Source of the DNA: Truepera sp. | GTDB taxonomy: Bacteria > Deinococcota > Deinococci > Deinococcales > Trueperaceae | Length of the DNA: 64,000 bases | NCBI GenBank assembly: GCA_965218435.1 | Contig: CBDCKW010000009.1 | Span: 3,520,001-3,584,000 of the forward strand | Reading direction: 5' to 3' | Part shown: in pieces, positions 1 through 64,000 of the stretch | Layout of the letters: each line of letters starts with the position of its first letter | How positions within the stretch are numbered: the stretch's first letter is position 1 | Program-made: the position numbers and the translations under genes | Notes under the pieces: generated by a model | Told to the model about the DNA's origin: nothing | Databases searched by the model: none | What the model saw: only the letters and a program-made list of their open reading frames with translations

Positions 1-399
1 CATCGCTGGTGTGATTTTATGAACCGCTGCGTAAAGCTGTACAAGGCGTTCCCACGTTGCGTCTGTTTGCGGCGGGGCGGTCATAACCTGTCCTCCCAAC
101 CATTCCTGCACCACAACGGGGTAGTTGTACAGCTCTTGCTCGAGCCAGACCGGGGCCGGAGCTAACCGCAACTCGAGCTGCTGCAACGCCGTCAAAGCCA
201 AGAATTCGCGTTCTGCGCGGCCACGTTCGTCGCGGAGCGTAAGCTTTACCGCTACGTCCATGTCTCCGCTGGTGGCTCGGTAGATAAGGTTGTTGGCCCC
301 ACCGTTTACGGGTATGACGCGCCAGCTACCGAAGTCGTGAGGCTGAGGTCCGGCAGGAAGGTGCTCGACGAGTCTTTCAAGGCTGTTTCGCCCGGTCAT
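1..399 (-). CDS. Aminoglycoside phosphotransferase/kinase-like protein, N-terminal part, runs off the window edge
   Basis: Hand translation from ATG 399: MTGRNSLERL...VNGGANNLIYRATSGDMDVAVKL...RAEREFLALTAL...VVVQEWLGG, open to base 1. TACGGT -10 element 5 nt upstream. Confidence 0.65.
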   Translation of the reverse strand, partial: MTGRNSLERLVEHLPAGPQPHDFGSWRVIPVNGGANNLIYRATSGDMDVAVKLTLRDERGRAEREFLALTALQQLELRLAPAPVWLEQELYNYPVVVQEWLGGQVMTAPPQTDATWERLVQLYAAVHKITPAM

Positions 400-489
400 G
401 GGCTACCGTAACACGGTGCGTTTAACGCGCTGAGGCTGACTTTTAGAAGCGGCTCGAGCTTAACGGCAGGTTATAGACTGTAGTTGCTT

Positions 490-1080
490 ATGCGCCTGTT
501 TCACTTTAGCGATAATCTTGATATTGACATCTTTATCCCACGGCCCGTCCGCATTTCAGTAGAACGACCCTCGGGTATGGCGTGGCTGAACGGCCCGCTC
601 GTCTGGGCCATAGACGAAAAGCATCAACCTATGTACCTGTTTCCTCGAGAGTGCCCACGCGTTTTGCTATGGACAACGCCTGAGACAACGACTGAAGATC
701 ATGACTATTGGTGGCAGGGAAGCAGGAGCAAAGTTCTCGCTTATACCGAAAAAGCGTGGCTGGGGCGTGTTCAGCGTGAGACCATTTACCGTTATGAGAT
801 GCCGAGTTTGACCTTTGAAGACCTAGATGATGCGGGCATGTGGGTTTCTAAAGTCGCGGTAAAACCTAGCCGACTCGAGGCGCTTTCAAATTTACCGAAA
901 GAACATCAAGCTTATGACGTCGAACTCCGAGTTTTAGAAAATCTCCTACCCCTTAAAGGAGTATGGAACAGCTCACTTCACGCTAGCGGTATCAGGCTGC
1001 GTAACGCACAGCGTTGGGGCGAGCCCGGCTGGACGCATTCCAAAAAAGGTAGAGTTATCCCCGTTACAAAACTCGACTAA
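490..1080 (+). CDS. Conserved hypothetical protein (DUF6886-like)
   Basis: MRLFHFSD..IFIPRP..LVWAIDE..YLFPRECPR motifs. ATG 490 preferred to TTG 484. Confidence 0.6.
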   Translation: MRLFHFSDNLDIDIFIPRPVRISVERPSGMAWLNGPLVWAIDEKHQPMYLFPRECPRVLLWTTPETTTEDHDYWWQGSRSKVLAYTEKAWLGRVQRETIYRYEMPSLTFEDLDDAGMWVSKVAVKPSRLEALSNLPKEHQAYDVELRVLENLLPLKGVWNSSLHASGIRLRNAQRWGEPGWTHSKKGRVIPVTKLD

Positions 1081-1211
1081 AAACTTTTTTGAGAAACATC
1101 TAACCCTTTAAGGACCGAAAAGTATAGCTGTTTGTGAAGCTGTCTTTTGCGTGCAAATTTTGAACATCTATTCGGGTAAACTGTTACTAGACGCCCGGAG
1201 GGGCTATTTTT

Positions 1212-4200
1212 ATGTCGCAAACGCTTATCCAGACAACCTCAAAACGACTGCTCGGCCTGCCTGCAGTCGTGCGGCTGATGCTTTTTACGCGGCAGAGCGG
1301 CCCGGCGGTGCTGATTACGACCGCTGAGCGGCTCGAGCTGTTTTCTCAGAGCGGTGTTTTTGGGGAGCCCTCGAGCCTCAACCCAAACTTAAGCGATTGG
1401 CCCAACAAGCGTGACAAAGTTGTCCTCGACCTAAATAACGCCCTAAAGCCGTTTCCCGTCAATCCCGAACGTTACGCGCTCACGCTGACGCTGGGCCAAG
1501 ACTACCCGCGCGAGGCGCTCTTGGCGCAACTCGTGAGCTTCGGTTACTTGCGCGATGAACTGCCGGGGTTTGTGGTGCGCGGCGATACGGTAACGCTTTA
1601 CCTGAACGCTGACGAAGAGAAAGCCTTACGGCTCGAGTTTTTCGGCGATGAACTCGATACCTTAACCTTTTCCGGTCAGGCGGTGCAAAGCTATACGTTA
1701 GCCCCGCGTGAAGATGCCGAACTAGACGATACTGAAGCTGCTTGGACGAGCCATCTCTTAGAGCACCTTCCCGGCCCGGTCTTTTTGGATTCGTCCGAAC
1801 TTTTTGCCGGTGAAATTAACTCGGGCGAACTGGGCTGGCTTTGGGAGCATTTAGCTGCGCGTGAAGTTGTCTCGTTTGGGCGCGACTCGCTCTCACTACC
1901 GGACGAAAAGAGCGGGCTCGAGCCTCTCGGTTACTACCGAGGTAAGCTGACGACCTTTGCTCGAGAGGCGAAGACGTGGCTCGAGGGTGGCTACAGCGTC
2001 ACCTTACTTTTGCGGTTTGAACGCACCGGGCGGTATCTGCAAGAAAAAGTTTTGGAAGGTGTCGAGACGACCTGGGCGAACCAAGTCACTGCGCGTCCGG
2101 GACAGTTGACGTTGGTCGCCGGGGCCGATACGCGCGGCGGTTACCGCGACGTAAAGGCCAAAGAGGTCGTCTTAACCGAAGACCTCTTGTACGGCTATCA
2201 GGGCTCGAGACCGGGCGGCGTCGGGTCGAAGAAGCTTTCCGGGCGGCGTGTGCAAGACACCGTGCAGCTTTCGGTCGGCGACTATTTGATTCACCCCGAC
2301 CACGGTATCGGGCGGTTTTTGGGACTCGAGCCGCGGCAAGTGTTAGGCGTGACCCGCGACTACCTCATCCTCAAATACGCGGGTGAGGGCAAACTCTACC
2401 TGCCGGTTGAGCAGCTGCCCCTGTTGCGCCGTCACCCCGGTACCACCGACGACCCGCCGCGCCTCAGCACGCTGGGTACGAACGAATGGGCGCGGGCGCG
2501 GGAGAAGGCTCGAGTCGGTGCCCAAGAACTCGCGCTCAAACTCATCCGCACCTACGCCGAGCGGCAGGTGCAAGCCGGGTTGCCCATGCCCGCCAACCCC
2601 GAGTGGGACGTGCTCATCGAAGAAAACTGCCCCTTTGTCCTGACGCCCGACCAGAAGGGTGCAGTTCAGGCGACTTGGCGCGATATGGCGAAAGATGTGC
2701 CGATGGACCGGCTGATTTCGGGCGACGTGGGTTTCGGCAAGACCGAAGTGGCGATTCGGGCGGCGCACCGGGCGGTGGGTCACGGCAAACAGGTCGCCAT
2801 GCTCGTCCCGACGACGGTTTTGGCCTCACAACACTTTGAGACGTATCAGGAGCGGTTTGCGGGGCTTCCGGTGAGGCTCGAGCTCCTCTCCCGCTTCTCC
2901 TCGGACCGCGAGGCGCGTGACATTATCAAAGGGCTTAAAGACGGCACGGTAGACATTGTCATCGGCACGCACCGCCTCTTGTCCGAAGAGATTAAATTCA
3001 AGGATTTGGGCCTGTTGATCGTAGACGAAGAACACCGTTTCGGGGTTGGACAAAAAGAGCGGATGAAGGGACTGAAAGCGAATTTAGATGTGTTGTCGCT
3101 CTCCGCCACACCGATTCCCCGGACGCTTTACATGAGTTTGGTAGGGCTCCGCGACGTATCGCAGATTATGACGCCCCCGGCAGGCCGTCAACCGATTCAG
3201 ACGGTGCTCCAGCCCTTTGACCCGATGGTCGCGCGTGAGGCGATTATGTTTGAGCTCGAGCGCGGCGGCAAAACCTTTTATATCCACGACCGTGTGGGCT
3301 CGATGGGTTCAAAGGCGTTATGGCTGCAAAAACTCGTTCCCGAAGCGCGTATCGGCGTGGCGCACGGGCAGATGGGCGGCGACGAGTTAGAAGAGGTGAT
3401 GCTCAACTTTACCGAGGGCGCGTATGACATTTTGCTGGCCACCACTATCGTCGAATCGGGTCTTGACGTCGCCGGTGCCAATACGCTGGTCATCGAACGC
3501 GCCGACAAACTCGGGTTGGCGCAGCTTTATCAGCTTCGGGGCCGCGTCGGAAGGCGCACCACCGAAGCGTGGGCGTACCTGCTCTATCCGGGCCGCTTGA
3601 CCGAGCAGGCGCAGCGGCGGCTTTACGCTATAGCTGAACTCAACGACTTAGGCAGCGGGCATCTCTTGGCCGAGAAAGACATGGAGATTCGCGGCGTCGG
3701 CAACCTCTTGGGCCCGGAGCAGCACGGCAATATCAGCGCGGTGTCGCTCGAGGTTTATACCGAAATGCTCGCTGAAGAGATCGCCAAACTCAAAGGTGAA
3801 GCGGCGACTGAAGCGCGTAAAGCCGTGGCTATTGACCTGAGTTTAGACGCACGCCTCAGTCCGACCTATATCGCCGATGACGACGCCCGCATCGCCTACT
3901 ACGGCCGCCTGTCTGAAACGGACAGCTTGGCTGAGGTAGCGCGGGTACAGCGCGAACTGCGTGAACGCTACGGGCCGCTGCCGCCTGAAGTCAAGGTCTT
4001 TACCGAACTCGTTAAACTGCGCCTTTTGGCGGCCCAAAAAGGTGTAGCGATGATTTCTGAACATATGACCGATGTGCAGATTGCGTTTGCGGGCGAAAGT
4101 TTAGATTACGACGCCCGTAAACTTAAGAGCTTACCTTTTACGGCCGAAGCGACGCGTTATCCGCCCGGTTTTAGCATCAAAAAGCGCGGGATTAAAGGTG

Positions 4201-4247
4201 ACGCGCTCTTAAACGCTATCACTGACGTTCTCTACCTCTGCGGTTAA
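1212..4247 (+). CDS. mfd: Transcription-repair coupling factor
   Basis: CarD-like domain (HPDHGIGRF), [29 protein letters not shown] and TRCF C-terminus. GGAGGG RBS. Confidence 0.97.
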
Positions 4248-4261
4248 GAGCAAAATAAGAC

Positions 4262-4297
4262 ACAGGAAAGAGCGGCCCTAGGGCCGCTCTTTCCTGT
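4262..4297. terminator. Probable bidirectional terminator (perfect 36-bp palindrome)
   Basis: ACAGGAAAGAGCGGCCCT/AGGGCCGCTCTTTCCTGT between convergent genes. Confidence 0.8.
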
Positions 4298-4310
4298 AGC
4301 TAAACCTAGC

Positions 4311-4820
4311 TTAGAAGTGGTAGTTAAACCCGAGCACGCCGCGAGGCTGGAACGTGAAGGGTACGCTAACGCTCGTACCAAGTTCGGCGTAGAAGCCGAT
4401 CTCACGGTTGAAACGGTATTCGCCGCCGAGGAAGCCGGTAAGCCCAAAGCTGGGGCTTACGGGGAAAACCGTACCCAACTGGAGGCCGGGACCGCCGTAA
4501 AGCACGATGTTTTGGTCGAGCTGAGTAATGGTAAACAGCGCATCTACGTCTAAGCTGAGGCTGGTTGCGAGAAAGTTACCAGCAAAGCTAAAACGCAAGT
4601 CGGGCGTTGCGCCGAAAAGCTGCGCATTTTCAATCGTGTAGTGGACGCTGAGCGGAAAGGGAATCGAAGCGCCGACGTTTTGAGTTGTGTCGAAATTTAC
4701 ACCCTCTTGCGGCGCTATGGTTACCGAAACGCCATTCTTACTTGCGCTTGCGTCTGTTTGAGCAAAGGCGACGCCTGTTAAAAGAAGCGCACCTGCAACT
4801 GCAACCAATAATTTACGCAT
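4311..4820 (-). CDS. Small outer-membrane beta-barrel protein
   Basis: Signal peptide MRKLLVAVAGALLLTGVAFA, alternating hydrophobic strands (LYGGPGL, GGEYRF, FYAELG), C-terminal ...GFNYHF. GGAGG RBS before ATG 4820. Confidence 0.7.
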   Translation of the reverse strand: MRKLLVAVAGALLLTGVAFAQTDASASKNGVSVTIAPQEGVNFDTTQNVGASIPFPLSVHYTIENAQLFGATPDLRFSFAGNFLATSLSLDVDALFTITQLDQNIVLYGGPGLQLGTVFPVSPSFGLTGFLGGEYRFNREIGFYAELGTSVSVPFTFQPRGVLGFNYHF

Positions 4821-4977
4821 GTTCAACCTCCAAAAGTTGTGTGAGCACATCCCTGCTGCCGCTCACGTTCAAGCGGTTATATCACGGGTGTTCGTGGGGT
4901 AACAAGTAGGAGAGACTACAGCTTTTGTGTAAATAGCCCACAATCCTCTCCCGGATAGAGCACGTTTCGCCGCCATT

Positions 4978-5328
4978 TTAGCTGCTACCAGTCCGCTCGA
5001 GATACCGCTCTTGGCCGTTTCTAAGTTTTTGCGTCATGCGGTTACACGGTGGTAACGCCTCATATTTGCTCAGATAAGCGCGGAGGAGCGCCGCCTCTTC
5101 CGAACGCGGCACCCGGCTGTAACGGCTGCGCCAGTAGACTGCTTGCTCAGTAATACACGGGTTTTTTCCCAGATGCTGCCGGATACGGTTCGGCACGTCT
5201 TTGGCCGACTGACCGATGTAGATGACCTGTTTTTTGGCGTCGGCGAGTTCGTACACCCCCGGTTCGGCGTCGCGGCCACGTTTGGGCGGGAGCGCGTCTA
5301 ACTTTCGCCACCGTGCGCTAATCGGCAC
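4978..5328 (-). CDS. Stand-alone GIY-YIG nuclease domain protein
   Basis: PGVYEL...VIYIGQS...NRIRQH...EEAALL...PPCN. Confidence 0.7.
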   Translation of the reverse strand: MPISARWRKLDALPPKRGRDAEPGVYELADAKKQVIYIGQSAKDVPNRIRQHLGKNPCITEQAVYWRSRYSRVPRSEEAALLRAYLSKYEALPPCNRMTQKLRNGQERYLERTGSS

Positions 5329-5341
5329 TAGCTCTCACCGT

Positions 5342-5386
5342 CTCAGCTTTCACAACCTCAGTTTTCACAACCTCAGCTCTCGTAAC
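5342..5386. repeat. 15-bp tandem repeat (3 copies) derived from the era stop-codon region
   Basis: CTCAGCTTTCACAAC CTCAGTTTTCACAAC CTCAGCTCTCGTAAC. Confidence 0.8.
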
Positions 5387-6398
5387 CCAGTTCGCGCAAA
5401 GATTCGGGGTCTTCACGCCACTGTTTGTGAACGGACACCTCGAGGTCTAAATACACGCCCCGGCCTAGAAAAATCTCGAGCTGCTTTCTGGCCGTGCGCC
5501 CGATTTCGCGGATCATGCTGCCACCTTTGCCCAGCACAATCATCCGGTGGTTGGCACGTTCCACCCAGATTTCGGCCATGATGTAGATCAGGTCGTCCGA
5601 GGCTTCTTCCGGGTCGCGCCACTCTAAAACCTGTACGGCGACCGTGTACGGGAGTTCTTGACGCAAGTGCGTCATCGCGCTCTCGCGGATGATTTCACCC
5701 GCCCAGGTTTCACGCGATTGGTCGCTGCGGATGTTGTCCGGGAAAAAGAAAGGACCCGGTTCCAGTTCGCTTAAAAGTTCGCTGCGCAGACGGTAGACCG
5801 CTTCGGGGTCGCTTTGGGCGCTCAGGCTATAGCTACGGCTGACAGTCGGTACGAGGTCGCCGTAAAGCTCTAAAGCTTCGTCAGGATACTTGGCCGCGTC
5901 GAGCTTGTTGCCGACTAAATAGATACGCGTGTCGGGGTCTAAACCGCGCAGGAGCCGCGCGACGTCTTTGTCCTCATCTCCCGGGGGGCGGCGCAGATCA
6001 ACGAGCCATAAGATCACGTCAACGTCCACCACAGCGGCTCGTACCTCGCGGTTCATATACTCGCCGAGCGCATCTTTGGGTCGGTGAAACCCGGGTGTAT
6101 CTACAAAAACGAGCTGCCGGTCGTCCTCAGTAAAGATGCCGCGCACGCCGCGCCGGGTGGTTTGCGGCTTTGAAGTAATCGGCGCGACTTTAACACCTAA
6201 CAGCGTGTTCAGCAGCGTAGATTTGCCGACGTTGGGTTTACCTAAGATAGCGACGAAACCCGAGTAGGTGTCGCCCCCGATCTCTAACATTCCCGGTTCT
6301 AAAGGTTCTGGTGCGGTCGTTTCCAGCTCTGAAGTTATAGGTTCTGAGGTTATAGGTTCTGGAACTATGGGTGAGGTGGTCTCTGAGGGTTCAGACAT
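5373..6398 (-). CDS. era: GTPase Era
   Basis: GKPNVGKS, PQTTR, DTPG, NKLD and C-terminal KH domain (GKGGSMIREIG). Low-complexity N-terminal extension. Confidence 0.96.
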   Translation of the reverse strand: MSEPSETTSPIVPEPITSEPITSELETTAPEPLEPGMLEIGGDTYSGFVAILGKPNVGKSTLLNTLLGVKVAPITSKPQTTRRGVRGIFTEDDRQLVFVDTPGFHRPKDALGEYMNREVRAAVVDVDVILWLVDLRRPPGDEDKDVARLLRGLDPDTRIYLVGNKLDAAKYPDEALELYGDLVPTVSRSYSLSAQSDPEAVYRLRSELLSELEPGPFFFPDNIRSDQSRETWAGEIIRESAMTHLRQELPYTVAVQVLEWRDPEEASDDLIYIMAEIWVERANHRMIVLGKGGSMIREIGRTARKQLEIFLGRGVYLDLEVSVHKQWREDPESLRELGYES

Positions 6399-6553
6399 GT
6401 CGTACTCCTTTATCTTTGCTAACGCTGTCCTAAGGCGAGAAGCTCTAAGGCTGAGGTAGTATAGCGCCTCGAGCCCTCACCTTCCGCAGCTCAAAGCGCG
6501 TCAATCTGTCTTTTACAGACGCTTTTTCACCTGCACGTTCGTTGGTTACGCTT

Positions 6554-6602
6554 TGCAAAACTTCACAAAAGGGTGTGCAAAAACGCTGAACTATGCTAAC
6601 TT
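6554..6602 (+). promoter_or_regulatory. Candidate promoter/operator of the rhamnose operon
   Basis: TGCAAAA/CACAAAA/TGCAAAA repeats at 10-12 bp spacing, then TANNNT candidates (TATGCT, TAACTT) just before GTG 6609. Confidence 0.45.
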
Positions 6603-6608
6603 TAGAGC

Positions 6609-7412
6609 GTGACCCTAGGCGATACAGGTAATACGTCAGGCAGCACGTTGGTGCCTGCTGAGCGTCATCAGCATATTTTGCGGTTGGCACTCGGTGAGCG
6701 GATCGTCCGGATCAAAGACCTCGCGCGGAACTTGGGCGTCCACGAGATGACGATTCGCCGCGACCTCGATACACTCGCCGATCAAGGGTTACTCCAGCGG
6801 GTTCACGGCGGCGCACGCCTGACGCAGCAAGCGGGCGCAGAGGTGGCCTACACGATGCGGGCAACGCAGCAACTCGGGGCCAAGGCGCGGATCGCGCAGG
6901 CTGCGCTCTCGCTGCTTCAAGAGGGCGACACGGTAGGGTTTGACGCGAGTACGACGGCGCTCGCGCTCGCGCAGCGGCTCGGCCGGGTACAGATTCAGGC
7001 GGTCGTTACCGGGCTCGACGTTGCCAACGCGCTGGCCGCGGCCAAAGTCCCCTTTACGCTGATCGGCGGCACCTTTCACGAACGGGCGCACTCGTTTGTC
7101 GGCAATATGGTGACGCAGGGCCTGTCGCGGCTGCACCTCGATACGGTGTTCTTTTCGGCCAAAGGACTCTCTGTCCAAGCCGGTTTTACCGACGCGCACT
7201 TACCTGAAGTTGAGGTTAAAGAGCGGCTCATTGCGACGGGCCGGGTGGTGGTGGCGCTCTTAGACAGCTCAAAGGTGGGGCTCGAGGCGTTTAGCCAAAT
7301 CGTCGGCCTAGAGCAAGTTGACGTGCTGATCACCGACACGCGGCCCTCACCAGCACTGCAAGAGGCGCTCGCCGCCGCTGACGTTCGGCTGATCGTCGCG
7401 GAGGAGGACTGA
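6609..7412 (+). CDS. DeoR/GlpR-family transcriptional regulator (probable rhamnose regulator)
   Basis: [16 protein letters not shown]...RVHGGA and DASTT sensor motif. First gene of the operon. Confidence 0.9.
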
Positions 7413-8581
7413 TGGAGCAGGCCATGCTGGAGGCGCTGCGGGCGCAAGCCATCGAAACGCCGTCGTGGGGCTATGGTGACACAGGCACGCGGTTTAAGAC
7501 GTTTGCTTATCCCGGTGCAGCCCGGAACGTGTGGGAAAAAGTGGCGGACGCTGCCGTGATTCATAAGCTTACCGGTATCGCCCCGCGTGTCGCACTGCAT
7601 ATCCCCTGGGACAAAGTAGACGACTGGGCCGAACTCAAGGCGTTTGCTGAGGGTTTGGGTATCGGTATTGGCGCAATCAACCCAAACGTCTTTCAAGACG
7701 AAGCTTACAAACTTGGCTCACTTGGGCACCCTGACTTGACGGTGCAGCGCAAAGCTATCGCGCACCTGCTCGACTGCTGCGACGTGATGCGTGAGACTGG
7801 CGCGAAAGACCTCTCTCTGTGGTTCGCCGACGGTACCAACTACGCCGGACAAGATAGTCTGAGAATGCGCAAAGCACGTTTTGAATACGGTCTAGCCGAG
7901 GTTTACTCTTGGCTACCAGAGGGAGGCCGGCTGCTCTTAGAGTACAAACCCTTTGAACCGGCCTTTTACGCCACCGACGTTGCCGATTGGGGGATGGCTT
8001 ACGCGCACTGCCTCAAACTCGGACCAAGGGCTCAAGTCTTAGTAGATTTAGGCCATCATCTTCAGGGCACCAACATCGAGCAGATCGTGGCATTTTTACT
8101 CTCCGAAGAAAAGCTCGGCGGGTTTCATTTCAATAGCCGCCGCTACGCCGACGACGACCTCATCGCCGGTACCAAAGACCCCTTTGAGCTGTTCTGTATC
8201 TACACCGAACTTGTGGGGGCCAAACGGGGTGGTCTGCCGGGGGTTGACAACGTCGCCTATATGATTGACCAGAGTCATAACATCGAACCCAAATTAGAGG
8301 CCATGCTTTTATCCGTCCTGAACTGCCAAGAAGCGTATGCCAAAGCACTCCAGCTAGACTTTACGGCGCTCGCGGAGGCGCAAACTGCGGGCGACGTGTT
8401 AGGTGCGCACGAGATTTTGATGGACGCATTTAGAACCGACGTGCGGCCCCTACTGCGTGAGTTCCGCGAGACGTTAGGCATAGACCCTGACCCGCTGCAA
8501 GCCTTAAAGCAAGGCGGTTACGCTGAGAAAAATGCTGCCGAGCGCGGCACCGCGACCGGGGGCGGCGGTTATCCGAGCTGA
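7412..8581 (+). CDS. rhaI: L-rhamnose isomerase (RhaI type)
   Basis: [54 protein letters not shown]. Confidence 0.9.
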
Positions 8582-9324
8582 TGCGCGTCTCGCTGTTTAT
8601 TACCTGCTATACCGATACGCTCTTTCCTGAAACCGGCCGAGCCGTCGTTGAAGTCTTGGAACGCCTCGGTCACATCGTTGACTTTCCCGAAGCGCAGACG
8701 TGTTGCGGGCAGATGCACGTCAATACCGGCTATCAACAAGAGGTGGTGCCGCTGGTTCGGCACTTTGCCGAGACGTTCCGGGACGCTGAGGTCATCGTCT
8801 CGCCGTCGGCGTCTTGTGTAGGCTTGGTTCGTGAGCTTTATCCAACCTTAGCGCGGCGTACTGGAGATGATGCCCTCGTCGCCGAAGTTGAGGCACTTTC
8901 TAAAAAAGTCTTTGAGTTCTCCGAATTCTTGGTCAAAGAATTGGGTATTTCAGATGTCGGCGCGTACTACCCGCACCGCGTGACGTACCATCCGACGTGT
9001 CACAGCTTGCGGGGGCTTAAAGTTGGCGACGCGCCGATTAAGTTGCTCGAGCAGGTGAGGGGGCTCGAGCTCATCCCGTTAGAAAATGCCGCCGAGTGCT
9101 GCGGGTTCGGCGGCACCTTTGCGATTAAAAATGCCGACACCAGCACCGCGATGCTCTCGGACAAGGTGCGCTGCATCTTAAACGGGAAAGCCGAAGTCTG
9201 CGCCGCCGCCGACAACTCGTGTTTGCTGCATATCGGCGGGGCGCTCCACCGGGGGCGCACGGGTGTCCGAACGGTTCACCTCGCGGAGATTTTGGCCTCG
9301 ACTGAAGGGGACACAGGTGTCTAA
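8581..9324 (+). CDS. lutA: L-lactate utilization Fe-S protein LutA
   Basis: LFITC..D, QTCCGQ, YHPTCH, ECCGFGGTF (two CCG domains). Confidence 0.92.
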   Translation: MRVSLFITCYTDTLFPETGRAVVEVLERLGHIVDFPEAQTCCGQMHVNTGYQQEVVPLVRHFAETFRDAEVIVSPSASCVGLVRELYPTLARRTGDDALVAEVEALSKKVFEFSEFLVKELGISDVGAYYPHRVTYHPTCHSLRGLKVGDAPIKLLEQVRGLELIPLENAAECCGFGGTFAIKNADTSTAMLSDKVRCILNGKAEVCAAADNSCLLHIGGALHRGRTGVRTVHLAEILASTEGDTGV

Positions 9325-10747
9325 AGCTGTTGCACTACCCATGCGGTTTGAACAGGCGGCAAAACGCACGCTCGCCGACACACAGTTACGCCGCAACTTA
9401 GGTAAGGCAACCACAACCATCCGGGAAAAACGGGCGGCAGTCGTGTCTGAACTGCCCGATTGGGAGGCGCTTCGGGACGCGGGCGCTAAGGTTAAAGCGC
9501 AGGTCATGGCAAACTTGGACGGGTATTTGGAGGGGCTCGAGGCCGCCGTGACTAGGGCCGGGGGACACGTTCATTGGGCCAGAGACGCCGCCGAAGCGAA
9601 TCAGCTTATTACGAAGCTCGTTAAACAGCACGGCGCAAGTGAAGTGATCAAAGTTAAATCTATGACCACGGACGAAATCGGCTTAAATGATGCACTTGCC
9701 GAGGTTGGCGTACAGGCCATCGAAACCGATTTAGCCGAACTGATTATTCAACTCGCCGGTGAAACTTCGTCTCACATTTTGGTGCCCGCGATTCATAAAA
9801 ACCGTGCTGAAATCCGTGAACTCTTTATGCGGACCTTGAAGCTGCCGGAGTTGTCTGATGAACCCGCAGCTTTAGCAGGAGCGGCGCGGCGCTATTTGCG
9901 AGAAAAGTTTTTAAGCGTTCCAGTCGGGATCAGTGGGGCGAACTTTGCGGTAGCCGAAACCGGCACCGTCGGCGTGGTCGAGTCCGAGGGCAACGGGCGG
10001 ATGTGCCTCACGCTGCCTAAAGTGCTTATTTCAGTCATGGGCATCGAAAAAATCCTTCCGACGTGGCGTAACCTCGAGGTCTTTTTACAGCTCTTACCGC
10101 GCTCGTCAACCGGTGAGCGGATGAACCCATATACCTCGTTTTGGACAGGCGTCACACCGGGCGACGGGCCGCAAGAGTTCCACCTCGTCTTGCTCGACAA
10201 CGGGCGCACGGAAGTGCTGGCCGATGAGGTCGGGCGTGCGGCGCTGCACTGTATCCGCTGCAGCGCGTGCTTAAACGTCTGCCCGGTGTATGAGCGGGCG
10301 GGCGGTCACGCGTACGGGTCGGTCTATCCGGGGCCGATCGGGGCGATTCTGACGCCGCAACTTAAAGGCGTCCAGAACGCGTCATCGCTGCCCTTCGCGT
10401 CGTCATTGTGCGGGGCATGTTATGAAGTCTGCCCGGTCAAGATTGATATTCCCAACATCCTAGTTCACTTACGAGCCGAGGTTGTGGAGCAAAAGGCTGA
10501 GAAACCTTTGAACAAGCTCGAGCCCGAACGCCTTGCAATGACGGCGGCGGCTCACGTCTTCGCTGTCCCAAGCCGTTACGAACGGGCGCAACGGTTGGCA
10601 CGGACGGCGCAGGGGCCGTTTGTCCGGCGGGGATTTTTGGAGCGTCTACCGGGGCCGCTCGCAGGTTGGTCACTGGCGAGAGACCTTAAAGCTGTCCCGA
10701 AAGAGCCCTTTAGAGACTGGTGGCGGAAAAGGCAACGCAGTGAGTAA
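9317..10747 (+). CDS. lutB: L-lactate utilization Fe-S protein LutB
   Basis: ETDLAELI, CIRCSACLNVCPV, SSLCGACYEVCPV. GTG 9317 overlaps the lutA end. Confidence 0.93.
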   Translation: MSKAVALPMRFEQAAKRTLADTQLRRNLGKATTTIREKRAAVVSELPDWEALRDAGAKVKAQVMANLDGYLEGLEAAVTRAGGHVHWARDAAEANQLITKLVKQHGASEVIKVKSMTTDEIGLNDALAEVGVQAIETDLAELIIQLAGETSSHILVPAIHKNRAEIRELFMRTLKLPELSDEPAALAGAARRYLREKFLSVPVGISGANFAVAETGTVGVVESEGNGRMCLTLPKVLISVMGIEKILPTWRNLEVFLQLLPRSSTGERMNPYTSFWTGVTPGDGPQEFHLVLLDNGRTEVLADEVGRAALHCIRCSACLNVCPVYERAGGHAYGSVYPGPIGAILTPQLKGVQNASSLPFASSLCGACYEVCPVKIDIPNILVHLRAEVVEQKAEKPLNKLEPERLAMTAAAHVFAVPSRYERAQRLARTAQGPFVRRGFLERLPGPLAGWSLARDLKAVPKEPFRDWWRKRQRSE

Positions 10748-11369
10748 TGCCAAAACAGAGATTTTAAGCCGGATACGGGGCGCTTTGGGTGAAACTCGAA
10801 GTGAGGTTGAGGTGTCTCGAGCCTACCTCCACACCTCAGACTTATCTCAAACCGAACTGCTTAAAGCGTTCGCTGAGCGTGTGACCGAGTACCGTGCGTC
10901 GGTCTACCGGACGACTGAGGTTGAACTGAGAAAAAAAGTGTCGGAGGTTTGCCGCTTGCACAAAGCAAAAACGCTCGTTATTCCCTCCGACTTACCAGAA
11001 ACCTGGCTTCCTAACGAGGTGCAGTTTATCCGTGACGGCGAACTGACCAACGCCGAGCTGAGCGCCGCCGACGGCGTGTTGAGCGGGTGCGCATTGGCCG
11101 TGGCGCAGACAGGCACCCTCGTTTTAGACGGCGGCATGTACCAGGGGCGGCGGGCACTTACCCTGCTCCCTGACCTACATCTTTGTGTCGTCTTTGCACG
11201 GCAGGTCGTCGGGACGATTCCCGAGGCGGTTACGGCGCTGCAAAAGGTGGCAATACGCCCTTTGACTTTGATTTCGGGGCCGTCAGCCACGTCGGACATT
11301 GAACTAAACCGGGTCGAGGGCGTTCACGGTCCCCGCACGCTTAATGTTTTGCTCGTAGAGGAGTCTTAA
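10740..11369 (+). CDS. lutC: L-lactate utilization protein LutC (LUD domain)
   Basis: GRRALTLLPDLH, ISGPSATSDIE, GVHGPR. GTG 10740. Confidence 0.92.
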   Translation: MSNAKTEILSRIRGALGETRSEVEVSRAYLHTSDLSQTELLKAFAERVTEYRASVYRTTEVELRKKVSEVCRLHKAKTLVIPSDLPETWLPNEVQFIRDGELTNAELSAADGVLSGCALAVAQTGTLVLDGGMYQGRRALTLLPDLHLCVVFARQVVGTIPEAVTALQKVAIRPLTLISGPSATSDIELNRVEGVHGPRTLNVLLVEES

Positions 11370-13544
11370 GTGGAGTTTCAGCATGTAACCTACCTGTGGG
11401 ACGATGAGAAAGCGGCAGCTTTAGACCCGGTTGAGCGGCTCGTCTACCGCTCGAACTTGTTAGGCCAAGACCAGCGCATCACCAATACGGGCGGCGGCAA
11501 CACTTCGGCGAAACTCACCATGAAGGACCCGCTGAGCGGCGAAGACGTACAAATCCTCTGGGTTAAAGGTTCGGGCGGCGACCTCCGGACGGCCAAACGG
11601 GAGAACTTCGCTTCACTCTATATGCGGAAATTGGAGGCGCTTAAAGCTATTTATGAAGCTGCACCCGATAAAGGTGTCAAAACGCCCATCGAAGACGAGA
11701 TGGTAGCACTGTATCCGCATACAGTTTATGGGCTCAACTCGAGAGCCTCATCAATAGACACGCCGCTGCACGCGTTTATCCCCTTTAAGCATGTGGACCA
11801 CACCCACCCGAACGCGGTGATTGCAGTTGCGGCGTCTGAAAACGGTGAGGCGCTCACCCGTGAAATTTACGGCGATGAGGTCGGCTGGATACCGTGGCAA
11901 CGCCCTGGATTTGACTTAGGCTTAAAGATGCAAAAGATGGTCGAAGAGAATCCGAACCTCAGAGGTCTGGTGATGGGGCAGCACGGGCTGATCAACTGGG
12001 CGGACGACGACAAGGCGTGTTATGAACTGACCCTGACGCTGATTGAAAAGGCGGCGCGGTTTATTGAGGCTAGAGACAAGGGCGCAGCGACGTTCGGCGA
12101 GCAGAAGGTTGCGCAGGTTGGCGAAACAGACCGCAATGAACTTTTACGGCGCGTTTTGCCTGTTTTACGGGGGCTGGTTTCACAAAAAAATCGGTTTGTG
12201 GCGACGGTGGAGGCAAGGGCGGAAGTTTTGGAGTTCGTTTGCAGCTACGACGCGCCCCGTTTAGCTGAACTCGGGACGAGTTGCCCCGACCACTTTTTGC
12301 GCACCAAAATCAAACCGCTTTATCTTGACTGGACCCCGGACGAGGGGGTAGAGGCGCTGCTTGATGGGCTCGAGCCCGCGCTGGCGCGTTACCGCACCGA
12401 TTACACGGCCTACTACGAAACGTGCAGACATCCTGACTCACCGCCGCTACGTGACCCTAACCCGACCGTCATCCTTATTCCTGGTGTCGGCATGATTGCT
12501 TTCGGTAAAAACAAGAGCGAATCACGCGTGACGGCTGAGTTTTACACCTGCGCGGTCGCAGTGATGCGCGGCGCGGAGGCTATCGGTCACTACGTTTCAC
12601 TGCCTGCCCAAGAAGCCTTTGACATCGAATACTGGGCGCTCGAGGAAGCTAAACTCCGCCGGATGCCGCCTGAAAAAGAGTTTGCCCGCAGCGTCGTCGT
12701 AGTTGTCGGAGCGGGTAGCGGCATCGGCCGTGCGGTGGCTGAACGTGTGGCGGCAGAGGGCGCACACGTCGTCGCAGCAGACTTGAGTTTAGACGCGGCG
12801 CAGGCGACAGCGGACATTTTGACAGAGCAGTACGGCGTGGGTATCGGCGTGTCGGGAAAGGGCGTGTCAGGCTGCGGCCCCGCGCTCGGCGTACAGGTTG
12901 ACGTGACGAATCGCCCCAGCATTCAGGAGATGTTTGAGCAGGTCGTTCTGGCTTACGGCGGCGTTGATACCATCATCGTCACCGCAGGCATCTTTATCTC
13001 ACCTGACGCTGGCGGACACATTCCCGACGACGGTTGGGCGAAGACGTTTGGTATCAACGTGACAGGCGGTTATCTCGTCGCCGACGAAGCGCGGCGTATC
13101 TGGGCGGCGCAGGGGCTGAGCGGCAGTCTGGTTTTGACGACGAGTGTCAACGGGGCCGTGCCGAAAAAGGGTTCTTTGGCTTACGACACTTCAAAAGCGG
13201 CGGCGAACCATTTGGTGCGGGAATTGGCGCTCGAGCTTTCTCCCCTCGTCCGGGTCAACGGTCTGGCCCCGGCAACCGTCGTCGAAGGTAGCGCGATGTT
13301 TCCCAGGGAGCGTGTGATCAGTTCACTCACCAAATATGACATATCTTTTACTGAATCTGAGAGTACCGAAGCCTTACGCGACAAACTCTCCGCCTTTTAC
13401 GCCGAACGCACGCTGACTAAATCCCCGATTACCTTAGCTGACCAAGCCGAAGCCGCCTATCTATTGGCAAGCAGCAAGCTGGCTAAAACAACCGGTCAGA
13501 TTTTAAGTGTAGATGGGGGCTTGCCGGAGGCGTTTTTACGGTAA
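11370..13544 (+). CDS. rhaEW: Bifunctional rhamnulose-1-phosphate aldolase / short-chain dehydrogenase
   Basis: GGGNTSAK, VKGSGGD, SIDTPLH, DHTH, CPDHFLRTK plus SDR domain (GAGSGIG, YDTSK). Confidence 0.9.
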   Translation: MEFQHVTYLWDDEKAAALDPVERLVYRSNLLGQDQRITNTGGGNTSAKLTMKDPLSGEDVQILWVKGSGGDLRTAKRENFASLYMRKLEALKAIYEAAPDKGVKTPIEDEMVALYPHTVYGLNSRASSIDTPLHAFIPFKHVDHTHPNAVIAVAASENGEALTREIYGDEVGWIPWQRPGFDLGLKMQKMVEENPNLRGLVMGQHGLINWADDDKACYELTLTLIEKAARFIEARDKGAATFGEQKVAQVGETDRNELLRRVLPVLRGLVSQKNRFVATVEARAEVLEFVCSYDAPRLAELGTSCPDHFLRTKIKPLYLDWTPDEGVEALLDGLEPALARYRTDYTAYYETCRHPDSPPLRDPNPTVILIPGVGMIAFGKNKSESRVTAEFYTCAVAVMRGAEAIGHYVSLPAQEAFDIEYWALEEAKLRRMPPEKEFARSVVVVVGAGSGIGRAVAERVAAEGAHVVAADLSLDAAQATADILTEQYGVGIGVSGKGVSGCGPALGVQVDVTNRPSIQEMFEQVVLAYGGVDTIIVTAGIFISPDAGGHIPDDGWAKTFGINVTGGYLVADEARRIWAAQGLSGSLVLTTSVNGAVPKKGSLAYDTSKAAANHLVRELALELSPLVRVNGLAPATVVEGSAMFPRERVISSLTKYDISFTESESTEALRDKLSAFYAERTLTKSPITLADQAEAAYLLASSKLAKTTGQILSVDGGLPEAFLR

Positions 13545-13583
13545 AGACGTTTGGCAAGTCCTTTTTAGCTTTAGGATGAACTT

Positions 13584-14453
13584 ATGAAACTTGCATGGAT
13601 CGGTCTTGGAACGATGGGTGCGCCGATGGCGCAGCGGTTGGTAGACGCAGGGTATAACGTGACGGTACACAACCGTACCCGTAAACGAGAAGAGAGTGTT
13701 ACAGGCGCAAAACGCGCTGCCAGCCCCCAAGAAGCCGCGTCGGACTGCGACATCGTGTTTACAATGGTCAGCGATACCCCGGACGCTGAAGCCGTGATTA
13801 CCGGTGAAAAGGGTGCGCTGTACGGGATGAAACCCGGCAGCGTCCTCGTAGATATGAGCACCATCAGCCCGAGCGTGACGCAAATGTTAGCCGCGCAGCT
13901 CTCTGAAAAAGATGTGGAGATGCTCGACGCACCTGTTTCCGGCGGCAGCGAAGGAGCCCAAAAGGGAACGCTCGCGGTGATGGTCGGGGGCAAAGCTGAA
14001 GTCTTGGAGCGCGTCCGGGACGTACTTTCGCACCTCGCCAAGTCTGTAACTTATGTGGGGCCGTCCGGCAGTGGGCAACTCGTCAAAGCGATCAACCAGG
14101 TCGTGATTGCCGGGACGTATGCAGCAGTTGCTGAAGGGATGGCGGTGGGTCTAGCTGCAAACCTCGATATGGACGCGGTGGTTTCGGCGATTGCAGGCGG
14201 CGCGGCGGGGTCTTGGGTCTTAGAAAACCGCAGCGGCAACATGATTCGGGGTGAGTATCCGCTCGGATTTCGGACGCGGCTGCACCGCAAAGATTTAGGG
14301 ATTGCGCTCTCAGCGGCCAGGGATTTGGGTGTCCCGCTTCAGGTTACGGCGCTCGTGGAACAGCTCGAGACCGGCCTGATTAAACGCGGCTACGGCGACG
14401 AAGACGTGTCGAACATCGCCCGTGCGGTGCGGGAAAGTGCAGGGCTGAAATGA
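13584..14453 (+). CDS. NAD(P)-dependent beta-hydroxyacid dehydrogenase
   Basis: IGLGTMGAPMA, DAPVSGG, KAINQ, KDL. Confidence 0.9.
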   Translation: MKLAWIGLGTMGAPMAQRLVDAGYNVTVHNRTRKREESVTGAKRAASPQEAASDCDIVFTMVSDTPDAEAVITGEKGALYGMKPGSVLVDMSTISPSVTQMLAAQLSEKDVEMLDAPVSGGSEGAQKGTLAVMVGGKAEVLERVRDVLSHLAKSVTYVGPSGSGQLVKAINQVVIAGTYAAVAEGMAVGLAANLDMDAVVSAIAGGAAGSWVLENRSGNMIRGEYPLGFRTRLHRKDLGIALSAARDLGVPLQVTALVEQLETGLIKRGYGDEDVSNIARAVRESAGLK

Positions 14454-14989
14454 GTTTGGGTGAAGCTTACCTGACCGACGTTCGGAGCCGTTTCGTCAGC
14501 CTGAAAAAGCTGGCAGATGACGCGCTGGGGCAAGCTGACGCTGACTTTTTTACCGTGTCTGGGCCGGAGGATAACAGTTTAGCTGTCATCGTCAAACACC
14601 TGAGCGGGAATATGGTCTCGAGGTGGGGCAATTTGAGTGAAGACGGGGAGAGTGAGACTAGGGACCGAGACGCCGAGTTCGTCATTTCGGAAAGTCAGGA
14701 AGGATTACTAGTGCTTTGGGAAAAGGGCTGGACAACGGTTTTTGACGCTCTGGACTCGCTAACGCCTGACAACCTTTTGGACACCGTAACGATTCGCGGC
14801 GAAGCGCATACTGTTTTGCAGGCCATCAACCGCCAGCTGAGCCACTACGCCTGTCATGTGGGACAAATCGTTTTTCTCGCCAAGCACTTTTGCGGTGAGG
14901 TGTGGGAGAGCTTGAGTATTCCGCGTGGCGAGTCGGTAGCGTTTAACGAGAAGATGATGGGCAAGTCAAAAGAAGATGGGGCAGCCTGA
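14450..14989 (+). CDS. DUF1572/DinB-superfamily protein
   Basis: NSLAVIVKHLSGNMVSRW, RDRDAEF, HYACHVGQIV, SIPRG. Confidence 0.8.
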   Translation: MSLGEAYLTDVRSRFVSLKKLADDALGQADADFFTVSGPEDNSLAVIVKHLSGNMVSRWGNLSEDGESETRDRDAEFVISESQEGLLVLWEKGWTTVFDALDSLTPDNLLDTVTIRGEAHTVLQAINRQLSHYACHVGQIVFLAKHFCGEVWESLSIPRGESVAFNEKMMGKSKEDGAA

Positions 14990-14999
14990 ACTGCCCCGT
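14976..14999. terminator. Hairpin between convergent genes
   Basis: ATGGGGCAG-cctgaa-CTGCCCCGT, no clear U-tract. Confidence 0.4.
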
Positions 15000-15013
15000 A
15001 TAGCGAACTTAGC

Positions 15014-16000
15014 TTAGCGGCGGCTTGCTAATGTTAGCCAAGCCGGTTCGATGTCGTAACCGAGCGCCCGGTTGACCCGCAAAATCGGCGTGTCGGTGCC
15101 CGCGCCGCCTGAGTTGATGTGAGTGTGTCCTAACTGCTTGGCCGCGTCAGCACTTAAGGCTTTGAGGACGCGCCCGATACCTCGGTAGCGGTAGGGGGCG
15201 GTGACGGCGGTGAGGCCGGAGTGCAGCATCCGGTCGCCCCGGTCTACGCTTGCTACGCCTATGATCTCTTTGTCTTTGACGGCAACCATAACTGTCTCGG
15301 GAAACGTGGCTTCGTCCTCTACATCGTCAAACTCAGCGGTAGCGATGGGCTCAAAGAGCGGCATGTCGCGTTTGGCTTCGGCGTGAAGAGCTTGGACTTT
15401 ACTGTGTTTTTCGGGGTCGTCAAGCGTTTGATAGGGGAGAAAGCTGAAACCGTTTTGCTCGAGCCCCTCCTTCAATTCTTGAAACCTGTTGACATCAAAC
15501 GCCGTGAGGTCGAAGTGTCCGCCCCACGTCCGGCCTTGCTCGAGGAAGTTTTCATCCCGTAAAAATCCGGCGGGCTCCGTAAAATCCTCTCGGACGACGG
15601 TCCAAACTTCTTTAGCGGGAGGCTTTAAGTCTTCGAGCGCGTAGTGCAGCATTTGGGTGTCTACACCTTGGTTCCGGTAGTCAGCCCGGACGTAGAGACC
15701 CACCCAGTAGCGTTCCGAGTAGCGCATCCCGCCCCAATCGTGGCGAAGATAGCCGGTCGCAATGATTTCATCGTCTAAAACAGCGACGTAGCGACGGTAA
15801 AACGGGTCTTGCCCTGTCAGCTTCAGGTCGAGACGTTTTAACTGCTCGGGGGTGTAGTGAAAATCGGGTTCGTTTTGGGCGTTATGGATTTCTGAGACGG
15901 CCGCGTAGTCGTCCCCTGTCGGTTGCCGAAAGGCAAGTCCTGCTTTGGGTGACAAAGTATGCTCCTTGTACATGTCGAGGTTGTAGGTTTCTGGAGACAT
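15014..16000 (-). CDS. Tandem GNAT-family acetyltransferase
   Basis: Two acetyl-CoA motifs: VRADYRNQGV and VTAPYRYRGIGRVLK...VNRALGY. Confidence 0.8.
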   Translation of the reverse strand: MSPETYNLDMYKEHTLSPKAGLAFRQPTGDDYAAVSEIHNAQNEPDFHYTPEQLKRLDLKLTGQDPFYRRYVAVLDDEIIATGYLRHDWGGMRYSERYWVGLYVRADYRNQGVDTQMLHYALEDLKPPAKEVWTVVREDFTEPAGFLRDENFLEQGRTWGGHFDLTAFDVNRFQELKEGLEQNGFSFLPYQTLDDPEKHSKVQALHAEAKRDMPLFEPIATAEFDDVEDEATFPETVMVAVKDKEIIGVASVDRGDRMLHSGLTAVTAPYRYRGIGRVLKALSADAAKQLGHTHINSGGAGTDTPILRVNRALGYDIEPAWLTLASRR

Positions 16001-16123
16001 TTAGGTCGCGGTAGACAATCATGAGTCACCCTCTTTCGGTCAGATGGCTGAGTTTAGATGATGCACACGGTTTCTGCAAGCTGTAACCTTGACAGACCCT
16101 GCTATACGCCCGACCATAAAGGT

Positions 16124-17458
16124 ATGACCCTCGCTACACCGCCCCGCGTCCCCGGCCACCCGATTTTGGGTAACTTGCCCGCCTACCGTGACAATCCGCT
16201 CGTTTTTGGCCGCCAAGTCTCAGCCGAATACGGCGACGTGGTGGACTTGCGTATCCTGAACCGCCGCATCTTTTTGCTCTCTCGTCCCGAACACATCCAT
16301 CAGGTTTTAGTCAAAGACGCCGACAAGTTTCATAAATCGCCGGTCTACCGCATTTTTCTGGGCCGTGCGCTCGGTGAAGGTTTGCTGACCAGCGAGGGCG
16401 ACTTTTGGAAGCGGCAACGCAAACTGGCGCAACCTGCGTTTCATTACGGGCGGATTCAGAGCTACGCCGAGACGATGGTCGAATATGCGGACGTGACAGC
16501 AAAGCGTTGGGCTGCTAAGGAGACGGTTCAGGTAGGTCAAGAAATGGCCCGGTTGACGCTCGAGGTCGTCTGCCGGACCCTCTTTAGCACCGATATTCGC
16601 GGTCAAGCCGACCGTATCGGTCACGCGCTCACAGAGCTTTTAGAAGCTGTCACCGAGGCGACGGGTGCGCCGGTTTTTTTACCTGAATGGTTGCCGACAA
16701 GGAACAACCGCCGCATCCGGCGCGGCGTCGCTGAGCTTGACAGTGTGATCATGCCACTGATTGAGGAACGTAGGCGAAGCGGCGACGATACCGGTGACCT
16801 GCTCTCGATGCTGCTCTTAGCCCGCGACGAAGACGGTAACGGCATGAGCGATAAGCAAGTCCGTGATGAGGCCGTGACCATTGTGTTAGCTGGACACGAA
16901 ACGACGGCGAACGCACTTACCTGGGCTTGGGTGCTGCTGGCGCAACACCCGGAGGTTGAAGCGAAACTTCACGCGGAGCTAGATACGGTTTTAGAGGGCG
17001 AATTGCCGAGGTTAGAACACGTCCGGCGGCTCCCTTATACCGATATGGTGATGAAAGAGACGATGCGCCTCTACCCACCCATCCCCGAGTTCGGGCGGCA
17101 GGCGACGGAAGACGTGCAGCTCGGGGACTACGCGGTTCCGGCGGGCACCATCATCATCGTCCCAGTCTACGCGGTCCATCACGACGCCCGTTGGTTTGAA
17201 AGCCCTGATGCATTTCGCCCGGAACGTTTCTCTAAAGACGCGGCTGCAACGCTGCCTAAGTTCGCCTATCTGCCCTTTAGCGGTGGGCCGCGCGTGTGTA
17301 TCGGCAACAGTTTCGCGCAGATGGAGTCGGTGCTGCTCTTAGCAACTTTGGCGCAACGCTACCGGCTCAGCTTGACACCGGGTCAGAGCGTCACGCCCGA
17401 AGCGACGCTGACCCTCCGGCCTCAAGAGACACTGACGATGCATCTTCACCCGCGCTAA
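16124..17458 (+). CDS. Cytochrome P450
   Basis: AGHETTA, ETMR, PERF, heme motif FSGGPRVCIG. ATG 16124 preferred. Confidence 0.95.
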   Translation: MTLATPPRVPGHPILGNLPAYRDNPLVFGRQVSAEYGDVVDLRILNRRIFLLSRPEHIHQVLVKDADKFHKSPVYRIFLGRALGEGLLTSEGDFWKRQRKLAQPAFHYGRIQSYAETMVEYADVTAKRWAAKETVQVGQEMARLTLEVVCRTLFSTDIRGQADRIGHALTELLEAVTEATGAPVFLPEWLPTRNNRRIRRGVAELDSVIMPLIEERRRSGDDTGDLLSMLLLARDEDGNGMSDKQVRDEAVTIVLAGHETTANALTWAWVLLAQHPEVEAKLHAELDTVLEGELPRLEHVRRLPYTDMVMKETMRLYPPIPEFGRQATEDVQLGDYAVPAGTIIIVPVYAVHHDARWFESPDAFRPERFSKDAAATLPKFAYLPFSGGPRVCIGNSFAQMESVLLLATLAQRYRLSLTPGQSVTPEATLTLRPQETLTMHLHPR

Positions 17459-17461
17459 CAG

Positions 17462-18184
17462 CTAACGCCGCGCCACCACCCAGATACGTTCGGTCTCGTC
17501 AGTTGCCGGGTAACCGTGTGGATAGGTCACGGTTTGGACGTCCCGAAACCCTGCCTCGTTTAAGAGCAGCTTGACCTCTCTGGGGTCATAGGGGCGCTCG
17601 AGATGCACTTCGGTAAAGCTCCGCGCCCCTTTTTCGCAGTACGCCACAACTTTGGCGAGCTTCGTTTCCTCGTCAAATGAGTGCGTCCAGAGATAGTACA
17701 CGTCATCTACCCAGCCCTCGGCGCGGTCGTCTTCCCAGAGGTTGCGGAGGCCCACAGTCGTATTGACATCGAAAATAAAGAGGCCGTTCGGTTTTAAGTG
17801 CCGTAAAACCTGTTCGGCGCAGCGGCGAAAATCGTGGGGGTCTAAGAGGTTGTTGAGCGAATCGAAAACGGACACTGCGAGGTCGAAGGTTTTGCCCAGT
17901 TCAAAAGCTGTAAAGTCGCCCTCGACAAAAGTCGCTTTAGGGAGCTTGGTCCGGGCGACGCTGAGCATCTCCGGCGAACGGTCTATCCCGGTGACGTGCA
18001 ACCCCAACTCTACAAACGGCGCAGACGAGTTGCCGGTGCCGCAGCCCAAATCGAGGATACGCCTGACCTCTAAGCCTTCACCGAGCGCGATGTCTAAGAT
18101 AAAGTCGGCCCACGCGCCGTATTCGACGTCGCTCATAATCACGTCGTAAACCTCGGCCAAAAGGCTGAACGGTTCTGCCTGCAC
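17462..18184 (-). CDS. Class I SAM-dependent methyltransferase
   Basis: LDLGCGTG, GIDRSPEML, FDSLNNL. TATACT 5 nt before GTG. Confidence 0.9.
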   Translation of the reverse strand: MQAEPFSLLAEVYDVIMSDVEYGAWADFILDIALGEGLEVRRILDLGCGTGNSSAPFVELGLHVTGIDRSPEMLSVARTKLPKATFVEGDFTAFELGKTFDLAVSVFDSLNNLLDPHDFRRCAEQVLRHLKPNGLFIFDVNTTVGLRNLWEDDRAEGWVDDVYYLWTHSFDEETKLAKVVAYCEKGARSFTEVHLERPYDPREVKLLLNEAGFRDVQTVTYPHGYPATDETERIWVVARR

Positions 18185-18261
18185 AGCTAAGTATAATCAC
18201 CTGTAACGCCGCGCCTGCTTTTTGTCCGCTTCAGGTTTTTACGGCGTGGCCCGGAGGAATC

Positions 18262-18732
18262 ATGATCGAACCTCGAGATTTCCGTAACGCTTTAGGCCGC
18301 TTTGCCAGCGGCGTCACCGTCGTCACGATCCCCGACGAGAACGAACCCGCCGGTGTTCGGGGGATTACCGCCAACGCGTTTGTCTCAGTGTCTTTGTCGC
18401 CGCCCTTAGTGCTCGTCTCGATTGACAAAAAAGCCAGGGCACACATGCCCCTGATGAACGCCGAGCGTTACGGCGTGAGCATCTTAGCCGAGGCGCAAGC
18501 TGACGTGAGCGACCATTTCGCGGGTCGCCCCGAGGCGCAGGTAACGCCTGAGTTTACTGAACTAGACGAGTTTACAGTCATTGCAGGGGCCGCCGCGCAT
18601 CTCGTTTGCCGCGTGACCGAACAGCACGAAGCGGGCGACCACACGCTCTTTATCGGCGAGGTCGAGGCGCTCGAGGTTTACGAAGAAGCGCCCTTAATCT
18701 ATTTTAGAGGCAAGTACGAGGGGCTCGCATGA
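18262..18732 (+). CDS. Flavin reductase-like protein
   Basis: FRNALGRFASGVTVVT, SVSLSPPLV, AGDHTLFIGEV. GGAGG RBS. Confidence 0.92.
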   Translation: MIEPRDFRNALGRFASGVTVVTIPDENEPAGVRGITANAFVSVSLSPPLVLVSIDKKARAHMPLMNAERYGVSILAEAQADVSDHFAGRPEAQVTPEFTELDEFTVIAGAAAHLVCRVTEQHEAGDHTLFIGEVEALEVYEEAPLIYFRGKYEGLA

Positions 18733-19016
18733 CGCAAGCGGCGACGCCTGAGCAAGCCCAGGCCCTGACCGACCTCTTAGCGCGTTGGGACGCTGAACTA
18801 AGACGCCTCATGGCCTACCCTGACCTATCTCAAGATACAGCTGTCCGCCTCAATCAGAGCCGCCGCATCTTAGAAAACTACCGCCGCGTTCTTAAAACCG
18901 ACCTCGCTGCGGGTATCGAAAAGGTTCCGGCGGCCGAACTCTTCCGGGCGATCAGCACCGCCGAAGCGTCCTTGCAGCAACTCTCTGGCTTGGGGGCCAC
19001 GCTTTCCGGCACGTAA
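18729..19016 (+). CDS. Hypothetical helical protein
   Basis: ATGA overlap with the flavin reductase. No recognised motif. Confidence 0.65.
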   Translation: MTQAATPEQAQALTDLLARWDAELRRLMAYPDLSQDTAVRLNQSRRILENYRRVLKTDLAAGIEKVPAAELFRAISTAEASLQQLSGLGATLSGT

Positions 19017-19085
19017 GCCAGTCCTGCATTCCGGAAGGTGCATAAACAGGGTTGCATGCTACAGCTTTTGGTGTAAACTAACTAT

Positions 19086-19155
19086 AGAACTTTGAGGGTT
19101 GCATCTCCGCACCCCGCTGCCCCCCCGGCGGAGGTCCTCTCGAAGTTCTTTTTTT
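19086..19155 (+). ncRNA. Candidate small RNA (long hairpin, C-rich loop, U-tract)
   Basis: TAAACT at 19074-79. AGAACTTTGAGGG pairs with CTCTCGAAGTTCT, ATCTCCGC pairs with GCGGAGGT, loop ACCCCGCTGCCCCCCCG, then T7. Confidence 0.5.
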
Positions 19156-19196
19156 ATACCCTTTTGCCCCGACTGTGCGAACCTGATCACGCCAGC

Positions 19197-20168
19197 TTAG
19201 GCCACCTGCAAAATAAGCTTACCGATGTTGAGGTTTTCTCTCATCCGCTCGTGCGCCCGTTCAGCTTCTGTTATCGGAATCACCTCGTCTACCACCGGTT
19301 TAAGCTGGCCTTCTGCAAGCGCGTGACCAAACATTTGCATAAATTTCTCTTTGAGATTGACGCGTTCTGCAAGCGGACGGCTGCGGAGCGTCGAACCTTT
19401 AAGCGTCAGACGTCTACTCATCAGCTGACGCAAGTCAAGCTCGGCGTGAGCGCCGCTCAGTGTAGCGATGACGACTAGCCGACCGCTCGTGCGGAGTAGC
19501 GCCAGGTTGCGGGCAAAGTAGTCTTGTCCGACCATATCGAGGATCACGTCAACGCCGTCCGTATGTTCTTTTAACACTTCGGCGAAGTCAATCTCGTGGT
19601 AATTAAACGCCGTTGCCCCCAACGTCTCGCAAAAGCGCACCTTTTCGGCGGTTCCGGCAGTGGCAAAAACCTGTGCGCCCGCCTCACGTGCGAGCTGAAT
19701 CGCCGCGGTTCCAACACCGCTCGCGCCGCCGTGAATCAGCACGGTTTCACCGGCCCCGAGTCCAGCCTCGAGAAACAAATTCAAGTACGCCGTCAAAAAG
19801 ACCTCGGGTAACCCGGCTGCTTCGGTCATGCTCCAGCTTTCGGGAACCGGCATTAAGAGCCCCGCCGGAGCCGCCACGTATTCGGCGTAACCACCGCCGG
19901 AGAGGAGCACGCAGACGTGTTGGCCGATCTGAACGTCAGAGACGTTCGGGCCGAGTTGTGCGGCGCTGCCGGAGACCTCGAGCCCCAAAATCTCAGACGC
20001 TCCGGGCGGGGGTGGGTAGTGACCGGCCCGCTGCGACAAGTCGGCGCGGTTGACTCCGGCGGCCCGAACGCGGATTAACACTTCACCCTCGCCGGGAACC
20101 GGGTCGGGCACGTCTTGCCAGCTGAGGGCGCGGCTGTCACTGTTAGCGTCGTAAATGATAGCTTTCAT
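19197..20168 (-). CDS. NAD(P)H-quinone oxidoreductase (PIG3/zeta-crystallin family)
   Basis: GVNRAD..QRAGHYPPPPGASEILGLEVSG, HGGASGVG, GSTLRSR. Confidence 0.92.
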   Translation of the reverse strand: MKAIIYDANSDSRALSWQDVPDPVPGEGEVLIRVRAAGVNRADLSQRAGHYPPPPGASEILGLEVSGSAAQLGPNVSDVQIGQHVCVLLSGGGYAEYVAAPAGLLMPVPESWSMTEAAGLPEVFLTAYLNLFLEAGLGAGETVLIHGGASGVGTAAIQLAREAGAQVFATAGTAEKVRFCETLGATAFNYHEIDFAEVLKEHTDGVDVILDMVGQDYFARNLALLRTSGRLVVIATLSGAHAELDLRQLMSRRLTLKGSTLRSRPLAERVNLKEKFMQMFGHALAEGQLKPVVDEVIPITEAERAHERMRENLNIGKLILQVA

Positions 20169-20244
20169 AGTCTCCCAATCAGACAAGAGGTGGGTGTAAA
20201 AAATCTTCCTGTGCAGTCTCGTACTGCTTTATACAGTACGCGTT

Positions 20245-20766
20245 ATGGAACTGCCGTTCGACCTTCGTCTGCTTATCGCTTTGGTTATTTCACTCGTGCT
20301 TATCACAGTAGCTAAAACTGCCGTTAAAAGTGGGAAATCCAAAGAAGCTGTCAGCTACCCCTACGTTCCCGCCGAGAGTCTGTTTACCAAACACGAACAG
20401 GCGTTTTTGCGGGTGCTAGAGCAAGCTGCTTGAGATTACCGCGTATTCGGCAAAGTGCGCGTTGCTGACGTAGTTGAAGTGCGTAAGGGTCTATCTAAGA
20501 GCGAGTGGCAACGCGCTTTTAACCGCATTTCACAAAAGCACATTGATTTTGTCCTCTGTTATCCCCAAAACCTCAGCGTGTGGTGCGCTGTTGAACTTGA
20601 CGATGCTTCGCATAAAAAGGTTGATCGGCGGGCAAGAGACACGACGCTGGAAAAAATCTTCGCTGCTGCTGGAGTGCCACTAGTACGCGTTCCGAGCAGG
20701 CACACTTACGACGTCGCTGAAATAAGGGCTTTACTCGACACGCAAACCATTCTAAAAGCTGCTTGA
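20245..20766 (+). pseudogene. DUF2726-family membrane-anchored protein interrupted by an in-frame TGA (20431-20433)
   Basis: Both ORF halves are in the same frame: ...LFTKHEQAFLRVLEQAA*DYRVFGKVRVADVV...KHIDFVLC...AVELDDASH...RD. Confidence 0.8.
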
Positions 20767-20804
20767 GGACGTTTCATACAACGCCCTCAGCAGAAGTTAA
20801 TTAC

Positions 20805-21752
20805 TCAGCCCTTAATCCCAGACATCACCAAACCACGGACATAAAAGCGTTGCAGACTCAAAAAGACGAGCGCGAGCGGTACGACCGACACAGCTAAGGC
20901 CGCTTGCCTCAGGGATTGTCCTGAAGGCGTATCGTACGCCGACTGCATCAGGTAGATGCCGACCGTCAGGGGTTGCAAGCTGGGGTTGGTGCGCGTTACC
21001 GTCAGCGTCCAGATAAACTCGTTCCACTGGTATAAAAACACAAACACGCCGAGGGTGACGAGCGCGGGTTTGAGGAGCGGCAACACCACGCTCCAGAAGA
21101 TGCGAAACTCGGACGCGCCGTCGATCCGGGCCGCGTCCAACATGGCGTCGGGGATGCTCACCATAAACTGCCGCATCAGGAATATCCCGTAGTACGTCAC
21201 CATAAACGGCAAGATGACCGCGGCGTAGGTTCCGAGTAAGCCAACGCCGCCCTGCCCGAAGAGGTCGTTACCGCCTGCCAACGGGAAAAAGCGCATGATA
21301 AAAAAGAGCGGGATCAAAAAGAGAAAAAAAGGAAACATCTGTGCGCCGAGCACCGCCCGGAAAATCAGGTTGCGCCCACGAAACTGGTATTTTGCCAGGG
21401 CAAACCCGGCCATCGTGCTGGTGATGAGTTGCAGCACCGTCACGGTTGCGGTAATAAATAAGCTGTTGGCGTACCATTTGAGCATCGGCAGGGCGGTAAA
21501 GACCTGTTCGTAAACGCGCCACTGCGCGACTTTGGGCCAAAATATGGGCGGCGTGGCGACGCGCTCGGCAGGTGTCCGAAGTGCGCCGACGAACATCTCT
21601 AAAAAAGGCAGCAGCACGAGCAGCGCCCCGGCAGCGAGGAGCGTGTACTTGACGATGTTCCAAAAAAGCTGCATCCCTTTCGATGACCTGGCCGGGGGGT
21701 TCGCTTGGGGTTCGCGCTGCGTCAGCGCCGGTTGGCTTTCGGTAACAGCCAT
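20805..21752 (-). CDS. Carbohydrate ABC transporter permease (MalG-like)
   Basis: DAARIDGASE loop, WNEFIW, multiple TM segments. Confidence 0.93.
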   Translation of the reverse strand: MAVTESQPALTQREPQANPPARSSKGMQLFWNIVKYTLLAAGALLVLLPFLEMFVGALRTPAERVATPPIFWPKVAQWRVYEQVFTALPMLKWYANSLFITATVTVLQLITSTMAGFALAKYQFRGRNLIFRAVLGAQMFPFFLFLIPLFFIMRFFPLAGGNDLFGQGGVGLLGTYAAVILPFMVTYYGIFLMRQFMVSIPDAMLDAARIDGASEFRIFWSVVLPLLKPALVTLGVFVFLYQWNEFIWTLTVTRTNPSLQPLTVGIYLMQSAYDTPSGQSLRQAALAVSVVPLALVFLSLQRFYVRGLVMSGIKG

Positions 21753-22672
21753 CAGTACGCCTCGAGCCCGCCGCGTCTAAAAAAGCGCAGCTGAATGGCC
21801 GTCAAGATAATAATGATCACAAAGAGCACAAACGCCGCTGCCGACGCCCGCCCTAAACGCAAATCTTCAAACGCCGTCTGGTACATGTAAAACGCCGTGA
21901 CATTGGTGCTTCCGGCGGGGCCACCGTTCGTCAGCGCCAGGATAAGACCGAACGCGCCCATCCCGCCGATAAAACTCGTGACGGTCACAAACAGCAGGGT
22001 CGGGCGTAAAAGCGGCAACGTGACGTGCCAAAAACTCTGCCAGAGGTTGGCTCCGTCGACTTCGGCGGCTTCGCTGTACGAACTGTCGATGCCCTCGAGC
22101 CCCGCCGAAAAGATCAGCATATTCGCCCCCAGTCCGGTCCAAATCGCCACGATGATCACCGCCCACATCGCGACTCGCGGATCGGTCAGCCAGTTGGGAC
22201 CGACCACGCCGAAAACGCCTAAAAGCCGGTTGAAAAGCCCGTAACGCCCATCTAAGATAAACGACCATAAGTAGGCGATGGCGACGACGTTGGTAATCAT
22301 CGGCAGCCAGTAGATTGAGCGCCAAAACGCCCGGAAACGGCTCTCGGTAAAGGTAAACGCGATCAAGAGCGCCAGCGGAATCCCTAAAAAGACCGTGCCG
22401 CCCGCGTAAAAAAGCGTATTGAGGAGCGACCGCCGGAAGTTATTGTCTTGCAAGATAAAGGTGAAGTTGTCCAACCCGATAAAACGCGGCGCGGAAAGCC
22501 CGTTCCACCGGGTAAAGGTCAGGTAGAGCGAAAACCCTACCGGTAAAAGGAAAAAAACGACAAAAAAGACCAAGACGGGTGCCAAAAACGCGTAGGGTGC
22601 CCAGTCTTTTTGCTGTCTTTTACGGCGGGGAGGAGCTGTCAGCGGCCCCCTCCCCGGCGACGTCGTGCTCAT
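21752..22672 (-). CDS. Carbohydrate ABC transporter permease (MalF-like)
   Basis: FIGLDNF, EAAEVDGA, TNGGPAGST. Confidence 0.93.
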   Translation of the reverse strand: MSTTSPGRGPLTAPPRRKRQQKDWAPYAFLAPVLVFFVVFFLLPVGFSLYLTFTRWNGLSAPRFIGLDNFTFILQDNNFRRSLLNTLFYAGGTVFLGIPLALLIAFTFTESRFRAFWRSIYWLPMITNVVAIAYLWSFILDGRYGLFNRLLGVFGVVGPNWLTDPRVAMWAVIIVAIWTGLGANMLIFSAGLEGIDSSYSEAAEVDGANLWQSFWHVTLPLLRPTLLFVTVTSFIGGMGAFGLILALTNGGPAGSTNVTAFYMYQTAFEDLRLGRASAAAFVLFVIIIILTAIQLRFFRRGGLEAY

Positions 22673-23940
22673 CAGTAAAATTCAGCCAAGATCGCGGTGA
22701 TCTCTTGGTCGGCTTGAGCTAGCGCTGCGTCGGGGGCCATATCGCCCCGGTAGGCTTTGAGCAAGTAGGTTTGCAAAATGGTCTCGATTTCAGACGCTTG
22801 GATGACGTTGGGTTCGGTGACCGAGCGCGACAATGCGTCGGCAAAAGGGGCGGTAAAAAAGTCACCGAGTTGATCTTGGGACGCGTTGATGTCGGCGTTG
22901 TTGGCAGTCAGCGCACCGAGCCCAACTAACATCTGACCCATACACGAGGGGCCGCCCTCTTGCTGCGCACTTTCCTGCGAGTTCAGCCATTTGATAAACG
23001 CCCACGACTCGTCTTGCATCTTGCTGTTGGCGGCGACGCCGAAGAAAAAGGCGTACTGCAAGCTTTTCCAATTGGGTCCCATAGGGATTTGACTGACCCC
23101 GACGGTATTTTCAAAGTCGTCGCCGAAAACCTCGCGGAAAGTGCCCTCTTGCCAGCTGGCCTGGACGGTCATCGCCACGTCGCCCGACTTAAAGGCGTCC
23201 GAATCGACGTTGAGGTCGGCAGAACCGGCCTTAAAAAGATCAACCATTTCTTGCAAAGAGGCGAGCGCCTCGGGAGAGTTCAGGTTGGTTTCGGTGAAGT
23301 CGTCGTTAAAGAGGTCCATGCCTTTGGAGTAGAGGTGCGTCAGGTAACGGTGGACTACTCCGGCGACGCTCGGGTAGTAGTCCGCGTAACCGATCTGTGT
23401 CGCGCGGCCCTGCGCGTCTCGTTTAGTCGTCGCCGCAGCGTCTTTCATCAGCTCGTCCCAGGTTTTGGGCGGCGCTTCGATCCCCGCAGCTTGAAAGATC
23501 TTTTTGTTATACACCAGCAAGTAGTTGGCGACCTCGGTCGGTACCCCCCACACCTGGTTGTTAATCGTCACGGCGTCTACGGTACTTGGCACGTAGCCGT
23601 CGTTGACAAAGCTCAAAATGTCGTCGGGGGGCGTGGCGAGCAGGCCGTTATCAACGAGCTGCGCGGCCCAGATCGAATAGACGTGGTAGATATCCGGTGA
23701 CTGACCGCCCAACCGTGCGGTTAGGATGGTTTGCAAGTAGTCGCCGTAAGGAATCTGCTGATGGATGACCTTGACGCCCGTTTCCTCCTGGTACTGCTTA
23801 AAGCAGGGCTCGAGCACCTTGATGTTTTCCGGTGGATAGTGCGTCGCTAACGTGATCGTTTGCGCGGCGGCCGTGCCAGAAACGGCTGCGAGCAAAGCGA
23901 GTAGCGACAAGACTACGACTGAGGGCAAAAATCTCTTCAT
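22672..23940 (-). CDS. Carbohydrate ABC transporter substrate-binding protein
   Basis: Signal peptide, LVYNKKIF..AGIEAPPKTWDEL, WAFIKWL. Confidence 0.9.
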   Translation of the reverse strand: MKRFLPSVVVLSLLALLAAVSGTAAAQTITLATHYPPENIKVLEPCFKQYQEETGVKVIHQQIPYGDYLQTILTARLGGQSPDIYHVYSIWAAQLVDNGLLATPPDDILSFVNDGYVPSTVDAVTINNQVWGVPTEVANYLLVYNKKIFQAAGIEAPPKTWDELMKDAAATTKRDAQGRATQIGYADYYPSVAGVVHRYLTHLYSKGMDLFNDDFTETNLNSPEALASLQEMVDLFKAGSADLNVDSDAFKSGDVAMTVQASWQEGTFREVFGDDFENTVGVSQIPMGPNWKSLQYAFFFGVAANSKMQDESWAFIKWLNSQESAQQEGGPSCMGQMLVGLGALTANNADINASQDQLGDFFTAPFADALSRSVTEPNVIQASEIETILQTYLLKAYRGDMAPDAALAQADQEITAILAEFY

Positions 23941-24123
23941 AAGTTTTCCCTTCGGTTCGGCAGGTAACGTTCGATCTACCCTTATATCCTACTTTGTTAA
24001 GAGGCGCACCAAAAGCCGGGTTGATTACGTTTGGCCGCCTTTAGCTTCGGTAGAACTACGCTAAAACGGTTAAAAATCCGCCACCTAAAGGCGTAGCATG
24101 GGTAGAGAGTGTTCGAGAAATAA

Positions 24124-24294
24124 CCCCTACTCGAGCTCGAGTATGAAGCGGTGCTGCTCCGCTATGAGGCCGACTTGTCAGTTAGTATGCAAGACATCGG
24201 TGTGCTGCTCGGTTACCTTTGCCGCGTAGGTGAAGCGCACAGCATCTTCTTTTTGCGGCGACCTGTACTTAGGGTTATCAACTTGCGGGCTTAA
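24124..24294 (+). pseudogene. Remnant resembling the middle of a PIN-domain toxin
   Basis: Start-less frame PLLELEYEAVLLRYEADLSVSMQDIGVLLGYLCRVGEAHSIFFLRRPVL resembles the PLxLEYE..L.R...D...LLDYLC...IFFLWRP pattern I recall for PIN_3-type toxins. Confidence 0.5.
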
Positions 24295-24674
24295 CCTGTG
24301 AGCTAGAGGCTATGATGAACTTCCGAAGCGGGTCTTGCTCAGTTGGGAATGCTCGCAGTGTTCCGTCCTGCTGGGCTTTTCTAAGGCTCCACTTGGCTTT
24401 TACAAGCCTTACGGAACTTGTCATTGACGGTTAGTTACCGTACCTGAAGGTGCGAGCAGGCTCAGGGCCGAAGCTTGCGTCTACAACGGCTTCCAGAAAC
24501 GCATCTTCTGACTGGAGTTCATAACACGCTCTAAGCTGCACATACTTTCCGGGGCATAACTCGAGCCCACTTGGGCGCAGTGCCCTCAAACCCAGAAACT
24601 CGGCCCTAACCGGCTAGCTAGCACGGTGGGTTCTCGGTATACTCGTTACATTACAGTGGATACTTTAAGGAGGC

Positions 24675-25448
24675 GTGATGTCGCTGAGCTGGCGGTTAAG
24701 GTACAGGTTGAGACGTGGGCCGAATAGGTTGAGATATAGAGCGTCGGGGACGCGGTGGCAAAAGTGGCTGGGCGTTGGGCTGTTGCCCCTGGCGCTGTCT
24801 TGGGGCGCTGCGCAAACCCAAACGACCGGGCAATCCCAGAGCACTGACTCAACCGCCAAGTCAACCGCCGAGTTAACCACTGTGCCAACCGCCGCGCCGC
24901 TCCCAACAGTTTCGCAAGACGCGACCCGCGCTGAACTTTTAGACCTGCTCAATCAGGTGCAGACGCAGCTGCAAGAACTCGGCGCTCAATCTGAGCCGGG
25001 ACAAAAGACAGACGCGCAGCTTACCGAACTTCGCTCCCAGCTCGAGGTGCTCCTTTTGCAAGCTCAGCTCGAGCGGTTGCAACGCGAGAACAGCACCTTA
25101 GCCGAGCAGTTACGGAGCCGCACCTCGTCCTCGCTGAAAGATGCGGGGGCGCTCGAGGGCCAGATCACACAGCTTAAGGCGCGGCAAGACAACATGAATC
25201 AGCAGATGGAGGTGATTGCCCACCAGCACGCCGAAATCTTAGAATATTCAGACCTCGGAAAAGGTGAGCCGAAGACCCACAAGGTGCAAGTCGGTGATTC
25301 ACTTTCAAAACTCGCTTTGGAGTATTACGATGACGCAATGCGCTGGACCGACATCTTGAAAGCGAATCCTAAAATCACTGATCCCAATATCCTTATGCCC
25401 GGAACGGAGCTGACGATTCCTGCCAAACAGGACGAAGCGTCTAACTGA
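24675..25448 (+). CDS. Exported/membrane-anchored coiled-coil protein with C-terminal LysM domain
   Basis: AAGGAGG RBS, Arg-rich N-terminus plus hydrophobic segment, Q/L/E heptads, HKVQVGDSLSKLA..YY...W..I..AN..I.DPN.L.PG..L.IP. Confidence 0.85.
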   Translation: MMSLSWRLRYRLRRGPNRLRYRASGTRWQKWLGVGLLPLALSWGAAQTQTTGQSQSTDSTAKSTAELTTVPTAAPLPTVSQDATRAELLDLLNQVQTQLQELGAQSEPGQKTDAQLTELRSQLEVLLLQAQLERLQRENSTLAEQLRSRTSSSLKDAGALEGQITQLKARQDNMNQQMEVIAHQHAEILEYSDLGKGEPKTHKVQVGDSLSKLALEYYDDAMRWTDILKANPKITDPNILMPGTELTIPAKQDEASN

Positions 25449-25630
25449 CACGCGTTCAACCAACCTGGCGACACCTGACCTCGTGACGTCGCGTGAGGTA
25501 GCCTCGGGAAAGACAAGACCCGCATACAGGTCAGTGTGGACGGCCTTCTAAATTTTGGTTTGAGGTCTCGAGCTGCTCGGTGGCATTTCTTATCAACCGC
25601 TCGGGTCAGGGTGCGCGGTAAAGTAAAGGG

Positions 25631-26842
25631 ATGAAGATTCTCCACACCGCCGACTGGCACGCCGGGCGAGTTTTACATGGTCAGCCGCGCACGCCTGAAA
25701 TCCGCGACGCGCTGCGTGAAATCGCTGAGCTGGCCAAAGCTGAGGCCGTTGACCTCGTGCTCGTCGCCGGGGACCTCTACGACACCCGCAACCCCGGCGC
25801 GGAGGCTGAAACTGCCGTTTACGAGTTTTTTAAGACGTTGGGTGACGCGCAGATTCCAAGTGTAGTCATCGCGGGCAACCACGACGCACCGGGGCGGCTC
25901 GAGGCCGCCGCCGGACTTTTAGGATTAGCTGGAGTTTACGTCGTCGGCGAACCTAAAGTTGCTCAGCAGGGTGGCGTCTTTACCCTCCAGCTTGGAAACG
26001 AAACGGCCCGAATTGCGGCGCTGCCGTTCGTCTCCGAGCGGCGTATCGTCAAAGTGCATGAGCTGTTGGGTAGCGACCCCGGCGCGTGGCGCGAAGGTTA
26101 CCGCGAGGGGATGCGCAAACTTATCAACAACTTGACCGGTGCGTTCAAAACCGATGCGGTCAACCTTTTGCTGCTCCACACGACGACCGAGGGAGCCAAA
26201 CTCGCGCATTCCGAATACGAGTTTCACTGTACCGACGCCTATACGCTCGCCCCCGACCTGTTCCCCGACACGTGTAACTACGTGGCGCTCGGGCACATCC
26301 ATATGCCGCAACGGGTGCAGGGGTTGCCGGAAAATGCGGGCCGTTACGCCGGGTCGGTCGTACAGCTCGATTTTGGCGAGCAGGGCGATACGAAGTACGT
26401 TTACATCCTCGAGGCCAAAGCGGGCAAACCCACACAGGTCTTAAAAGAACACGCGCTCCAGGCGGGTAAACGCCTGAAACGGGTCAGCGTCTCACGGGAC
26501 GAATTGGACCGGAAACTAAGTGAACTCGAGTGGGACGGCTGGCTCAAGCTTTCGCTTAAGCTCGAGCGCCCCGACCCCGGCTTAAAAGACCGTTTGAAAC
26601 GCGACTATCCCAACTTGCTGGTGGTCGAGCAACTCTTACCCGAGCGCGAACGTCTGGCAGAGCGCCCCACCGACCAACGCAACTTAAACTTGCTAGACGC
26701 CTACGCGCAGTTTTACGACGATGAGCGTGCGACGGCCTTGCCCGAAGACTTGCGCCGCGCTTTCAGCGAGCTTTATGAGCAGACACAACCCCTCGCCGAC
26801 GACGCCAGCACCGAACCTAACGCTGAACCTACCGCACTGTGA
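25631..26842 (+). CDS. sbcD: Nuclease SbcCD subunit D
   Basis: HTADWH, AGDLYD, AGNHD, ALGHIH, YAGS. Confidence 0.95.
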   Translation: MKILHTADWHAGRVLHGQPRTPEIRDALREIAELAKAEAVDLVLVAGDLYDTRNPGAEAETAVYEFFKTLGDAQIPSVVIAGNHDAPGRLEAAAGLLGLAGVYVVGEPKVAQQGGVFTLQLGNETARIAALPFVSERRIVKVHELLGSDPGAWREGYREGMRKLINNLTGAFKTDAVNLLLLHTTTEGAKLAHSEYEFHCTDAYTLAPDLFPDTCNYVALGHIHMPQRVQGLPENAGRYAGSVVQLDFGEQGDTKYVYILEAKAGKPTQVLKEHALQAGKRLKRVSVSRDELDRKLSELEWDGWLKLSLKLERPDPGLKDRLKRDYPNLLVVEQLLPERERLAERPTDQRNLNLLDAYAQFYDDERATALPEDLRRAFSELYEQTQPLADDASTEPNAEPTAL

Positions 26843-29613
26843 GGCCCTTAAAACTTGTGCTCAGCGGCTTCACCTGTTTTCGTGAACCGACCGAAGTCAA
26901 TTTTGAAGACCTGGAGCTGTTCGCCATCTCCGGGATGACGGGTTCGGGTAAATCAACGCTTCTGGACGCGATGACCTACGCGCTTTACGGTCAGACGGCT
27001 CGGCTCGGTACCCGCTTGGGCGATACCCTTTTTAGTCCGAATTTAGACAAACTGAGCGTGCAGCTCACCTTTCGGACCGGCGCTGAGACGTACCGGGTCG
27101 CGCGGATTTCTGAGCGTAAAGGCGCACGCGGCCCCAAAAATGAAACGCGCGTCGAGCACCTCGGCCCGGACGCGTCGTGGAAGCAGCTCGCCGACAGTGA
27201 AAAACTTAAAGACGCCGACCGCAAACTTGAAGAGATCGTCGGCCTGACCTACGACAACTTTACCCGCGCGGTCTTGCTCCCGCAGGGCGCGTTTGACCGC
27301 TTTTTACACGCCAAACCCGGCGAGCGCACGAACCTCTTGCGTGACCTGTTGGGCCTATCTATCACCGCCGAGATGCAAAAAAGGGCAAATACCACCGCGA
27401 AAGAGGCCGACCTGCAGGCCAAAGGCATCGAAGAACGCCTGACGCATGACTACGCGGATGTGACCCCTGAGCGAAAACGGGCGCTCAATCAAGAACTCTT
27501 AGAGCTGATGGACGAACAAAAGGCGCTGCTGAGGGCTCGAGGTACGCTCGCGGAACGGGTTCAAGAGCTGAAAGCGTTACAGAGTTTGCTCGAGGAACAA
27601 GCCGGGGTGGGGCGTAAATTGGTGGCGCTCCGGGCACGAGAAGATGAGATGACGCGGGCTAAAGAGCGGTTAGCAAAGGCTAAAGACGCCGAGACGTTGT
27701 TACCTTACCTGAACGACCTCGAGACCCGCCTGCGTAAAGTTCAGACGCTGAGCCGCCAGCAAGAGCAGCTTAAAAACGACCTGCTGGGAGCCGAAACTGC
27801 GCTCGGCAAAGCTCAAACTGCCTTAAAAACTGCTGAAAGTGACGCCCAAACGCTCCCCGACCTCGCTACTCGGATGGAAGGGCTCGCGGAGACGCGGCCC
27901 CTATTGACGCGGCTTAAAAGTCAAGGCGGCTCGTTAAAACTGGCTGAGAATGAGCGAGAACCCTACAGCGAGGCCGCGTGGGACGCGTTGCGGGACCAGC
28001 TGCGGGAGTTGCCGGGGCTCGAGCGGGCACGCGGTGACGTGACCGACATGCAGATGCGCCGCAATCAGGCCCAAACAGAAAAAGAGGAGGTTGCAGCGCA
28101 GCTGCAAAAGGCGCAAACCGCCCTGACTAGACTCACCACCGAAGGCAAAGGAGCCAAAGCTCGCCGTGAACACGCTGAAACCGCCTATGACGAGGCTGTT
28201 CAAGCGGCCCCGGCTGCCGCACTTCGGCCCCACCTGCATGTGGGTGAAGCGTGCCCGGTTTGTGAACAGACGGTCGCCACGCTGCCGCCCTCCATCACGA
28301 ATGACCTGACCGACCTCAAAGCGGCCAGGGACAAAGCTGTGAAGCTTCACGAACAGTTGCAAGAGGCTTATACGGAGCAGCGCACGACCTTAAAAACGCT
28401 CGAGGCCCGCTTGAGTGACGTGTCTGAACGCGCCGCCCGCGCGGAAGAAGACCTGAATCACCGCACCGAATTGCTCAACACCTTGACCGACAAGTTGGGC
28501 GAACGTGAACCGTCTCGGTTACGTGCCAAACTCACGGCCAAACAGCGGGCGCTCTTAGCCGGTTTAGCGGCGAGCATTTTAGAGAAAACCGGGGGCTCGG
28601 ACCCCGAAGCGGCGCACGCCGCGCTGACTCAAGAACGCACCCGGCTCGAGGCTGGGTTGCGGCAGGCACAAACCGCCTTTCACGCGGCGCAGCGCACCGC
28701 CGACCGCCTGAACGCCGAAGCGTTTGGCATCGGTGAACGGTTGGGTGAGGCGGTAGACGCGCAAGCCCAAGCCGACAAAGTATTTGCCGAACTCTTGTCG
28801 CGCACCAGCTTTCCCAACCCGGACGCGCTCCGCGCCGCCGCGCTCCCCGCCGAGCAGCAGCGCACCCTCACGGAGAAAACCGAACGCTACGCGCACGATA
28901 AGGAGCAGCTCTCGAGGCAAGCCCAAGGATTAGACGAGCGGCTGGCTGGCAAAACCCTCGAGCCCGGTGCGTTAGAAATAGCCCGTACCGAACAGGCGCA
29001 GACCGAAACGCGTTTGGGCGAAGTGCAGAGCCGTCTGGGAGCCCTTAAGGGCGAGCTGAAACGTCTAGCAGAACAGCTGGAGACCGCTAAACGCCTCCGC
29101 CAAGAGCGGGGTGAACTCGAGAAAACCGCCGCACTTTACGGCACGCTCTCCCGTGACCTGATGGTCAACAACTTTCCGGCGTATATGTTGGAGCGCGTCC
29201 AGGCCGAACTCGCGCAGCGTGCCTCGGACATCTTAAAGACCGTGACCGAAGGCCGTTACGACCTCTTTTTTCGCGGCGACGAGTACGTCGTGTTGGACGC
29301 CTGGACAGGTTCCGAGCGGAGCGCCCGGACGCTCTCGGGTGGCGAGTCGTTTATCACCTCGCTGGCGCTGGCGTTAGCCCTTTCCGATACGCTCGCCGGG
29401 AGCACGTCTTTAGGCGCACTCTTTTTAGACGAAGGCTTCGGCACGCTCGACGCGGAAACCCTAGAGGGCGTTGCCAAGGTGCTAGAGTCTTTGACCGCGC
29501 ACGGGCGGATGGTCGGCGTGATTACGCACGTCGCTGCCCTGACCGAACGGTTACCGGACAGGCTTATTGTCCACAAAGGGCCGGAAGGGTCGGTGGTGAC
29601 GTGGGAGGTGTAG
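26839..29613 (+). CDS. sbcC: Nuclease SbcCD subunit C
   Basis: GMTGSGKS, LPQGAF, CPVC zinc hook, LSGGE, LFLDEGFG. GTGA overlap with sbcD. Confidence 0.95.
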   Translation: MRPLKLVLSGFTCFREPTEVNFEDLELFAISGMTGSGKSTLLDAMTYALYGQTARLGTRLGDTLFSPNLDKLSVQLTFRTGAETYRVARISERKGARGPKNETRVEHLGPDASWKQLADSEKLKDADRKLEEIVGLTYDNFTRAVLLPQGAFDRFLHAKPGERTNLLRDLLGLSITAEMQKRANTTAKEADLQAKGIEERLTHDYADVTPERKRALNQELLELMDEQKALLRARGTLAERVQELKALQSLLEEQAGVGRKLVALRAREDEMTRAKERLAKAKDAETLLPYLNDLETRLRKVQTLSRQQEQLKNDLLGAETALGKAQTALKTAESDAQTLPDLATRMEGLAETRPLLTRLKSQGGSLKLAENEREPYSEAAWDALRDQLRELPGLERARGDVTDMQMRRNQAQTEKEEVAAQLQKAQTALTRLTTEGKGAKARREHAETAYDEAVQAAPAAALRPHLHVGEACPVCEQTVATLPPSITNDLTDLKAARDKAVKLHEQLQEAYTEQRTTLKTLEARLSDVSERAARAEEDLNHRTELLNTLTDKLGEREPSRLRAKLTAKQRALLAGLAASILEKTGGSDPEAAHAALTQERTRLEAGLRQAQTAFHAAQRTADRLNAEAFGIGERLGEAVDAQAQADKVFAELLSRTSFPNPDALRAAALPAEQQRTLTEKTERYAHDKEQLSRQAQGLDERLAGKTLEPGALEIARTEQAQTETRLGEVQSRLGALKGELKRLAEQLETAKRLRQERGELEKTAALYGTLSRDLMVNNFPAYMLERVQAELAQRASDILKTVTEGRYDLFFRGDEYVVLDAWTGSERSARTLSGGESFITSLALALALSDTLAGSTSLGALFLDEGFGTLDAETLEGVAKVLESLTAHGRMVGVITHVAALTERLPDRLIVHKGPEGSVVTWEV

Positions 29614-29618
29614 ACACT

Positions 29619-30467
29619 GTGAACGCAGTGTTAGACAAGTTGGTCGGACTCCTCTCCGAATTGCCGCAGGTCGAAGCGGTGGCGCTCGGGGGCTCGAGGT
29701 CAGGCGCACACGCCGACGCCGCTTCGGACTTTGACCTTTACATTTGTACGGACGACATCATCCCCTTAGAAACGCGGCGGAGCATCGTGCAAAGGTTGGG
29801 CGGCGCGTCTTGGGACAATCTGGGTCACGACTATTTCGGCGGCGGCGACGAGTGGCATGACGCGGGGACGGGCGGCCACTTTGACGCGATGTACTTTAGC
29901 TTGGAGTGGTTGCGCGAACAAGTCGAGCGTCCGCTCAAACACCATCAGCCGAGTTTAGGCTACACCACGGCGTTTGCCTATACGGTGGACCGTTCTCGCA
30001 TCCTTTACGACCCGCAGGGTAAATTTGCGGCGCTTCAAACACTAGCTTCAGCACCCTACCCTGAGGCGCTTCGAGAGTCCATTGTCCGCTACAACCATCC
30101 CCTTTTACGCGAGACCATCTCGTCGTACTTCGCGCAGCTGACCAAAGCTGTCACTCGTAACGACCTTGTAAGTGTCAACCACCGTTTGGCCGCACTTTTA
30201 GCGAGCTACTTCGATATTCTTTTTGCCGTAAACCGGGCGCTGCAGCCGGGCGAAAAGCGGCTCTTGCAACTTGCCGGAGAGTTGCCGAGCTTGCCGGAAA
30301 ACTTCGGGCGAGACGTAACCACAACGCTTTCTGCAACGGGGGATGAACTTTTGGGCGCTCTAACCCGTCAGTTGGACACGCTTGACGTGTGGCTCACGCG
30401 TGAAGGGTTTGACGTCGCAACCTCAAGGTCGGGTCCGCTCGGGGTAGACCACACGGCGGAAGATTAA
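29619..30467 (+). CDS. Nucleotidyltransferase-domain protein (DUF4037-like)
   Basis: LGGSRS...DAASDFDLY motif, SYFDILFAVNR..PGEKRL. Confidence 0.75.
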   Translation: MNAVLDKLVGLLSELPQVEAVALGGSRSGAHADAASDFDLYICTDDIIPLETRRSIVQRLGGASWDNLGHDYFGGGDEWHDAGTGGHFDAMYFSLEWLREQVERPLKHHQPSLGYTTAFAYTVDRSRILYDPQGKFAALQTLASAPYPEALRESIVRYNHPLLRETISSYFAQLTKAVTRNDLVSVNHRLAALLASYFDILFAVNRALQPGEKRLLQLAGELPSLPENFGRDVTTTLSATGDELLGALTRQLDTLDVWLTREGFDVATSRSGPLGVDHTAED

Positions 30468-30471
30468 AGTT

Positions 30472-30798
30472 TCACCTCGTTATTCGAGGATCGATCCGGT
30501 CAACATACAGTTTTGCCTCTTTAAGTCCTGCGCCCGTTTCCTGCTGCACGTGTTTGGTGGCCCCCACCTTGTTGCCGCTGTCAACAAGCGTCTGCACCTC
30601 GCGCTGCTGCACTTCAGAAAGCTGAATAGGTGTTGCGGTAGCCGAGCTGCGTTTACGGTAGGACGAACCGACAGCGATAAAAGCAGCACCTAACGCAGTA
30701 AAAACAGCCCCCTGAGCGGTGTCGGCACCTAAAAAATTGACCACTGCAGTTAGAAAAAAGAGTCCGGCTGCAACGTAAAAAAGGGTAGTCTGACGCAC
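30472..30798 (-). CDS. Two-TM membrane protein with C-terminal ribosomal L7/L12-CTD-like motif
   Basis: Two hydrophobic helices then GNKVGATKHVQQETGAGLKEAKLYVD. AAGGAGG RBS. Confidence 0.7.
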   Translation of the reverse strand: MRQTTLFYVAAGLFFLTAVVNFLGADTAQGAVFTALGAAFIAVGSSYRKRSSATATPIQLSEVQQREVQTLVDSGNKVGATKHVQQETGAGLKEAKLYVDRIDPRITR

Positions 30799-30976
30799 GA
30801 TGCCTCCTTCGGTTGAGAAGCTGACCTGAGGTTAGCCTTTAGCGACGTTCGTAACACGGTACATCAGCTGCAGGTTACTGAGGTGAGACCGTAGGTGGCG
30901 TGCGGCTTTTACTGATTTTTACGGTTGGGTTGCTGCGCTCGAGGTCACCCCTCAGCTGCTCGAGGTAAGCTGGCTC

Positions 30977-31495
30977 ATGCTGGACAAATCACCATTACTG
31001 CGCTTCGGTAATGACCCGGCCTCGGTAAAGGCGGCGCTGGAGCATGAATATACGGCGTTTGGGGCGCTTCCGGCGGCGCTCGCCGAGGTTTGGTTAACGC
31101 CATATCAGCCGGGCAAGTGGTCACCCGCGCAGGTGACCGAACACGTCCTCAAGGTCAACGTCGGGATAAGTAAAACGCTCTATCTGCTCCGCCGTGACGC
31201 GCCGCTACCCGAGCAGCCGCGGACACCGGGCGTTTTAAGAGACGGTAAAGCACAAGCACCTGAGTTCTCACAACCGGGGGCAGGGCTCGCTTGGACGGCG
31301 CTCGAACCGGGGTGGCTCGAGAGCAAGACCCGCTTTTTAGCCGAGGCCGCACAAGCCCGGGTTACGCCAGCCGGTGAGTCCGGGCGCACCTGGTTTCACC
31401 CTTACTTTGGCGACCTGAACGCGTTTGGTTGGCAGCAGGCGGCGGCCTTTCATATGGCGCATCACCGTAAACAGCTGCGCGGGTTGACAAGCTAG
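30977..31495 (+). CDS. DinB-family protein
   Basis: GKWSPAQVTEHV, HPYFG, HMAHH. TAAGCT 5 nt upstream. Confidence 0.8.
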   Translation: MLDKSPLLRFGNDPASVKAALEHEYTAFGALPAALAEVWLTPYQPGKWSPAQVTEHVLKVNVGISKTLYLLRRDAPLPEQPRTPGVLRDGKAQAPEFSQPGAGLAWTALEPGWLESKTRFLAEAAQARVTPAGESGRTWFHPYFGDLNAFGWQQAAAFHMAHHRKQLRGLTS

Positions 31496-31710
31496 AGCCT
31501 CGTCGGGGTCTGCAAAGTCTCGGGGTCTGTAAAGTCTGTGGTAGAGCTCAATGTTTCGGTGCCGGGTTCGGTAAATTTAGGCACTGCCGATGTGGTATAA
31601 ATTTACCATATTGCGTATAGCCGAGCTTAAAGCGCCGCTTTAGCAAACCTTTAGAACATACTAGACGCCGCAGAGCAGTACGTCTGCAGCACATCTAAAG
31701 AGGCCGGGAG

Positions 31711-32325
31711 GTGTGTATCAACTCTATAACGGAGTCCGATGAGCAGCTGATTTTGCAAATGGCTGCGCGTGACGAGGCGGCTCTCGCTGAACTCTATCGG
31801 CGCTACGGGCCTTATCTGGCGGCGCTTTCTAAGCGCATGTTGGGCGACAGCGGCGACGTGCAAGGATGTGTTCAAGACGCCTTTGTGCGGGCTTGGGAAG
31901 CGGCGGAGCGTTTTGATCCGGCGCGGGCGAGTGCCAAGACGTGGCTCGTAACGATCGGTCACCGCATTGCGATCAATAAGCTGCGCGGGCGGCGGCCCAC
32001 CCCGCTTCCGCTTGAAGATTGGGACGCGCCGACTCCGGCGGGTGACCCGGTGGAAAAAATCGGGCTCGAGGGCGCGGTCGCCACGCTCGCGGGCGATGAG
32101 CGCGAACTTATCGAACTGGCGTTTTACCAAGGTCATTCGCATCAGGAGTTGGCGGAACTGACCGGTAGACCGCTCGGCAGTATTAAGAGCAAACTCCGCA
32201 GCGCACTGCGCAAACTGCGCACTCAGCTAGATGACGGCGTAGAAGATGACACTCGTGATTCAGGTACCGACGCCACCGGGGGTAGAGCTTTAGACCGTTC
32301 AGATGAGAAGGGAGGTGAGGCATGA
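31711..32325 (+). CDS. ECF sigma factor (SigK-like), start uncertain
   Basis: DEAALAELYRRY, VQDAFVRAW, TWLVTIGH, LAFYQGHSHQELAE..GRPLGSIKS. Confidence 0.9.
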   Translation: MCINSITESDEQLILQMAARDEAALAELYRRYGPYLAALSKRMLGDSGDVQGCVQDAFVRAWEAAERFDPARASAKTWLVTIGHRIAINKLRGRRPTPLPLEDWDAPTPAGDPVEKIGLEGAVATLAGDERELIELAFYQGHSHQELAELTGRPLGSIKSKLRSALRKLRTQLDDGVEDDTRDSGTDATGGRALDRSDEKGGEA

Positions 32326-33098
32326 CCGTAGATCAAGATACGCTGGTAAGCTACGCGCTCGGCACCCTTACTCCCCAAGCTGAGGCGGAAGTTGCGGGCT
32401 ACCTTGGGGCGCACCCTGAAGACGCGGCGCTGGTCTCCGGATATCTCGAGAGCCTTGCCGACTTTGCGCTGCTCTTGCCCCCGGAGCCCCTCCCGGAAAC
32501 CGGTGAAGCCGACTTGATCGCAAGGATTCGGGGTACGGCCCCGCTCGCGCCGGTTATTCCTGACGCGCCGCCCGAAACGCAAACCGGACGCCCCGATACC
32601 AGACAACCTGACACCAGACAACCTGACGCACCTGCTACCAAACCGCCCCCTGTGATCGTCGTGCCGAAACGTCCGCATAACCCCAACCTCTGGTTAGCCG
32701 GTTTGGGCGCTGTTGCAGTTGCCGCGATGCTCTACTTTGCTGTAGTCACGTTTACCGACCCGAATGTGAGATACGCCCGCGAGTTGGAACAGTACCAGGC
32801 CGAACCGGGCGCACAGTCGTACGCGCTGGCCGTAGACGGTGAGGCGAAGCCGCTCGGGACGCTCGTGCGGCTCCAAGATGGGCGCGTCTTCGTCCTGGTA
32901 GACTCGCCCCCGGTAAACAATCAGGTGTATCAGGCGTGGAACATCGGCGCTGCGGCGACGTCGCTCGGAACTTTTACGGACCGCGCCTTTTTAAGCCAAG
33001 CTGCCGTGCCGTTGGGGAACACCTTTGGGCTGACGCTCGAGCCTCCCGGCGGCAGCGACCAACCCACCACCACGCCGCTCACATTGGTTAAACTCTAG
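32322..33098 (+). CDS. Anti-sigma factor (RskA-like)
   Basis: YALGTL N-terminus, one TM helix, VYQAW...SLG...FGLTLEPPGGSDQPT. ATGA overlap. Confidence 0.88.
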   Translation: MTVDQDTLVSYALGTLTPQAEAEVAGYLGAHPEDAALVSGYLESLADFALLLPPEPLPETGEADLIARIRGTAPLAPVIPDAPPETQTGRPDTRQPDTRQPDAPATKPPPVIVVPKRPHNPNLWLAGLGAVAVAAMLYFAVVTFTDPNVRYARELEQYQAEPGAQSYALAVDGEAKPLGTLVRLQDGRVFVLVDSPPVNNQVYQAWNIGAAATSLGTFTDRAFLSQAAVPLGNTFGLTLEPPGGSDQPTTTPLTLVKL

Positions 33099-33182
33099 GG
33101 TTAAACTCTAGGGCTGAGTTTTAAGGTCGAGCTTCGGGAGGTCAGCGAACGTCATCTGTGGCCACAGTTTGTAGTCTGTCCC

Positions 33183-33210
33183 GCATCCAACTTGCGTAAG
33201 AGCGGGTATA
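33183..33210 (+). promoter_or_regulatory. Candidate ECF promoter for the CHRD gene
   Basis: GCATCC-N17-GTATA about 50 nt upstream of the CHRD start, resembling SigK-type CATCC -35 elements. Confidence 0.45.
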
Positions 33211-33260
33211 TGTGAAGAGAACCACTTAGAGCCCAGCTCTACATTCGAAAGGAGTTCTTT

Positions 33261-33770
33261 ATGAAACGCACCTTTTTACTTGGTCTTTTACTAACTCTTG
33301 GCGTGGCAATGGCGCAGGGCATGTCGGGCGGGATGATGTCGGGCGGCGAAATGATGTCCGGTGGCATGATGTCTGGCGGCAGCATGATGGGCCAGCCCTT
33401 CCAGGTCACACTCTCGGGTGACAACGAAGTGCCCCCGGTAACGACCGACGCAACCGGCAGCGCAACCGTTACACTGATGGGCGACACCATGACCGTCAAC
33501 GGCGACTTTTCCGGCTTAAGCAGCCCGGTTATCGAAATTGCGGGTAGCTCCGGTCACATCCATATGGGCGCAGCCGGTGAAAACGGCGACGTGATCTTCC
33601 CCCTTAACGTAAGCGTAGACAGTGGGCAGACCAGCGGAATCTTCAGCCTGTCAACCACGCTTACCCCCGACCAGGTCAGTGCCTTTGAAGCAGGCGACTT
33701 GTATATCAACTTCCATACGGAGATGAATCAGGGCGGCGAGATTCGCGGACAGATTACACCGGGAATGTAA
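33261..33770 (+). CDS. Secreted CHRD-domain protein with Met-rich N-terminus
   Basis: Signal peptide, (GGMMS)-like repeats, LSGDNEVPPV, HIH, LYINFHT...GGEIRGQI. Confidence 0.88.
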   Translation: MKRTFLLGLLLTLGVAMAQGMSGGMMSGGEMMSGGMMSGGSMMGQPFQVTLSGDNEVPPVTTDATGSATVTLMGDTMTVNGDFSGLSSPVIEIAGSSGHIHMGAAGENGDVIFPLNVSVDSGQTSGIFSLSTTLTPDQVSAFEAGDLYINFHTEMNQGGEIRGQITPGM

Positions 33771-33786
33771 TTTCGTTTTTCCCAAG

Positions 33787-33813
33787 AAGGCGGCTTTCGG
33801 GTCGCCTTTTTTT
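33787..33813 (+). terminator. Rho-independent terminator
   Basis: AAGGCGGCT-TTCG-GGTCGCCTT then T-run. Confidence 0.85.
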
Positions 33814-33899
33814 GTTGTAATGCTCGGTTCATTTTGGCGGGTTTTCTTTTTGCCCGAGTACAAAATTTCAAAACGCTTATAGTTGAATATAGTCAAAGG

Positions 33900-34832
33900 G
33901 TGGCGCAGCGACTAGAACAAGTAGAGCTTGGCGGCGTCAAACAGTGGCTCTTGCTCAGAGGCGCTGAAACGCGCCCTATCTTGCTCTTTTTACACGGCGG
34001 CCCCGGCAGCGCCGAGATCGCTACGGCCAGTCGCTATCAGCGGGAGCTCGAGCCCCACTTTTTGGTCGTCAATTGGGATCAGCGCGGCGCTGGCAAATCG
34101 CGCGACCACGGCGTTTTAAGCGTTGAGCAACTCGTCTCTGATACCACCGAACTTATCAACCTGCTCTTAGCGAGGTTTGGGCGGCAAAACCTGTACCTGC
34201 TCGGCCACTCGTGGGGCAGCGCGTTAGGTCTTCTTGTTACGCACCGCTCTCCTGAGCTTGTGCGCGGCTTTATCGGCGTCGGTCAGCTGGTAGACGGGGC
34301 CGAAAATGAACGCTTATCTTTTAGGCATGTGAGGGAGTACGCACGCCGCACAAATAATCGGCTGGCACTTTGGCACCTACGCCGTCATGCACCGCCTTAC
34401 GGCTGTGATGTTCGTGCGCTCCTCGCGCAGCGCACGTGGCTTTACCTGTCTCGAGGCTTTTTTTATTCGCGCGTGGCCGCGCTGCGTTACGTCCTGGCTT
34501 TTCTGACCTCGACTACCTACAATTTGCCCGACAAACTCGGCTACTCCCGCCACCTGCGGACCTCACTCCGGCAGCTCTGGCCGGAAGTGGAAGCCTTAAA
34601 CCTTTCCAGAGACGTTCCCGGCGTCGAGGTTCCGGTTTTGTTTTGCTTCGGAAAATATGACATGACGACCCCTTCAGCTCTGGCCGTGCGGTATTTTGGG
34701 GCGCTGGTAGCGCCCAGCAAGCAGCTCGTGTGGTTTGACGCGTCGGCTCACTGTCCGAACCTCCAGGAACCCCGAAAGTTTGCCTCGGTCGTAACTGCGT
34801 GGGCTGGGCGAACGGGTGAGCCACCGCTATAG
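33900..34832 (+). CDS. Alpha/beta hydrolase (proline iminopeptidase-like)
   Basis: HGGPG, WDQRGAGKS, GHSWG, D..TP, SAH. GTG 33900 is 6 nt after TATAGT. Confidence 0.88.
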   Translation: MAQRLEQVELGGVKQWLLLRGAETRPILLFLHGGPGSAEIATASRYQRELEPHFLVVNWDQRGAGKSRDHGVLSVEQLVSDTTELINLLLARFGRQNLYLLGHSWGSALGLLVTHRSPELVRGFIGVGQLVDGAENERLSFRHVREYARRTNNRLALWHLRRHAPPYGCDVRALLAQRTWLYLSRGFFYSRVAALRYVLAFLTSTTYNLPDKLGYSRHLRTSLRQLWPEVEALNLSRDVPGVEVPVLFCFGKYDMTTPSALAVRYFGALVAPSKQLVWFDASAHCPNLQEPRKFASVVTAWAGRTGEPPL

Positions 34833-34839
34833 TCAGGTC

Positions 34840-35856
34840 ATGACGGCCAACATCTTGTCCCCTTACGGTAAAAACGTCACCGCTGAGCTGAACGATGTCT
34901 ACAACTTAGCGTCTGTTGACGAACTCCTGGAACGCGTCTCTAACTTTTTGGCAGCTGGCTACGGATTTGCAGAGGTTCACATCGAGGAAATTTACGTCGC
35001 TTTTGGCATCGCCGTCAGATTTTCTCACGCCGGTACGAGTTACTATCTGAAGTTCACCGGACGTGCGAACCACGGAGACCCGGAAGGCTTGTTTGCTTAC
35101 CGCGAGTATCTCAGAAAGCAGCAACTCCCTCTCCCTGAAATCGTCGAAACCGTAAACGGAACGTACTTTGAAACTATCCTTGACAATTCTCCTTACGACG
35201 TGACCTATGGGATGAAAACGCTTCCCGGCAGGCCAATCACCCGGAAGACCGTGGGAGAACTCGAGCAGTACGCCCATGTGATGGCCCAGTTTCACCGTCT
35301 CGGCGCAACCTACGAACCCAAGGTTTACGCCAGGTCGCGGGATGTGCACAGGTATTTTGCGGAGGCTCGAGACGATTTAGAGAGCGTAGCTTATGTTCAC
35401 GCGAGGCTCGAGCCGCTTAAGACAAACAACACCTTGTCAAAAACGCATATTCACAGAGACTTTCGGCTTTGTCACGCTCTATTTGAAGACCAAACGCTGT
35501 CAGGCATTATTGACGCCGAGCACGCGGAATATGCTGAACGTATCTTCGACGTTTGCATGGGGCTCGTCAGTCACCCTAATCCTGCTCAGTGCCTACTCCT
35601 AAACTTGGGTGAAATCCTGGAGTATATAAAATATTATGATAGGCTCTACCCGCTTACCCAACCCGACCGTCAGGCACTCAAGGCGATGCTGCTGTGCGCT
35701 CTACTCAACGAGCTGTCTGGCGCTTTTCTCTTCGTTGATACCGGGCAGAGTGAGGCAAGGGAGACAGACATCGCTAAACTGTGGTTGATACTGAAGCACG
35801 TTGAGCCGTTACCCGACGATTTGGGGCTTTTTAGCTCACATCGCCCAACTGCTTGA
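34840..35856 (+). CDS. Phosphotransferase (APH/type II homoserine kinase-like)
   Basis: YYLK, MAQFH, HIHRDF, GIIDAE. ATG 34840 is 6 nt after TATAGT. Confidence 0.7.
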   Translation: MTANILSPYGKNVTAELNDVYNLASVDELLERVSNFLAAGYGFAEVHIEEIYVAFGIAVRFSHAGTSYYLKFTGRANHGDPEGLFAYREYLRKQQLPLPEIVETVNGTYFETILDNSPYDVTYGMKTLPGRPITRKTVGELEQYAHVMAQFHRLGATYEPKVYARSRDVHRYFAEARDDLESVAYVHARLEPLKTNNTLSKTHIHRDFRLCHALFEDQTLSGIIDAEHAEYAERIFDVCMGLVSHPNPAQCLLLNLGEILEYIKYYDRLYPLTQPDRQALKAMLLCALLNELSGAFLFVDTGQSEARETDIAKLWLILKHVEPLPDDLGLFSSHRPTA

Positions 35857-36277
35857 TCTCTTCGATAAACCGGTCTACCGAATCAAAATCGCGGTAAACG
35901 CTTAGAAAGCGGATATACGCCACGTCGTCCAAGCTTTTTAAGAACCGGAGCGCCTTGATGCCGATAGCCTCAGCCTGCACTTCGGGCGTCTGCACGGCGT
36001 CTTCAAAGGTGTAGGCGAACTCGCGGAGCTGTTTTTCGGTGATGGGGCGTTTGTTACAGGCAATCCTGAGCTTTTGTAAGAGTTTGTCGGGATTAAACGC
36101 CTCGCGCCGCCCCGAACGTTTCACAACCATCAGCGCCTCGAACTGCGCGCGTTCGTAGGTGGTAAAGCGGCGACTACAGACGGCGCACTCGCGCCGCCGC
36201 CGAATCGCCGTGCCCTCGTCGCTGGGGCGCGAATTGACGACGCGGGTGTCGTCCGAAGAGCAAAATGGGCAGTTCAC
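35831..36277 (-). CDS. nrdR: Transcriptional repressor NrdR
   Basis: CPFC...IRRRRECAVCSRRFTTYE, ATP cone, VAYIRF.SVY. Confidence 0.96.
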   Translation of the reverse strand: MNCPFCSSDDTRVVNSRPSDEGTAIRRRRECAVCSRRFTTYERAQFEALMVVKRSGRREAFNPDKLLQKLRIACNKRPITEKQLREFAYTFEDAVQTPEVQAEAIGIKALRFLKSLDDVAYIRFLSVYRDFDSVDRFIEEIKQLGDVS

Positions 36278-36323
36278 AGGTTGTTCATAACTTATTTCTC
36301 ATGGATTATTTACCGGTGAGGCG

Positions 36324-37172
36324 CTACCAAGTCGTGTCAATGACGTTTTCCAGCGGCGTATCGTCCAGCTCGCTATCCTCGAGGTCTTCATTTGCTTCGT
36401 CTTCGGTATCTTCGTCCAGGGCGTCTTCCAACTCGTCTTCGCCTTCGTCGTAGACGCTGGCCTCGAGGTCGTCTTGGCGCACGTTGGCGTCTAGCGCGGC
36501 CCTTACCTCAGGCAAGAGCGATTCGATATCTTTGGGGGGTGGCGGCAACGTCACGTAAAACCGCTGGCCTGAGAGCCCGGTCTCACGTGCGCCCAAGTAC
36601 ATCACGTTTTCGACGAGCGCCGCGTCGTGTTTGGGGTCCGACGCGCTCCGTGAAGGCACCGCGACGTTCACACTCAGGCTCTCGTGGCGCGACTCAAACC
36701 CCGTCGCCATCCGGGTAATCGCGCCGCGCACTGCCACCATGTGCGGTTCAGTGGCGGCTTTGGGCGGCGACACGATCACGACCCAAGCGTGCTCTAACAG
36801 CCGCGCCGCAGACTTAAGGACCAAAAAGGTGCTTTTGAGGTTTTCGTCTAACAGCTCGCTAAACTCGCCCTCGCCCAGCTCGCTAAAACGGGTGTTACTT
36901 TCAAACGCCGCGACGTGAACAACGCCGGAAAGGTCACCGAAAATCTCAAACACCTTGTCAAACGTGCCGCGCACATCGCTCTGCACCGACATATCAGCCT
37001 GGATGGGAATCGCTTGCCCGCCTAACTCTTCGATTTCGGCGGCCGTCTTCGAGGCGAGCACCACATCTTTGTCGGCGCACACCACGTCAAAGTCGGCTTG
37101 GCCGTAGGCGAGCGCAACTGCGCGCCCGAACCCTTGACCGACATTGGTAACTAAAACGACGCTGACGCCCAC
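36324..37172 (-). CDS. Atypical SDR-fold protein with acidic C-terminal tail
   Basis: TNVGQGFGRAVA Rossmann motif, no YxxxK, D/E-rich last ~40 aa. Confidence 0.75.
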   Translation of the reverse strand: MGVSVVLVTNVGQGFGRAVALAYGQADFDVVCADKDVVLASKTAAEIEELGGQAIPIQADMSVQSDVRGTFDKVFEIFGDLSGVVHVAAFESNTRFSELGEGEFSELLDENLKSTFLVLKSAARLLEHAWVVIVSPPKAATEPHMVAVRGAITRMATGFESRHESLSVNVAVPSRSASDPKHDAALVENVMYLGARETGLSGQRFYVTLPPPPKDIESLLPEVRAALDANVRQDDLEASVYDEGEDELEDALDEDTEDEANEDLEDSELDDTPLENVIDTTW

Positions 37173-37332
37173 GACGTTTAAGCATACAGGTTTTTACGCG
37201 CTCAGGTGAAACTTGGCGCAGCTTCGGGGCTTCGTCTCCGGCACGTTGCCCTAGACTGCGGCCCTGTTAAGATGAGGCTATGACCCTTAGGAACACCCGT
37301 AGCAATACCGGTAGCAACAATAAGAGCAGCTT

Positions 37333-38241
37333 ATGGCGCTAGAGCGGTGGTTTCGCCGCAAACGCCCGACCCGCGCCGATGATGACCCCAGCCCCGCCGG
37401 ACTATGGCTCAAATGCGAAGAGTGCAGCGCCCAAATCTACCGCAAAGACTTGGAGGCCAATCTCTACCTCTGCACCGAATGCGGCCACCACTACCGGATG
37501 CCCGCCGACGCGCGCGTGGCCATGCTCGCCGACGAGGGGTCGTTTGAACGCTGGTCGGGAAGTATCCGGGCTGCCGACCCCCTGACGTTTGCAGATACCG
37601 AGACCTATCCGGAGCGGATTAGACGCTCCGCCGACAAGCAGAAGCGGCCCGACGCGATCCTCACAGGTGCAGCAACGCTTTCAGGACAGAAGGTTGCCTT
37701 GTCGGTCATGGACTTCTTTTTCGCCGGGGGTTCGATGGGTTCGGTCGTCGGTGAAGAGATCGCCCGCGCCGCCGAACGCGCCGCTGACGAAGGTCGCGCG
37801 TTCGTCTCGGTGGCGGCGTCAGGGGGCGCGCGGATGCAAGAGGGCGCGCTTTCGCTGATGCAAATGGCGAAGACGACCATCGCGTTGGAGACCCTTTCAC
37901 GGGCCAAACTGCCCTATATCAGCGTGTTGACCGACCCGACAACGGGCGGCGTCACCGCGAGTTTTGCCACCCTCGGCGACATCATCGTCTCCGAACCGCA
38001 GGCTCTTATCGGGTTTGCGGGGCCACGCGTGATTCAGCAAACCATCAAGCAAGACCTGCCGCCGGGGTTTCAGCGGGCTGAATTCCTGCTGCAAAAAGGG
38101 ATGCTCGACGACGTGGTCAAACGCTCTGAACTTAAGGCGCGGCTGGCGCTCTATCTGGAGCTTTTGCGCGGTACCTTAGACCGCACTCCGGGCAGTCCCC
38201 CGAACGCGGTGGGGGGTGAGCCCGGTGGCGCTCCCGTTTGA
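37333..38241 (+). CDS. accD: Acetyl-CoA carboxylase carboxyltransferase beta subunit
   Basis: WLKCEEC...CTECGHH zinc ribbon, [27 protein letters not shown]. Confidence 0.96.
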
Positions 38242-39178
38242 AAAACCGATTGACGACCTCGCCGCGCGGATAGAGGATATGCGCGCCTACGCCGCCGAGC
38301 AAAAGATTGACCTGTCTGAAGAGATTACGCTTCTAGAGGGGCGGTTGGGGGGCTTACAGCGTGACATCTTCGAAAACCTGACGCGTTGGCAACGGGTGCA
38401 AGTCGCCCGCGCCCCGGGCCGTCCCACCGCCCTAGACTATATCGGCCGGGTGTTTGAACCCTTTACCGAACTTCACGGCGACCGGGCGCTCGGCGACGAC
38501 AGCGCCATCGTCACCGGGCTCGGGCGTTTGGGAGGCCACAGCGTCGTGGTGATCGGTCAGCAAAAAGGCCGCGACACGAAAGAAAATATCGGCCGCAACT
38601 TCGGCATGGCGCACCCGGCGGGTTACCGCAAAGCGATGCGGATGTTTGACCTAGCCGACAAGTTCGGCCTCCCGGTCGTAACTTTAATTGACACCCCCGG
38701 CGCGTATCCGGGCGTCGCGGCTGAAGAGCAGGGGCAGGCGTGGGTGATCGCTGAAAGCATCCAGCGGATGAGCCAGCTTACCGTTCCGGCAGTCGCGGTT
38801 GTCATCGGGGAAGGTGGGTCGGGGGGCGCGCTCGCCGTAGGGGTCGCCAACCGCGTGTTGATCCTGGAAAACGCCATCTATTCGGTGATCAGCCCCGAGT
38901 CGTGCGCGGCCATCTTATGGCGCGACGCGTCGCAGGCTCCCAAAGCAGCCGAGGCGCTTAAATTAACGGCTTATGACCTCTTAGAGCTGGGCGTCGTAGA
39001 CGGCGTGATCAAAGAACCGGTCGGCGGCGCGCACCGTGACCCGGCCACCACCATCGGGTGCGTGGCAGTGCGTCTCCGTGAAGAACTAGGCGCGCTCGAG
39101 GGTTTGTCTGAAACCGAGTTGTTGGCGCAGCGGCACGCACGGTTTCGCAATATGGGGCGGCTCGAGGCGGTGACTTAG
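38216..39178 (+). CDS. accA: Acetyl-CoA carboxylase carboxyltransferase alpha subunit (start may be GTG 38225)
   Basis: [45 protein letters not shown]. Confidence 0.96.
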
Positions 39179-39206
39179 CCCTGCCTGCCGGGGCCTTTGC
39201 TAGGTC

Positions 39207-40178
39207 TTACCGGTCGCCGGACTCGAGCCAAGCCCGCTCCGCTTCACTCAAATTGAGACTGAGCGCCGCTAAATTAGCCGCAAACTCCGCGCCACCCTTA
39301 CAGCCGACCAGCGCGTAGAGGTCTAAAGGTTGACTCGTGACGTACGCGAGCGCCAGTTGCGGGAGCGATACACCTTTATCAGCAGCCAGCTGTTCTGCCC
39401 GTTCTAAACGCTTAAAGTTCGCTTCATAGCAGTACGAGCCAACGCAGAGTTTATCCAAGTACGAGGTGAAGCTCTCCAGATTGTCACGGCGAAACCGCCC
39501 CGAGAAGAAGCCCCCAGCCAGACTCGACCAGGTGAGGAGCGGTGTGTTCTCCCGCCCATACCACGCCCGCGCCGCCTTCCCGGATGGTCCGCCGATACTC
39601 ACGCACCCCGGCCACGGCTCCTGAACTTGTTCGGCTAAGCTGAAGTTCGGGCTGCTTACGGCAAAAGGGGTTAAACCGTGCTCGGCGGCGTACCGGTTGG
39701 CTTCGGCAAAACGCGTCTGCGACCAGTTCGACGCGCCGAAGGCCCGCACCTTACCGCTCTTTTGGTGTTCGTTTAAGACTTCGATAATCGGACCGACCGG
39801 AACGGAAGGGTCGTCGCGGTGCAACACGTAGAGGTCGAGCGTGTCAAACCCGAAACGGGCGAGCGAGTCGTGCAAATCGGCGGTGATGTCAAAAGGTGTG
39901 ACCCGCTTGCGGTCGGCGTTATGGTGCGCACCTTTGGCGATGATGACAACCCGGTCGCGGAGCCCCCTTTCCCGTACCCAGCGCCCGACCGTGCGTTCGT
40001 TGTCGCCGTCGCCGTACACGTGCGCGGTGTCAAACGCCGTGCAACCGAGCGCGAAAACCTCGTCGAGCAGCCGAAACGACCGCGCTTCTTCAGCCGAGTT
40101 GACCATCACCGTACCTTGAACGAGCCTCGAGACCGGCTTCTCTAAACCGGGTAGGGTGCCGTAACGCATGTCTGTCAT
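39207..40178 (-). CDS. Aldo/keto reductase
   Basis: FDTAHVYG, KGAH, LYVLHRDD, FGASNW. GAGGAG RBS before ATG 40178. Confidence 0.9.
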   Translation of the reverse strand: MTDMRYGTLPGLEKPVSRLVQGTVMVNSAEEARSFRLLDEVFALGCTAFDTAHVYGDGDNERTVGRWVRERGLRDRVVIIAKGAHHNADRKRVTPFDITADLHDSLARFGFDTLDLYVLHRDDPSVPVGPIIEVLNEHQKSGKVRAFGASNWSQTRFAEANRYAAEHGLTPFAVSSPNFSLAEQVQEPWPGCVSIGGPSGKAARAWYGRENTPLLTWSSLAGGFFSGRFRRDNLESFTSYLDKLCVGSYCYEANFKRLERAEQLAADKGVSLPQLALAYVTSQPLDLYALVGCKGGAEFAANLAALSLNLSEAERAWLESGDR

Positions 40179-40241
40179 GTTGCTCCTCATCAGAGCGCAC
40201 GCGCCGAGTCTCCTCGAGCTGATCCGGTTGCCTGCGTCCTT

Positions 40242-40293
40242 TTGTCTTAACCAATTGTTTTAACCAACCGTCTTAACCAATTGTCTTACCAGC
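40242..40293. repeat. 13-bp tandem repeat, 4 degenerate copies
   Basis: TTGTCTTAACCAA TTGTTTTAACCAA CCGTCTTAACCAA TTGTCTTACCAGC. Confidence 0.8.
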
Positions 40294-40534
40294 CTACACC
40301 CGCTAACCTTAACGCGCTCCGCTGTCGTTGCCAGTTCGGGTGTGCGCCGAAAACCAGCCGCCGTCAGTTAATTCACCAGCGGTTGGAGAGACTCGTGTAT
40401 ATACTGAATAACTGCGGGGTGCGTTCTCAGCAGACGGCTGCGCCCTGATTTTAAGCCTGACTTAAGCTTCCAGCCGTAAACTTTTTGCTGATGTCTTTTT
40501 GCTCCCTCTGCCTTTCTTACCAACTCGGAGTGTC

Positions 40535-41785
40535 ATGCGTATAACCCCACTTTTTACTGCCATTGTCTTCGGACTTCTCACGCTGGTCGGTTCCCTTTCG
40601 GCGTGCTCGCAAGTACGTGAGGCCAAAACCCCTTTGACCCCTCCCGAAGTCAGGGCGATCAGCTCGCTGGCCCTCAGCAATCTGGGCGCGCCGCCATCCG
40701 ACCCCTCAAACGCTGTGGCCGACAATCAGCAGGCCGCCAACTTGGGGCACGCGCTTTTTTTTGACAAACGCCTGAGCGCCAACGGTGAGGTGTCGTGTGC
40801 GTCTTGCCATCAACCGGAGCGCGGCTTTACCGACGGTTTAGCCCACGCGCGGGGTATCGGGCAGCTCGACCGTAAAACGATGAGCGTCGTCGGGGCGGCG
40901 CACAGCACCTGGCAGTTTTGGGACGGCCGGAAAGACAGCCTCTGGTCACAGGCTTTAGGGCCGCTCGAGGCCAGTAAAGAGCACGGTCTAACCCGGAGCG
41001 AGGTTGCTGAAGTTGTTGCACGAGCCTATCCTGAGCAGTACGAAGCAGTTTTTGGTGCGCTCCCAAATTTGGACGACGCGGCGCGTTTTCCGGCTCGAGC
41101 GAGTCCGCAAGGTAACGAAGCGGCGCAGGCAGCGTGGGCTGAGATGACGCCCGCCGACCAGGACAGCGTGAGCGAAGTATTCGCCAACGTCGGTAAAGCT
41201 CTAGCGGCGTATGAACGGGGGCTCGAGCCCACCCCGACCCGTTTTGACACCTACGCCGAAGCCGTCGCCAGCGGTGACACGGCAGGGGAGAGTGCGCTTT
41301 CTGCTGAAGAGGTCGCGGGCCTCAGGTTGTTTGTCGGCAAAGCCGGGTGCGTCACGTGCCACACCGGGCCGCTTCTGACCGACGAGTCGTTTCACAATAC
41401 TGGTGTCCCCGCCGCTACCGGGTTGCCGCCCGATTTGGGACGTATCAGCGGTGTAGAGCTTGCCCGACACGACGAATTTAACTGCCTGAGCCGTTTTAGC
41501 GACGCGCAACCTGCAGCGTGTACGGCGCTCAAGGGTTTAAGTGACGACACGTTTGGGCTCGAGCGCGCCTACAAAGTTCCGTCTTTAAGAGACGTTACGG
41601 CGCACGCGCCCTATATGCACGCCGGACAGTTCAGCACGCTCCACGAGGTGTTAGAGCACTACAACACTGCCCCCGCCGCGCCGAGCGGTTACAGCGAAAT
41701 CCATCCGCTGGGTTTGTCTGAAGACGAGTTGGGTCAGCTCGAGGCGTTTCTTAAAACACTCAGCAGCGACTCGGCCTCACGTTAA
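40535..41785 (+). CDS. Diheme cytochrome c peroxidase (bCcP/MauG superfamily), probable lipoprotein
   Basis: LSAC lipobox, CASCH, QFWDGR, CVTCH, FHNTG, KVPSLR, APYMHAG. Confidence 0.9.
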   Translation: MRITPLFTAIVFGLLTLVGSLSACSQVREAKTPLTPPEVRAISSLALSNLGAPPSDPSNAVADNQQAANLGHALFFDKRLSANGEVSCASCHQPERGFTDGLAHARGIGQLDRKTMSVVGAAHSTWQFWDGRKDSLWSQALGPLEASKEHGLTRSEVAEVVARAYPEQYEAVFGALPNLDDAARFPARASPQGNEAAQAAWAEMTPADQDSVSEVFANVGKALAAYERGLEPTPTRFDTYAEAVASGDTAGESALSAEEVAGLRLFVGKAGCVTCHTGPLLTDESFHNTGVPAATGLPPDLGRISGVELARHDEFNCLSRFSDAQPAACTALKGLSDDTFGLERAYKVPSLRDVTAHAPYMHAGQFSTLHEVLEHYNTAPAAPSGYSEIHPLGLSEDELGQLEAFLKTLSSDSASR

Positions 41786-41817
41786 ACACTGTAACGACGT
41801 AAAAGAAAGGAACACCT

Positions 41818-42186
41818 ATGCTTAGACCTTTACTGATGGCTACGCTGGTAATGACATTGGCCGCTTGCGGTTCACCCGCGCCGGTCGTTGACCCTGCGCC
41901 CATCCCTAAAGAACCCGAGTTAGCGGCTTGCCCGAGTACCATCGTGATTGACAATTTCAAGTACTTGCCGGACGACTGTCAAGTAAGCCGCGGCACCACG
42001 ATCACGTTTCTCAATCAAGACACCGTTCAGCACACGGCGACCTCTCGAGCAGGCACACCCGCAGCGTTCGATACCAGGGACATCAACCCGAAAAAGTCGG
42101 CGACCGTGACCTTTACTAAGCCCGGTGTTTACAACTACTACTGCACCATCCACCCCGATATGGAAGCGTCTATTACCGTCAAATAG
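41818..42186 (+). CDS. Cupredoxin (plastocyanin/amicyanin-like) lipoprotein
   Basis: LAAC lipobox, type-1 Cu ligands H(TAT)...YYCTIHPDM. Confidence 0.9.
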   Translation: MLRPLLMATLVMTLAACGSPAPVVDPAPIPKEPELAACPSTIVIDNFKYLPDDCQVSRGTTITFLNQDTVQHTATSRAGTPAAFDTRDINPKKSATVTFTKPGVYNYYCTIHPDMEASITVK

Positions 42187-42203
42187 ACTGCCAAGAACTG
42201 AGT

Positions 42204-42231
42204 AAGGCCCGCTCCAGCAGCGGGTCTTTTT
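42204..42231 (+). terminator. Rho-independent terminator
   Basis: AAGGCCCGCT-ccagc-AGCGGGTCTT then TTT. Confidence 0.8.
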
Positions 42232-42289
42232 GCTTGGAAAGCGGGCTAACTCGTCAGTTCATACGTTAGAGTGACCTAAGGAGCTACTC

Positions 42290-42859
42290 ATGGCGCAGCC
42301 TGTACGGTTGGTTCTCGTCTTTATGCTGATGTTAGGCGGATGCAGTTTGCTCAGCCCGTCTACCGATAAGACGCGCTATCTCGACCACTACATGCAGGAG
42401 TGTGCGAGCTTCGTTCTGACCCTCTGCAACCGTGCCAAAATGCAGCCGAGCGACCCCTGGATGACGAGCTTGAACAGTATCGAAGGCTTTGACTACCAAT
42501 GGGGGTTTGTCTACGAACTCCGAGTTAGAGAAACGCATATCGCCAATCCTCCTGCCGACGGCTCAGCTATCCGGACTGAACTGCTCAGCGTTGTAAGTAA
42601 AGAAAAGGTCGCCCCTGATGTGCGGTTTCAGCTTGCACTGACGACCCGCTACCGTGGTGAGCCTAAGATCGTCAAAGTAGGCGACAACCTCTTCGAGTTT
42701 TATAACGCTAAGACGTTCACTTGTGCTGACGAGCTTTGTGCTGACGTTGAGGCGCTTGTTGGGCGAGAGGGCGTGGTGACGCTCGAGTTCACCCAGCCGC
42801 AAAATCCAGACATGCCGTTACTCGCGCAGCGTATCGTTAGCTTTGAGGCGGCCCAATAA
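42290..42859 (+). CDS. DUF4377-like lipoprotein
   Basis: LGGC lipobox, IEGFDYQWGFVYELRV...NPPADGS. Confidence 0.75.
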   Translation: MAQPVRLVLVFMLMLGGCSLLSPSTDKTRYLDHYMQECASFVLTLCNRAKMQPSDPWMTSLNSIEGFDYQWGFVYELRVRETHIANPPADGSAIRTELLSVVSKEKVAPDVRFQLALTTRYRGEPKIVKVGDNLFEFYNAKTFTCADELCADVEALVGREGVVTLEFTQPQNPDMPLLAQRIVSFEAAQ

Positions 42860-42937
42860 CTTCTACCTGCTGGCAAGTAGGCATGTAGCACCTCAGCTTG
42901 AAGTAGTTGAGCAAATGTGTAAACATTACGCTAGCTT

Positions 42938-43837
42938 ATGGAGGCTGATATGGCAGACGCCAATTCGACAGATTACGCACATCCCGAGGTCCTGGTAACC
43001 ACCGACTGGGTTGCCGACCATTTAGATGACCCAAACATCCGCATCATGGACGTCAGTGAAGACGTGCTCTTATACGATACCGGGCATATCCCTGGCGCGG
43101 TCAAAATTGACTGGTTAGGTGACCTCTGGGACGACACCATCCGCGAATTTATCCAACCCGAGGAACTCGCTCAGTTGTTCGAGCGTTTGGGTGTCTCAAA
43201 CGATACCGAGATCGTTCTTTACGGCGACAAAAACAACTGGTGGGCCTCTTATGCGTTTTGGTTTTTTCGCTACAGCGGTCACGAAAACCTTAAACTGATG
43301 AACGGCGGCCGCGCCAAGTGGGTTGCCGAAGACCGGCCCTTAACGACCGACGCGCCGGACGTAACCCCCGGCTCGTACACACCGGGTCAGCGTAACCCCG
43401 AGCTACGTGCGTTTAGAGAAGATGTTTTGAAGCACTTGGAGCGTGTCAAAGCCGGAACCGGCGCAATGGTAGACGTGCGGAGCCCCGGCGAGTTTAAGGG
43501 CGACGTGACGCACATGCCCGACTATCCGCAAGAGGGCGTCCTCCGTGGCGGCCATATCCCCGGTGCCCAGAGCATCCCTTGGGCGCAAGCTGTTGCCGAA
43601 GACGGGACCTTCAAAAGTGCCGACGAACTCCGTAACTTGTACGAATCCAAAGGCGTGACCGGCGACAAAGAGATTATCGCCTACTGTCGCATCGCCGAAC
43701 GCAGCTCGCACAGCTGGTTTGTGCTCAAATATCTGCTCGGTTATAACAACGTCAAAAACTACGACGGCTCGTGGACGGAGTGGGGTAACAGCGTCGGCGT
43801 GCCGATTGAAAAGGGCGAAGCGCAGCCCGCTAAATAA
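42938..43837 (+). CDS. Tandem-domain rhodanese/sulfurtransferase (start may be ATG 42950)
   Basis: [15 protein letters not shown], active-site [18 protein letters not shown]. Confidence 0.93.
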
Positions 43838-43871
43838 CGTTTAGCTCAAAACCAAAAAGTCGAACTGAACA

Positions 43872-43894
43872 GGCCGGAAGAGACTCCGGCTTTT
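43872..43894 (+). terminator. Rho-independent terminator
   Basis: GGCCGGA-agagac-TCCGGCT TTT. Confidence 0.7.
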
Positions 43895-43908
43895 GTTATG
43901 CTCTGCAG

Positions 43909-44301
43909 ATGGGCATTCTCTACCAAGAGACGCACGAAGGCATTACCCCGGAGCAACTGACCGGGTTTTTTACACAGTGGCGCAACCCGCGCCCGCCCGA
44001 AGGCCACTTAGCCATTTTGCGAGGTAGTGACTATGTGGCGCTCGCCTTAGACGAAGACAGCGGGCAAGTCGTCGGGTTTGTCACGGCGCTGACCGACGGT
44101 ATTCAAGCTGCGTTTATTCCGCTGCTCGAGGTTCTCCCCGATTATCAACATCAAGGCGTCGGCAGTGTGCTGATGAACAAGGTGATTGAGAAATTTGCGC
44201 ATCTGCCTGCTTTAGACTTGACCTGTAACCCTGCGTTGCAGACGTTTTATGCCCGTTTTGGAATGCAGCCGTCAGTCGGTGCGATCCGCCGCAATCATTA
44301 G
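43909..44301 (+). CDS. GNAT-family acetyltransferase
   Basis: LEVLPDYQHQGVGS, FYARFG. TATGCT 6 nt upstream. Confidence 0.88.
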   Translation: MGILYQETHEGITPEQLTGFFTQWRNPRPPEGHLAILRGSDYVALALDEDSGQVVGFVTALTDGIQAAFIPLLEVLPDYQHQGVGSVLMNKVIEKFAHLPALDLTCNPALQTFYARFGMQPSVGAIRRNH

Positions 44302-44320
44302 GAGATTCGTGAAGCTCGAG
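44300..44320 (+). repeat. Orphan duplicate of the RBS and first 4 codons of the VOC gene (second copy 45529-45550)
   Basis: AGGAGATTCGTGAAGCTCGAG vs AGGAGACCCTATGAAGCTCGAG. Similarity stops at CTCGAG. Confidence 0.7.
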
Positions 44321-44380
44321 TCTAGCTAGACTCCTTATGTTGCACGTGAGAGACGAGCGGTATTTGCTATAGTTCAGCTA

Positions 44381-45529
44381 ATGTCAGTAGAAAATGTGCT
44401 CTCGAGACTGGCGCAAAGTCTTCAGGGCTGGAGCAAAGCGGGCCTTAACGAAGCGCAAACCTCTCAGGTGATTGTGCTGCCTACGTTGCAGGCGCTCGGG
44501 TATGACATCTGGAACCCAGACGAGATTGCTGCGCAGATTCACAGCGGTGGTGGTAACGCGGCGTATGCACCTGACTTTACGGTTAAACTCAACAGCAACG
44601 TCTGTTTTATCCTCGAGATTAAAGCCCTTAACAAAGAGTTTTCTCCCAACGACACGGTGCAAGCGGTCAACTACGCCAACGCGTTGGGGCGGCGCTGGGC
44701 CGTTTTAACCAACGGCAAAGCGTGGCATTTTTACGACAATCAGGTCTCTAAACCGGCATCAGATAAACTTGTTCTCACAGTTGAACTTAAAGACCCACGG
44801 GCGGCGGCCTATCTGGAGCGCCTCTTATCCCGCTCGGTGTGGTCGGTAGAAAACGCCGAAAGCAGTTTAGCGGGAGAAGTTCAGGCCACTTCCGCCGAGA
44901 TTCGCCGTCACCTCAAACTGAGTGAGATTGAAACAAAACTGCGTGGTGAACTGCGCGAAGGGTTTACAAAAGACGAGCAAGGGCTAAAAAAGGCGGTGCA
45001 GCTGACGCTCGAGCCCAACGAACGAGAACTTGCCGAAGCATCGCTGGCAGAGTTGGCTAAACACCTCTTAGGGATAGACGTAGTGGCTGCTGAACCAGAT
45101 CCTGAACCTACACCTGAGTTGGCTAGGGATGCTCTAGCTGCCATTATCGAAGGAATGCATAAAACAGCCCCAAGTCAACGGGGTAACCGCTCGTCTGAAC
45201 TGCAGGCGTGGCTAGGTGAAACGGAGCTTCCGGCAACAAACTGGCGAGACATCAACAGCGGCATTGTCGAAGCGATGATTTTGCTAGGGCGTAAGAAATT
45301 TGTCGAAGACAAGGGGTACATCTCTCCGACGAACCAGTCACGAGTCAAAAGGGACGGCTCGCTCTACCCCACACACGCTTACAGACAACTTAGCGATGGG
45401 AGCTTTTTGTTTTTGCATGAAAGCGCCAATAATCATCTGCAGCGAAGTCGCCGGATGCTCGAAGAACTCGAGGTTGCCCCTAGAACCCTGCGCGTTGTCT
45501 ACCGTAGTGACACATTTTATCTACCTTGA
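44381..45529 (+). CDS. Solo restriction-endonuclease-like protein (HsdR N-terminal/PD-(D/E)xK domain plus unknown C-terminal domain)
   Basis: NEAQT..VIVLP.LQALGYD, PDF...ILEIK, QAVNYA, VLTNGKAW. TATAGT 7 nt upstream. Confidence 0.8.
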   Translation: MSVENVLSRLAQSLQGWSKAGLNEAQTSQVIVLPTLQALGYDIWNPDEIAAQIHSGGGNAAYAPDFTVKLNSNVCFILEIKALNKEFSPNDTVQAVNYANALGRRWAVLTNGKAWHFYDNQVSKPASDKLVLTVELKDPRAAAYLERLLSRSVWSVENAESSLAGEVQATSAEIRRHLKLSEIETKLRGELREGFTKDEQGLKKAVQLTLEPNERELAEASLAELAKHLLGIDVVAAEPDPEPTPELARDALAAIIEGMHKTAPSQRGNRSSELQAWLGETELPATNWRDINSGIVEAMILLGRKKFVEDKGYISPTNQSRVKRDGSLYPTHAYRQLSDGSFLFLHESANNHLQRSRRMLEELEVAPRTLRVVYRSDTFYLP

Positions 45530-45538
45530 GGAGACCCT

Positions 45539-45919
45539 ATGAAGCTCGAGCACGTCGCCCTAAACCTGCCTGACCCGCAAGCTGCCGCCGCCTGGTACGC
45601 CGAAAACCTGGGCCTGACGATTGTCAAAGCAAATAACGCGGAGCCGTTTATCCATTTTTTAGCCGATGACGCGGGCGGGATGCTCGAGTTCTATAGCAAC
45701 CCGCGTGGCGCAGTGCCCGACTACGCGAGCATGAGCCCGTTTACCTTGCACTTGGCGTTCGCTACAGACGACATCACCGCAGGTTGGGAGCGGCTCTTAG
45801 CAGCCGGGGCGACCGCTGCCGGAGAGCTCGAGACCACCCCGGCGGGCGATCAGATTGTCTTTTTGCGTGACCCCTGGGGCGTAAGTTTGCAGCTGGTCAG
45901 CCGCCGCACCTCTTTATAG
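45539..45919 (+). CDS. VOC/glyoxalase-family protein
   Basis: LEHVALN, MLEFY, LHLAF, FLRDPWG. Confidence 0.9.
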   Translation: MKLEHVALNLPDPQAAAAWYAENLGLTIVKANNAEPFIHFLADDAGGMLEFYSNPRGAVPDYASMSPFTLHLAFATDDITAGWERLLAAGATAAGELETTPAGDQIVFLRDPWGVSLQLVSRRTSL

Positions 45920-45932
45920 TTGAGCCGACACT

Positions 45933-46011
45933 AAAAAGCCCCTGCAGCTGTGGGGAAGCTGCAGGGGAAGTGTAAGACGCTTACATGACGTGATGGCCGG
46001 TTGCGCTTACA
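45933..46011 (-). ncRNA. Candidate ~80-nt small RNA with its own -10 element and intrinsic terminator
   Basis: Minus strand: TATCCT (46023-46018), terminator CCCCTGCAGCT-tccccac-AGCTGCAGGGG-C-TTTTT, no credible minus-strand protein gene upstream. Confidence 0.5.
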
Positions 46012-46197
46012 GGGGTAAGGATAGCGCACACGGTCTCACAAGATTCTTACAAAATCAGAAATGGTTGTCTGCCTCAGCGTTTACCGTAAAGGTTCACACC
46101 CGGCGTAAGACCGGTCGTCTCTGACGTTAAGCTTCACGCGTTGCACGTTCATTCACCGGCAACGGGCGGGTTTTGTCGCAGTGGGTAAGATGCCCTT

Positions 46198-47466
46198 ATG
46201 AAACCGGACAAAAGGCCCCACATTTTGGTCGTCGGGGGCGGCGCAGCCGGGTTTTTTGCGGCGATTACTTGCGCTGAGGCGCAACCGGGGGCACGGGTGA
46301 CGGTGCTCGAGCGTGGCCAACCGCTTGCCAAGGTGCGTATCTCCGGCGGGGGGCGCTGCAACGTCACGCATGATGAACCCGACCCGGCACAGTTCGTAAC
46401 GCATTATCCGCGGGGTTCACGGGCGCTGCGCGGCCCACTGAGCCGGTTTGGAGCTGCTGAAACTGCTGCGTGGTTTGAAAGCCGGGGCGTAAGCCTCAAA
46501 ACCGAGGCCGACGGGCGTATGTTTCCGACATCGAATACTTCGGAAACGGTCGTGAACTGTTTGCTAGACGCGGCACAAAGGGCCGGAGTCGAGCTTCGTA
46601 CCGGTGCGGCGGTGCGTTCCTTAAGCATTTCACAAGAACATGTTCCGGGACGGTTTACGGCAACGCTTAAGGATGGTGAGCAGGTCATGACTGAGCGTGT
46701 TTTACTTGCAACCGGCAGCAATCCGCAGGTTCACCGCTGGGTCACCGAACTCGGCCACGAGGTCGTGCCGCCGGTTCCGTCACTGTTTACCCTAAAGGTT
46801 GCTGACCCCAGACTCGAGGGGCTGGCCGGGGTCTCGGTACCGGACGCTGAGGTGACGCTTTCCGGGACGCCGCTTACGCAGCGTGGCCCGCTGCTCGTCA
46901 CGCATTGGGGGCTTTCGGGTCCAGCAGTTCTTAAACTCTCAGCCTGGGGCGCACGCGAACTTCACGGTTACGACTATCACGCACCTTTACGGGTCAACTG
47001 GCTCCCAACTATGAACGTAGAAGTAGTACGTGAGCAGCTTTACGCTTACAAAGCCGCCGAGCCGCGTAAAACAGTCTCCGGCTATCCTCTTTTCGGTCTT
47101 CCCGGACGGTTGTGGCGCGCACTCGTCGGTGCGGCAGGACTTGCGGAACGTTGGGCAGACGTGTCTAAGGCGCAGCTCGAGCGGTTTGTAGGTGAGCTTC
47201 AGCAGGGGCGCTTTGAGGTGACCGGTAAAGGTGTGTTCAAAGAAGAGTTTGTGACGTGTGGCGGCGTCAAGCTTAAAGAGGTGAACTTTCGGACGATGGA
47301 GAGCCGGATGTGTCCAGGACTTTACTTGGCCGGTGAACTTTTAGACATTGACGGGGTGACGGGCGGGTTTAACTTTCAAAACGCCTGGGCAACAGGGTAC
47401 CTGGCTGGTCAGGCGTTAGCTGAGTCGGTCGGCGCGGTCGGCGCACCGGAGCTCGACGCGACCTGA
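46198..47466 (+). CDS. HI0933/BaiN-family flavoprotein
   Basis: GGGAAG, KVRISGGGRCNVT, THWGLSGP, VTCGGV, GGFNFQNAW. Confidence 0.93.
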   Translation: MKPDKRPHILVVGGGAAGFFAAITCAEAQPGARVTVLERGQPLAKVRISGGGRCNVTHDEPDPAQFVTHYPRGSRALRGPLSRFGAAETAAWFESRGVSLKTEADGRMFPTSNTSETVVNCLLDAAQRAGVELRTGAAVRSLSISQEHVPGRFTATLKDGEQVMTERVLLATGSNPQVHRWVTELGHEVVPPVPSLFTLKVADPRLEGLAGVSVPDAEVTLSGTPLTQRGPLLVTHWGLSGPAVLKLSAWGARELHGYDYHAPLRVNWLPTMNVEVVREQLYAYKAAEPRKTVSGYPLFGLPGRLWRALVGAAGLAERWADVSKAQLERFVGELQQGRFEVTGKGVFKEEFVTCGGVKLKEVNFRTMESRMCPGLYLAGELLDIDGVTGGFNFQNAWATGYLAGQALAESVGAVGAPELDAT

Positions 47467-48764
47467 GCCGAAACCGGGAGGTGCAGCTTGACCGTGAGGC
47501 CGGTGGGTGAGTTGGCGGCGAGAATGAGCTCACCGCCGTGAACCGTGGCGACCTGCGCGGCGACGCTGAGACCCAAGCCGCTACCGGGGGCGGCCGTTCC
47601 GGGCGTGCGGTAAAAGGGATGGACGGCTTTTGCCAGCGCCTCCGGGGGCATTCCCGGCCCTTGGTCGGCAACGCTCAAGCTGAGTAATCCCTGAGCGGGG
47701 GGCTCGAGGCTAACTACCACCGGCGCACCGGGCGCGTGCTTGCGGGCGTTGTCGAGCAGATTGAGCAGAGCTTGCTGCAGCAAGACGGGGTCGCCCGTAA
47801 AGTTCAGGGTGTCGGGGCCGTGGTAGTTGACCGAGTGCTCGCTCGCCGCGTCTTTAGCTAGCGCCGCGAGATCAAACGTCACGACTTGCGAGCGGTTTTC
47901 ACGGGCCAGCGTCAGGAGTGACGCGCTTAAGCCAATCATCCGCTCGACCTCTTCAGAAAGGACCGTAAGCGTCTCGTCGGCGTCCGCGTAGTTCTCCCTG
48001 TAGGCGCTCAGCTGTAGCCGCATCGCGGTCAGCGGCGTCCGCAGTTCGTGCGACGCGTTCCGGGTAAACTGCGTTTCACGTTCTAAAAAGCCCGACAGCC
48101 GCGCCATCATCCGGTTAAAGGTTTCACTCAGGTCAGAGAGCTCACCCTGACCGCCGTCCGGTGCTCTTAGCGACAAGTCGCCGGAGTCGGCGATGCGGCG
48201 CACCGTGACGAGCAGCTGCCGGAGCGGGCGCAGCACCGGGCCGCTGACGAGCAGGGCCGCGAGTGCGCCGAGCGCCGAAACGAGCAGCGTCGTGACGAGG
48301 ATGGTCTCACGGTAGCGGCCCAGGCTGTAAGCCGGAGCCGGAGACGCGATGGCTCCTTGCAAAAAGAGATCGGGAGAGAGCCGCCGACTCGTCACGCGCC
48401 ACACCCCGAACGACTGGGCCGGAAGTGACTGGGCCGGACCGGGGGTCAGTGGCGCACTTAAGGGCACCCCTGCCGGGAAGGTGCCGAAGGTCTCTTTGAC
48501 GCGTCCCTGATGAACGATGCGGGCACTCGTCAAGTAGTCGTCGAAGCGGGCGTCGAGGTCCCGAAACGAAAGGGTTTCGCCGCGTGGCTGACCCGGGAGC
48601 GCCTGCACCTCCCGCACAAGTTGTGCTAAATAATCGTTTAGGTCGTGGTCTAAGTCGGCGTAAAGCAGCCGCTGAAAGTTGAGGTAACCGAATACCCCTT
48701 GCACGAGGAGCGCCGTCGCCACCATCACGGCAATAAAGAGCACCAGCCGCTGCCGCAGCGTCAC
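47409..48764 (-). CDS. Sensor histidine kinase (HAMP-HisKA-HATPase)
   Basis: Two TM segments, ASHELRTPL, NLLDNA, DQGPG, GSGLGL. Confidence 0.93.
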   Translation of the reverse strand: MTLRQRLVLFIAVMVATALLVQGVFGYLNFQRLLYADLDHDLNDYLAQLVREVQALPGQPRGETLSFRDLDARFDDYLTSARIVHQGRVKETFGTFPAGVPLSAPLTPGPAQSLPAQSFGVWRVTSRRLSPDLFLQGAIASPAPAYSLGRYRETILVTTLLVSALGALAALLVSGPVLRPLRQLLVTVRRIADSGDLSLRAPDGGQGELSDLSETFNRMMARLSGFLERETQFTRNASHELRTPLTAMRLQLSAYRENYADADETLTVLSEEVERMIGLSASLLTLARENRSQVVTFDLAALAKDAASEHSVNYHGPDTLNFTGDPVLLQQALLNLLDNARKHAPGAPVVVSLEPPAQGLLSLSVADQGPGMPPEALAKAVHPFYRTPGTAAPGSGLGLSVAAQVATVHGGELILAANSPTGLTVKLHLPVSAQVASSSGAPTAPTDSANA

Positions 48765-49498
48765 AAGCCTAACCGGTACCCTCCCGGAACGGTCTGCACG
48801 ACGTCCGGCCCGAGTTTGCTTCGCAGATGATGCACGTAAACCTTGACGACGCCTGTGCCTGCGCCTTCACCCCAGAGTGCGTCGGTCAGCGCCTCGGGAC
48901 TGTAGACGCGGCTCGGTGAGAGGACGAAGCGTTCTAACAGGGCGTATTCACGGCTCGAGAGTTCCACGCGCTCACCCGCCCAAGTTGCGGTGCGGTTGAC
49001 CGTGTCGAGCCCCAAAGGTCCCCGCTGCACGCGGCTTGTTTTGACCTCGTGAACCCGCCGTAAAAGTGCGCGGACGCGGGCTAAGAGTTCAGGTAAGTCA
49101 AAGGGCTTGACCACATAGTCGTCGCCGCCGTCGTCAAGCCCTGTCACCCGGTCGGCCAGGGCGTCTCTCGCAGTCATAAATAGAATTAAGCCTTTGTAGC
49201 CCGCGTTTCTCGCCTCACGCGCCAAGACGAAGCCGCCGTTGTCGTCTTCAGGCAAGCGTACATCGAGCAGTAGCAGGTCGGGTTCAGCCTCGAGAAACAC
49301 AGTCCGTGCGTCCGCTAACGTCGCTGTGTGCGTGACCTCATGACCCTGCGCCGCAAGCGCCTGCAGCACCGGCCGAGCGATATGGGGTTCGTCCTCGAGC
49401 AGCAAAATACGCACAAACATCTCCGAAACCGGGTTTTCTACTGCGCTTTTTACGGCGTTCTTTCTGGTAACCGCTACCACGGCAAGCGAGGTTGGCAT
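48761..49498 (-). CDS. OmpR/PhoB-family response regulator
   Basis: LLEDE, LLLDVRLP, MTARD, DDYVVKPF, winged helix VKVYVHHLRSKL. Confidence 0.95.
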   Translation of the reverse strand: MPTSLAVVAVTRKNAVKSAVENPVSEMFVRILLLEDEPHIARPVLQALAAQGHEVTHTATLADARTVFLEAEPDLLLLDVRLPEDDNGGFVLAREARNAGYKGLILFMTARDALADRVTGLDDGGDDYVVKPFDLPELLARVRALLRRVHEVKTSRVQRGPLGLDTVNRTATWAGERVELSSREYALLERFVLSPSRVYSPEALTDALWGEGAGTGVVKVYVHHLRSKLGPDVVQTVPGGYRLGL

Positions 49499-49518
49499 GG
49501 AAAACGCTAAGATGCAGC

Positions 49519-49608
49519 GGTTACGTCTAGGTTAAGGCTGAAGGGCACAGACCAGTAAGCTAGGGCTTACAAACATCGGGAGGTCACGGGTTTAACCGGC
49601 CCTTAACC
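49519..49608. promoter_or_regulatory. Two oppositely oriented 11-bp-period direct-repeat boxes (candidate response-regulator sites)
   Basis: Plus strand TTAACC-N5-TTAACC (49592-49608), minus strand TTAACC-N5-GTAACC (49535-49519). Confidence 0.6.
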
Positions 49609-49717
49609 GAAATCGTAAAAACTGTTGTCGGGAGGGAGCAGCATGGTGTAGGGGCAGCGGCAGCTTTAGACTATCTCGGTAAAATATAAACTAACTCACA
49701 TTCATGTAGGAGAACAG

Positions 49718-50365
49718 ATGAAACGATTCGCCTTAGGTCTTTTAGTGCTGGCTGTTCCGGCGGTGCTTGGCACTGCCACCTTGGCACAAAGTCAACCCAA
49801 ACTTCCGGTCAATTCAATCACCGACCTGCCCAAAGCAGCTCCCAAACGGGCCGACCTCGAGAAAGTCGGTCAGGTCTTACAGCAACAGCTCATCGAACTA
49901 CAAAACTTGGCCTTGCAAGCTAAACAAGCACATTGGAACGTCTCGGGGACGCTCTTTTACTCGCTTCATGAGCTCTTGCAAGAGCACTACGAAGGCTACT
50001 CGAAGTACGCCGACCAGGTTGCTGAACGGATGCTCAGCATCGGCGTCTCTTCGGACGCACGCGCCGCAACGATTGCGCAGACCGCCAACATGCCGGTGAT
50101 TCCAGCCGGGTTTATCGACGACGCTGAGGTGATCCGCTTTTTTATCGACGACCTCAAGCTGACCGCCGACCACACCCGCGGGTACATTGACCAGATTGAA
50201 AACTTAGACCCGACGAGTGCGAACTTGCTCCAAGAGGTCGAGTACATCTTGGCGCAGTACCAGTGGCAGTTCCGGGCGTTCGCGCAGCCGACCCCGACGG
50301 ACAACAACAACGGCAGCGAACTCAATCAGGACAACAACGCGCCGCTCTATCCGCAGGGGCAGTAA
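49718..50365 (+). CDS. dps: Dps-family ferritin-like protein with signal peptide (Dps2-like)
   Basis: KQAHWNVSG..F.SLHELL..HY....DQVAER, N-terminal MKRFALGLLVLAVPAVLGTATLA. Confidence 0.92.
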   Translation: MKRFALGLLVLAVPAVLGTATLAQSQPKLPVNSITDLPKAAPKRADLEKVGQVLQQQLIELQNLALQAKQAHWNVSGTLFYSLHELLQEHYEGYSKYADQVAERMLSIGVSSDARAATIAQTANMPVIPAGFIDDAEVIRFFIDDLKLTADHTRGYIDQIENLDPTSANLLQEVEYILAQYQWQFRAFAQPTPTDNNNGSELNQDNNAPLYPQGQ

Positions 50366-50406
50366 TACTAACAAGTGTCACGGTTGTCGTAACAATTGTT
50401 AAAAGT

Positions 50407-50437
50407 AAAGGGTAGCGCCAAGCTACCCTTTCCCTTT
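50407..50437 (+). terminator. Intrinsic terminator, possibly bidirectional
   Basis: AAAGGGTAGC-gccaa-GCTACCCTTT. Confidence 0.75.
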
Positions 50438-50733
50438 GTCAGCCGTCGTCAACTACTAACTTGTCTTTAAGAGGTTAGCTAGCTCGTCGCCTATATGCTC
50501 AGCCGCACGACCGGTTTTTTGGCTTTTACAACGACGCGTGGCTCGAGCCCGGCGGTATTCTCTCGTGGCTTGTCGAGGGACTTTTTTGATCGTAGCAGTT
50601 TGGGTGTTCCGGGAGCGTATACCCGCTCATAACGAACCACGTCAAGTCAAACGTTAAAGTTTTCCGTTACTCCGAAGTCACCTAACTCAAACCGAATTGG
50701 TGCTGGCTTGCTATACTCGTTTTGGAGGCTCCT

Positions 50734-51018
50734 GTGGCACACTGGTCAGAACGCGTTGAAACCGAAGCGAGACGTATTTTCAAGCTGCTCAGCAGTTTAA
50801 CTAAAAGTGCGTTCGAGTCGGGCCACCGTCGCCGCGTGGTGGGCCGCGACAAAGCCGGTAGAGTGCTCTTTAGCGTGTCGCTCAGCTACGTCGTCATCGG
50901 GGCGCTGCTCGTCTTTTTCCTTGCTAGACAGGTATTTTTACTGGCTTTACTCGCACTCGTGGTTGCCTACGCGCTTGGGTACCGCGCCGAGGTAGTGCGG
51001 TACCAAGGCCCACGCTGA
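50734..51018 (+). CDS. Small membrane protein (DUF4342-like)
   Basis: RRRVV..D..GRVLFSV then two hydrophobic segments. GGAGG before GTG 50734. Confidence 0.65.
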   Translation: MAHWSERVETEARRIFKLLSSLTKSAFESGHRRRVVGRDKAGRVLFSVSLSYVVIGALLVFFLARQVFLLALLALVVAYALGYRAEVVRYQGPR

Positions 51019-51178
51019 GCGTTTCAGCCGCACGAATTAGAGTGTGCGCCCAAGGTGCATATAACCTTTGTAAAATGTGGTGTTTTTAACATTGCTGCTT
51101 ACCCACGCGTTAGACCAAACGAGCTGTTACAATCTTAGAAATTATGCCTTTTCTCTCTGTGCTCTCCCGGACTAATCT

Positions 51179-51505
51179 ATGAGCGTTCCGCTCAGGCGTT
51201 CGGACCGCGCCGCGCCCGCTCAGCCGCCTAAACAGCGTCGTTGGGGGAGCCTTTTTTTTGCGGTACTCGCGGGCGTCGGAAGCCTTCACGCGCTGCTGAT
51301 GCTCGGTGTTGAAGGGGGACGCTACCTCTATACAGCGCGTGAAGTCACGCGTTTAGAGGCTGAGATCGGTGACCTCGAGGCGGAGACGCACACCCTACAG
51401 GCTGTGGTCAACCACAAAAATGACCTGGCGTTTCGCGAACAGCTCGCCCGCGAACAGGGTTTTATCGGTCCCGATGAAACGCGTATTTTAACTCGGACGC
51501 CTTAA
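51179..51505 (+). CDS. Septum formation initiator family protein (FtsB/DivIC-like)
   Basis: TM helix, coiled coil, EQLAREQGFIGPDE. Confidence 0.75.
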   Translation: MSVPLRRSDRAAPAQPPKQRRWGSLFFAVLAGVGSLHALLMLGVEGGRYLYTAREVTRLEAEIGDLEAETHTLQAVVNHKNDLAFREQLAREQGFIGPDETRILTRTP

Positions 51506-51635
51506 CCGAAGCTCAGCCTTAATCTCTCTACGACGACCCCAAACTCGGTATGCTTGAGGCTATGAAGCAGTTTTACAGGTTTTACGGAGCATATACCGGT
51601 TTAGAACGGCTCGAGGCTTACAAGCTGGTCGGCCT

Positions 51636-53231
51636 GTGAGCAACCCCGCAGACAGCAACAAGTCCAGACCTGACGACACGCTCGCCTGGATGAACGAACT
51701 GACCGCCGAGATGGAAGAGCGCCGTAAAACGGTCTACCGGGGCGGCGGCGAAGCGCGGCAGCAAAAACAGCGCGACGCGGGCAAATTGACGGCGCGAGAG
51801 CGTATCGCCGCCCTGTTAGATGAGGACAGCTTTGTCGAACTCGGCGTCTTTACCGAACACGCCGGGGTTGAAATGATGCGCGGTATAGACGCGCCGGGTG
51901 AAGGTGTCGTCACGGGCTACGGGACCGTCTCGGGCCGGACGGTTTTTGTGTTTAGCCAAGACTTTACCGTGCTGGGCGGGTCGCTGGGCAAGATGCACGC
52001 GCAAAAAATTGCTAAAGTGATGGACTTGGCGGTCAAAACGGGTGCGCCGATTGTCGGCTTAAATGATTCGGCGGGTGCGCGGATTCAAGAGGGCGTGGAT
52101 TCGCTTTCCGGTTACGGCGAGGTCTTTTACCGGAATGCGGTCTATTCGGGCGTGGTACCGCAACTTAGTGCCATCTTAGGGCCGTGCGCCGGGGGCGCAG
52201 TCTACAGCCCTGCGCTCACCGATTTTGTGCTGATGAGCCGGGGCAGCTCATACATGTTCATCACCGGCCCCGAGGTCATCAAATCGGTGACGAAAGAAAA
52301 CGTCACCTTTGAACAGCTCGGCGGCGCGGACGTCCATACCCGCAAATCGGGCGTGGCGCACTTTGAAGCGGACGGCGATGAAGCTGTGCTGGAAACCGTG
52401 CGCGAGCTGCTTTCGTACCTGCCGCAATCGGCGAAAGAGCAGCCGCCCACCAAACCGACCCAAGACTCCGACACACGAGAAACGCCCGAACTCTTAAACA
52501 TCGTTCACCCTGACCAGCGCCGCCCGTACCCGATGGTAGACGTGATTAAAGCGGTAGTAGATGATGGAGGGTGGCTCGAGGTTCAACCCGGGTTTGCCAA
52601 AAATATCTTGTGCGGCTTTGCGCGTCTGGGCGGTCAGTCGGTCGGCATCGTGGCTAACAACCCGCGCCACATGGCCGGAACCCTGAACATTGACGCGTCG
52701 GACAAAGCCGCAAGATTCATCCGCACCTGCGACTGCTACAACGTCCCCGTCGTAACGTTTGTAGATGTGACCGGCTTTTTGCCGGGTGTCGCGCAAGAGC
52801 ACGCCGGGATCATCCGGCACGGCGCAAAGATGCTCTACGCGTACGCTGAAGCGACGGTCCCGAAAATTACGCTGATCGTCCGTAAAAGCTACGGCGGCGC
52901 GTACCTTGCGATGAACTCGCGCGATATGGGCGCAGATGTGGTGTTGGCGTGGCCGACGGCGGCAGTGGCCGTGATGGGCGCGGAGGGTGCAGCGAACATC
53001 ATCTATCGCCGTGAAATTCAAGCGTCGCAAAACCCGGAGAGCACGCGGGCGGCCAAAATTGCTGAGTACAAAGAGCAGTTTGATAATCCGTACTGGGCGG
53101 CGGGGCGCGGCTATATTGACGATGTGATCGACCCCAAGGGGACGCGGCAACAGCTGATTCGGCACCTGCGGATGCTACGGGAGAAGGTTGAGGCGCGGCC
53201 GTTTAAGAAGCATGGGAATATGCCGCTGTGA
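51636..53231 (+). CDS. Acyl-CoA carboxylase beta subunit (PccB-like)
   Basis: GKLTARERI, QDFTVLGGSLG, DSAGARIQEG, GPCAGGAVYSPA, RKSYGGAY, KKHGNMPL. Confidence 0.95.
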   Translation: MSNPADSNKSRPDDTLAWMNELTAEMEERRKTVYRGGGEARQQKQRDAGKLTARERIAALLDEDSFVELGVFTEHAGVEMMRGIDAPGEGVVTGYGTVSGRTVFVFSQDFTVLGGSLGKMHAQKIAKVMDLAVKTGAPIVGLNDSAGARIQEGVDSLSGYGEVFYRNAVYSGVVPQLSAILGPCAGGAVYSPALTDFVLMSRGSSYMFITGPEVIKSVTKENVTFEQLGGADVHTRKSGVAHFEADGDEAVLETVRELLSYLPQSAKEQPPTKPTQDSDTRETPELLNIVHPDQRRPYPMVDVIKAVVDDGGWLEVQPGFAKNILCGFARLGGQSVGIVANNPRHMAGTLNIDASDKAARFIRTCDCYNVPVVTFVDVTGFLPGVAQEHAGIIRHGAKMLYAYAEATVPKITLIVRKSYGGAYLAMNSRDMGADVVLAWPTAAVAVMGAEGAANIIYRREIQASQNPESTRAAKIAEYKEQFDNPYWAAGRGYIDDVIDPKGTRQQLIRHLRMLREKVEARPFKKHGNMPL

Positions 53232-53806
53232 ATGATGACCGCTGGCTCGAGCGGTGGTTTCCTCTCCTCGATTCTAAAGACGAAATCTTAGAGTTGGGCT
53301 GTGGTTCAGGGCGGGATACCAAATATCTTGCCGACCAAGGGTTCACGGTTACGGCAACCGATGTAAGCGAAGAAGCACTCGAGGCGTGTGCGAGAGCGGT
53401 TTCTGAAGCAACATGCCTACAGGTGGATATCGAACAACCCTTACCTTTTGCTGACGAAAGTTATCCGCTCATCGTTGCGAGTTTATGTCTCCACTATTTT
53501 TCTTGGCAGCAGACGGTAGCGATAGTTAGTGAGATAAGGCGGTGCCTCGAGCAAAACGGACGCCTCTTTGCACGCTTCAACTCCACCAACGACGTACATT
53601 TTGGAGCTGTAGGATTTAGGGAAATTGAGCCTAACTTTTACTTCGTCAAAGGCAAAAGCAAACGCTTTTTTGACCGTGAGGCGTTGTGTGAGCTTTTCTC
53701 GAAAGGTTGGAAAATCGAAAGCCTCGAGGAGATGACCATTGCCAGGTATGACAAGCCCAAAGTGGTGTGGGAAGTTGTCGTGCACAGGCGAGCTAATCTG
53801 CCTTGA
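53228..53806 (+). CDS. Class I SAM-dependent methyltransferase
   Basis: LELGCGSGRD, ASLCLHYF. GTGA overlap. Confidence 0.88.
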   Translation: MNDDRWLERWFPLLDSKDEILELGCGSGRDTKYLADQGFTVTATDVSEEALEACARAVSEATCLQVDIEQPLPFADESYPLIVASLCLHYFSWQQTVAIVSEIRRCLEQNGRLFARFNSTNDVHFGAVGFREIEPNFYFVKGKSKRFFDREALCELFSKGWKIESLEEMTIARYDKPKVVWEVVVHRRANLP

Positions 53807-53838
53807 ACGGTACCGTTCCAGATTCAAAATCAACTGGT

Positions 53839-53853
53839 AAAAGCAGGCTCGAG
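53839..53853. repeat. 15-bp direct repeat AAAAGCAGGCTCGAG (second copy 55716-55730) flanking the SDR and DUF4062 genes
   Basis: Exact match. The right copy is one arm of the cysC terminator, the left copy has no partner arm. Confidence 0.8.
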
Positions 53854-53885
53854 ACTCACGTTCGGATGAGTCAGCTTAGGAGGTC

Positions 53886-54617
53886 ATGGTGGCGCAATCA
53901 CTAGGGGGCAAGGTCGTTCTAATCACGGGCGCGAGTTCGGGAATCGGTGCAGCGACAGCTCGAGCACTCGCCAAACTAGGCTGCAAGCTGGCTCTAGCAG
54001 CGAGGCGGGCGGATAGGTTAGAAACGCTTGCCTCGAGCCTCCCTACAGAAACCCTCTGCCTCAAGACGGACGTGACCAATGCCGAAGATATAACGAGAAT
54101 GGTCGAGCGGACGGTAGCGCACTTCGGACGTATTGACGTGCTCTTTGCCAATGCGGGCCTTTATATTCCTGGCGAGGCTGCCGAGGGGGACCCGGACGCC
54201 TGGGCGCAACTTATGGATGTGAACGTTAGCGGCGTACTGCGGAGCGTCCGCGCGGTACTCCCTCACATGATGGCGCAGAAGTCCGGCGATATTCTCGTCA
54301 CCAGCAGCATCTCGGGTTTTGTTGACATTCACTGGGAACCCGTCTACAGCGCCTCTAAACATGCCGTACAGAGCTTTGTTCACACGCTGCGCCGTCAGGT
54401 TGCGCCGCACAATATCCGCGTGGGCGCGGTGGCACCGGGGATGGTCGCCAACGAGCTCTGGGGGTTTGAAGACCAGGCTAAAATTGACGCGAAGGTCAAA
54501 GAACACGCCAGCCTAACTTCGGAAGATGTAGCGGAGGCAGTGGTGTTTATGCTCAGCCGCCCGCCGCACGTGACGATTCGTGACCTTGTGTTGGTGCCGC
54601 AGCAGCAGGACATATGA
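53886..54617 (+). CDS. SDR oxidoreductase, ribitol dehydrogenase-like
   Basis: TGASSGIG, ANAG, WEPVYSASKHAVQSFVHTLRRQ. AGGAGG RBS. Confidence 0.88.
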   Translation: MVAQSLGGKVVLITGASSGIGAATARALAKLGCKLALAARRADRLETLASSLPTETLCLKTDVTNAEDITRMVERTVAHFGRIDVLFANAGLYIPGEAAEGDPDAWAQLMDVNVSGVLRSVRAVLPHMMAQKSGDILVTSSISGFVDIHWEPVYSASKHAVQSFVHTLRRQVAPHNIRVGAVAPGMVANELWGFEDQAKIDAKVKEHASLTSEDVAEAVVFMLSRPPHVTIRDLVLVPQQQDI

Positions 54618-54623
54618 TGAACA

Positions 54624-55715
54624 ATGAAGGTGAGAAATATGCCTTTTAGCACTGATACCTACCGTATTCTTATTGCCTCGCCGTCTGATTTAGCAGAAGA
54701 GAGGCAAATAGCTACGGAGGCAATAAACGATTGGAACGCTCAGCACGCGGTTGCCGAGTCAATCATGCTATTGCCTATCAAATGGGAGACGCACGCTGTT
54801 CCACAGTCAGGAGCTAGACCACAAGACGCCATTAACTGTCAGTTAGTACAAGAATGTGACATTTTGATAGGCATGTTTTGGACAAAAATTGGTACAAACA
54901 CAGGTGTCAGTGAGTCGGGAACCGTAGAAGAAATTGACCAATTTGTAGAAGCGGGAAAGCCCACTCTACTTTACTTTTCTAGTCGCCCAATAAATCCGGA
55001 CAAAATAGATATGAAGCAGCATAGGAGGCTCAGAAAGTTTAGAGATGAAACCTACGCGAAAGCGTTAGTGGGCAGCTTTGACAGCCTGGAGAAACTAAAA
55101 AATACGTTAATCCGTGACCTGTTACGTCAAGTACGGGAATTGAAGGCAGAGAAACCGCGTAGCCAAGATGTTGAACTTGACCAAGCGTTTAAGCTCACTG
55201 AACTTATTAGAACACACCGACAGAATAACATCACACCTGAAGATTTTCAAAAGTATCGTGATAATGTTCTTGGGCTCAAGCGCCGCTCTGACTCCGTGAC
55301 ATCAGACCCCGTGCAACCAGGAGAAGTTGGCCCAAATGGTTACAGAGTTGGCTATACACAAGAGGGCGACAAGGTTGAGTGGATACCTGATGATGAAAAT
55401 CCTGGCGAAGAATGGCCGCTTGTGCTACGACGTAGTGACCGAGCAATTATGGACGCTCACAACGAGTTTTGGGATAAAGTGTGGTGGAATCGTCATCAGA
55501 ACTGGCTCTATCAATTAGAAGCTGGCGAAGATGTTCTTACAGAAGAGCAAAAGCCTATCTTAGAACGAGCTAGAAGTGCTGCCAAGCTTATCGAGCAAAA
55601 GTATGGTGAGGAGAACCTTGGCTGGGATGATTTCGAGTGGGGGCTTTTGAGTGGGAAGCTTTCGGCGCTTGCTTGGATAACTGGAGCTGAATGGGAAGAA
55701 TCATTAGACACATAA
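54624..55715 (+). CDS. DUF4062/TIR-like N-terminal domain fused to a Trp/acid-rich C-terminal domain (start may be ATG 54639)
   Basis: [13 protein letters not shown]...WET...[21 protein letters not shown]...SGTVEEI...LLYFS. Visibly AT-richer than neighbours. Confidence 0.75.
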
Positions 55716-55745
55716 AAAAGCAGGCTCGAGTCTCCTCAAGCCTGC
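55714..55745 (-). terminator. Rho-independent terminator of the cys/polysaccharide transcript
   Basis: Minus strand GCAGGCTTGAG-gaga-CTCGAGCCTGC-TTTTTT. Confidence 0.8.
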
Positions 55746-55765
55746 CCAAAAATCTGCTGGAATCT

Positions 55766-56398
55766 CTACGCTTTAACTTTTAAGTACCCGCGTTCGGCCA
55801 ACTCTTCCATAATCTGCACGACACTCTCTTCAATGCTGTTCTGGTCGGTGCGGAGCGTAATTTCGGGTTGGTCGGGCGCTTCGTAAGGGTCGTCAATGCC
55901 GGTAAAGTGTTTGATTTCGCCCGCTCGAGCCTTTTTGTATAAGCCTTTGGGGTCGCGGTCTTCGCACACATCGAGCGGCGTATCCACAAACACTTCGATA
56001 AATTCGCCGTCGTCTACCAACTCGCGCACTTGCTCGCGGTCGCGGCGGTACGGCGAGATAAACGCGGTCAGCACGATGGTGCCGCCGTCAACGAAAAGTT
56101 TGGCGACCTCTCCGATACGGCGGATGTTCTCTTCGCGGTCATCGGCGCTAAAGCCCAGATTTTTGTTGAGGCCGTGCCGCACATTGTCGCCGTCGAGCAA
56201 GTAGGTGTGGTAGCCACGGGCGTAGAGGGCCTGCTCGAGCGCGTTCGCTACCGTGGATTTGCCCGCGCCTGAAAGCCCGGTAAACCACAAGATGCAGGGG
56301 CGCTGGTGCTTGAGCGATCCACGCTCTTCTTTCGAGAGCGTTTGGCTGTGCCAGACGATGTTCTCGGCTTTAATGCTGTCAGCTTTAACTTGCGACAT
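55766..56398 (-). CDS. cysC: Adenylyl-sulfate kinase
   Basis: [38 protein letters not shown]. Confidence 0.96.
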
Positions 56399-56399
56399 C

Positions 56400-57575
56400 T
56401 TACACGGTCTCTTTCTCGGCGTTGCGGTACGACTGAATCAGCACCTCGGCAACTTCAGGGCGCGAAAACTCGGGGGGCGGCAGCTGACCTTGTGAGAGCA
56501 TCGCGCGGACCTTGGTGCCGGAGAGTTGGATGCGCTCTTCAGGCGTAGAGGAGGTCGTTTTCGGCGTCGCCATCTGCTCGGTGCGGAGGCAGTAAAAGGC
56601 GTGCTCGAACTTCATTGGGGTAATCAGCAGGTCACCGTCGTTTAGCTCGTCAAAGATGTCTTGTGCGTCGTAAGTCCCGTAGTAATCGCCGACACCCGCA
56701 TGGTCGCGCCCGACGATGAGGTGCGTACAACCGTAATTCTGGCGCGAAATCGCGTGCAAAATCGCTTCGCGGGGGCCGCCGTACCGCATCGCAGCGGGGT
56801 AGACGCCCAAAATCACCTTATCTTGGTTGTAGTAGCGTTCGATCAAGATGGTGTAGCACTGCATCCGCACCGACGCGGGGATGTCGTCGGATTTGGTCGT
56901 ACCGACGAGCGGGTTGATAAACAGGCCGTCAACGGTCTCGAGCGCGATCTTGGTGATGTATTCGTGTGCCCGGTGAATGGGGTTACGCGTCTGAAACGCA
57001 ACGATCGTACCCCAGCCTTTTTCTTGGAATTTGGCCCTGGTTTCTTTTGGGTAAAACTTGTCGTTGTCAAACTCGCCTTTGGGCAACTCACTAATGAGTG
57101 AAATCGGCCCACCCAAGTAGACGCTGCCCGCGCCCAGCATCGCCGCGACGCCGGGGTGCTTGCTGTCGCCCGTCCGGTAGACCTGCTGCGCTTCGTGGGT
57201 CTGGTCGGGGCGGTACACGTCGGTCACGGTCATGACCGCGAGGACGTTGCCGCCGGTCGTCAGGGCGATGTCTTGGCCGACCGGGTACTGTGCGGCAACG
57301 TCTTCTTTGACCTGCAAAGTGATTGGGATGCTCCAGACTGTCCCGTTAGAGAGGCGCATATCGTTGACGACGCTTTGATAATCTGCTTCACTGACGAAGC
57401 CTTCTAACGGGCTGTAGATGCCGTAAGCGAGGCACTCGAGGTCAGCCAAGTTGCGCTCGGACAATGTAAGTTTGGGCAGGTCTTGCGCACGTTTTACGGC
57501 GTCGTCACGGTCTTGACCGGTCAAGACGCGGTCAACGAGGGTGCCGCCGTGCGGGGCGATGAGGGGTTTAGACAT
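56400..57575 (-). CDS. sat: Sulfate adenylyltransferase (Sat type)
   Basis: [38 protein letters not shown]. Confidence 0.96.
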
Positions 57576-57650
57576 AAGAACTCCTTATGAGATGACGGGT
57601 TATAAAAGCGAACAGCTTAGGGCAGGGTTGCCCAGTTAGCTATAGCCTAC

Positions 57651-58478
57651 CTAGTTAGTAGCGTTTAAGTCCACTTCAGAAGCTTTTGCAAAAAGCGCGT
57701 CGCTCTTGGTCACGATAAAGTGCGGGTTTAAGAGATTTTCTTTGTTGTAGCGGAGCGGCCCGCCGCCGGGTTCGCGGACGCTCGCCCCGGCTTGTTCGGC
57801 GACGCACTGCGCGGCGGCGGTGTCCCACTCCATCGTCGGGCCAAAACGCGGGTAGAGGTGGGCCTGACCGTCGGCGACCAGGCAGAGTTTTAAGGAGGAC
57901 CCGCTCGAGACCAGGTTCACTTTTGTAGTTTGCTCGAGTTCTTTGACCAAGGTTTCAGTCGCGGCCCCGGCGTGCGACCGGCTCGCTACTAAGTTGAGCG
58001 GGCCGCTGTTCGTGGTGTAGTCGTGCGCTTCGATGCGGGTGTCGGTATTTTCACCCTTAAACGCGCCCAGACCCGCCGCCGCCCAATAGGTCAGTTCTAG
58101 GGCCGGGGCGTAAACGACGCCGAAGACCGGCACACCGTCTTCAATGAGCGCGATGTTGACGGTAAACTCGCCGTTACGTTTGATAAACTCTTTGGTGCCG
58201 TCTAACGGGTCAACGAGCCAGAACTGCGTCCAGTCTTTGCGCTCGGCAAAGGGCAGATGCTTCGACTCTTCGGATAACACCGGGATGTCCGGGGTCAGTT
58301 TGTGCAGCTGCTCTAAAATCACCCGGTTTGAGGCGAGGTCGGCTTTGGTCAGGGGTGAATCGTCGGCTTTGGTTTCGACGCCGAAGTCTCCACTTTCGTA
58401 AACCTGCATAATGGCGTCTCCGGCAGCTTTAGCCGTGGCGATAAGCTCGGGCGCGAGCGCCTCTAGGTTGATAGACAT
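57651..58478 (-). CDS. cysQ: 3'(2'),5'-bisphosphate nucleotidase
   Basis: KADDSPLT.AD, LSEE, WLVDPLDGTKEF, SRSH, GSSLK, EWDTAA. Confidence 0.95.
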   Translation of the reverse strand: MSINLEALAPELIATAKAAGDAIMQVYESGDFGVETKADDSPLTKADLASNRVILEQLHKLTPDIPVLSEESKHLPFAERKDWTQFWLVDPLDGTKEFIKRNGEFTVNIALIEDGVPVFGVVYAPALELTYWAAAGLGAFKGENTDTRIEAHDYTTNSGPLNLVASRSHAGAATETLVKELEQTTKVNLVSSGSSLKLCLVADGQAHLYPRFGPTMEWDTAAAQCVAEQAGASVREPGGGPLRYNKENLLNPHFIVTKSDALFAKASEVDLNATN

Positions 58479-58548
58479 AAAAACTCCTCAGTGGGACTAT
58501 TGGCGGGGCTACTAAGAGAAGACCCCAAAACTTTTACATCATAACGTG

Positions 58549-59769
58549 TTAGCGGCGAGCTTCTTTGTACGTTTGCTCGAGCACCCCGATCAGCTCGGCA
58601 GCGAGGCCGTCTCTGGAAAAGCGGTCTTCGGCCAGTTGACGCGCCTGCCGACCCGCGCTTTTCAGCCACGCCTCGTCACGTAACGCCCTCAGCAGCGTAT
58701 CTTTCGCCTTATCCATGTCGTGCGGGTCAAGTACCAAACCGGCCCCGGTTTCGCGTAAAATATCGGCCTGCCAGCCGCCGTAATTGATCAGTACCGGCCT
58801 TCCGGCAGCGAGCCCGTCGAAAAACTTGTTCGCCGAATTGACCCACATCTCTTTCAGGTCAATAAATAACGACGAGGCGAACGTTGCTGCCGAGAGCACT
58901 GCCGGAACCTGCTTTTTGGGAATCGGCCCCGGCATAAAGAGCGTTTCATCAAAAACGCCGAGTTCCTGAGCGCGAGCTTTAAGATTGTTGTAATCATACC
59001 CGCCGCCGTAAACCGCGAAGCGCACGTCAGGCGCTTCGGCGCGGACCTTGGCGGCGAGGTCGGCCATATACGGCACGCCGTTAATCTGGCCCATCGTACC
59101 GACGTAGACGATAAACGGCCGGTCGCCCAGCCACGCGTGCTCAGCCCGGTACGCGTCACCCGCCGACTTCGGCACGTCAAAAAGGGCTAAGTCACAGCTG
59201 TTGGGGATGACGTGAACGCGTTCCGCCGGATAGCCGGTGTTGACGATACCCTCTTTCATTCCCGGTGAGAGGGCGATCACCTGCGCGGCGTTGCGGTAGG
59301 CAAAACGCTCGAGCCTTTTGGCGGCGTAGATGGTCGGCTCCCCTTTCAGTGCGCCTATTGCAATCGGGAGTTCCGGCCAGAGGTCGCGGACTTCAAACAC
59401 CATCGGCACACGCCGGCGTCTAGCTGCCCACACTGCCGGGAGCGCAATGGTGAGCGGCGTGCTGCTCGCAAAGATCAGGTCAGTTGGGAGACTCGCCGCC
59501 TTTTGCGCTGCGCCGCGGGCATAGTTAAAAAACGCGCCAATACGGTCGCGGACGCTCATCGTATTCGAGTACGGCACCGGCAACCAATGAACGCGAATGC
59601 CGGCTTCGTCTGAGACACGCCAGCCGCTCCCTGGCGCTGCGTGCCGGTCGGCCGTAATCAGGTTGACCTCGTGCCCGCGTGCTACGAAACGGCGGGCCAT
59701 TTCGTAAGACCTGGTGCTGCCGGGAACCTCGGGCGTGTGAAAATACTGGTGCAAGTAGGTGATCTTCAT
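58549..59769 (-). CDS. Glycosyltransferase family 4 (WbuB-like)
   Basis: YLHQYF, FEVRDLWPE, VIPNSCD, NSANKFFD.LAAGRP. Confidence 0.9.
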   Translation of the reverse strand: MKITYLHQYFHTPEVPGSTRSYEMARRFVARGHEVNLITADRHAAPGSGWRVSDEAGIRVHWLPVPYSNTMSVRDRIGAFFNYARGAAQKAASLPTDLIFASSTPLTIALPAVWAARRRRVPMVFEVRDLWPELPIAIGALKGEPTIYAAKRLERFAYRNAAQVIALSPGMKEGIVNTGYPAERVHVIPNSCDLALFDVPKSAGDAYRAEHAWLGDRPFIVYVGTMGQINGVPYMADLAAKVRAEAPDVRFAVYGGGYDYNNLKARAQELGVFDETLFMPGPIPKKQVPAVLSAATFASSLFIDLKEMWVNSANKFFDGLAAGRPVLINYGGWQADILRETGAGLVLDPHDMDKAKDTLLRALRDEAWLKSAGRQARQLAEDRFSRDGLAAELIGVLEQTYKEARR

Positions 59770-59791
59770 AGGCTTATCGTCTCATACGGGC

Positions 59792-61030
59792 TTACTTAGG
59801 CGCTGTACGAGGTGAGCTGCGAGCCGCCTGGAACTTGGCCTCGAGCTTGTCTACCACGCCGCCGATGTCGTACTCGGCCATCACCCGGTCGCGGCCACGC
59901 TGCCCCTGTCTGAGCCGTTCGGGTTCGTTGCGAACAAACAGTGTCAATGCGTCCGCTAAACTGCCGACATCTTCCGGTGGAATCAGCTGCCCGCTTCCCG
60001 CTGTCAGCAGTTCACGAGTACCGCCAACGTCGGTGGCAATCGCCGGGAGTCCCCGCGACATCGCCTCGAGGAGCGCAATCGAGATGCCTTCGTGTAGACT
60101 CGGCAACACAAACGCGTCGTAACGGCCTTCGCTATAGCTGTCTAGTAATTCGGTATGGTCTACGTTCCCTAAAAAGGTTACTTGCTCGGTAATGCCTAAA
60201 ACTTGGGCCTGCGTCACAAGCGCGTCCCTTTCGGGGCCGTTTCCGGCGAAGCTGATCTGAACGTTGATCCCCTGGGTTTGGAGGCGGTGGACGGCCCCCA
60301 ACAAAAACCGCTGGCCTTTACGCGGAATCAGGCTCCCGGTACAAGTTACCCGCAACTGCACACCGGGCGGCGGGGCAGTTTTCTCTAAAGGACGGTTGCT
60401 CAGCGGGACGCCCATCCGGATGATCTCGGCTTTTTGCTCGAGCGCGGGTCCGGCAACCGGACGGGCGAGCTCTAAGCCGTCTTCTGAAATAAAGCGGACG
60501 AAACGGGCGCTGTCAACTTTGGCCGGGAACGCGTTGGGTGTTTCGATGTCCCAGCGGTGCGCCGTAAAACTCCACGGCACGTCGCTCGTCTCGCCTGCGA
60601 CCAGCGCCATCGTCGCCGCGACCGACGCCCAATACGCGTGAATATGTTCAGCTCCCCAGCGACGGGCAAGGTCGGCGAGCCACATTGATTTGGGAAACGA
60701 GCCGAGATTTTTTCGCACCATCCACCGTTCAGGCAGGCCGACCAGGGTTCGGGAAAGCGCCCCTACTGCCCGTATAGGTGAACGGACAAAACCAGTTGGG
60801 GCTGCCTTTAACACGTTTTTTGATAAGAGCGCCTCGTAGTCCGTCAGCTCTAAAAAGGGTTCGGCGTCGCTATGAATCTCTGCGGAGTAACGCGTTACCG
60901 GGACGATCTTGAGGTCGTGACCCCGCCGCACCAGCTCGCGCATTTCCGGAAGGGCGAACACTTCGGTCACGCCGTAGGGTAGCGACGCAGTGACGTAAAT
61001 GATCTTCACCGGTTTGGCCCGGACGAACAC
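59792..61030 (-). CDS. Glycosyltransferase family 4
   Basis: HIHAYW, SFTAH..DI, RKG, PSLHEGISIALLEAM, TDVGG. Confidence 0.9.
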   Translation of the reverse strand: MFVRAKPVKIIYVTASLPYGVTEVFALPEMRELVRRGHDLKIVPVTRYSAEIHSDAEPFLELTDYEALLSKNVLKAAPTGFVRSPIRAVGALSRTLVGLPERWMVRKNLGSFPKSMWLADLARRWGAEHIHAYWASVAATMALVAGETSDVPWSFTAHRWDIETPNAFPAKVDSARFVRFISEDGLELARPVAGPALEQKAEIIRMGVPLSNRPLEKTAPPPGVQLRVTCTGSLIPRKGQRFLLGAVHRLQTQGINVQISFAGNGPERDALVTQAQVLGITEQVTFLGNVDHTELLDSYSEGRYDAFVLPSLHEGISIALLEAMSRGLPAIATDVGGTRELLTAGSGQLIPPEDVGSLADALTLFVRNEPERLRQGQRGRDRVMAEYDIGGVVDKLEAKFQAARSSPRTAPK

Positions 61031-61042
61031 CTGTTCCCACGT

Positions 61043-62161
61043 CTATGCATGAGCAGCCTCATGACCCGGTAAGAGAACGTCTAAATATTGCGGCAAAACA
61101 CGCGCTTCGGTAAAGTCGCACGCCCTGGTTTTGAGTGCGGGGTTCAGGGGCGCAGCTAACGTTGCCGAAATAGCCTCTGCCAGTGCCGGGGCGTCGCCTA
61201 CCGGCACCAACGGGGCCAGCCGACCCCCGTCTAAAATTTCTCTGGGACCGCTCGGACAGTCGGTGCTGACGACTTTGCAGCCGCACGCCATCGCCTGAAC
61301 GAGTGCGCCGGGGAGACCTTCAAATTTGGACGAAAGGACGAAGGTATCGGCGTGCGCCATGTAAGTAAACGGGTTGTCAACAAAACCGGGCAAGGCGACG
61401 GCGTGCTCAACGCCGAGTTCACGGGCGAGCGCCCCAAGTTTAGAACGCTGTTTGCCCTCGCCCAAAATCATCAGCCGCGCCGGACGCTCCTGAATGGCGG
61501 CGGCAAACGCTCTGACGAGCGTTGGAAAATCTTTTTGCGGTGCGAGCCGTCCGACGCCCAAAACGACGGGGGGTTCGCCGGGTGCGAACCACGGATGTAG
61601 GGGGGGTTGCTCTGCGCGTTCAAAAAGTTCAGGGGTCACAACCGGATTGTAAATCGTATGGATTTTTTTTAGATCGGTTTTCAGGTAACGCGCCAGATCG
61701 TCTGCGACGCCTTGGGAAACAGCGATGTGCGCGTCCGCCCACGGGTAAACGAGTTTGACCGACGTTTGTAATGACACCCCTCTAAAGCTCGAGGCCGGTT
61801 TGGGAAAAAGCATATTCGATTCGCGGATCACGGTGCGGGTCGGCACACGGGCGAGTTTACAAGCTAGCAGCGCAATCACGCTCGAGTGGTTGAGCGTTGC
61901 TAACAGTGCGGTGGGCCGAGCGCGGCGCAGGTAACGGACCAGCTTGGGCAAGCTGGCGCTGACACCCTTCGAGGCGAGGTCAACGATCTGGACGTCGGGC
62001 GCAACCAGTTCCAAGTAAGGCCCACGAGCTTCGGCCAGTACCAGATCGGTCTCAAACCCCCGCTCTACAAAACCGGCGGCCAAGTTGACCATCATACGCT
62101 CTGCGCCGCCGCCGTCGAGGTTAGGCAGGTAGAGTGACAAGGTGGGCTTACGTTTCGTCAT
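61043..62161 (-). CDS. Glycosyltransferase family 4
   Basis: GGGAER, IYNPV, GRLAPQKDF, SSKFEGLPGALVQAMACG, TDCPSGP. Confidence 0.92.
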   Translation of the reverse strand: MTKRKPTLSLYLPNLDGGGAERMMVNLAAGFVERGFETDLVLAEARGPYLELVAPDVQIVDLASKGVSASLPKLVRYLRRARPTALLATLNHSSVIALLACKLARVPTRTVIRESNMLFPKPASSFRGVSLQTSVKLVYPWADAHIAVSQGVADDLARYLKTDLKKIHTIYNPVVTPELFERAEQPPLHPWFAPGEPPVVLGVGRLAPQKDFPTLVRAFAAAIQERPARLMILGEGKQRSKLGALARELGVEHAVALPGFVDNPFTYMAHADTFVLSSKFEGLPGALVQAMACGCKVVSTDCPSGPREILDGGRLAPLVPVGDAPALAEAISATLAAPLNPALKTRACDFTEARVLPQYLDVLLPGHEAAHA

Positions 62162-62257
62162 GGGCGCAACCCCAGCTGCAAATCCGGATACGCCCGACTC
62201 GAGGGGGCATACGAGAACAGAGCATATGGGGATAGGTGAGAGCTTACCATCAAGTCC

Positions 62258-63811
62258 TTAGCGGTACTGCAGTTTGTTCATCTGAACGCGTATAGGTTTG
62301 GGAAAATAGACGCTTACGGTTTTCAAAATCCAGAGGCCGTCCTCACCTAAAAAGAACTTCGGTAAGACCCAGATCAGTACAAGTAGCGTCATACCGACAA
62401 CGCCTACTGCGCCGACTAAAACAGCCAGGTCAGGCCAAGCGAGACTGCGGAACATATCTGCTACCAACCAGGTCTCTAAAGCTGTCACGCCGGTAAGGAC
62501 CAGAGCCGGGACGTGAACCATAAAAAAGGTTGACCATTTCATCTCTGTAACTTTAAGGCTAAGCTGCGCCATCGACAAAAAGTTAAGGGCGATGGCGACA
62601 CTTACCCCAACGGCAACCCCGATGATCCCCTGGTAATGACCGATCCAAGTACCTGCAATAATAAGTGCCGCAAAGATAAGCTGCCGCAAGGCCCTTTGAA
62701 AAACAATCCCCGACGAGCGGCAGAGTGAGTCGCCCATCTTGTAACTCGTTCTAAACAGCATGGCGAAGGCGAATATCTTAAACGGCACGATGATAGGGTC
62801 CCAATTTTGACGGCGACCTAAAAGTACGTGGATAAACTCGGGGGCAAGAAAGAACAAAAACGCGCTGAGCGGCATGACGACGAGCGCAATAGCAACGACG
62901 CCGCGGCGGTACACAGCGCCGAGCGTTTTAGGCTCATCTTGTTTTTTAGACATGGCGGTAAAAAGCACCGAGTCCAAAACTTGCCCGAAATACTGTGAGG
63001 GCAGCACCATCAGCTGATAAGCGCGGCCGTAAAGCCCGACGGCTCGACCGCCCAGGGTTGCGCCGACAATGAGGTTGTCCGAAGTGCTGGCAATTTTATT
63101 AAAAACCTCTCCCAAAGTAAGGCCGGAGCCGAACGAAAGCAGTTCGCCTAAGGCTTTTCTGTTGAGCTGAAAGCCTTTGGGATGAGGCGAGGCGCGTAAA
63201 AAAAGCGCACTGTAAACGATCGATTGGCTGACCGAAGCCCATACCAGAGCCCACGCCCCGAACCCAAGCAGCGCTGTAGCGACGCCGATAACGCCGTACC
63301 CAATGGCATAAGCCGTCACGCCAAAGCGCGCTTTGATACGAAAGTTAAGGTTGCGGTAGTTGAGCGCCCGGGCCACTGCGCCGATACCGTTGACGATAAA
63401 AAGAAACGACATCCCTCTGACGATTTCTAAAAGGCCCGGAACATCGGGGTAAAAGCTTGCAAAAAAGGGTGCGATCAGCCAGATGACGGCGGTTACCAGC
63501 ACGCTTAAGATCATCGTAAAGGTAAAACCGGAGCGGATGTGATTTTCGTCGATGGTTTTGCGCTGAATGAGTGAGGGTGCAATCCCAAACTGGTAAAAAA
63601 ACCCGGCAAAGATCACAATAATGTTGGCGATGTTGACAACCCCAAACTCCGCCGGAGCGAGTAGGCGCGACAAGACGGCCAGCACCAAAAATTGCAAGAC
63701 AGCACTGATTCCGGTACTGGCAAACGACCAGAAAAAGCCTACGAGTGTAAGGTGAGTCAGGCTCTTTTTCTCTGCCTTACGCGGTTTAGCTTCTGCCACA
63801 AAAACTCCCAC
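62258..63811 (-). CDS. Polysaccharide flippase (Wzx/WzxC-like)
   Basis: LSRLLAPAEFG, many TM segments, GLYGRAYQL. Confidence 0.9.
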   Translation of the reverse strand: MGVFVAEAKPRKAEKKSLTHLTLVGFFWSFASTGISAVLQFLVLAVLSRLLAPAEFGVVNIANIIVIFAGFFYQFGIAPSLIQRKTIDENHIRSGFTFTMILSVLVTAVIWLIAPFFASFYPDVPGLLEIVRGMSFLFIVNGIGAVARALNYRNLNFRIKARFGVTAYAIGYGVIGVATALLGFGAWALVWASVSQSIVYSALFLRASPHPKGFQLNRKALGELLSFGSGLTLGEVFNKIASTSDNLIVGATLGGRAVGLYGRAYQLMVLPSQYFGQVLDSVLFTAMSKKQDEPKTLGAVYRRGVVAIALVVMPLSAFLFFLAPEFIHVLLGRRQNWDPIIVPFKIFAFAMLFRTSYKMGDSLCRSSGIVFQRALRQLIFAALIIAGTWIGHYQGIIGVAVGVSVAIALNFLSMAQLSLKVTEMKWSTFFMVHVPALVLTGVTALETWLVADMFRSLAWPDLAVLVGAVGVVGMTLLVLIWVLPKFFLGEDGLWILKTVSVYFPKPIRVQMNKLQYR

Positions 63812-63898
63812 TCAAAAGCCGAAAGAGGCTGACTCTTCGGCTAAAATAGTTCACCATAACAGCTCAGCCGCGCCTGTAGACTCAGCTGCGTCACAGAG

Positions 63899-64000
63899 TT
63901 AGTTGAGCTCACGGTCGAGCTGCAAATTGCGCGGTGGCTCGTCCTCATCCTCTAGATAAAGATAGTCGTCAATAGCCTCGAGCAAATCCCTAAGCCTCGG
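63899..64000 (-). CDS. C-terminal end of an upstream gene of the polysaccharide locus, product unknown
   Basis: Open frame PRLRDLLEAIDDYLYLEDEDEPPRNLQLDRELN* entering from the window edge. Confidence 0.5.
   Translation of the reverse strand, partial: PRLRDLLEAIDDYLYLEDEDEPPRNLQLDRELN

Follow-up and report, generated by a model that had tools for sequence, protein, structure and literature searches.

The question raised by this 64,000-nucleotide stretch of DNA (the window) is why the palindrome CTCGAG should recur throughout it, and what keeps it there. The lineage belongs to the Deinococcota, and the closest named relatives of a gene in housekeeping context are those of Truepera sp. The initial annotation had counted 17 copies by hand in the first 3.8 kb, where base composition predicts about 1.2; every position is exact, and we recompute the expectation as 1.16. 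It had also placed copies in all three reading frames and in intergenic gaps, and both the three frame examples and the intergenic sites (10/10) agree with the gene calls. We refer below to the following sites.

139..63982, no strand: dispersed palindromic CTCGAG, 135 copies, part of 9,883 genome-wide
453..458, no strand: an intergenic CTCGAG; others of the same type are at 6468, 24130, 24560, 25567, 30938, 40213, 44315, 53848 and 62198
644..649, no strand: off-frame CTCGAG, xCT-CGA-Gxx, frame relative to gene calls
1370..1375, no strand: off-frame CTCGAG within mfd, xxC-TCG-AGx, frame relative to gene calls
24130..24141, no strand: a pair of intergenic CTCGAG copies directly next to each other; across the genome, close pairs are rarer than expected
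54624..55715, plus strand: AT-richer gene (GC 0.457) lacking CTCGAG, an absence that is not significant

Abundance of CTCGAG in the window and the genome

The over-representation is real and genome-wide. In the window, CTCGAG occurs at 2.1 per kb, with observed/expected ratios (O/E) of 6.9, 6.4 and 5.6 under Markov models of order 0, 1 and 2 respectively, the runner-up palindromic hexamer reaching 1.9 at order 2. The whole genome has the same density (about one copy per 470 bases; O/E 6.7, 6.1 and 5.2), with 86–131 copies in every complete 50-kb bin along the chromosome, and two small plasmids are denser still (5.0 and 3.25 per kb versus 2.1 for the chromosome). Within the 63 window genes, frames 0, 1 and 2 hold 92, 10 and 12 copies where synonymous shuffling predicts 28.2, 1.2 and 2.4, and the total of 114 compares with a highest total of 46 among 200 shuffles. 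Genome-wide, off-frame copies remain in excess of a dicodon-Markov null (425 versus 233 and 1,227 versus 557), and intergenic DNA carries 762 copies in 411 kb (O/E 6.6). The enrichment thus persists under codon- and dicodon-preserving nulls and stands above expectation between genes, the two points on which the initial annotation had let its claim depend. In xCT-CGA-Gxx contexts across the genome CGA makes up 41% of Arg codons versus 5–6% elsewhere, and in xxC-TCG-AGx contexts TCG makes up 71% of Ser codons versus 14–25% elsewhere.

The gene at 54624..55715 does lack CTCGAG, as annotated, but this carries no weight as evidence: the gene has just three Leu-Glu pairs, the P value for the gap is about 0.03, and about four gaps as large are expected among the window's 134. 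The flanks of the sites are independent, which rules out a longer motif with anything beyond six bases, and one-mismatch variants are not enriched between genes. Foreign-looking genes carry CTCGAG at a frequency of 0.515, little below the 0.52–0.57 of core-like genes (codon-score quintiles 0.515–0.567). There is no cluster of sites at dnaA on the chromosome, where the maximum is 8 per kb, and an origin cluster such as that of Nocardia is therefore rejected. Weak long-range periods at 72 and 10.6 kb have peaks of 8.7 and 7.9, near the chance maximum of about 6.6 expected for 769 frequencies.

Retention, gain and spacing of sites

CTCGAG is preferred in all 18 testable position, frame and base classes, with odds ratios of 4–42, whether the change is a transition or a transversion. 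When two relatives are compared, Leu-Glu pairs retain CTCGAG at 0.81 versus 0.31–0.59 for 12 control dicodons, GAG is retained after CTC at 0.988 versus 0.39–0.90 in 12 other contexts, and change runs towards the word, with GAA becoming GAG in 8 of 8 cases. Conservation beyond codon constraint is seen in frames 0 and 2, with frame 1 at background (14/76). We place no weight on a reversible rate model fitted to Leu-X dicodons, which proved unstable for several of the controls.

The sites also repel one another over about 400 bp on both sides. The probability of CTCGAG given Leu-Glu climbs from 0.445 with a neighbour closer than 50 bp to 0.69 beyond 1 kb, a trend with no counterpart in eight control pairs, and the spacing is more even than chance (gap CV 0.954 versus 1.016, z −8). 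The repulsion is symmetric, at 0.16 and 0.18 per ln distance for origin-side and terminus-side neighbours (SE 0.018), and is found in 9 of 14 informative samples, being flat or reversed in the other five. Amino-acid identity is 0.83 near sites and 0.87 far from them, placing the sites in less constrained protein segments. Fourfold-site identity (0.554 near, 0.546 at 400–800 bp and 0.533 beyond) shows no trend with distance, and local mutation shielding by CTCGAG is rejected.

Per-base preference, slowed loss, raised gain and repulsion together look like selection or gene-conversion drive and unlike codon bias or Vsr repair. With the nulls, they support the view, put forward from the window alone, that a DNA-level process maintains CTCGAG in this lineage.

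AddAB, MutL and methyltransferases across the Deinococcota

Strong enrichment is found almost only where a vertical addAB pair and mutL are both present, and chromosomal AddAB is the best correlate of CTCGAG across the phylum, with exceptions. Among 221 genomes searched at an orthologue threshold of E ≤ 1e-70, AddA was found in 50/52 Trueperaceae, in 10/10, 57/58 and 4/4 members of families f3, f4 and f5, and in only 2/96 of the Deinococcaceae-like family f2 (G196 and G197). Deinococcus, G007 and G198, none of them enriched in CTCGAG, yielded no AddAB; G007, with an O/E of 1.1, gave no match to AddA or AddB. Within genus g50, G256 and G257 carry both proteins and 8.6 and 7.0 copies per kb, in contrast to 0.30 per kb in G198 (95% complete, five contigs), where neither AddA nor AddB was found; this contrast was predicted from AddAB content before counting. 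In f2, G197 has 3.6 CTCGAG per kb, and G196, which is AddAB-positive, has instead CTCTGG, a non-palindromic word present at 4.5 per kb in all frames and with no strand bias (99 versus 91 in 40 kb). CTCTGG rises modestly in the congeners of G196 (1.5–1.6 per kb); G142 follows at 1.28 per kb, and none of the other 121 genomes exceeds 0.94. Because this AddAB-bearing relative uses a non-palindromic word, the palindromic shape of CTCGAG may be incidental.

The exceptions run in both directions. G204 and G088 have 0.29 and 0.64 CTCGAG per kb despite AddAB, both lacking MutL; G022 and G227 have AddA and MutL, yet ratios of 1.16 and 1.06; and G077 has 1.1 per kb without a strong AddAB match. The contrast amounts to about four independent events, and any gene co-lost with addAB would fit the distribution equally; the comparison covered ComEC, MutL, Vsr and four families of methyltransferase. 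The genomes of G007 and G198 are small, and many other genes may have gone from them too. In Trueperaceae, enrichment is strong in 19/20 MutL-bearing versus 1/33 MutL-less genomes, although G202 and G210 lack MutL and have ratios of 1.8 and 3.05, and MutL loss there may go back to a single event, confounded with high GC. ComEC was found in most genomes searched, and together with MutL in G198, G118, G126 and G092, none of which shows the CTCGAG enrichment; the ComEC distribution does not match that of the word, and ComEC and MutL alone are not predictive.

The AddB profile can be aligned with B. subtilis AddB over both Chi helices, and an invariant PxQ falls on P40-D41-Q42. A fold search with a poor AddB model (pTM 0.31) ranks AddB chains first at a TM-score of 0.18, and AddA scores 152 bits, below the NCBIfam curated cut-off of 708. 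Chi-pocket residues compared across lineages comprised four sequences only and were uninformative.

The suggested link to a methyltransferase proved to be partly known already and not obligatory. Orphan enzymes M.Mru1279II, M.Mch9957IV and M.Mhy14884I produce CTCG(m6A)G in Meiothermus and Marinithermus, with methylation 94–99.5% complete, and no restriction partner is listed for them (Blow 2016, PMC4752239 Table S3). For Meiothermus silvanus, whose plasmids are enriched 2.4–3.1-fold, the same table has no enzyme acting on CTCGAG, and the accessible text of PMC4752239 reports methylation, not genome-wide over-representation. The enzyme of the studied genome (G000), P0001, is of Eco57I-C type, a different family with presumed CTCGAG specificity; it has no adjoining restriction gene, alternates with family B and gave no match in the PDB. 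Across the phylum three unrelated m6A families replace one another, and some dense genomes have none. Family A or B is present in 20/20 enriched Trueperaceae, with 0/21 enriched when both are lacking, and among the 19 genomes of genus g26 family A occurs in 14 and family B in the other five, never together. Families A, B and C have no match in g41 (four genomes, 2.5–3.4 per kb), f5 (about 6 per kb) or G197. A single universal methyltransferase is rejected, family D being present in 2/4 f5 genomes and absent from G197, and g41 shares no Eco57I-domain enzyme. The family A enzyme is likewise rejected as a sufficient cause, as 71 of 72 homologue loci outside the phylum have an O/E of at most 2.1 (the single exception, L073, reaches 6.5). 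A search for a restriction partner of family A among 16 proteins encoded near homologues returned no Pfam match.

The literature search, which left most subscription journals outside, returned no paper describing CTCGAG over-representation or naming a Chi sequence for Deinococcota, and supplements of 10.64898/2026.06.24.734251 may list further methylomes. New here are the per-base preference, the gain/loss asymmetry, the repulsion, the replacement of methyltransferase families and the AddAB correlate.

A proposed Chi-like site and the alternatives

We tentatively propose that CTCGAG acts in cis as a signal for genome maintenance. Its most likely role would be that of a Chi-like site for the Deinococcota AddAB, and biased repair of breaks in polyploid cells would have spread it. 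AddAB would resect inward from a double-strand end until AddB reaches CTCGAG. Given several chromosome copies or incoming DNA, a copy bearing the word would halt resection there and keep it, whereas a copy with a one-base variant would be resected beyond the site and repaired from a template possibly carrying CTCGAG. The net effect would be biased gene conversion, to which selection for shorter resection may add. Sites with a close neighbour would less often be met first, hence the repulsion. Random breaks would require both orientations, which a palindrome provides, and loss of mismatch repair would raise mutation pressure and swamp a weak drive. The orphan methyltransferases would be mainly a consequence of abundance, any enzyme methylating CTCGAG being kept because some 10,000 sites per genome would make CTCGAG or TCGA restriction lethal; the methyl mark may also contribute to recognition.

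Known Chi sites are, to our knowledge, non-palindromic and biased to the leading strand. CTCGAG resembles the Chi of AddAB/RecBCD (B. subtilis, PDB 4CEH/4CEI/4CEJ; PMC4614115) in being a short over-represented word with lineage-specific variants, and in co-occurring, with exceptions, with a helicase-nuclease in which counterparts of the two Chi helices are present in AddB. It differs in being palindromic, in showing no replication-strand bias (undefined for a palindrome, with CTCTGG unbiased and the repulsion symmetric), in being methylated in several species, and in being about equally frequent in foreign-looking genes and denser on small plasmids. The proposed analogy with HIP1 (GCGATCGC) holds in that both are motifs maintained at the DNA level, but the AddAB and MutL correlate points to Chi, not to HIP1 itself. 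Like HIP1 and the alternate cyanobacterial HIPs as described in PMC4390886, PMC5861425 and PMC13756078, CTCGAG is a palindrome abundant both within genes and between them, with conservation that exceeds codon constraint, and is usually accompanied by an orphan methyltransferase, here a putative partner, that some of the densest genomes lack. Unlike HIP1, it belongs to another phylum and is another word (CGATCG, the HIP1 core, has an O/E of 0.15 in the studied genome), of six bases and without preferred flanks, served by m6A enzymes of three families and with one-mismatch variants not conserved. It shows short-range repulsion, not a demonstrated 10–90 kb period, and its coding and non-coding enrichment over Markov or codon expectation is lower, 5–7-fold at about 2,000 per Mb versus 15–300-fold.

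A DNA-binding protein co-lost with addAB (a nucleoid organiser, SMC loader or similar) and requiring roughly even sites would account for the conservation, repulsion and strand symmetry with no need of an unusual Chi, and HIP1 too has been suggested to have a structural role (PMC5861425). We consider this unlikely, as no candidate emerged and neither a convincing long-range period nor a dnaA cluster is seen. Methyl-directed mismatch repair, in which hemimethylated CTCG(m6A)G would mark the new strand for MutL as GATC does in E. coli and even spacing would be selected, has reportedly been proposed for HIP1 by Elhai. It is favoured by the MutL and methyltransferase distributions in Trueperaceae and g26 and by the partnerless enzymes of three Deinococcota, but is rather improbable: g41, f5 and G197 are rich in CTCGAG and gave no match to families A, B and C, M. 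silvanus has enriched plasmids and no listed enzyme, one strand of CTCTGG is devoid of adenine, fourfold-site identity is not lower away from sites, and G198 and Deinococcus have MutL without CTCGAG.

Uptake sequences (USS/DUS) and Dam GATC sites are likewise abundant, evenly spaced and retained at some protein cost, although for CTCGAG no uptake receptor or MutH-like reader was identified. An uptake sequence under molecular drive, of the kind known from Neisseria (DUS) and lately suggested for HIP1, seems quite improbable. ComEC is widespread, but occurs in G198 and Deinococcus-like genomes without CTCGAG; one-mismatch variants are unenriched in intergenic DNA; and Thermus is not known to show a sequence preference in DNA uptake. 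The even spacing, symmetric gain and retention, and less constrained protein segments do resemble uptake sequences (PMC1939737). Leu-Glu codon or dicodon preference, or Vsr-type repair bias at one cytosine, is very improbable and largely refuted. The Leu-Glu frame holds 78% of coding copies, and high-GC MutL-less Trueperaceae are enriched, merely 1.4–1.6-fold, in that frame; however, the off-frame and intergenic enrichment is 5–7-fold, every position and base change is affected rather than one C:T change, and Vsr (PF03852) was not found in the studied genome.

The Chi-like reading can be carried further, on a less secure footing. CTCGAG may be a palindromic, orientation-free Chi of the Deinococcota AddAB, self-spreading via biased break repair in polyploid genomes. 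One lineage would have switched to CTCTGG, the word would have decayed in every lineage that lost AddAB, radiation-resistant Deinococcus among them, and in Thermus it would label self DNA at the chief obstacle to natural transformation. T. thermophilus is reported to be polyploid, and loss of addAB raises its transformation up to 1,000-fold (PMC9751324, PMC11143384); addAB mutants exist in this species, where the reading is testable. If true, an entire phylum would gain its missing Chi signal, which would be palindromic, unoriented and often methylated, unlike known systems, and a HIP-like word would have a concrete cause, HIP1 having been without one for 30 years. The loss of AddAB in Deinococcus would also have left a visible mark on the genome, and transformation of Thermus and Meiothermus might be improved by simple means. 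Even if the reader is not AddAB, only a few gene losses need be searched, given the contrast of G256 and G257 with G198 and the change of word in G196.

CTCGAG in the window and the source genome

The initial annotation described CTCGAG as iterated across the window, and this is borne out: there are 135 copies, the positions it listed are exact, and the observed/expected ratio (O/E) is 6.9, 6.4 and 5.6 under Markov models of orders 0, 1 and 2. The source genome (G000; 4.81 Mb in 9 contigs) holds 9,883 copies (O/E 6.7, 6.1 and 5.2). CTCGAG ranks first among its hexamers by order-2 O/E; the runner-up palindrome stands at 1.13 and many palindromes lie below 0.3. GGCGCC, GGGCCC, TTTAAA and AGGCCT are extremely avoided (O/E 0.02–0.07), between genes too. 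Chromosomal density of CTCGAG is flat from end to end, its flanking bases are independent, and the window is ordinary chromosome:

Window: mfd, era, rhamnose genes, sbcCD and accDA
Window 25631-29613: the sbcD-sbcC genes for a hairpin nuclease

The 16S gene has no copy and a 3-kb stretch of 23S has one. Contigs C6 and C8 (L294 and L295) are cryptic plasmids assembled as tandem overlaps, with units of 12,981 bp and 10,471 bp and CTCGAG at 5.0 and 3.25 per kb, which is 1.5–2.4 times the chromosomal density; their genes include integrase, Toprim/primase-helicase and ParE-domain genes.

In our own gene calls for G000 (3,688 confident among 4,551), frames 0, 1 and 2 contain 5,984, 425 and 1,227 copies, where within-gene synonymous shuffling expects 1,876, 62 and 236. 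The suggestion that the excess arises at the DNA level also withstands a dicodon null, which expects 233 and 557 off-frame copies against the 425 and 1,227 observed, and the enrichment claimed for intergenic DNA is found as well: 762 copies in 411 kb (O/E 6.6), or 10–15-fold once the word is masked in model training, with one-mismatch variants at 0.66–1.12 of order-2 expectation. That codon or repair bias made the word abundant is highly improbable, as the off-frame excess survives both coding models, intergenic DNA is enriched too and every testable motif position is preferred. The motif base is favored over its synonymous alternative in all 18 testable classes (odds ratios 4–42), so that single-position repair bias is excluded, and no Vsr was found in G000.

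Conservation and spacing of sites

We compared G000 with two further Deinococcota genomes, using 210 genes of G005 in 400 kb and 147 of G004 in 234 kb; fourfold-site identity to G004 is about 0.57. Leu-Glu pairs retain CTCGAG at 0.81, compared with 0.31–0.59 across 12 control dicodons. Copies in frame 2 show conservation (144/229), those in frame 1 none above background (14/76), and the Leu-Glu pair itself is no better conserved when spelled CTCGAG. Loss of the word is slowed and its gain raised.

Sites also repel one another, to the same degree on the origin-facing and the terminus-facing side, with pairs at 0.81 of a permutation null at 6–50 bp, 0.89 to 100, 0.92 to 200, 0.93 to 300, 0.97 to 400 and 0.99 to 600 bp. 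The sign is the same in 9 of 14 informative samples, one of them Thermus-like (gap CV 0.76), and the effect is flat or reversed in the other five. Diminishing returns, whether under selection or under gene-conversion drive, would produce such repulsion.

Distribution of the word and of candidate methyltransferases

Our phylum survey covers 221 Deinococcota genomes. We take family f1 to be Trueperaceae because the nearest named relatives of one G000 gene are Truepera sp. (67% and 61%); the names Deinococcaceae (f2), Deinococcus (g21), Thermus (g23) and Meiothermus (g26) are likewise putative, assigned by gene content, size and number. CTCGAG density is 1.4–3.5 per kb in g26, about 6 per kb in family f5 and at most 0.46 per kb in 95 of 96 f2 genomes. 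It is 0.6–1.6 per kb in g23, where CTCGAC is nearly purged (5–70 per strand) and TCGA therefore persists mainly as CTCGAG. Meiothermus phage MMP17 is enriched (2.6 per kb), and three Thermus phage stretches are not (0–0.2 per kb). Thermus phage P23-45 (L307, 40–84 kb) has CTGCAG and CCTGCA/TGCAGG enriched about 6-fold and CTCGAG depleted; Thermus phage phiLo encodes its own TaqI-like methyltransferase (L306:2312-3454), which shares 51% identity with P0003, and 20 kb of sequence from this phage contains no CTCGAG.

Three query enzymes, P0001, P0002 and P0003, define methyltransferase families A, B and C:

G000 C9:3672240-3673934: P0001, an Eco57I-C-type m6A enzyme among housekeeping genes, with no adjoining restriction gene
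G000 C9:3165773-3168971: a type III-like Mod methyltransferase gene, apparently split into two reading frames

Family A occurs in 27 of 52 other f1 genomes and 14 of 58 in family f4, family B in 15 of the 221, and TaqI-like family C in 30/30 g23 and 2/2 g44 genomes plus G030; none was found in the 96 f2 genomes. P0003 is recorded as a Marinithermus hydrothermalis protein, and 8 of 20 family C loci have a recognisable TaqI-like restriction gene next to the methyltransferase. According to tables in Blow et al. 2016 (PMC4752239), M. hydrothermalis, Meiothermus ruber and M. chliarophilus have CTCG(m6A)G enzymes that lack a restriction partner; the tables list no such enzyme for M. silvanus. Fourteen g26 genomes carry family A and the remaining five family B; because A and B alternate between genomes, both are predicted to methylate CTCGAG. 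Family A presumably resembles mycobacterial MamA. In the relevant part of PMC7526240, CTCGAG for the M. smegmatis enzyme is a prediction only.

Co-occurrence with a candidate cognate methyltransferase, which the initial annotation proposed to search for, is seen within f1, where CTCGAG/CTCGAC is at least 1.5 in 20 of the 32 genomes carrying A or B and in 0 of the 21 lacking both, but does not extend to g41, f5 and the f2 genome G197, which are dense in the word without A, B or C. Outside the phylum, 71 of 72 family A loci are unenriched as well. With these exceptions, the enzyme may be neither necessary nor sufficient. Locus L073, from a Myxococcota MAG, has a family A methyltransferase within 6.2 kb that contain 21 copies (O/E 6.5); either the contig belongs to Deinococcota and was mis-binned, or CTCGAG enrichment exists in another phylum too.

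AddAB as a candidate reader

The helicase-nuclease AddAB is encoded at:

G000 C9:3359875-3365677: addB-addA pair

AddA is matched at E<=1e-70 in f1 (50/52), f3 (10/10), f4 (57/58), f5 (4/4) and only 2/96 f2 genomes; 20 more f2 matches are weak (1e-31 to 1e-47) and resemble remote helicases borne by Deinococcus plasmids. Of the two f2 genomes with a strong match, G197 has CTCGAG at 3.6 per kb, and in G196 (L300, L301, L302) non-palindromic CTCTGG/CCAGAG replaces CTCGAG (22,865 copies, 4.5 per kb, against 109 genome-wide). There CTCTGG is enriched 2.4–6.1-fold in all six frame/strand classes with no strand bias, and CTCGGG is raised too; AddA and a milder CTCTGG rise were found in its two congeners. 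Within genus g50, G256 and G257 have AddA and AddB and carry 16,253 copies in 1.9 Mb and 24,536 in 3.5 Mb, counts obtained after AddAB presence or absence had been seen, and G198, where neither subunit was found, has 683 in 2.3 Mb. A profile of four AddB sequences matches B. subtilis AddB (E 1.6e-4) in an alignment that spans the Chi helices reported in PMC4614115, and AddB chains rank first among fold matches to a low-confidence structure model.

MutL is a second correlate, with strong enrichment in 19 of 20 f1 genomes bearing it (that of G000 recognised by motif match) and 1 of 33 without. It was not found in 33/53 Trueperaceae, mostly high-GC genera, nor in 7/10 f3 genomes; G204 and G088, with AddAB present and CTCGAG low, lack it. 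This association fits use of CTCGAG by methyl-directed mismatch repair, which we nevertheless consider unlikely; ComEC and MutL were both found in G198, G118, G126 and G092, so neither explains the word losses, and a role as an uptake sequence is less probable still. Another reader lost together with addAB is slightly the best placed of these minority readings. Exceptions to the AddAB/MutL pattern are G022, G227, G077, G202 and G210, and also G257, where assembly gaps may be the cause; the contrasts amount to a handful of events, given without P values because kin are not independent.

In the likeliest of the readings, at a little under even odds, AddAB stops at CTCGAG, and repair of the break from another chromosome copy or from incoming DNA would then convert variants to CTCGAG; we infer the steps from recognition onward. 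Such a mechanism would account for symmetric gain and retention, two-sided repulsion, an orientation-free word, dense small plasmids and decay where AddAB was not found. T. thermophilus is polyploid and its AddAB is a transformation barrier, according to passages of PMC11143384 and PMC9751324 that mention Chi only generically.

In its pattern CTCGAG behaves like HIP1, the highly iterated palindrome of cyanobacteria, although the two are distinct. Gene co-occurrence is a feature that CTCGAG shares with Chi, the site at which AddAB/RecBCD stops and recombines, but it lacks the strand-bias and core-genome features, so we do not file it as a Chi site, and such activity is a prediction. In the open literature we found no paper on CTCGAG over-representation or on Chi in Deinococcota. 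CTCGAG is a real genome-wide word, selected or driven, and AddAB is a specific, testable candidate for its reader.
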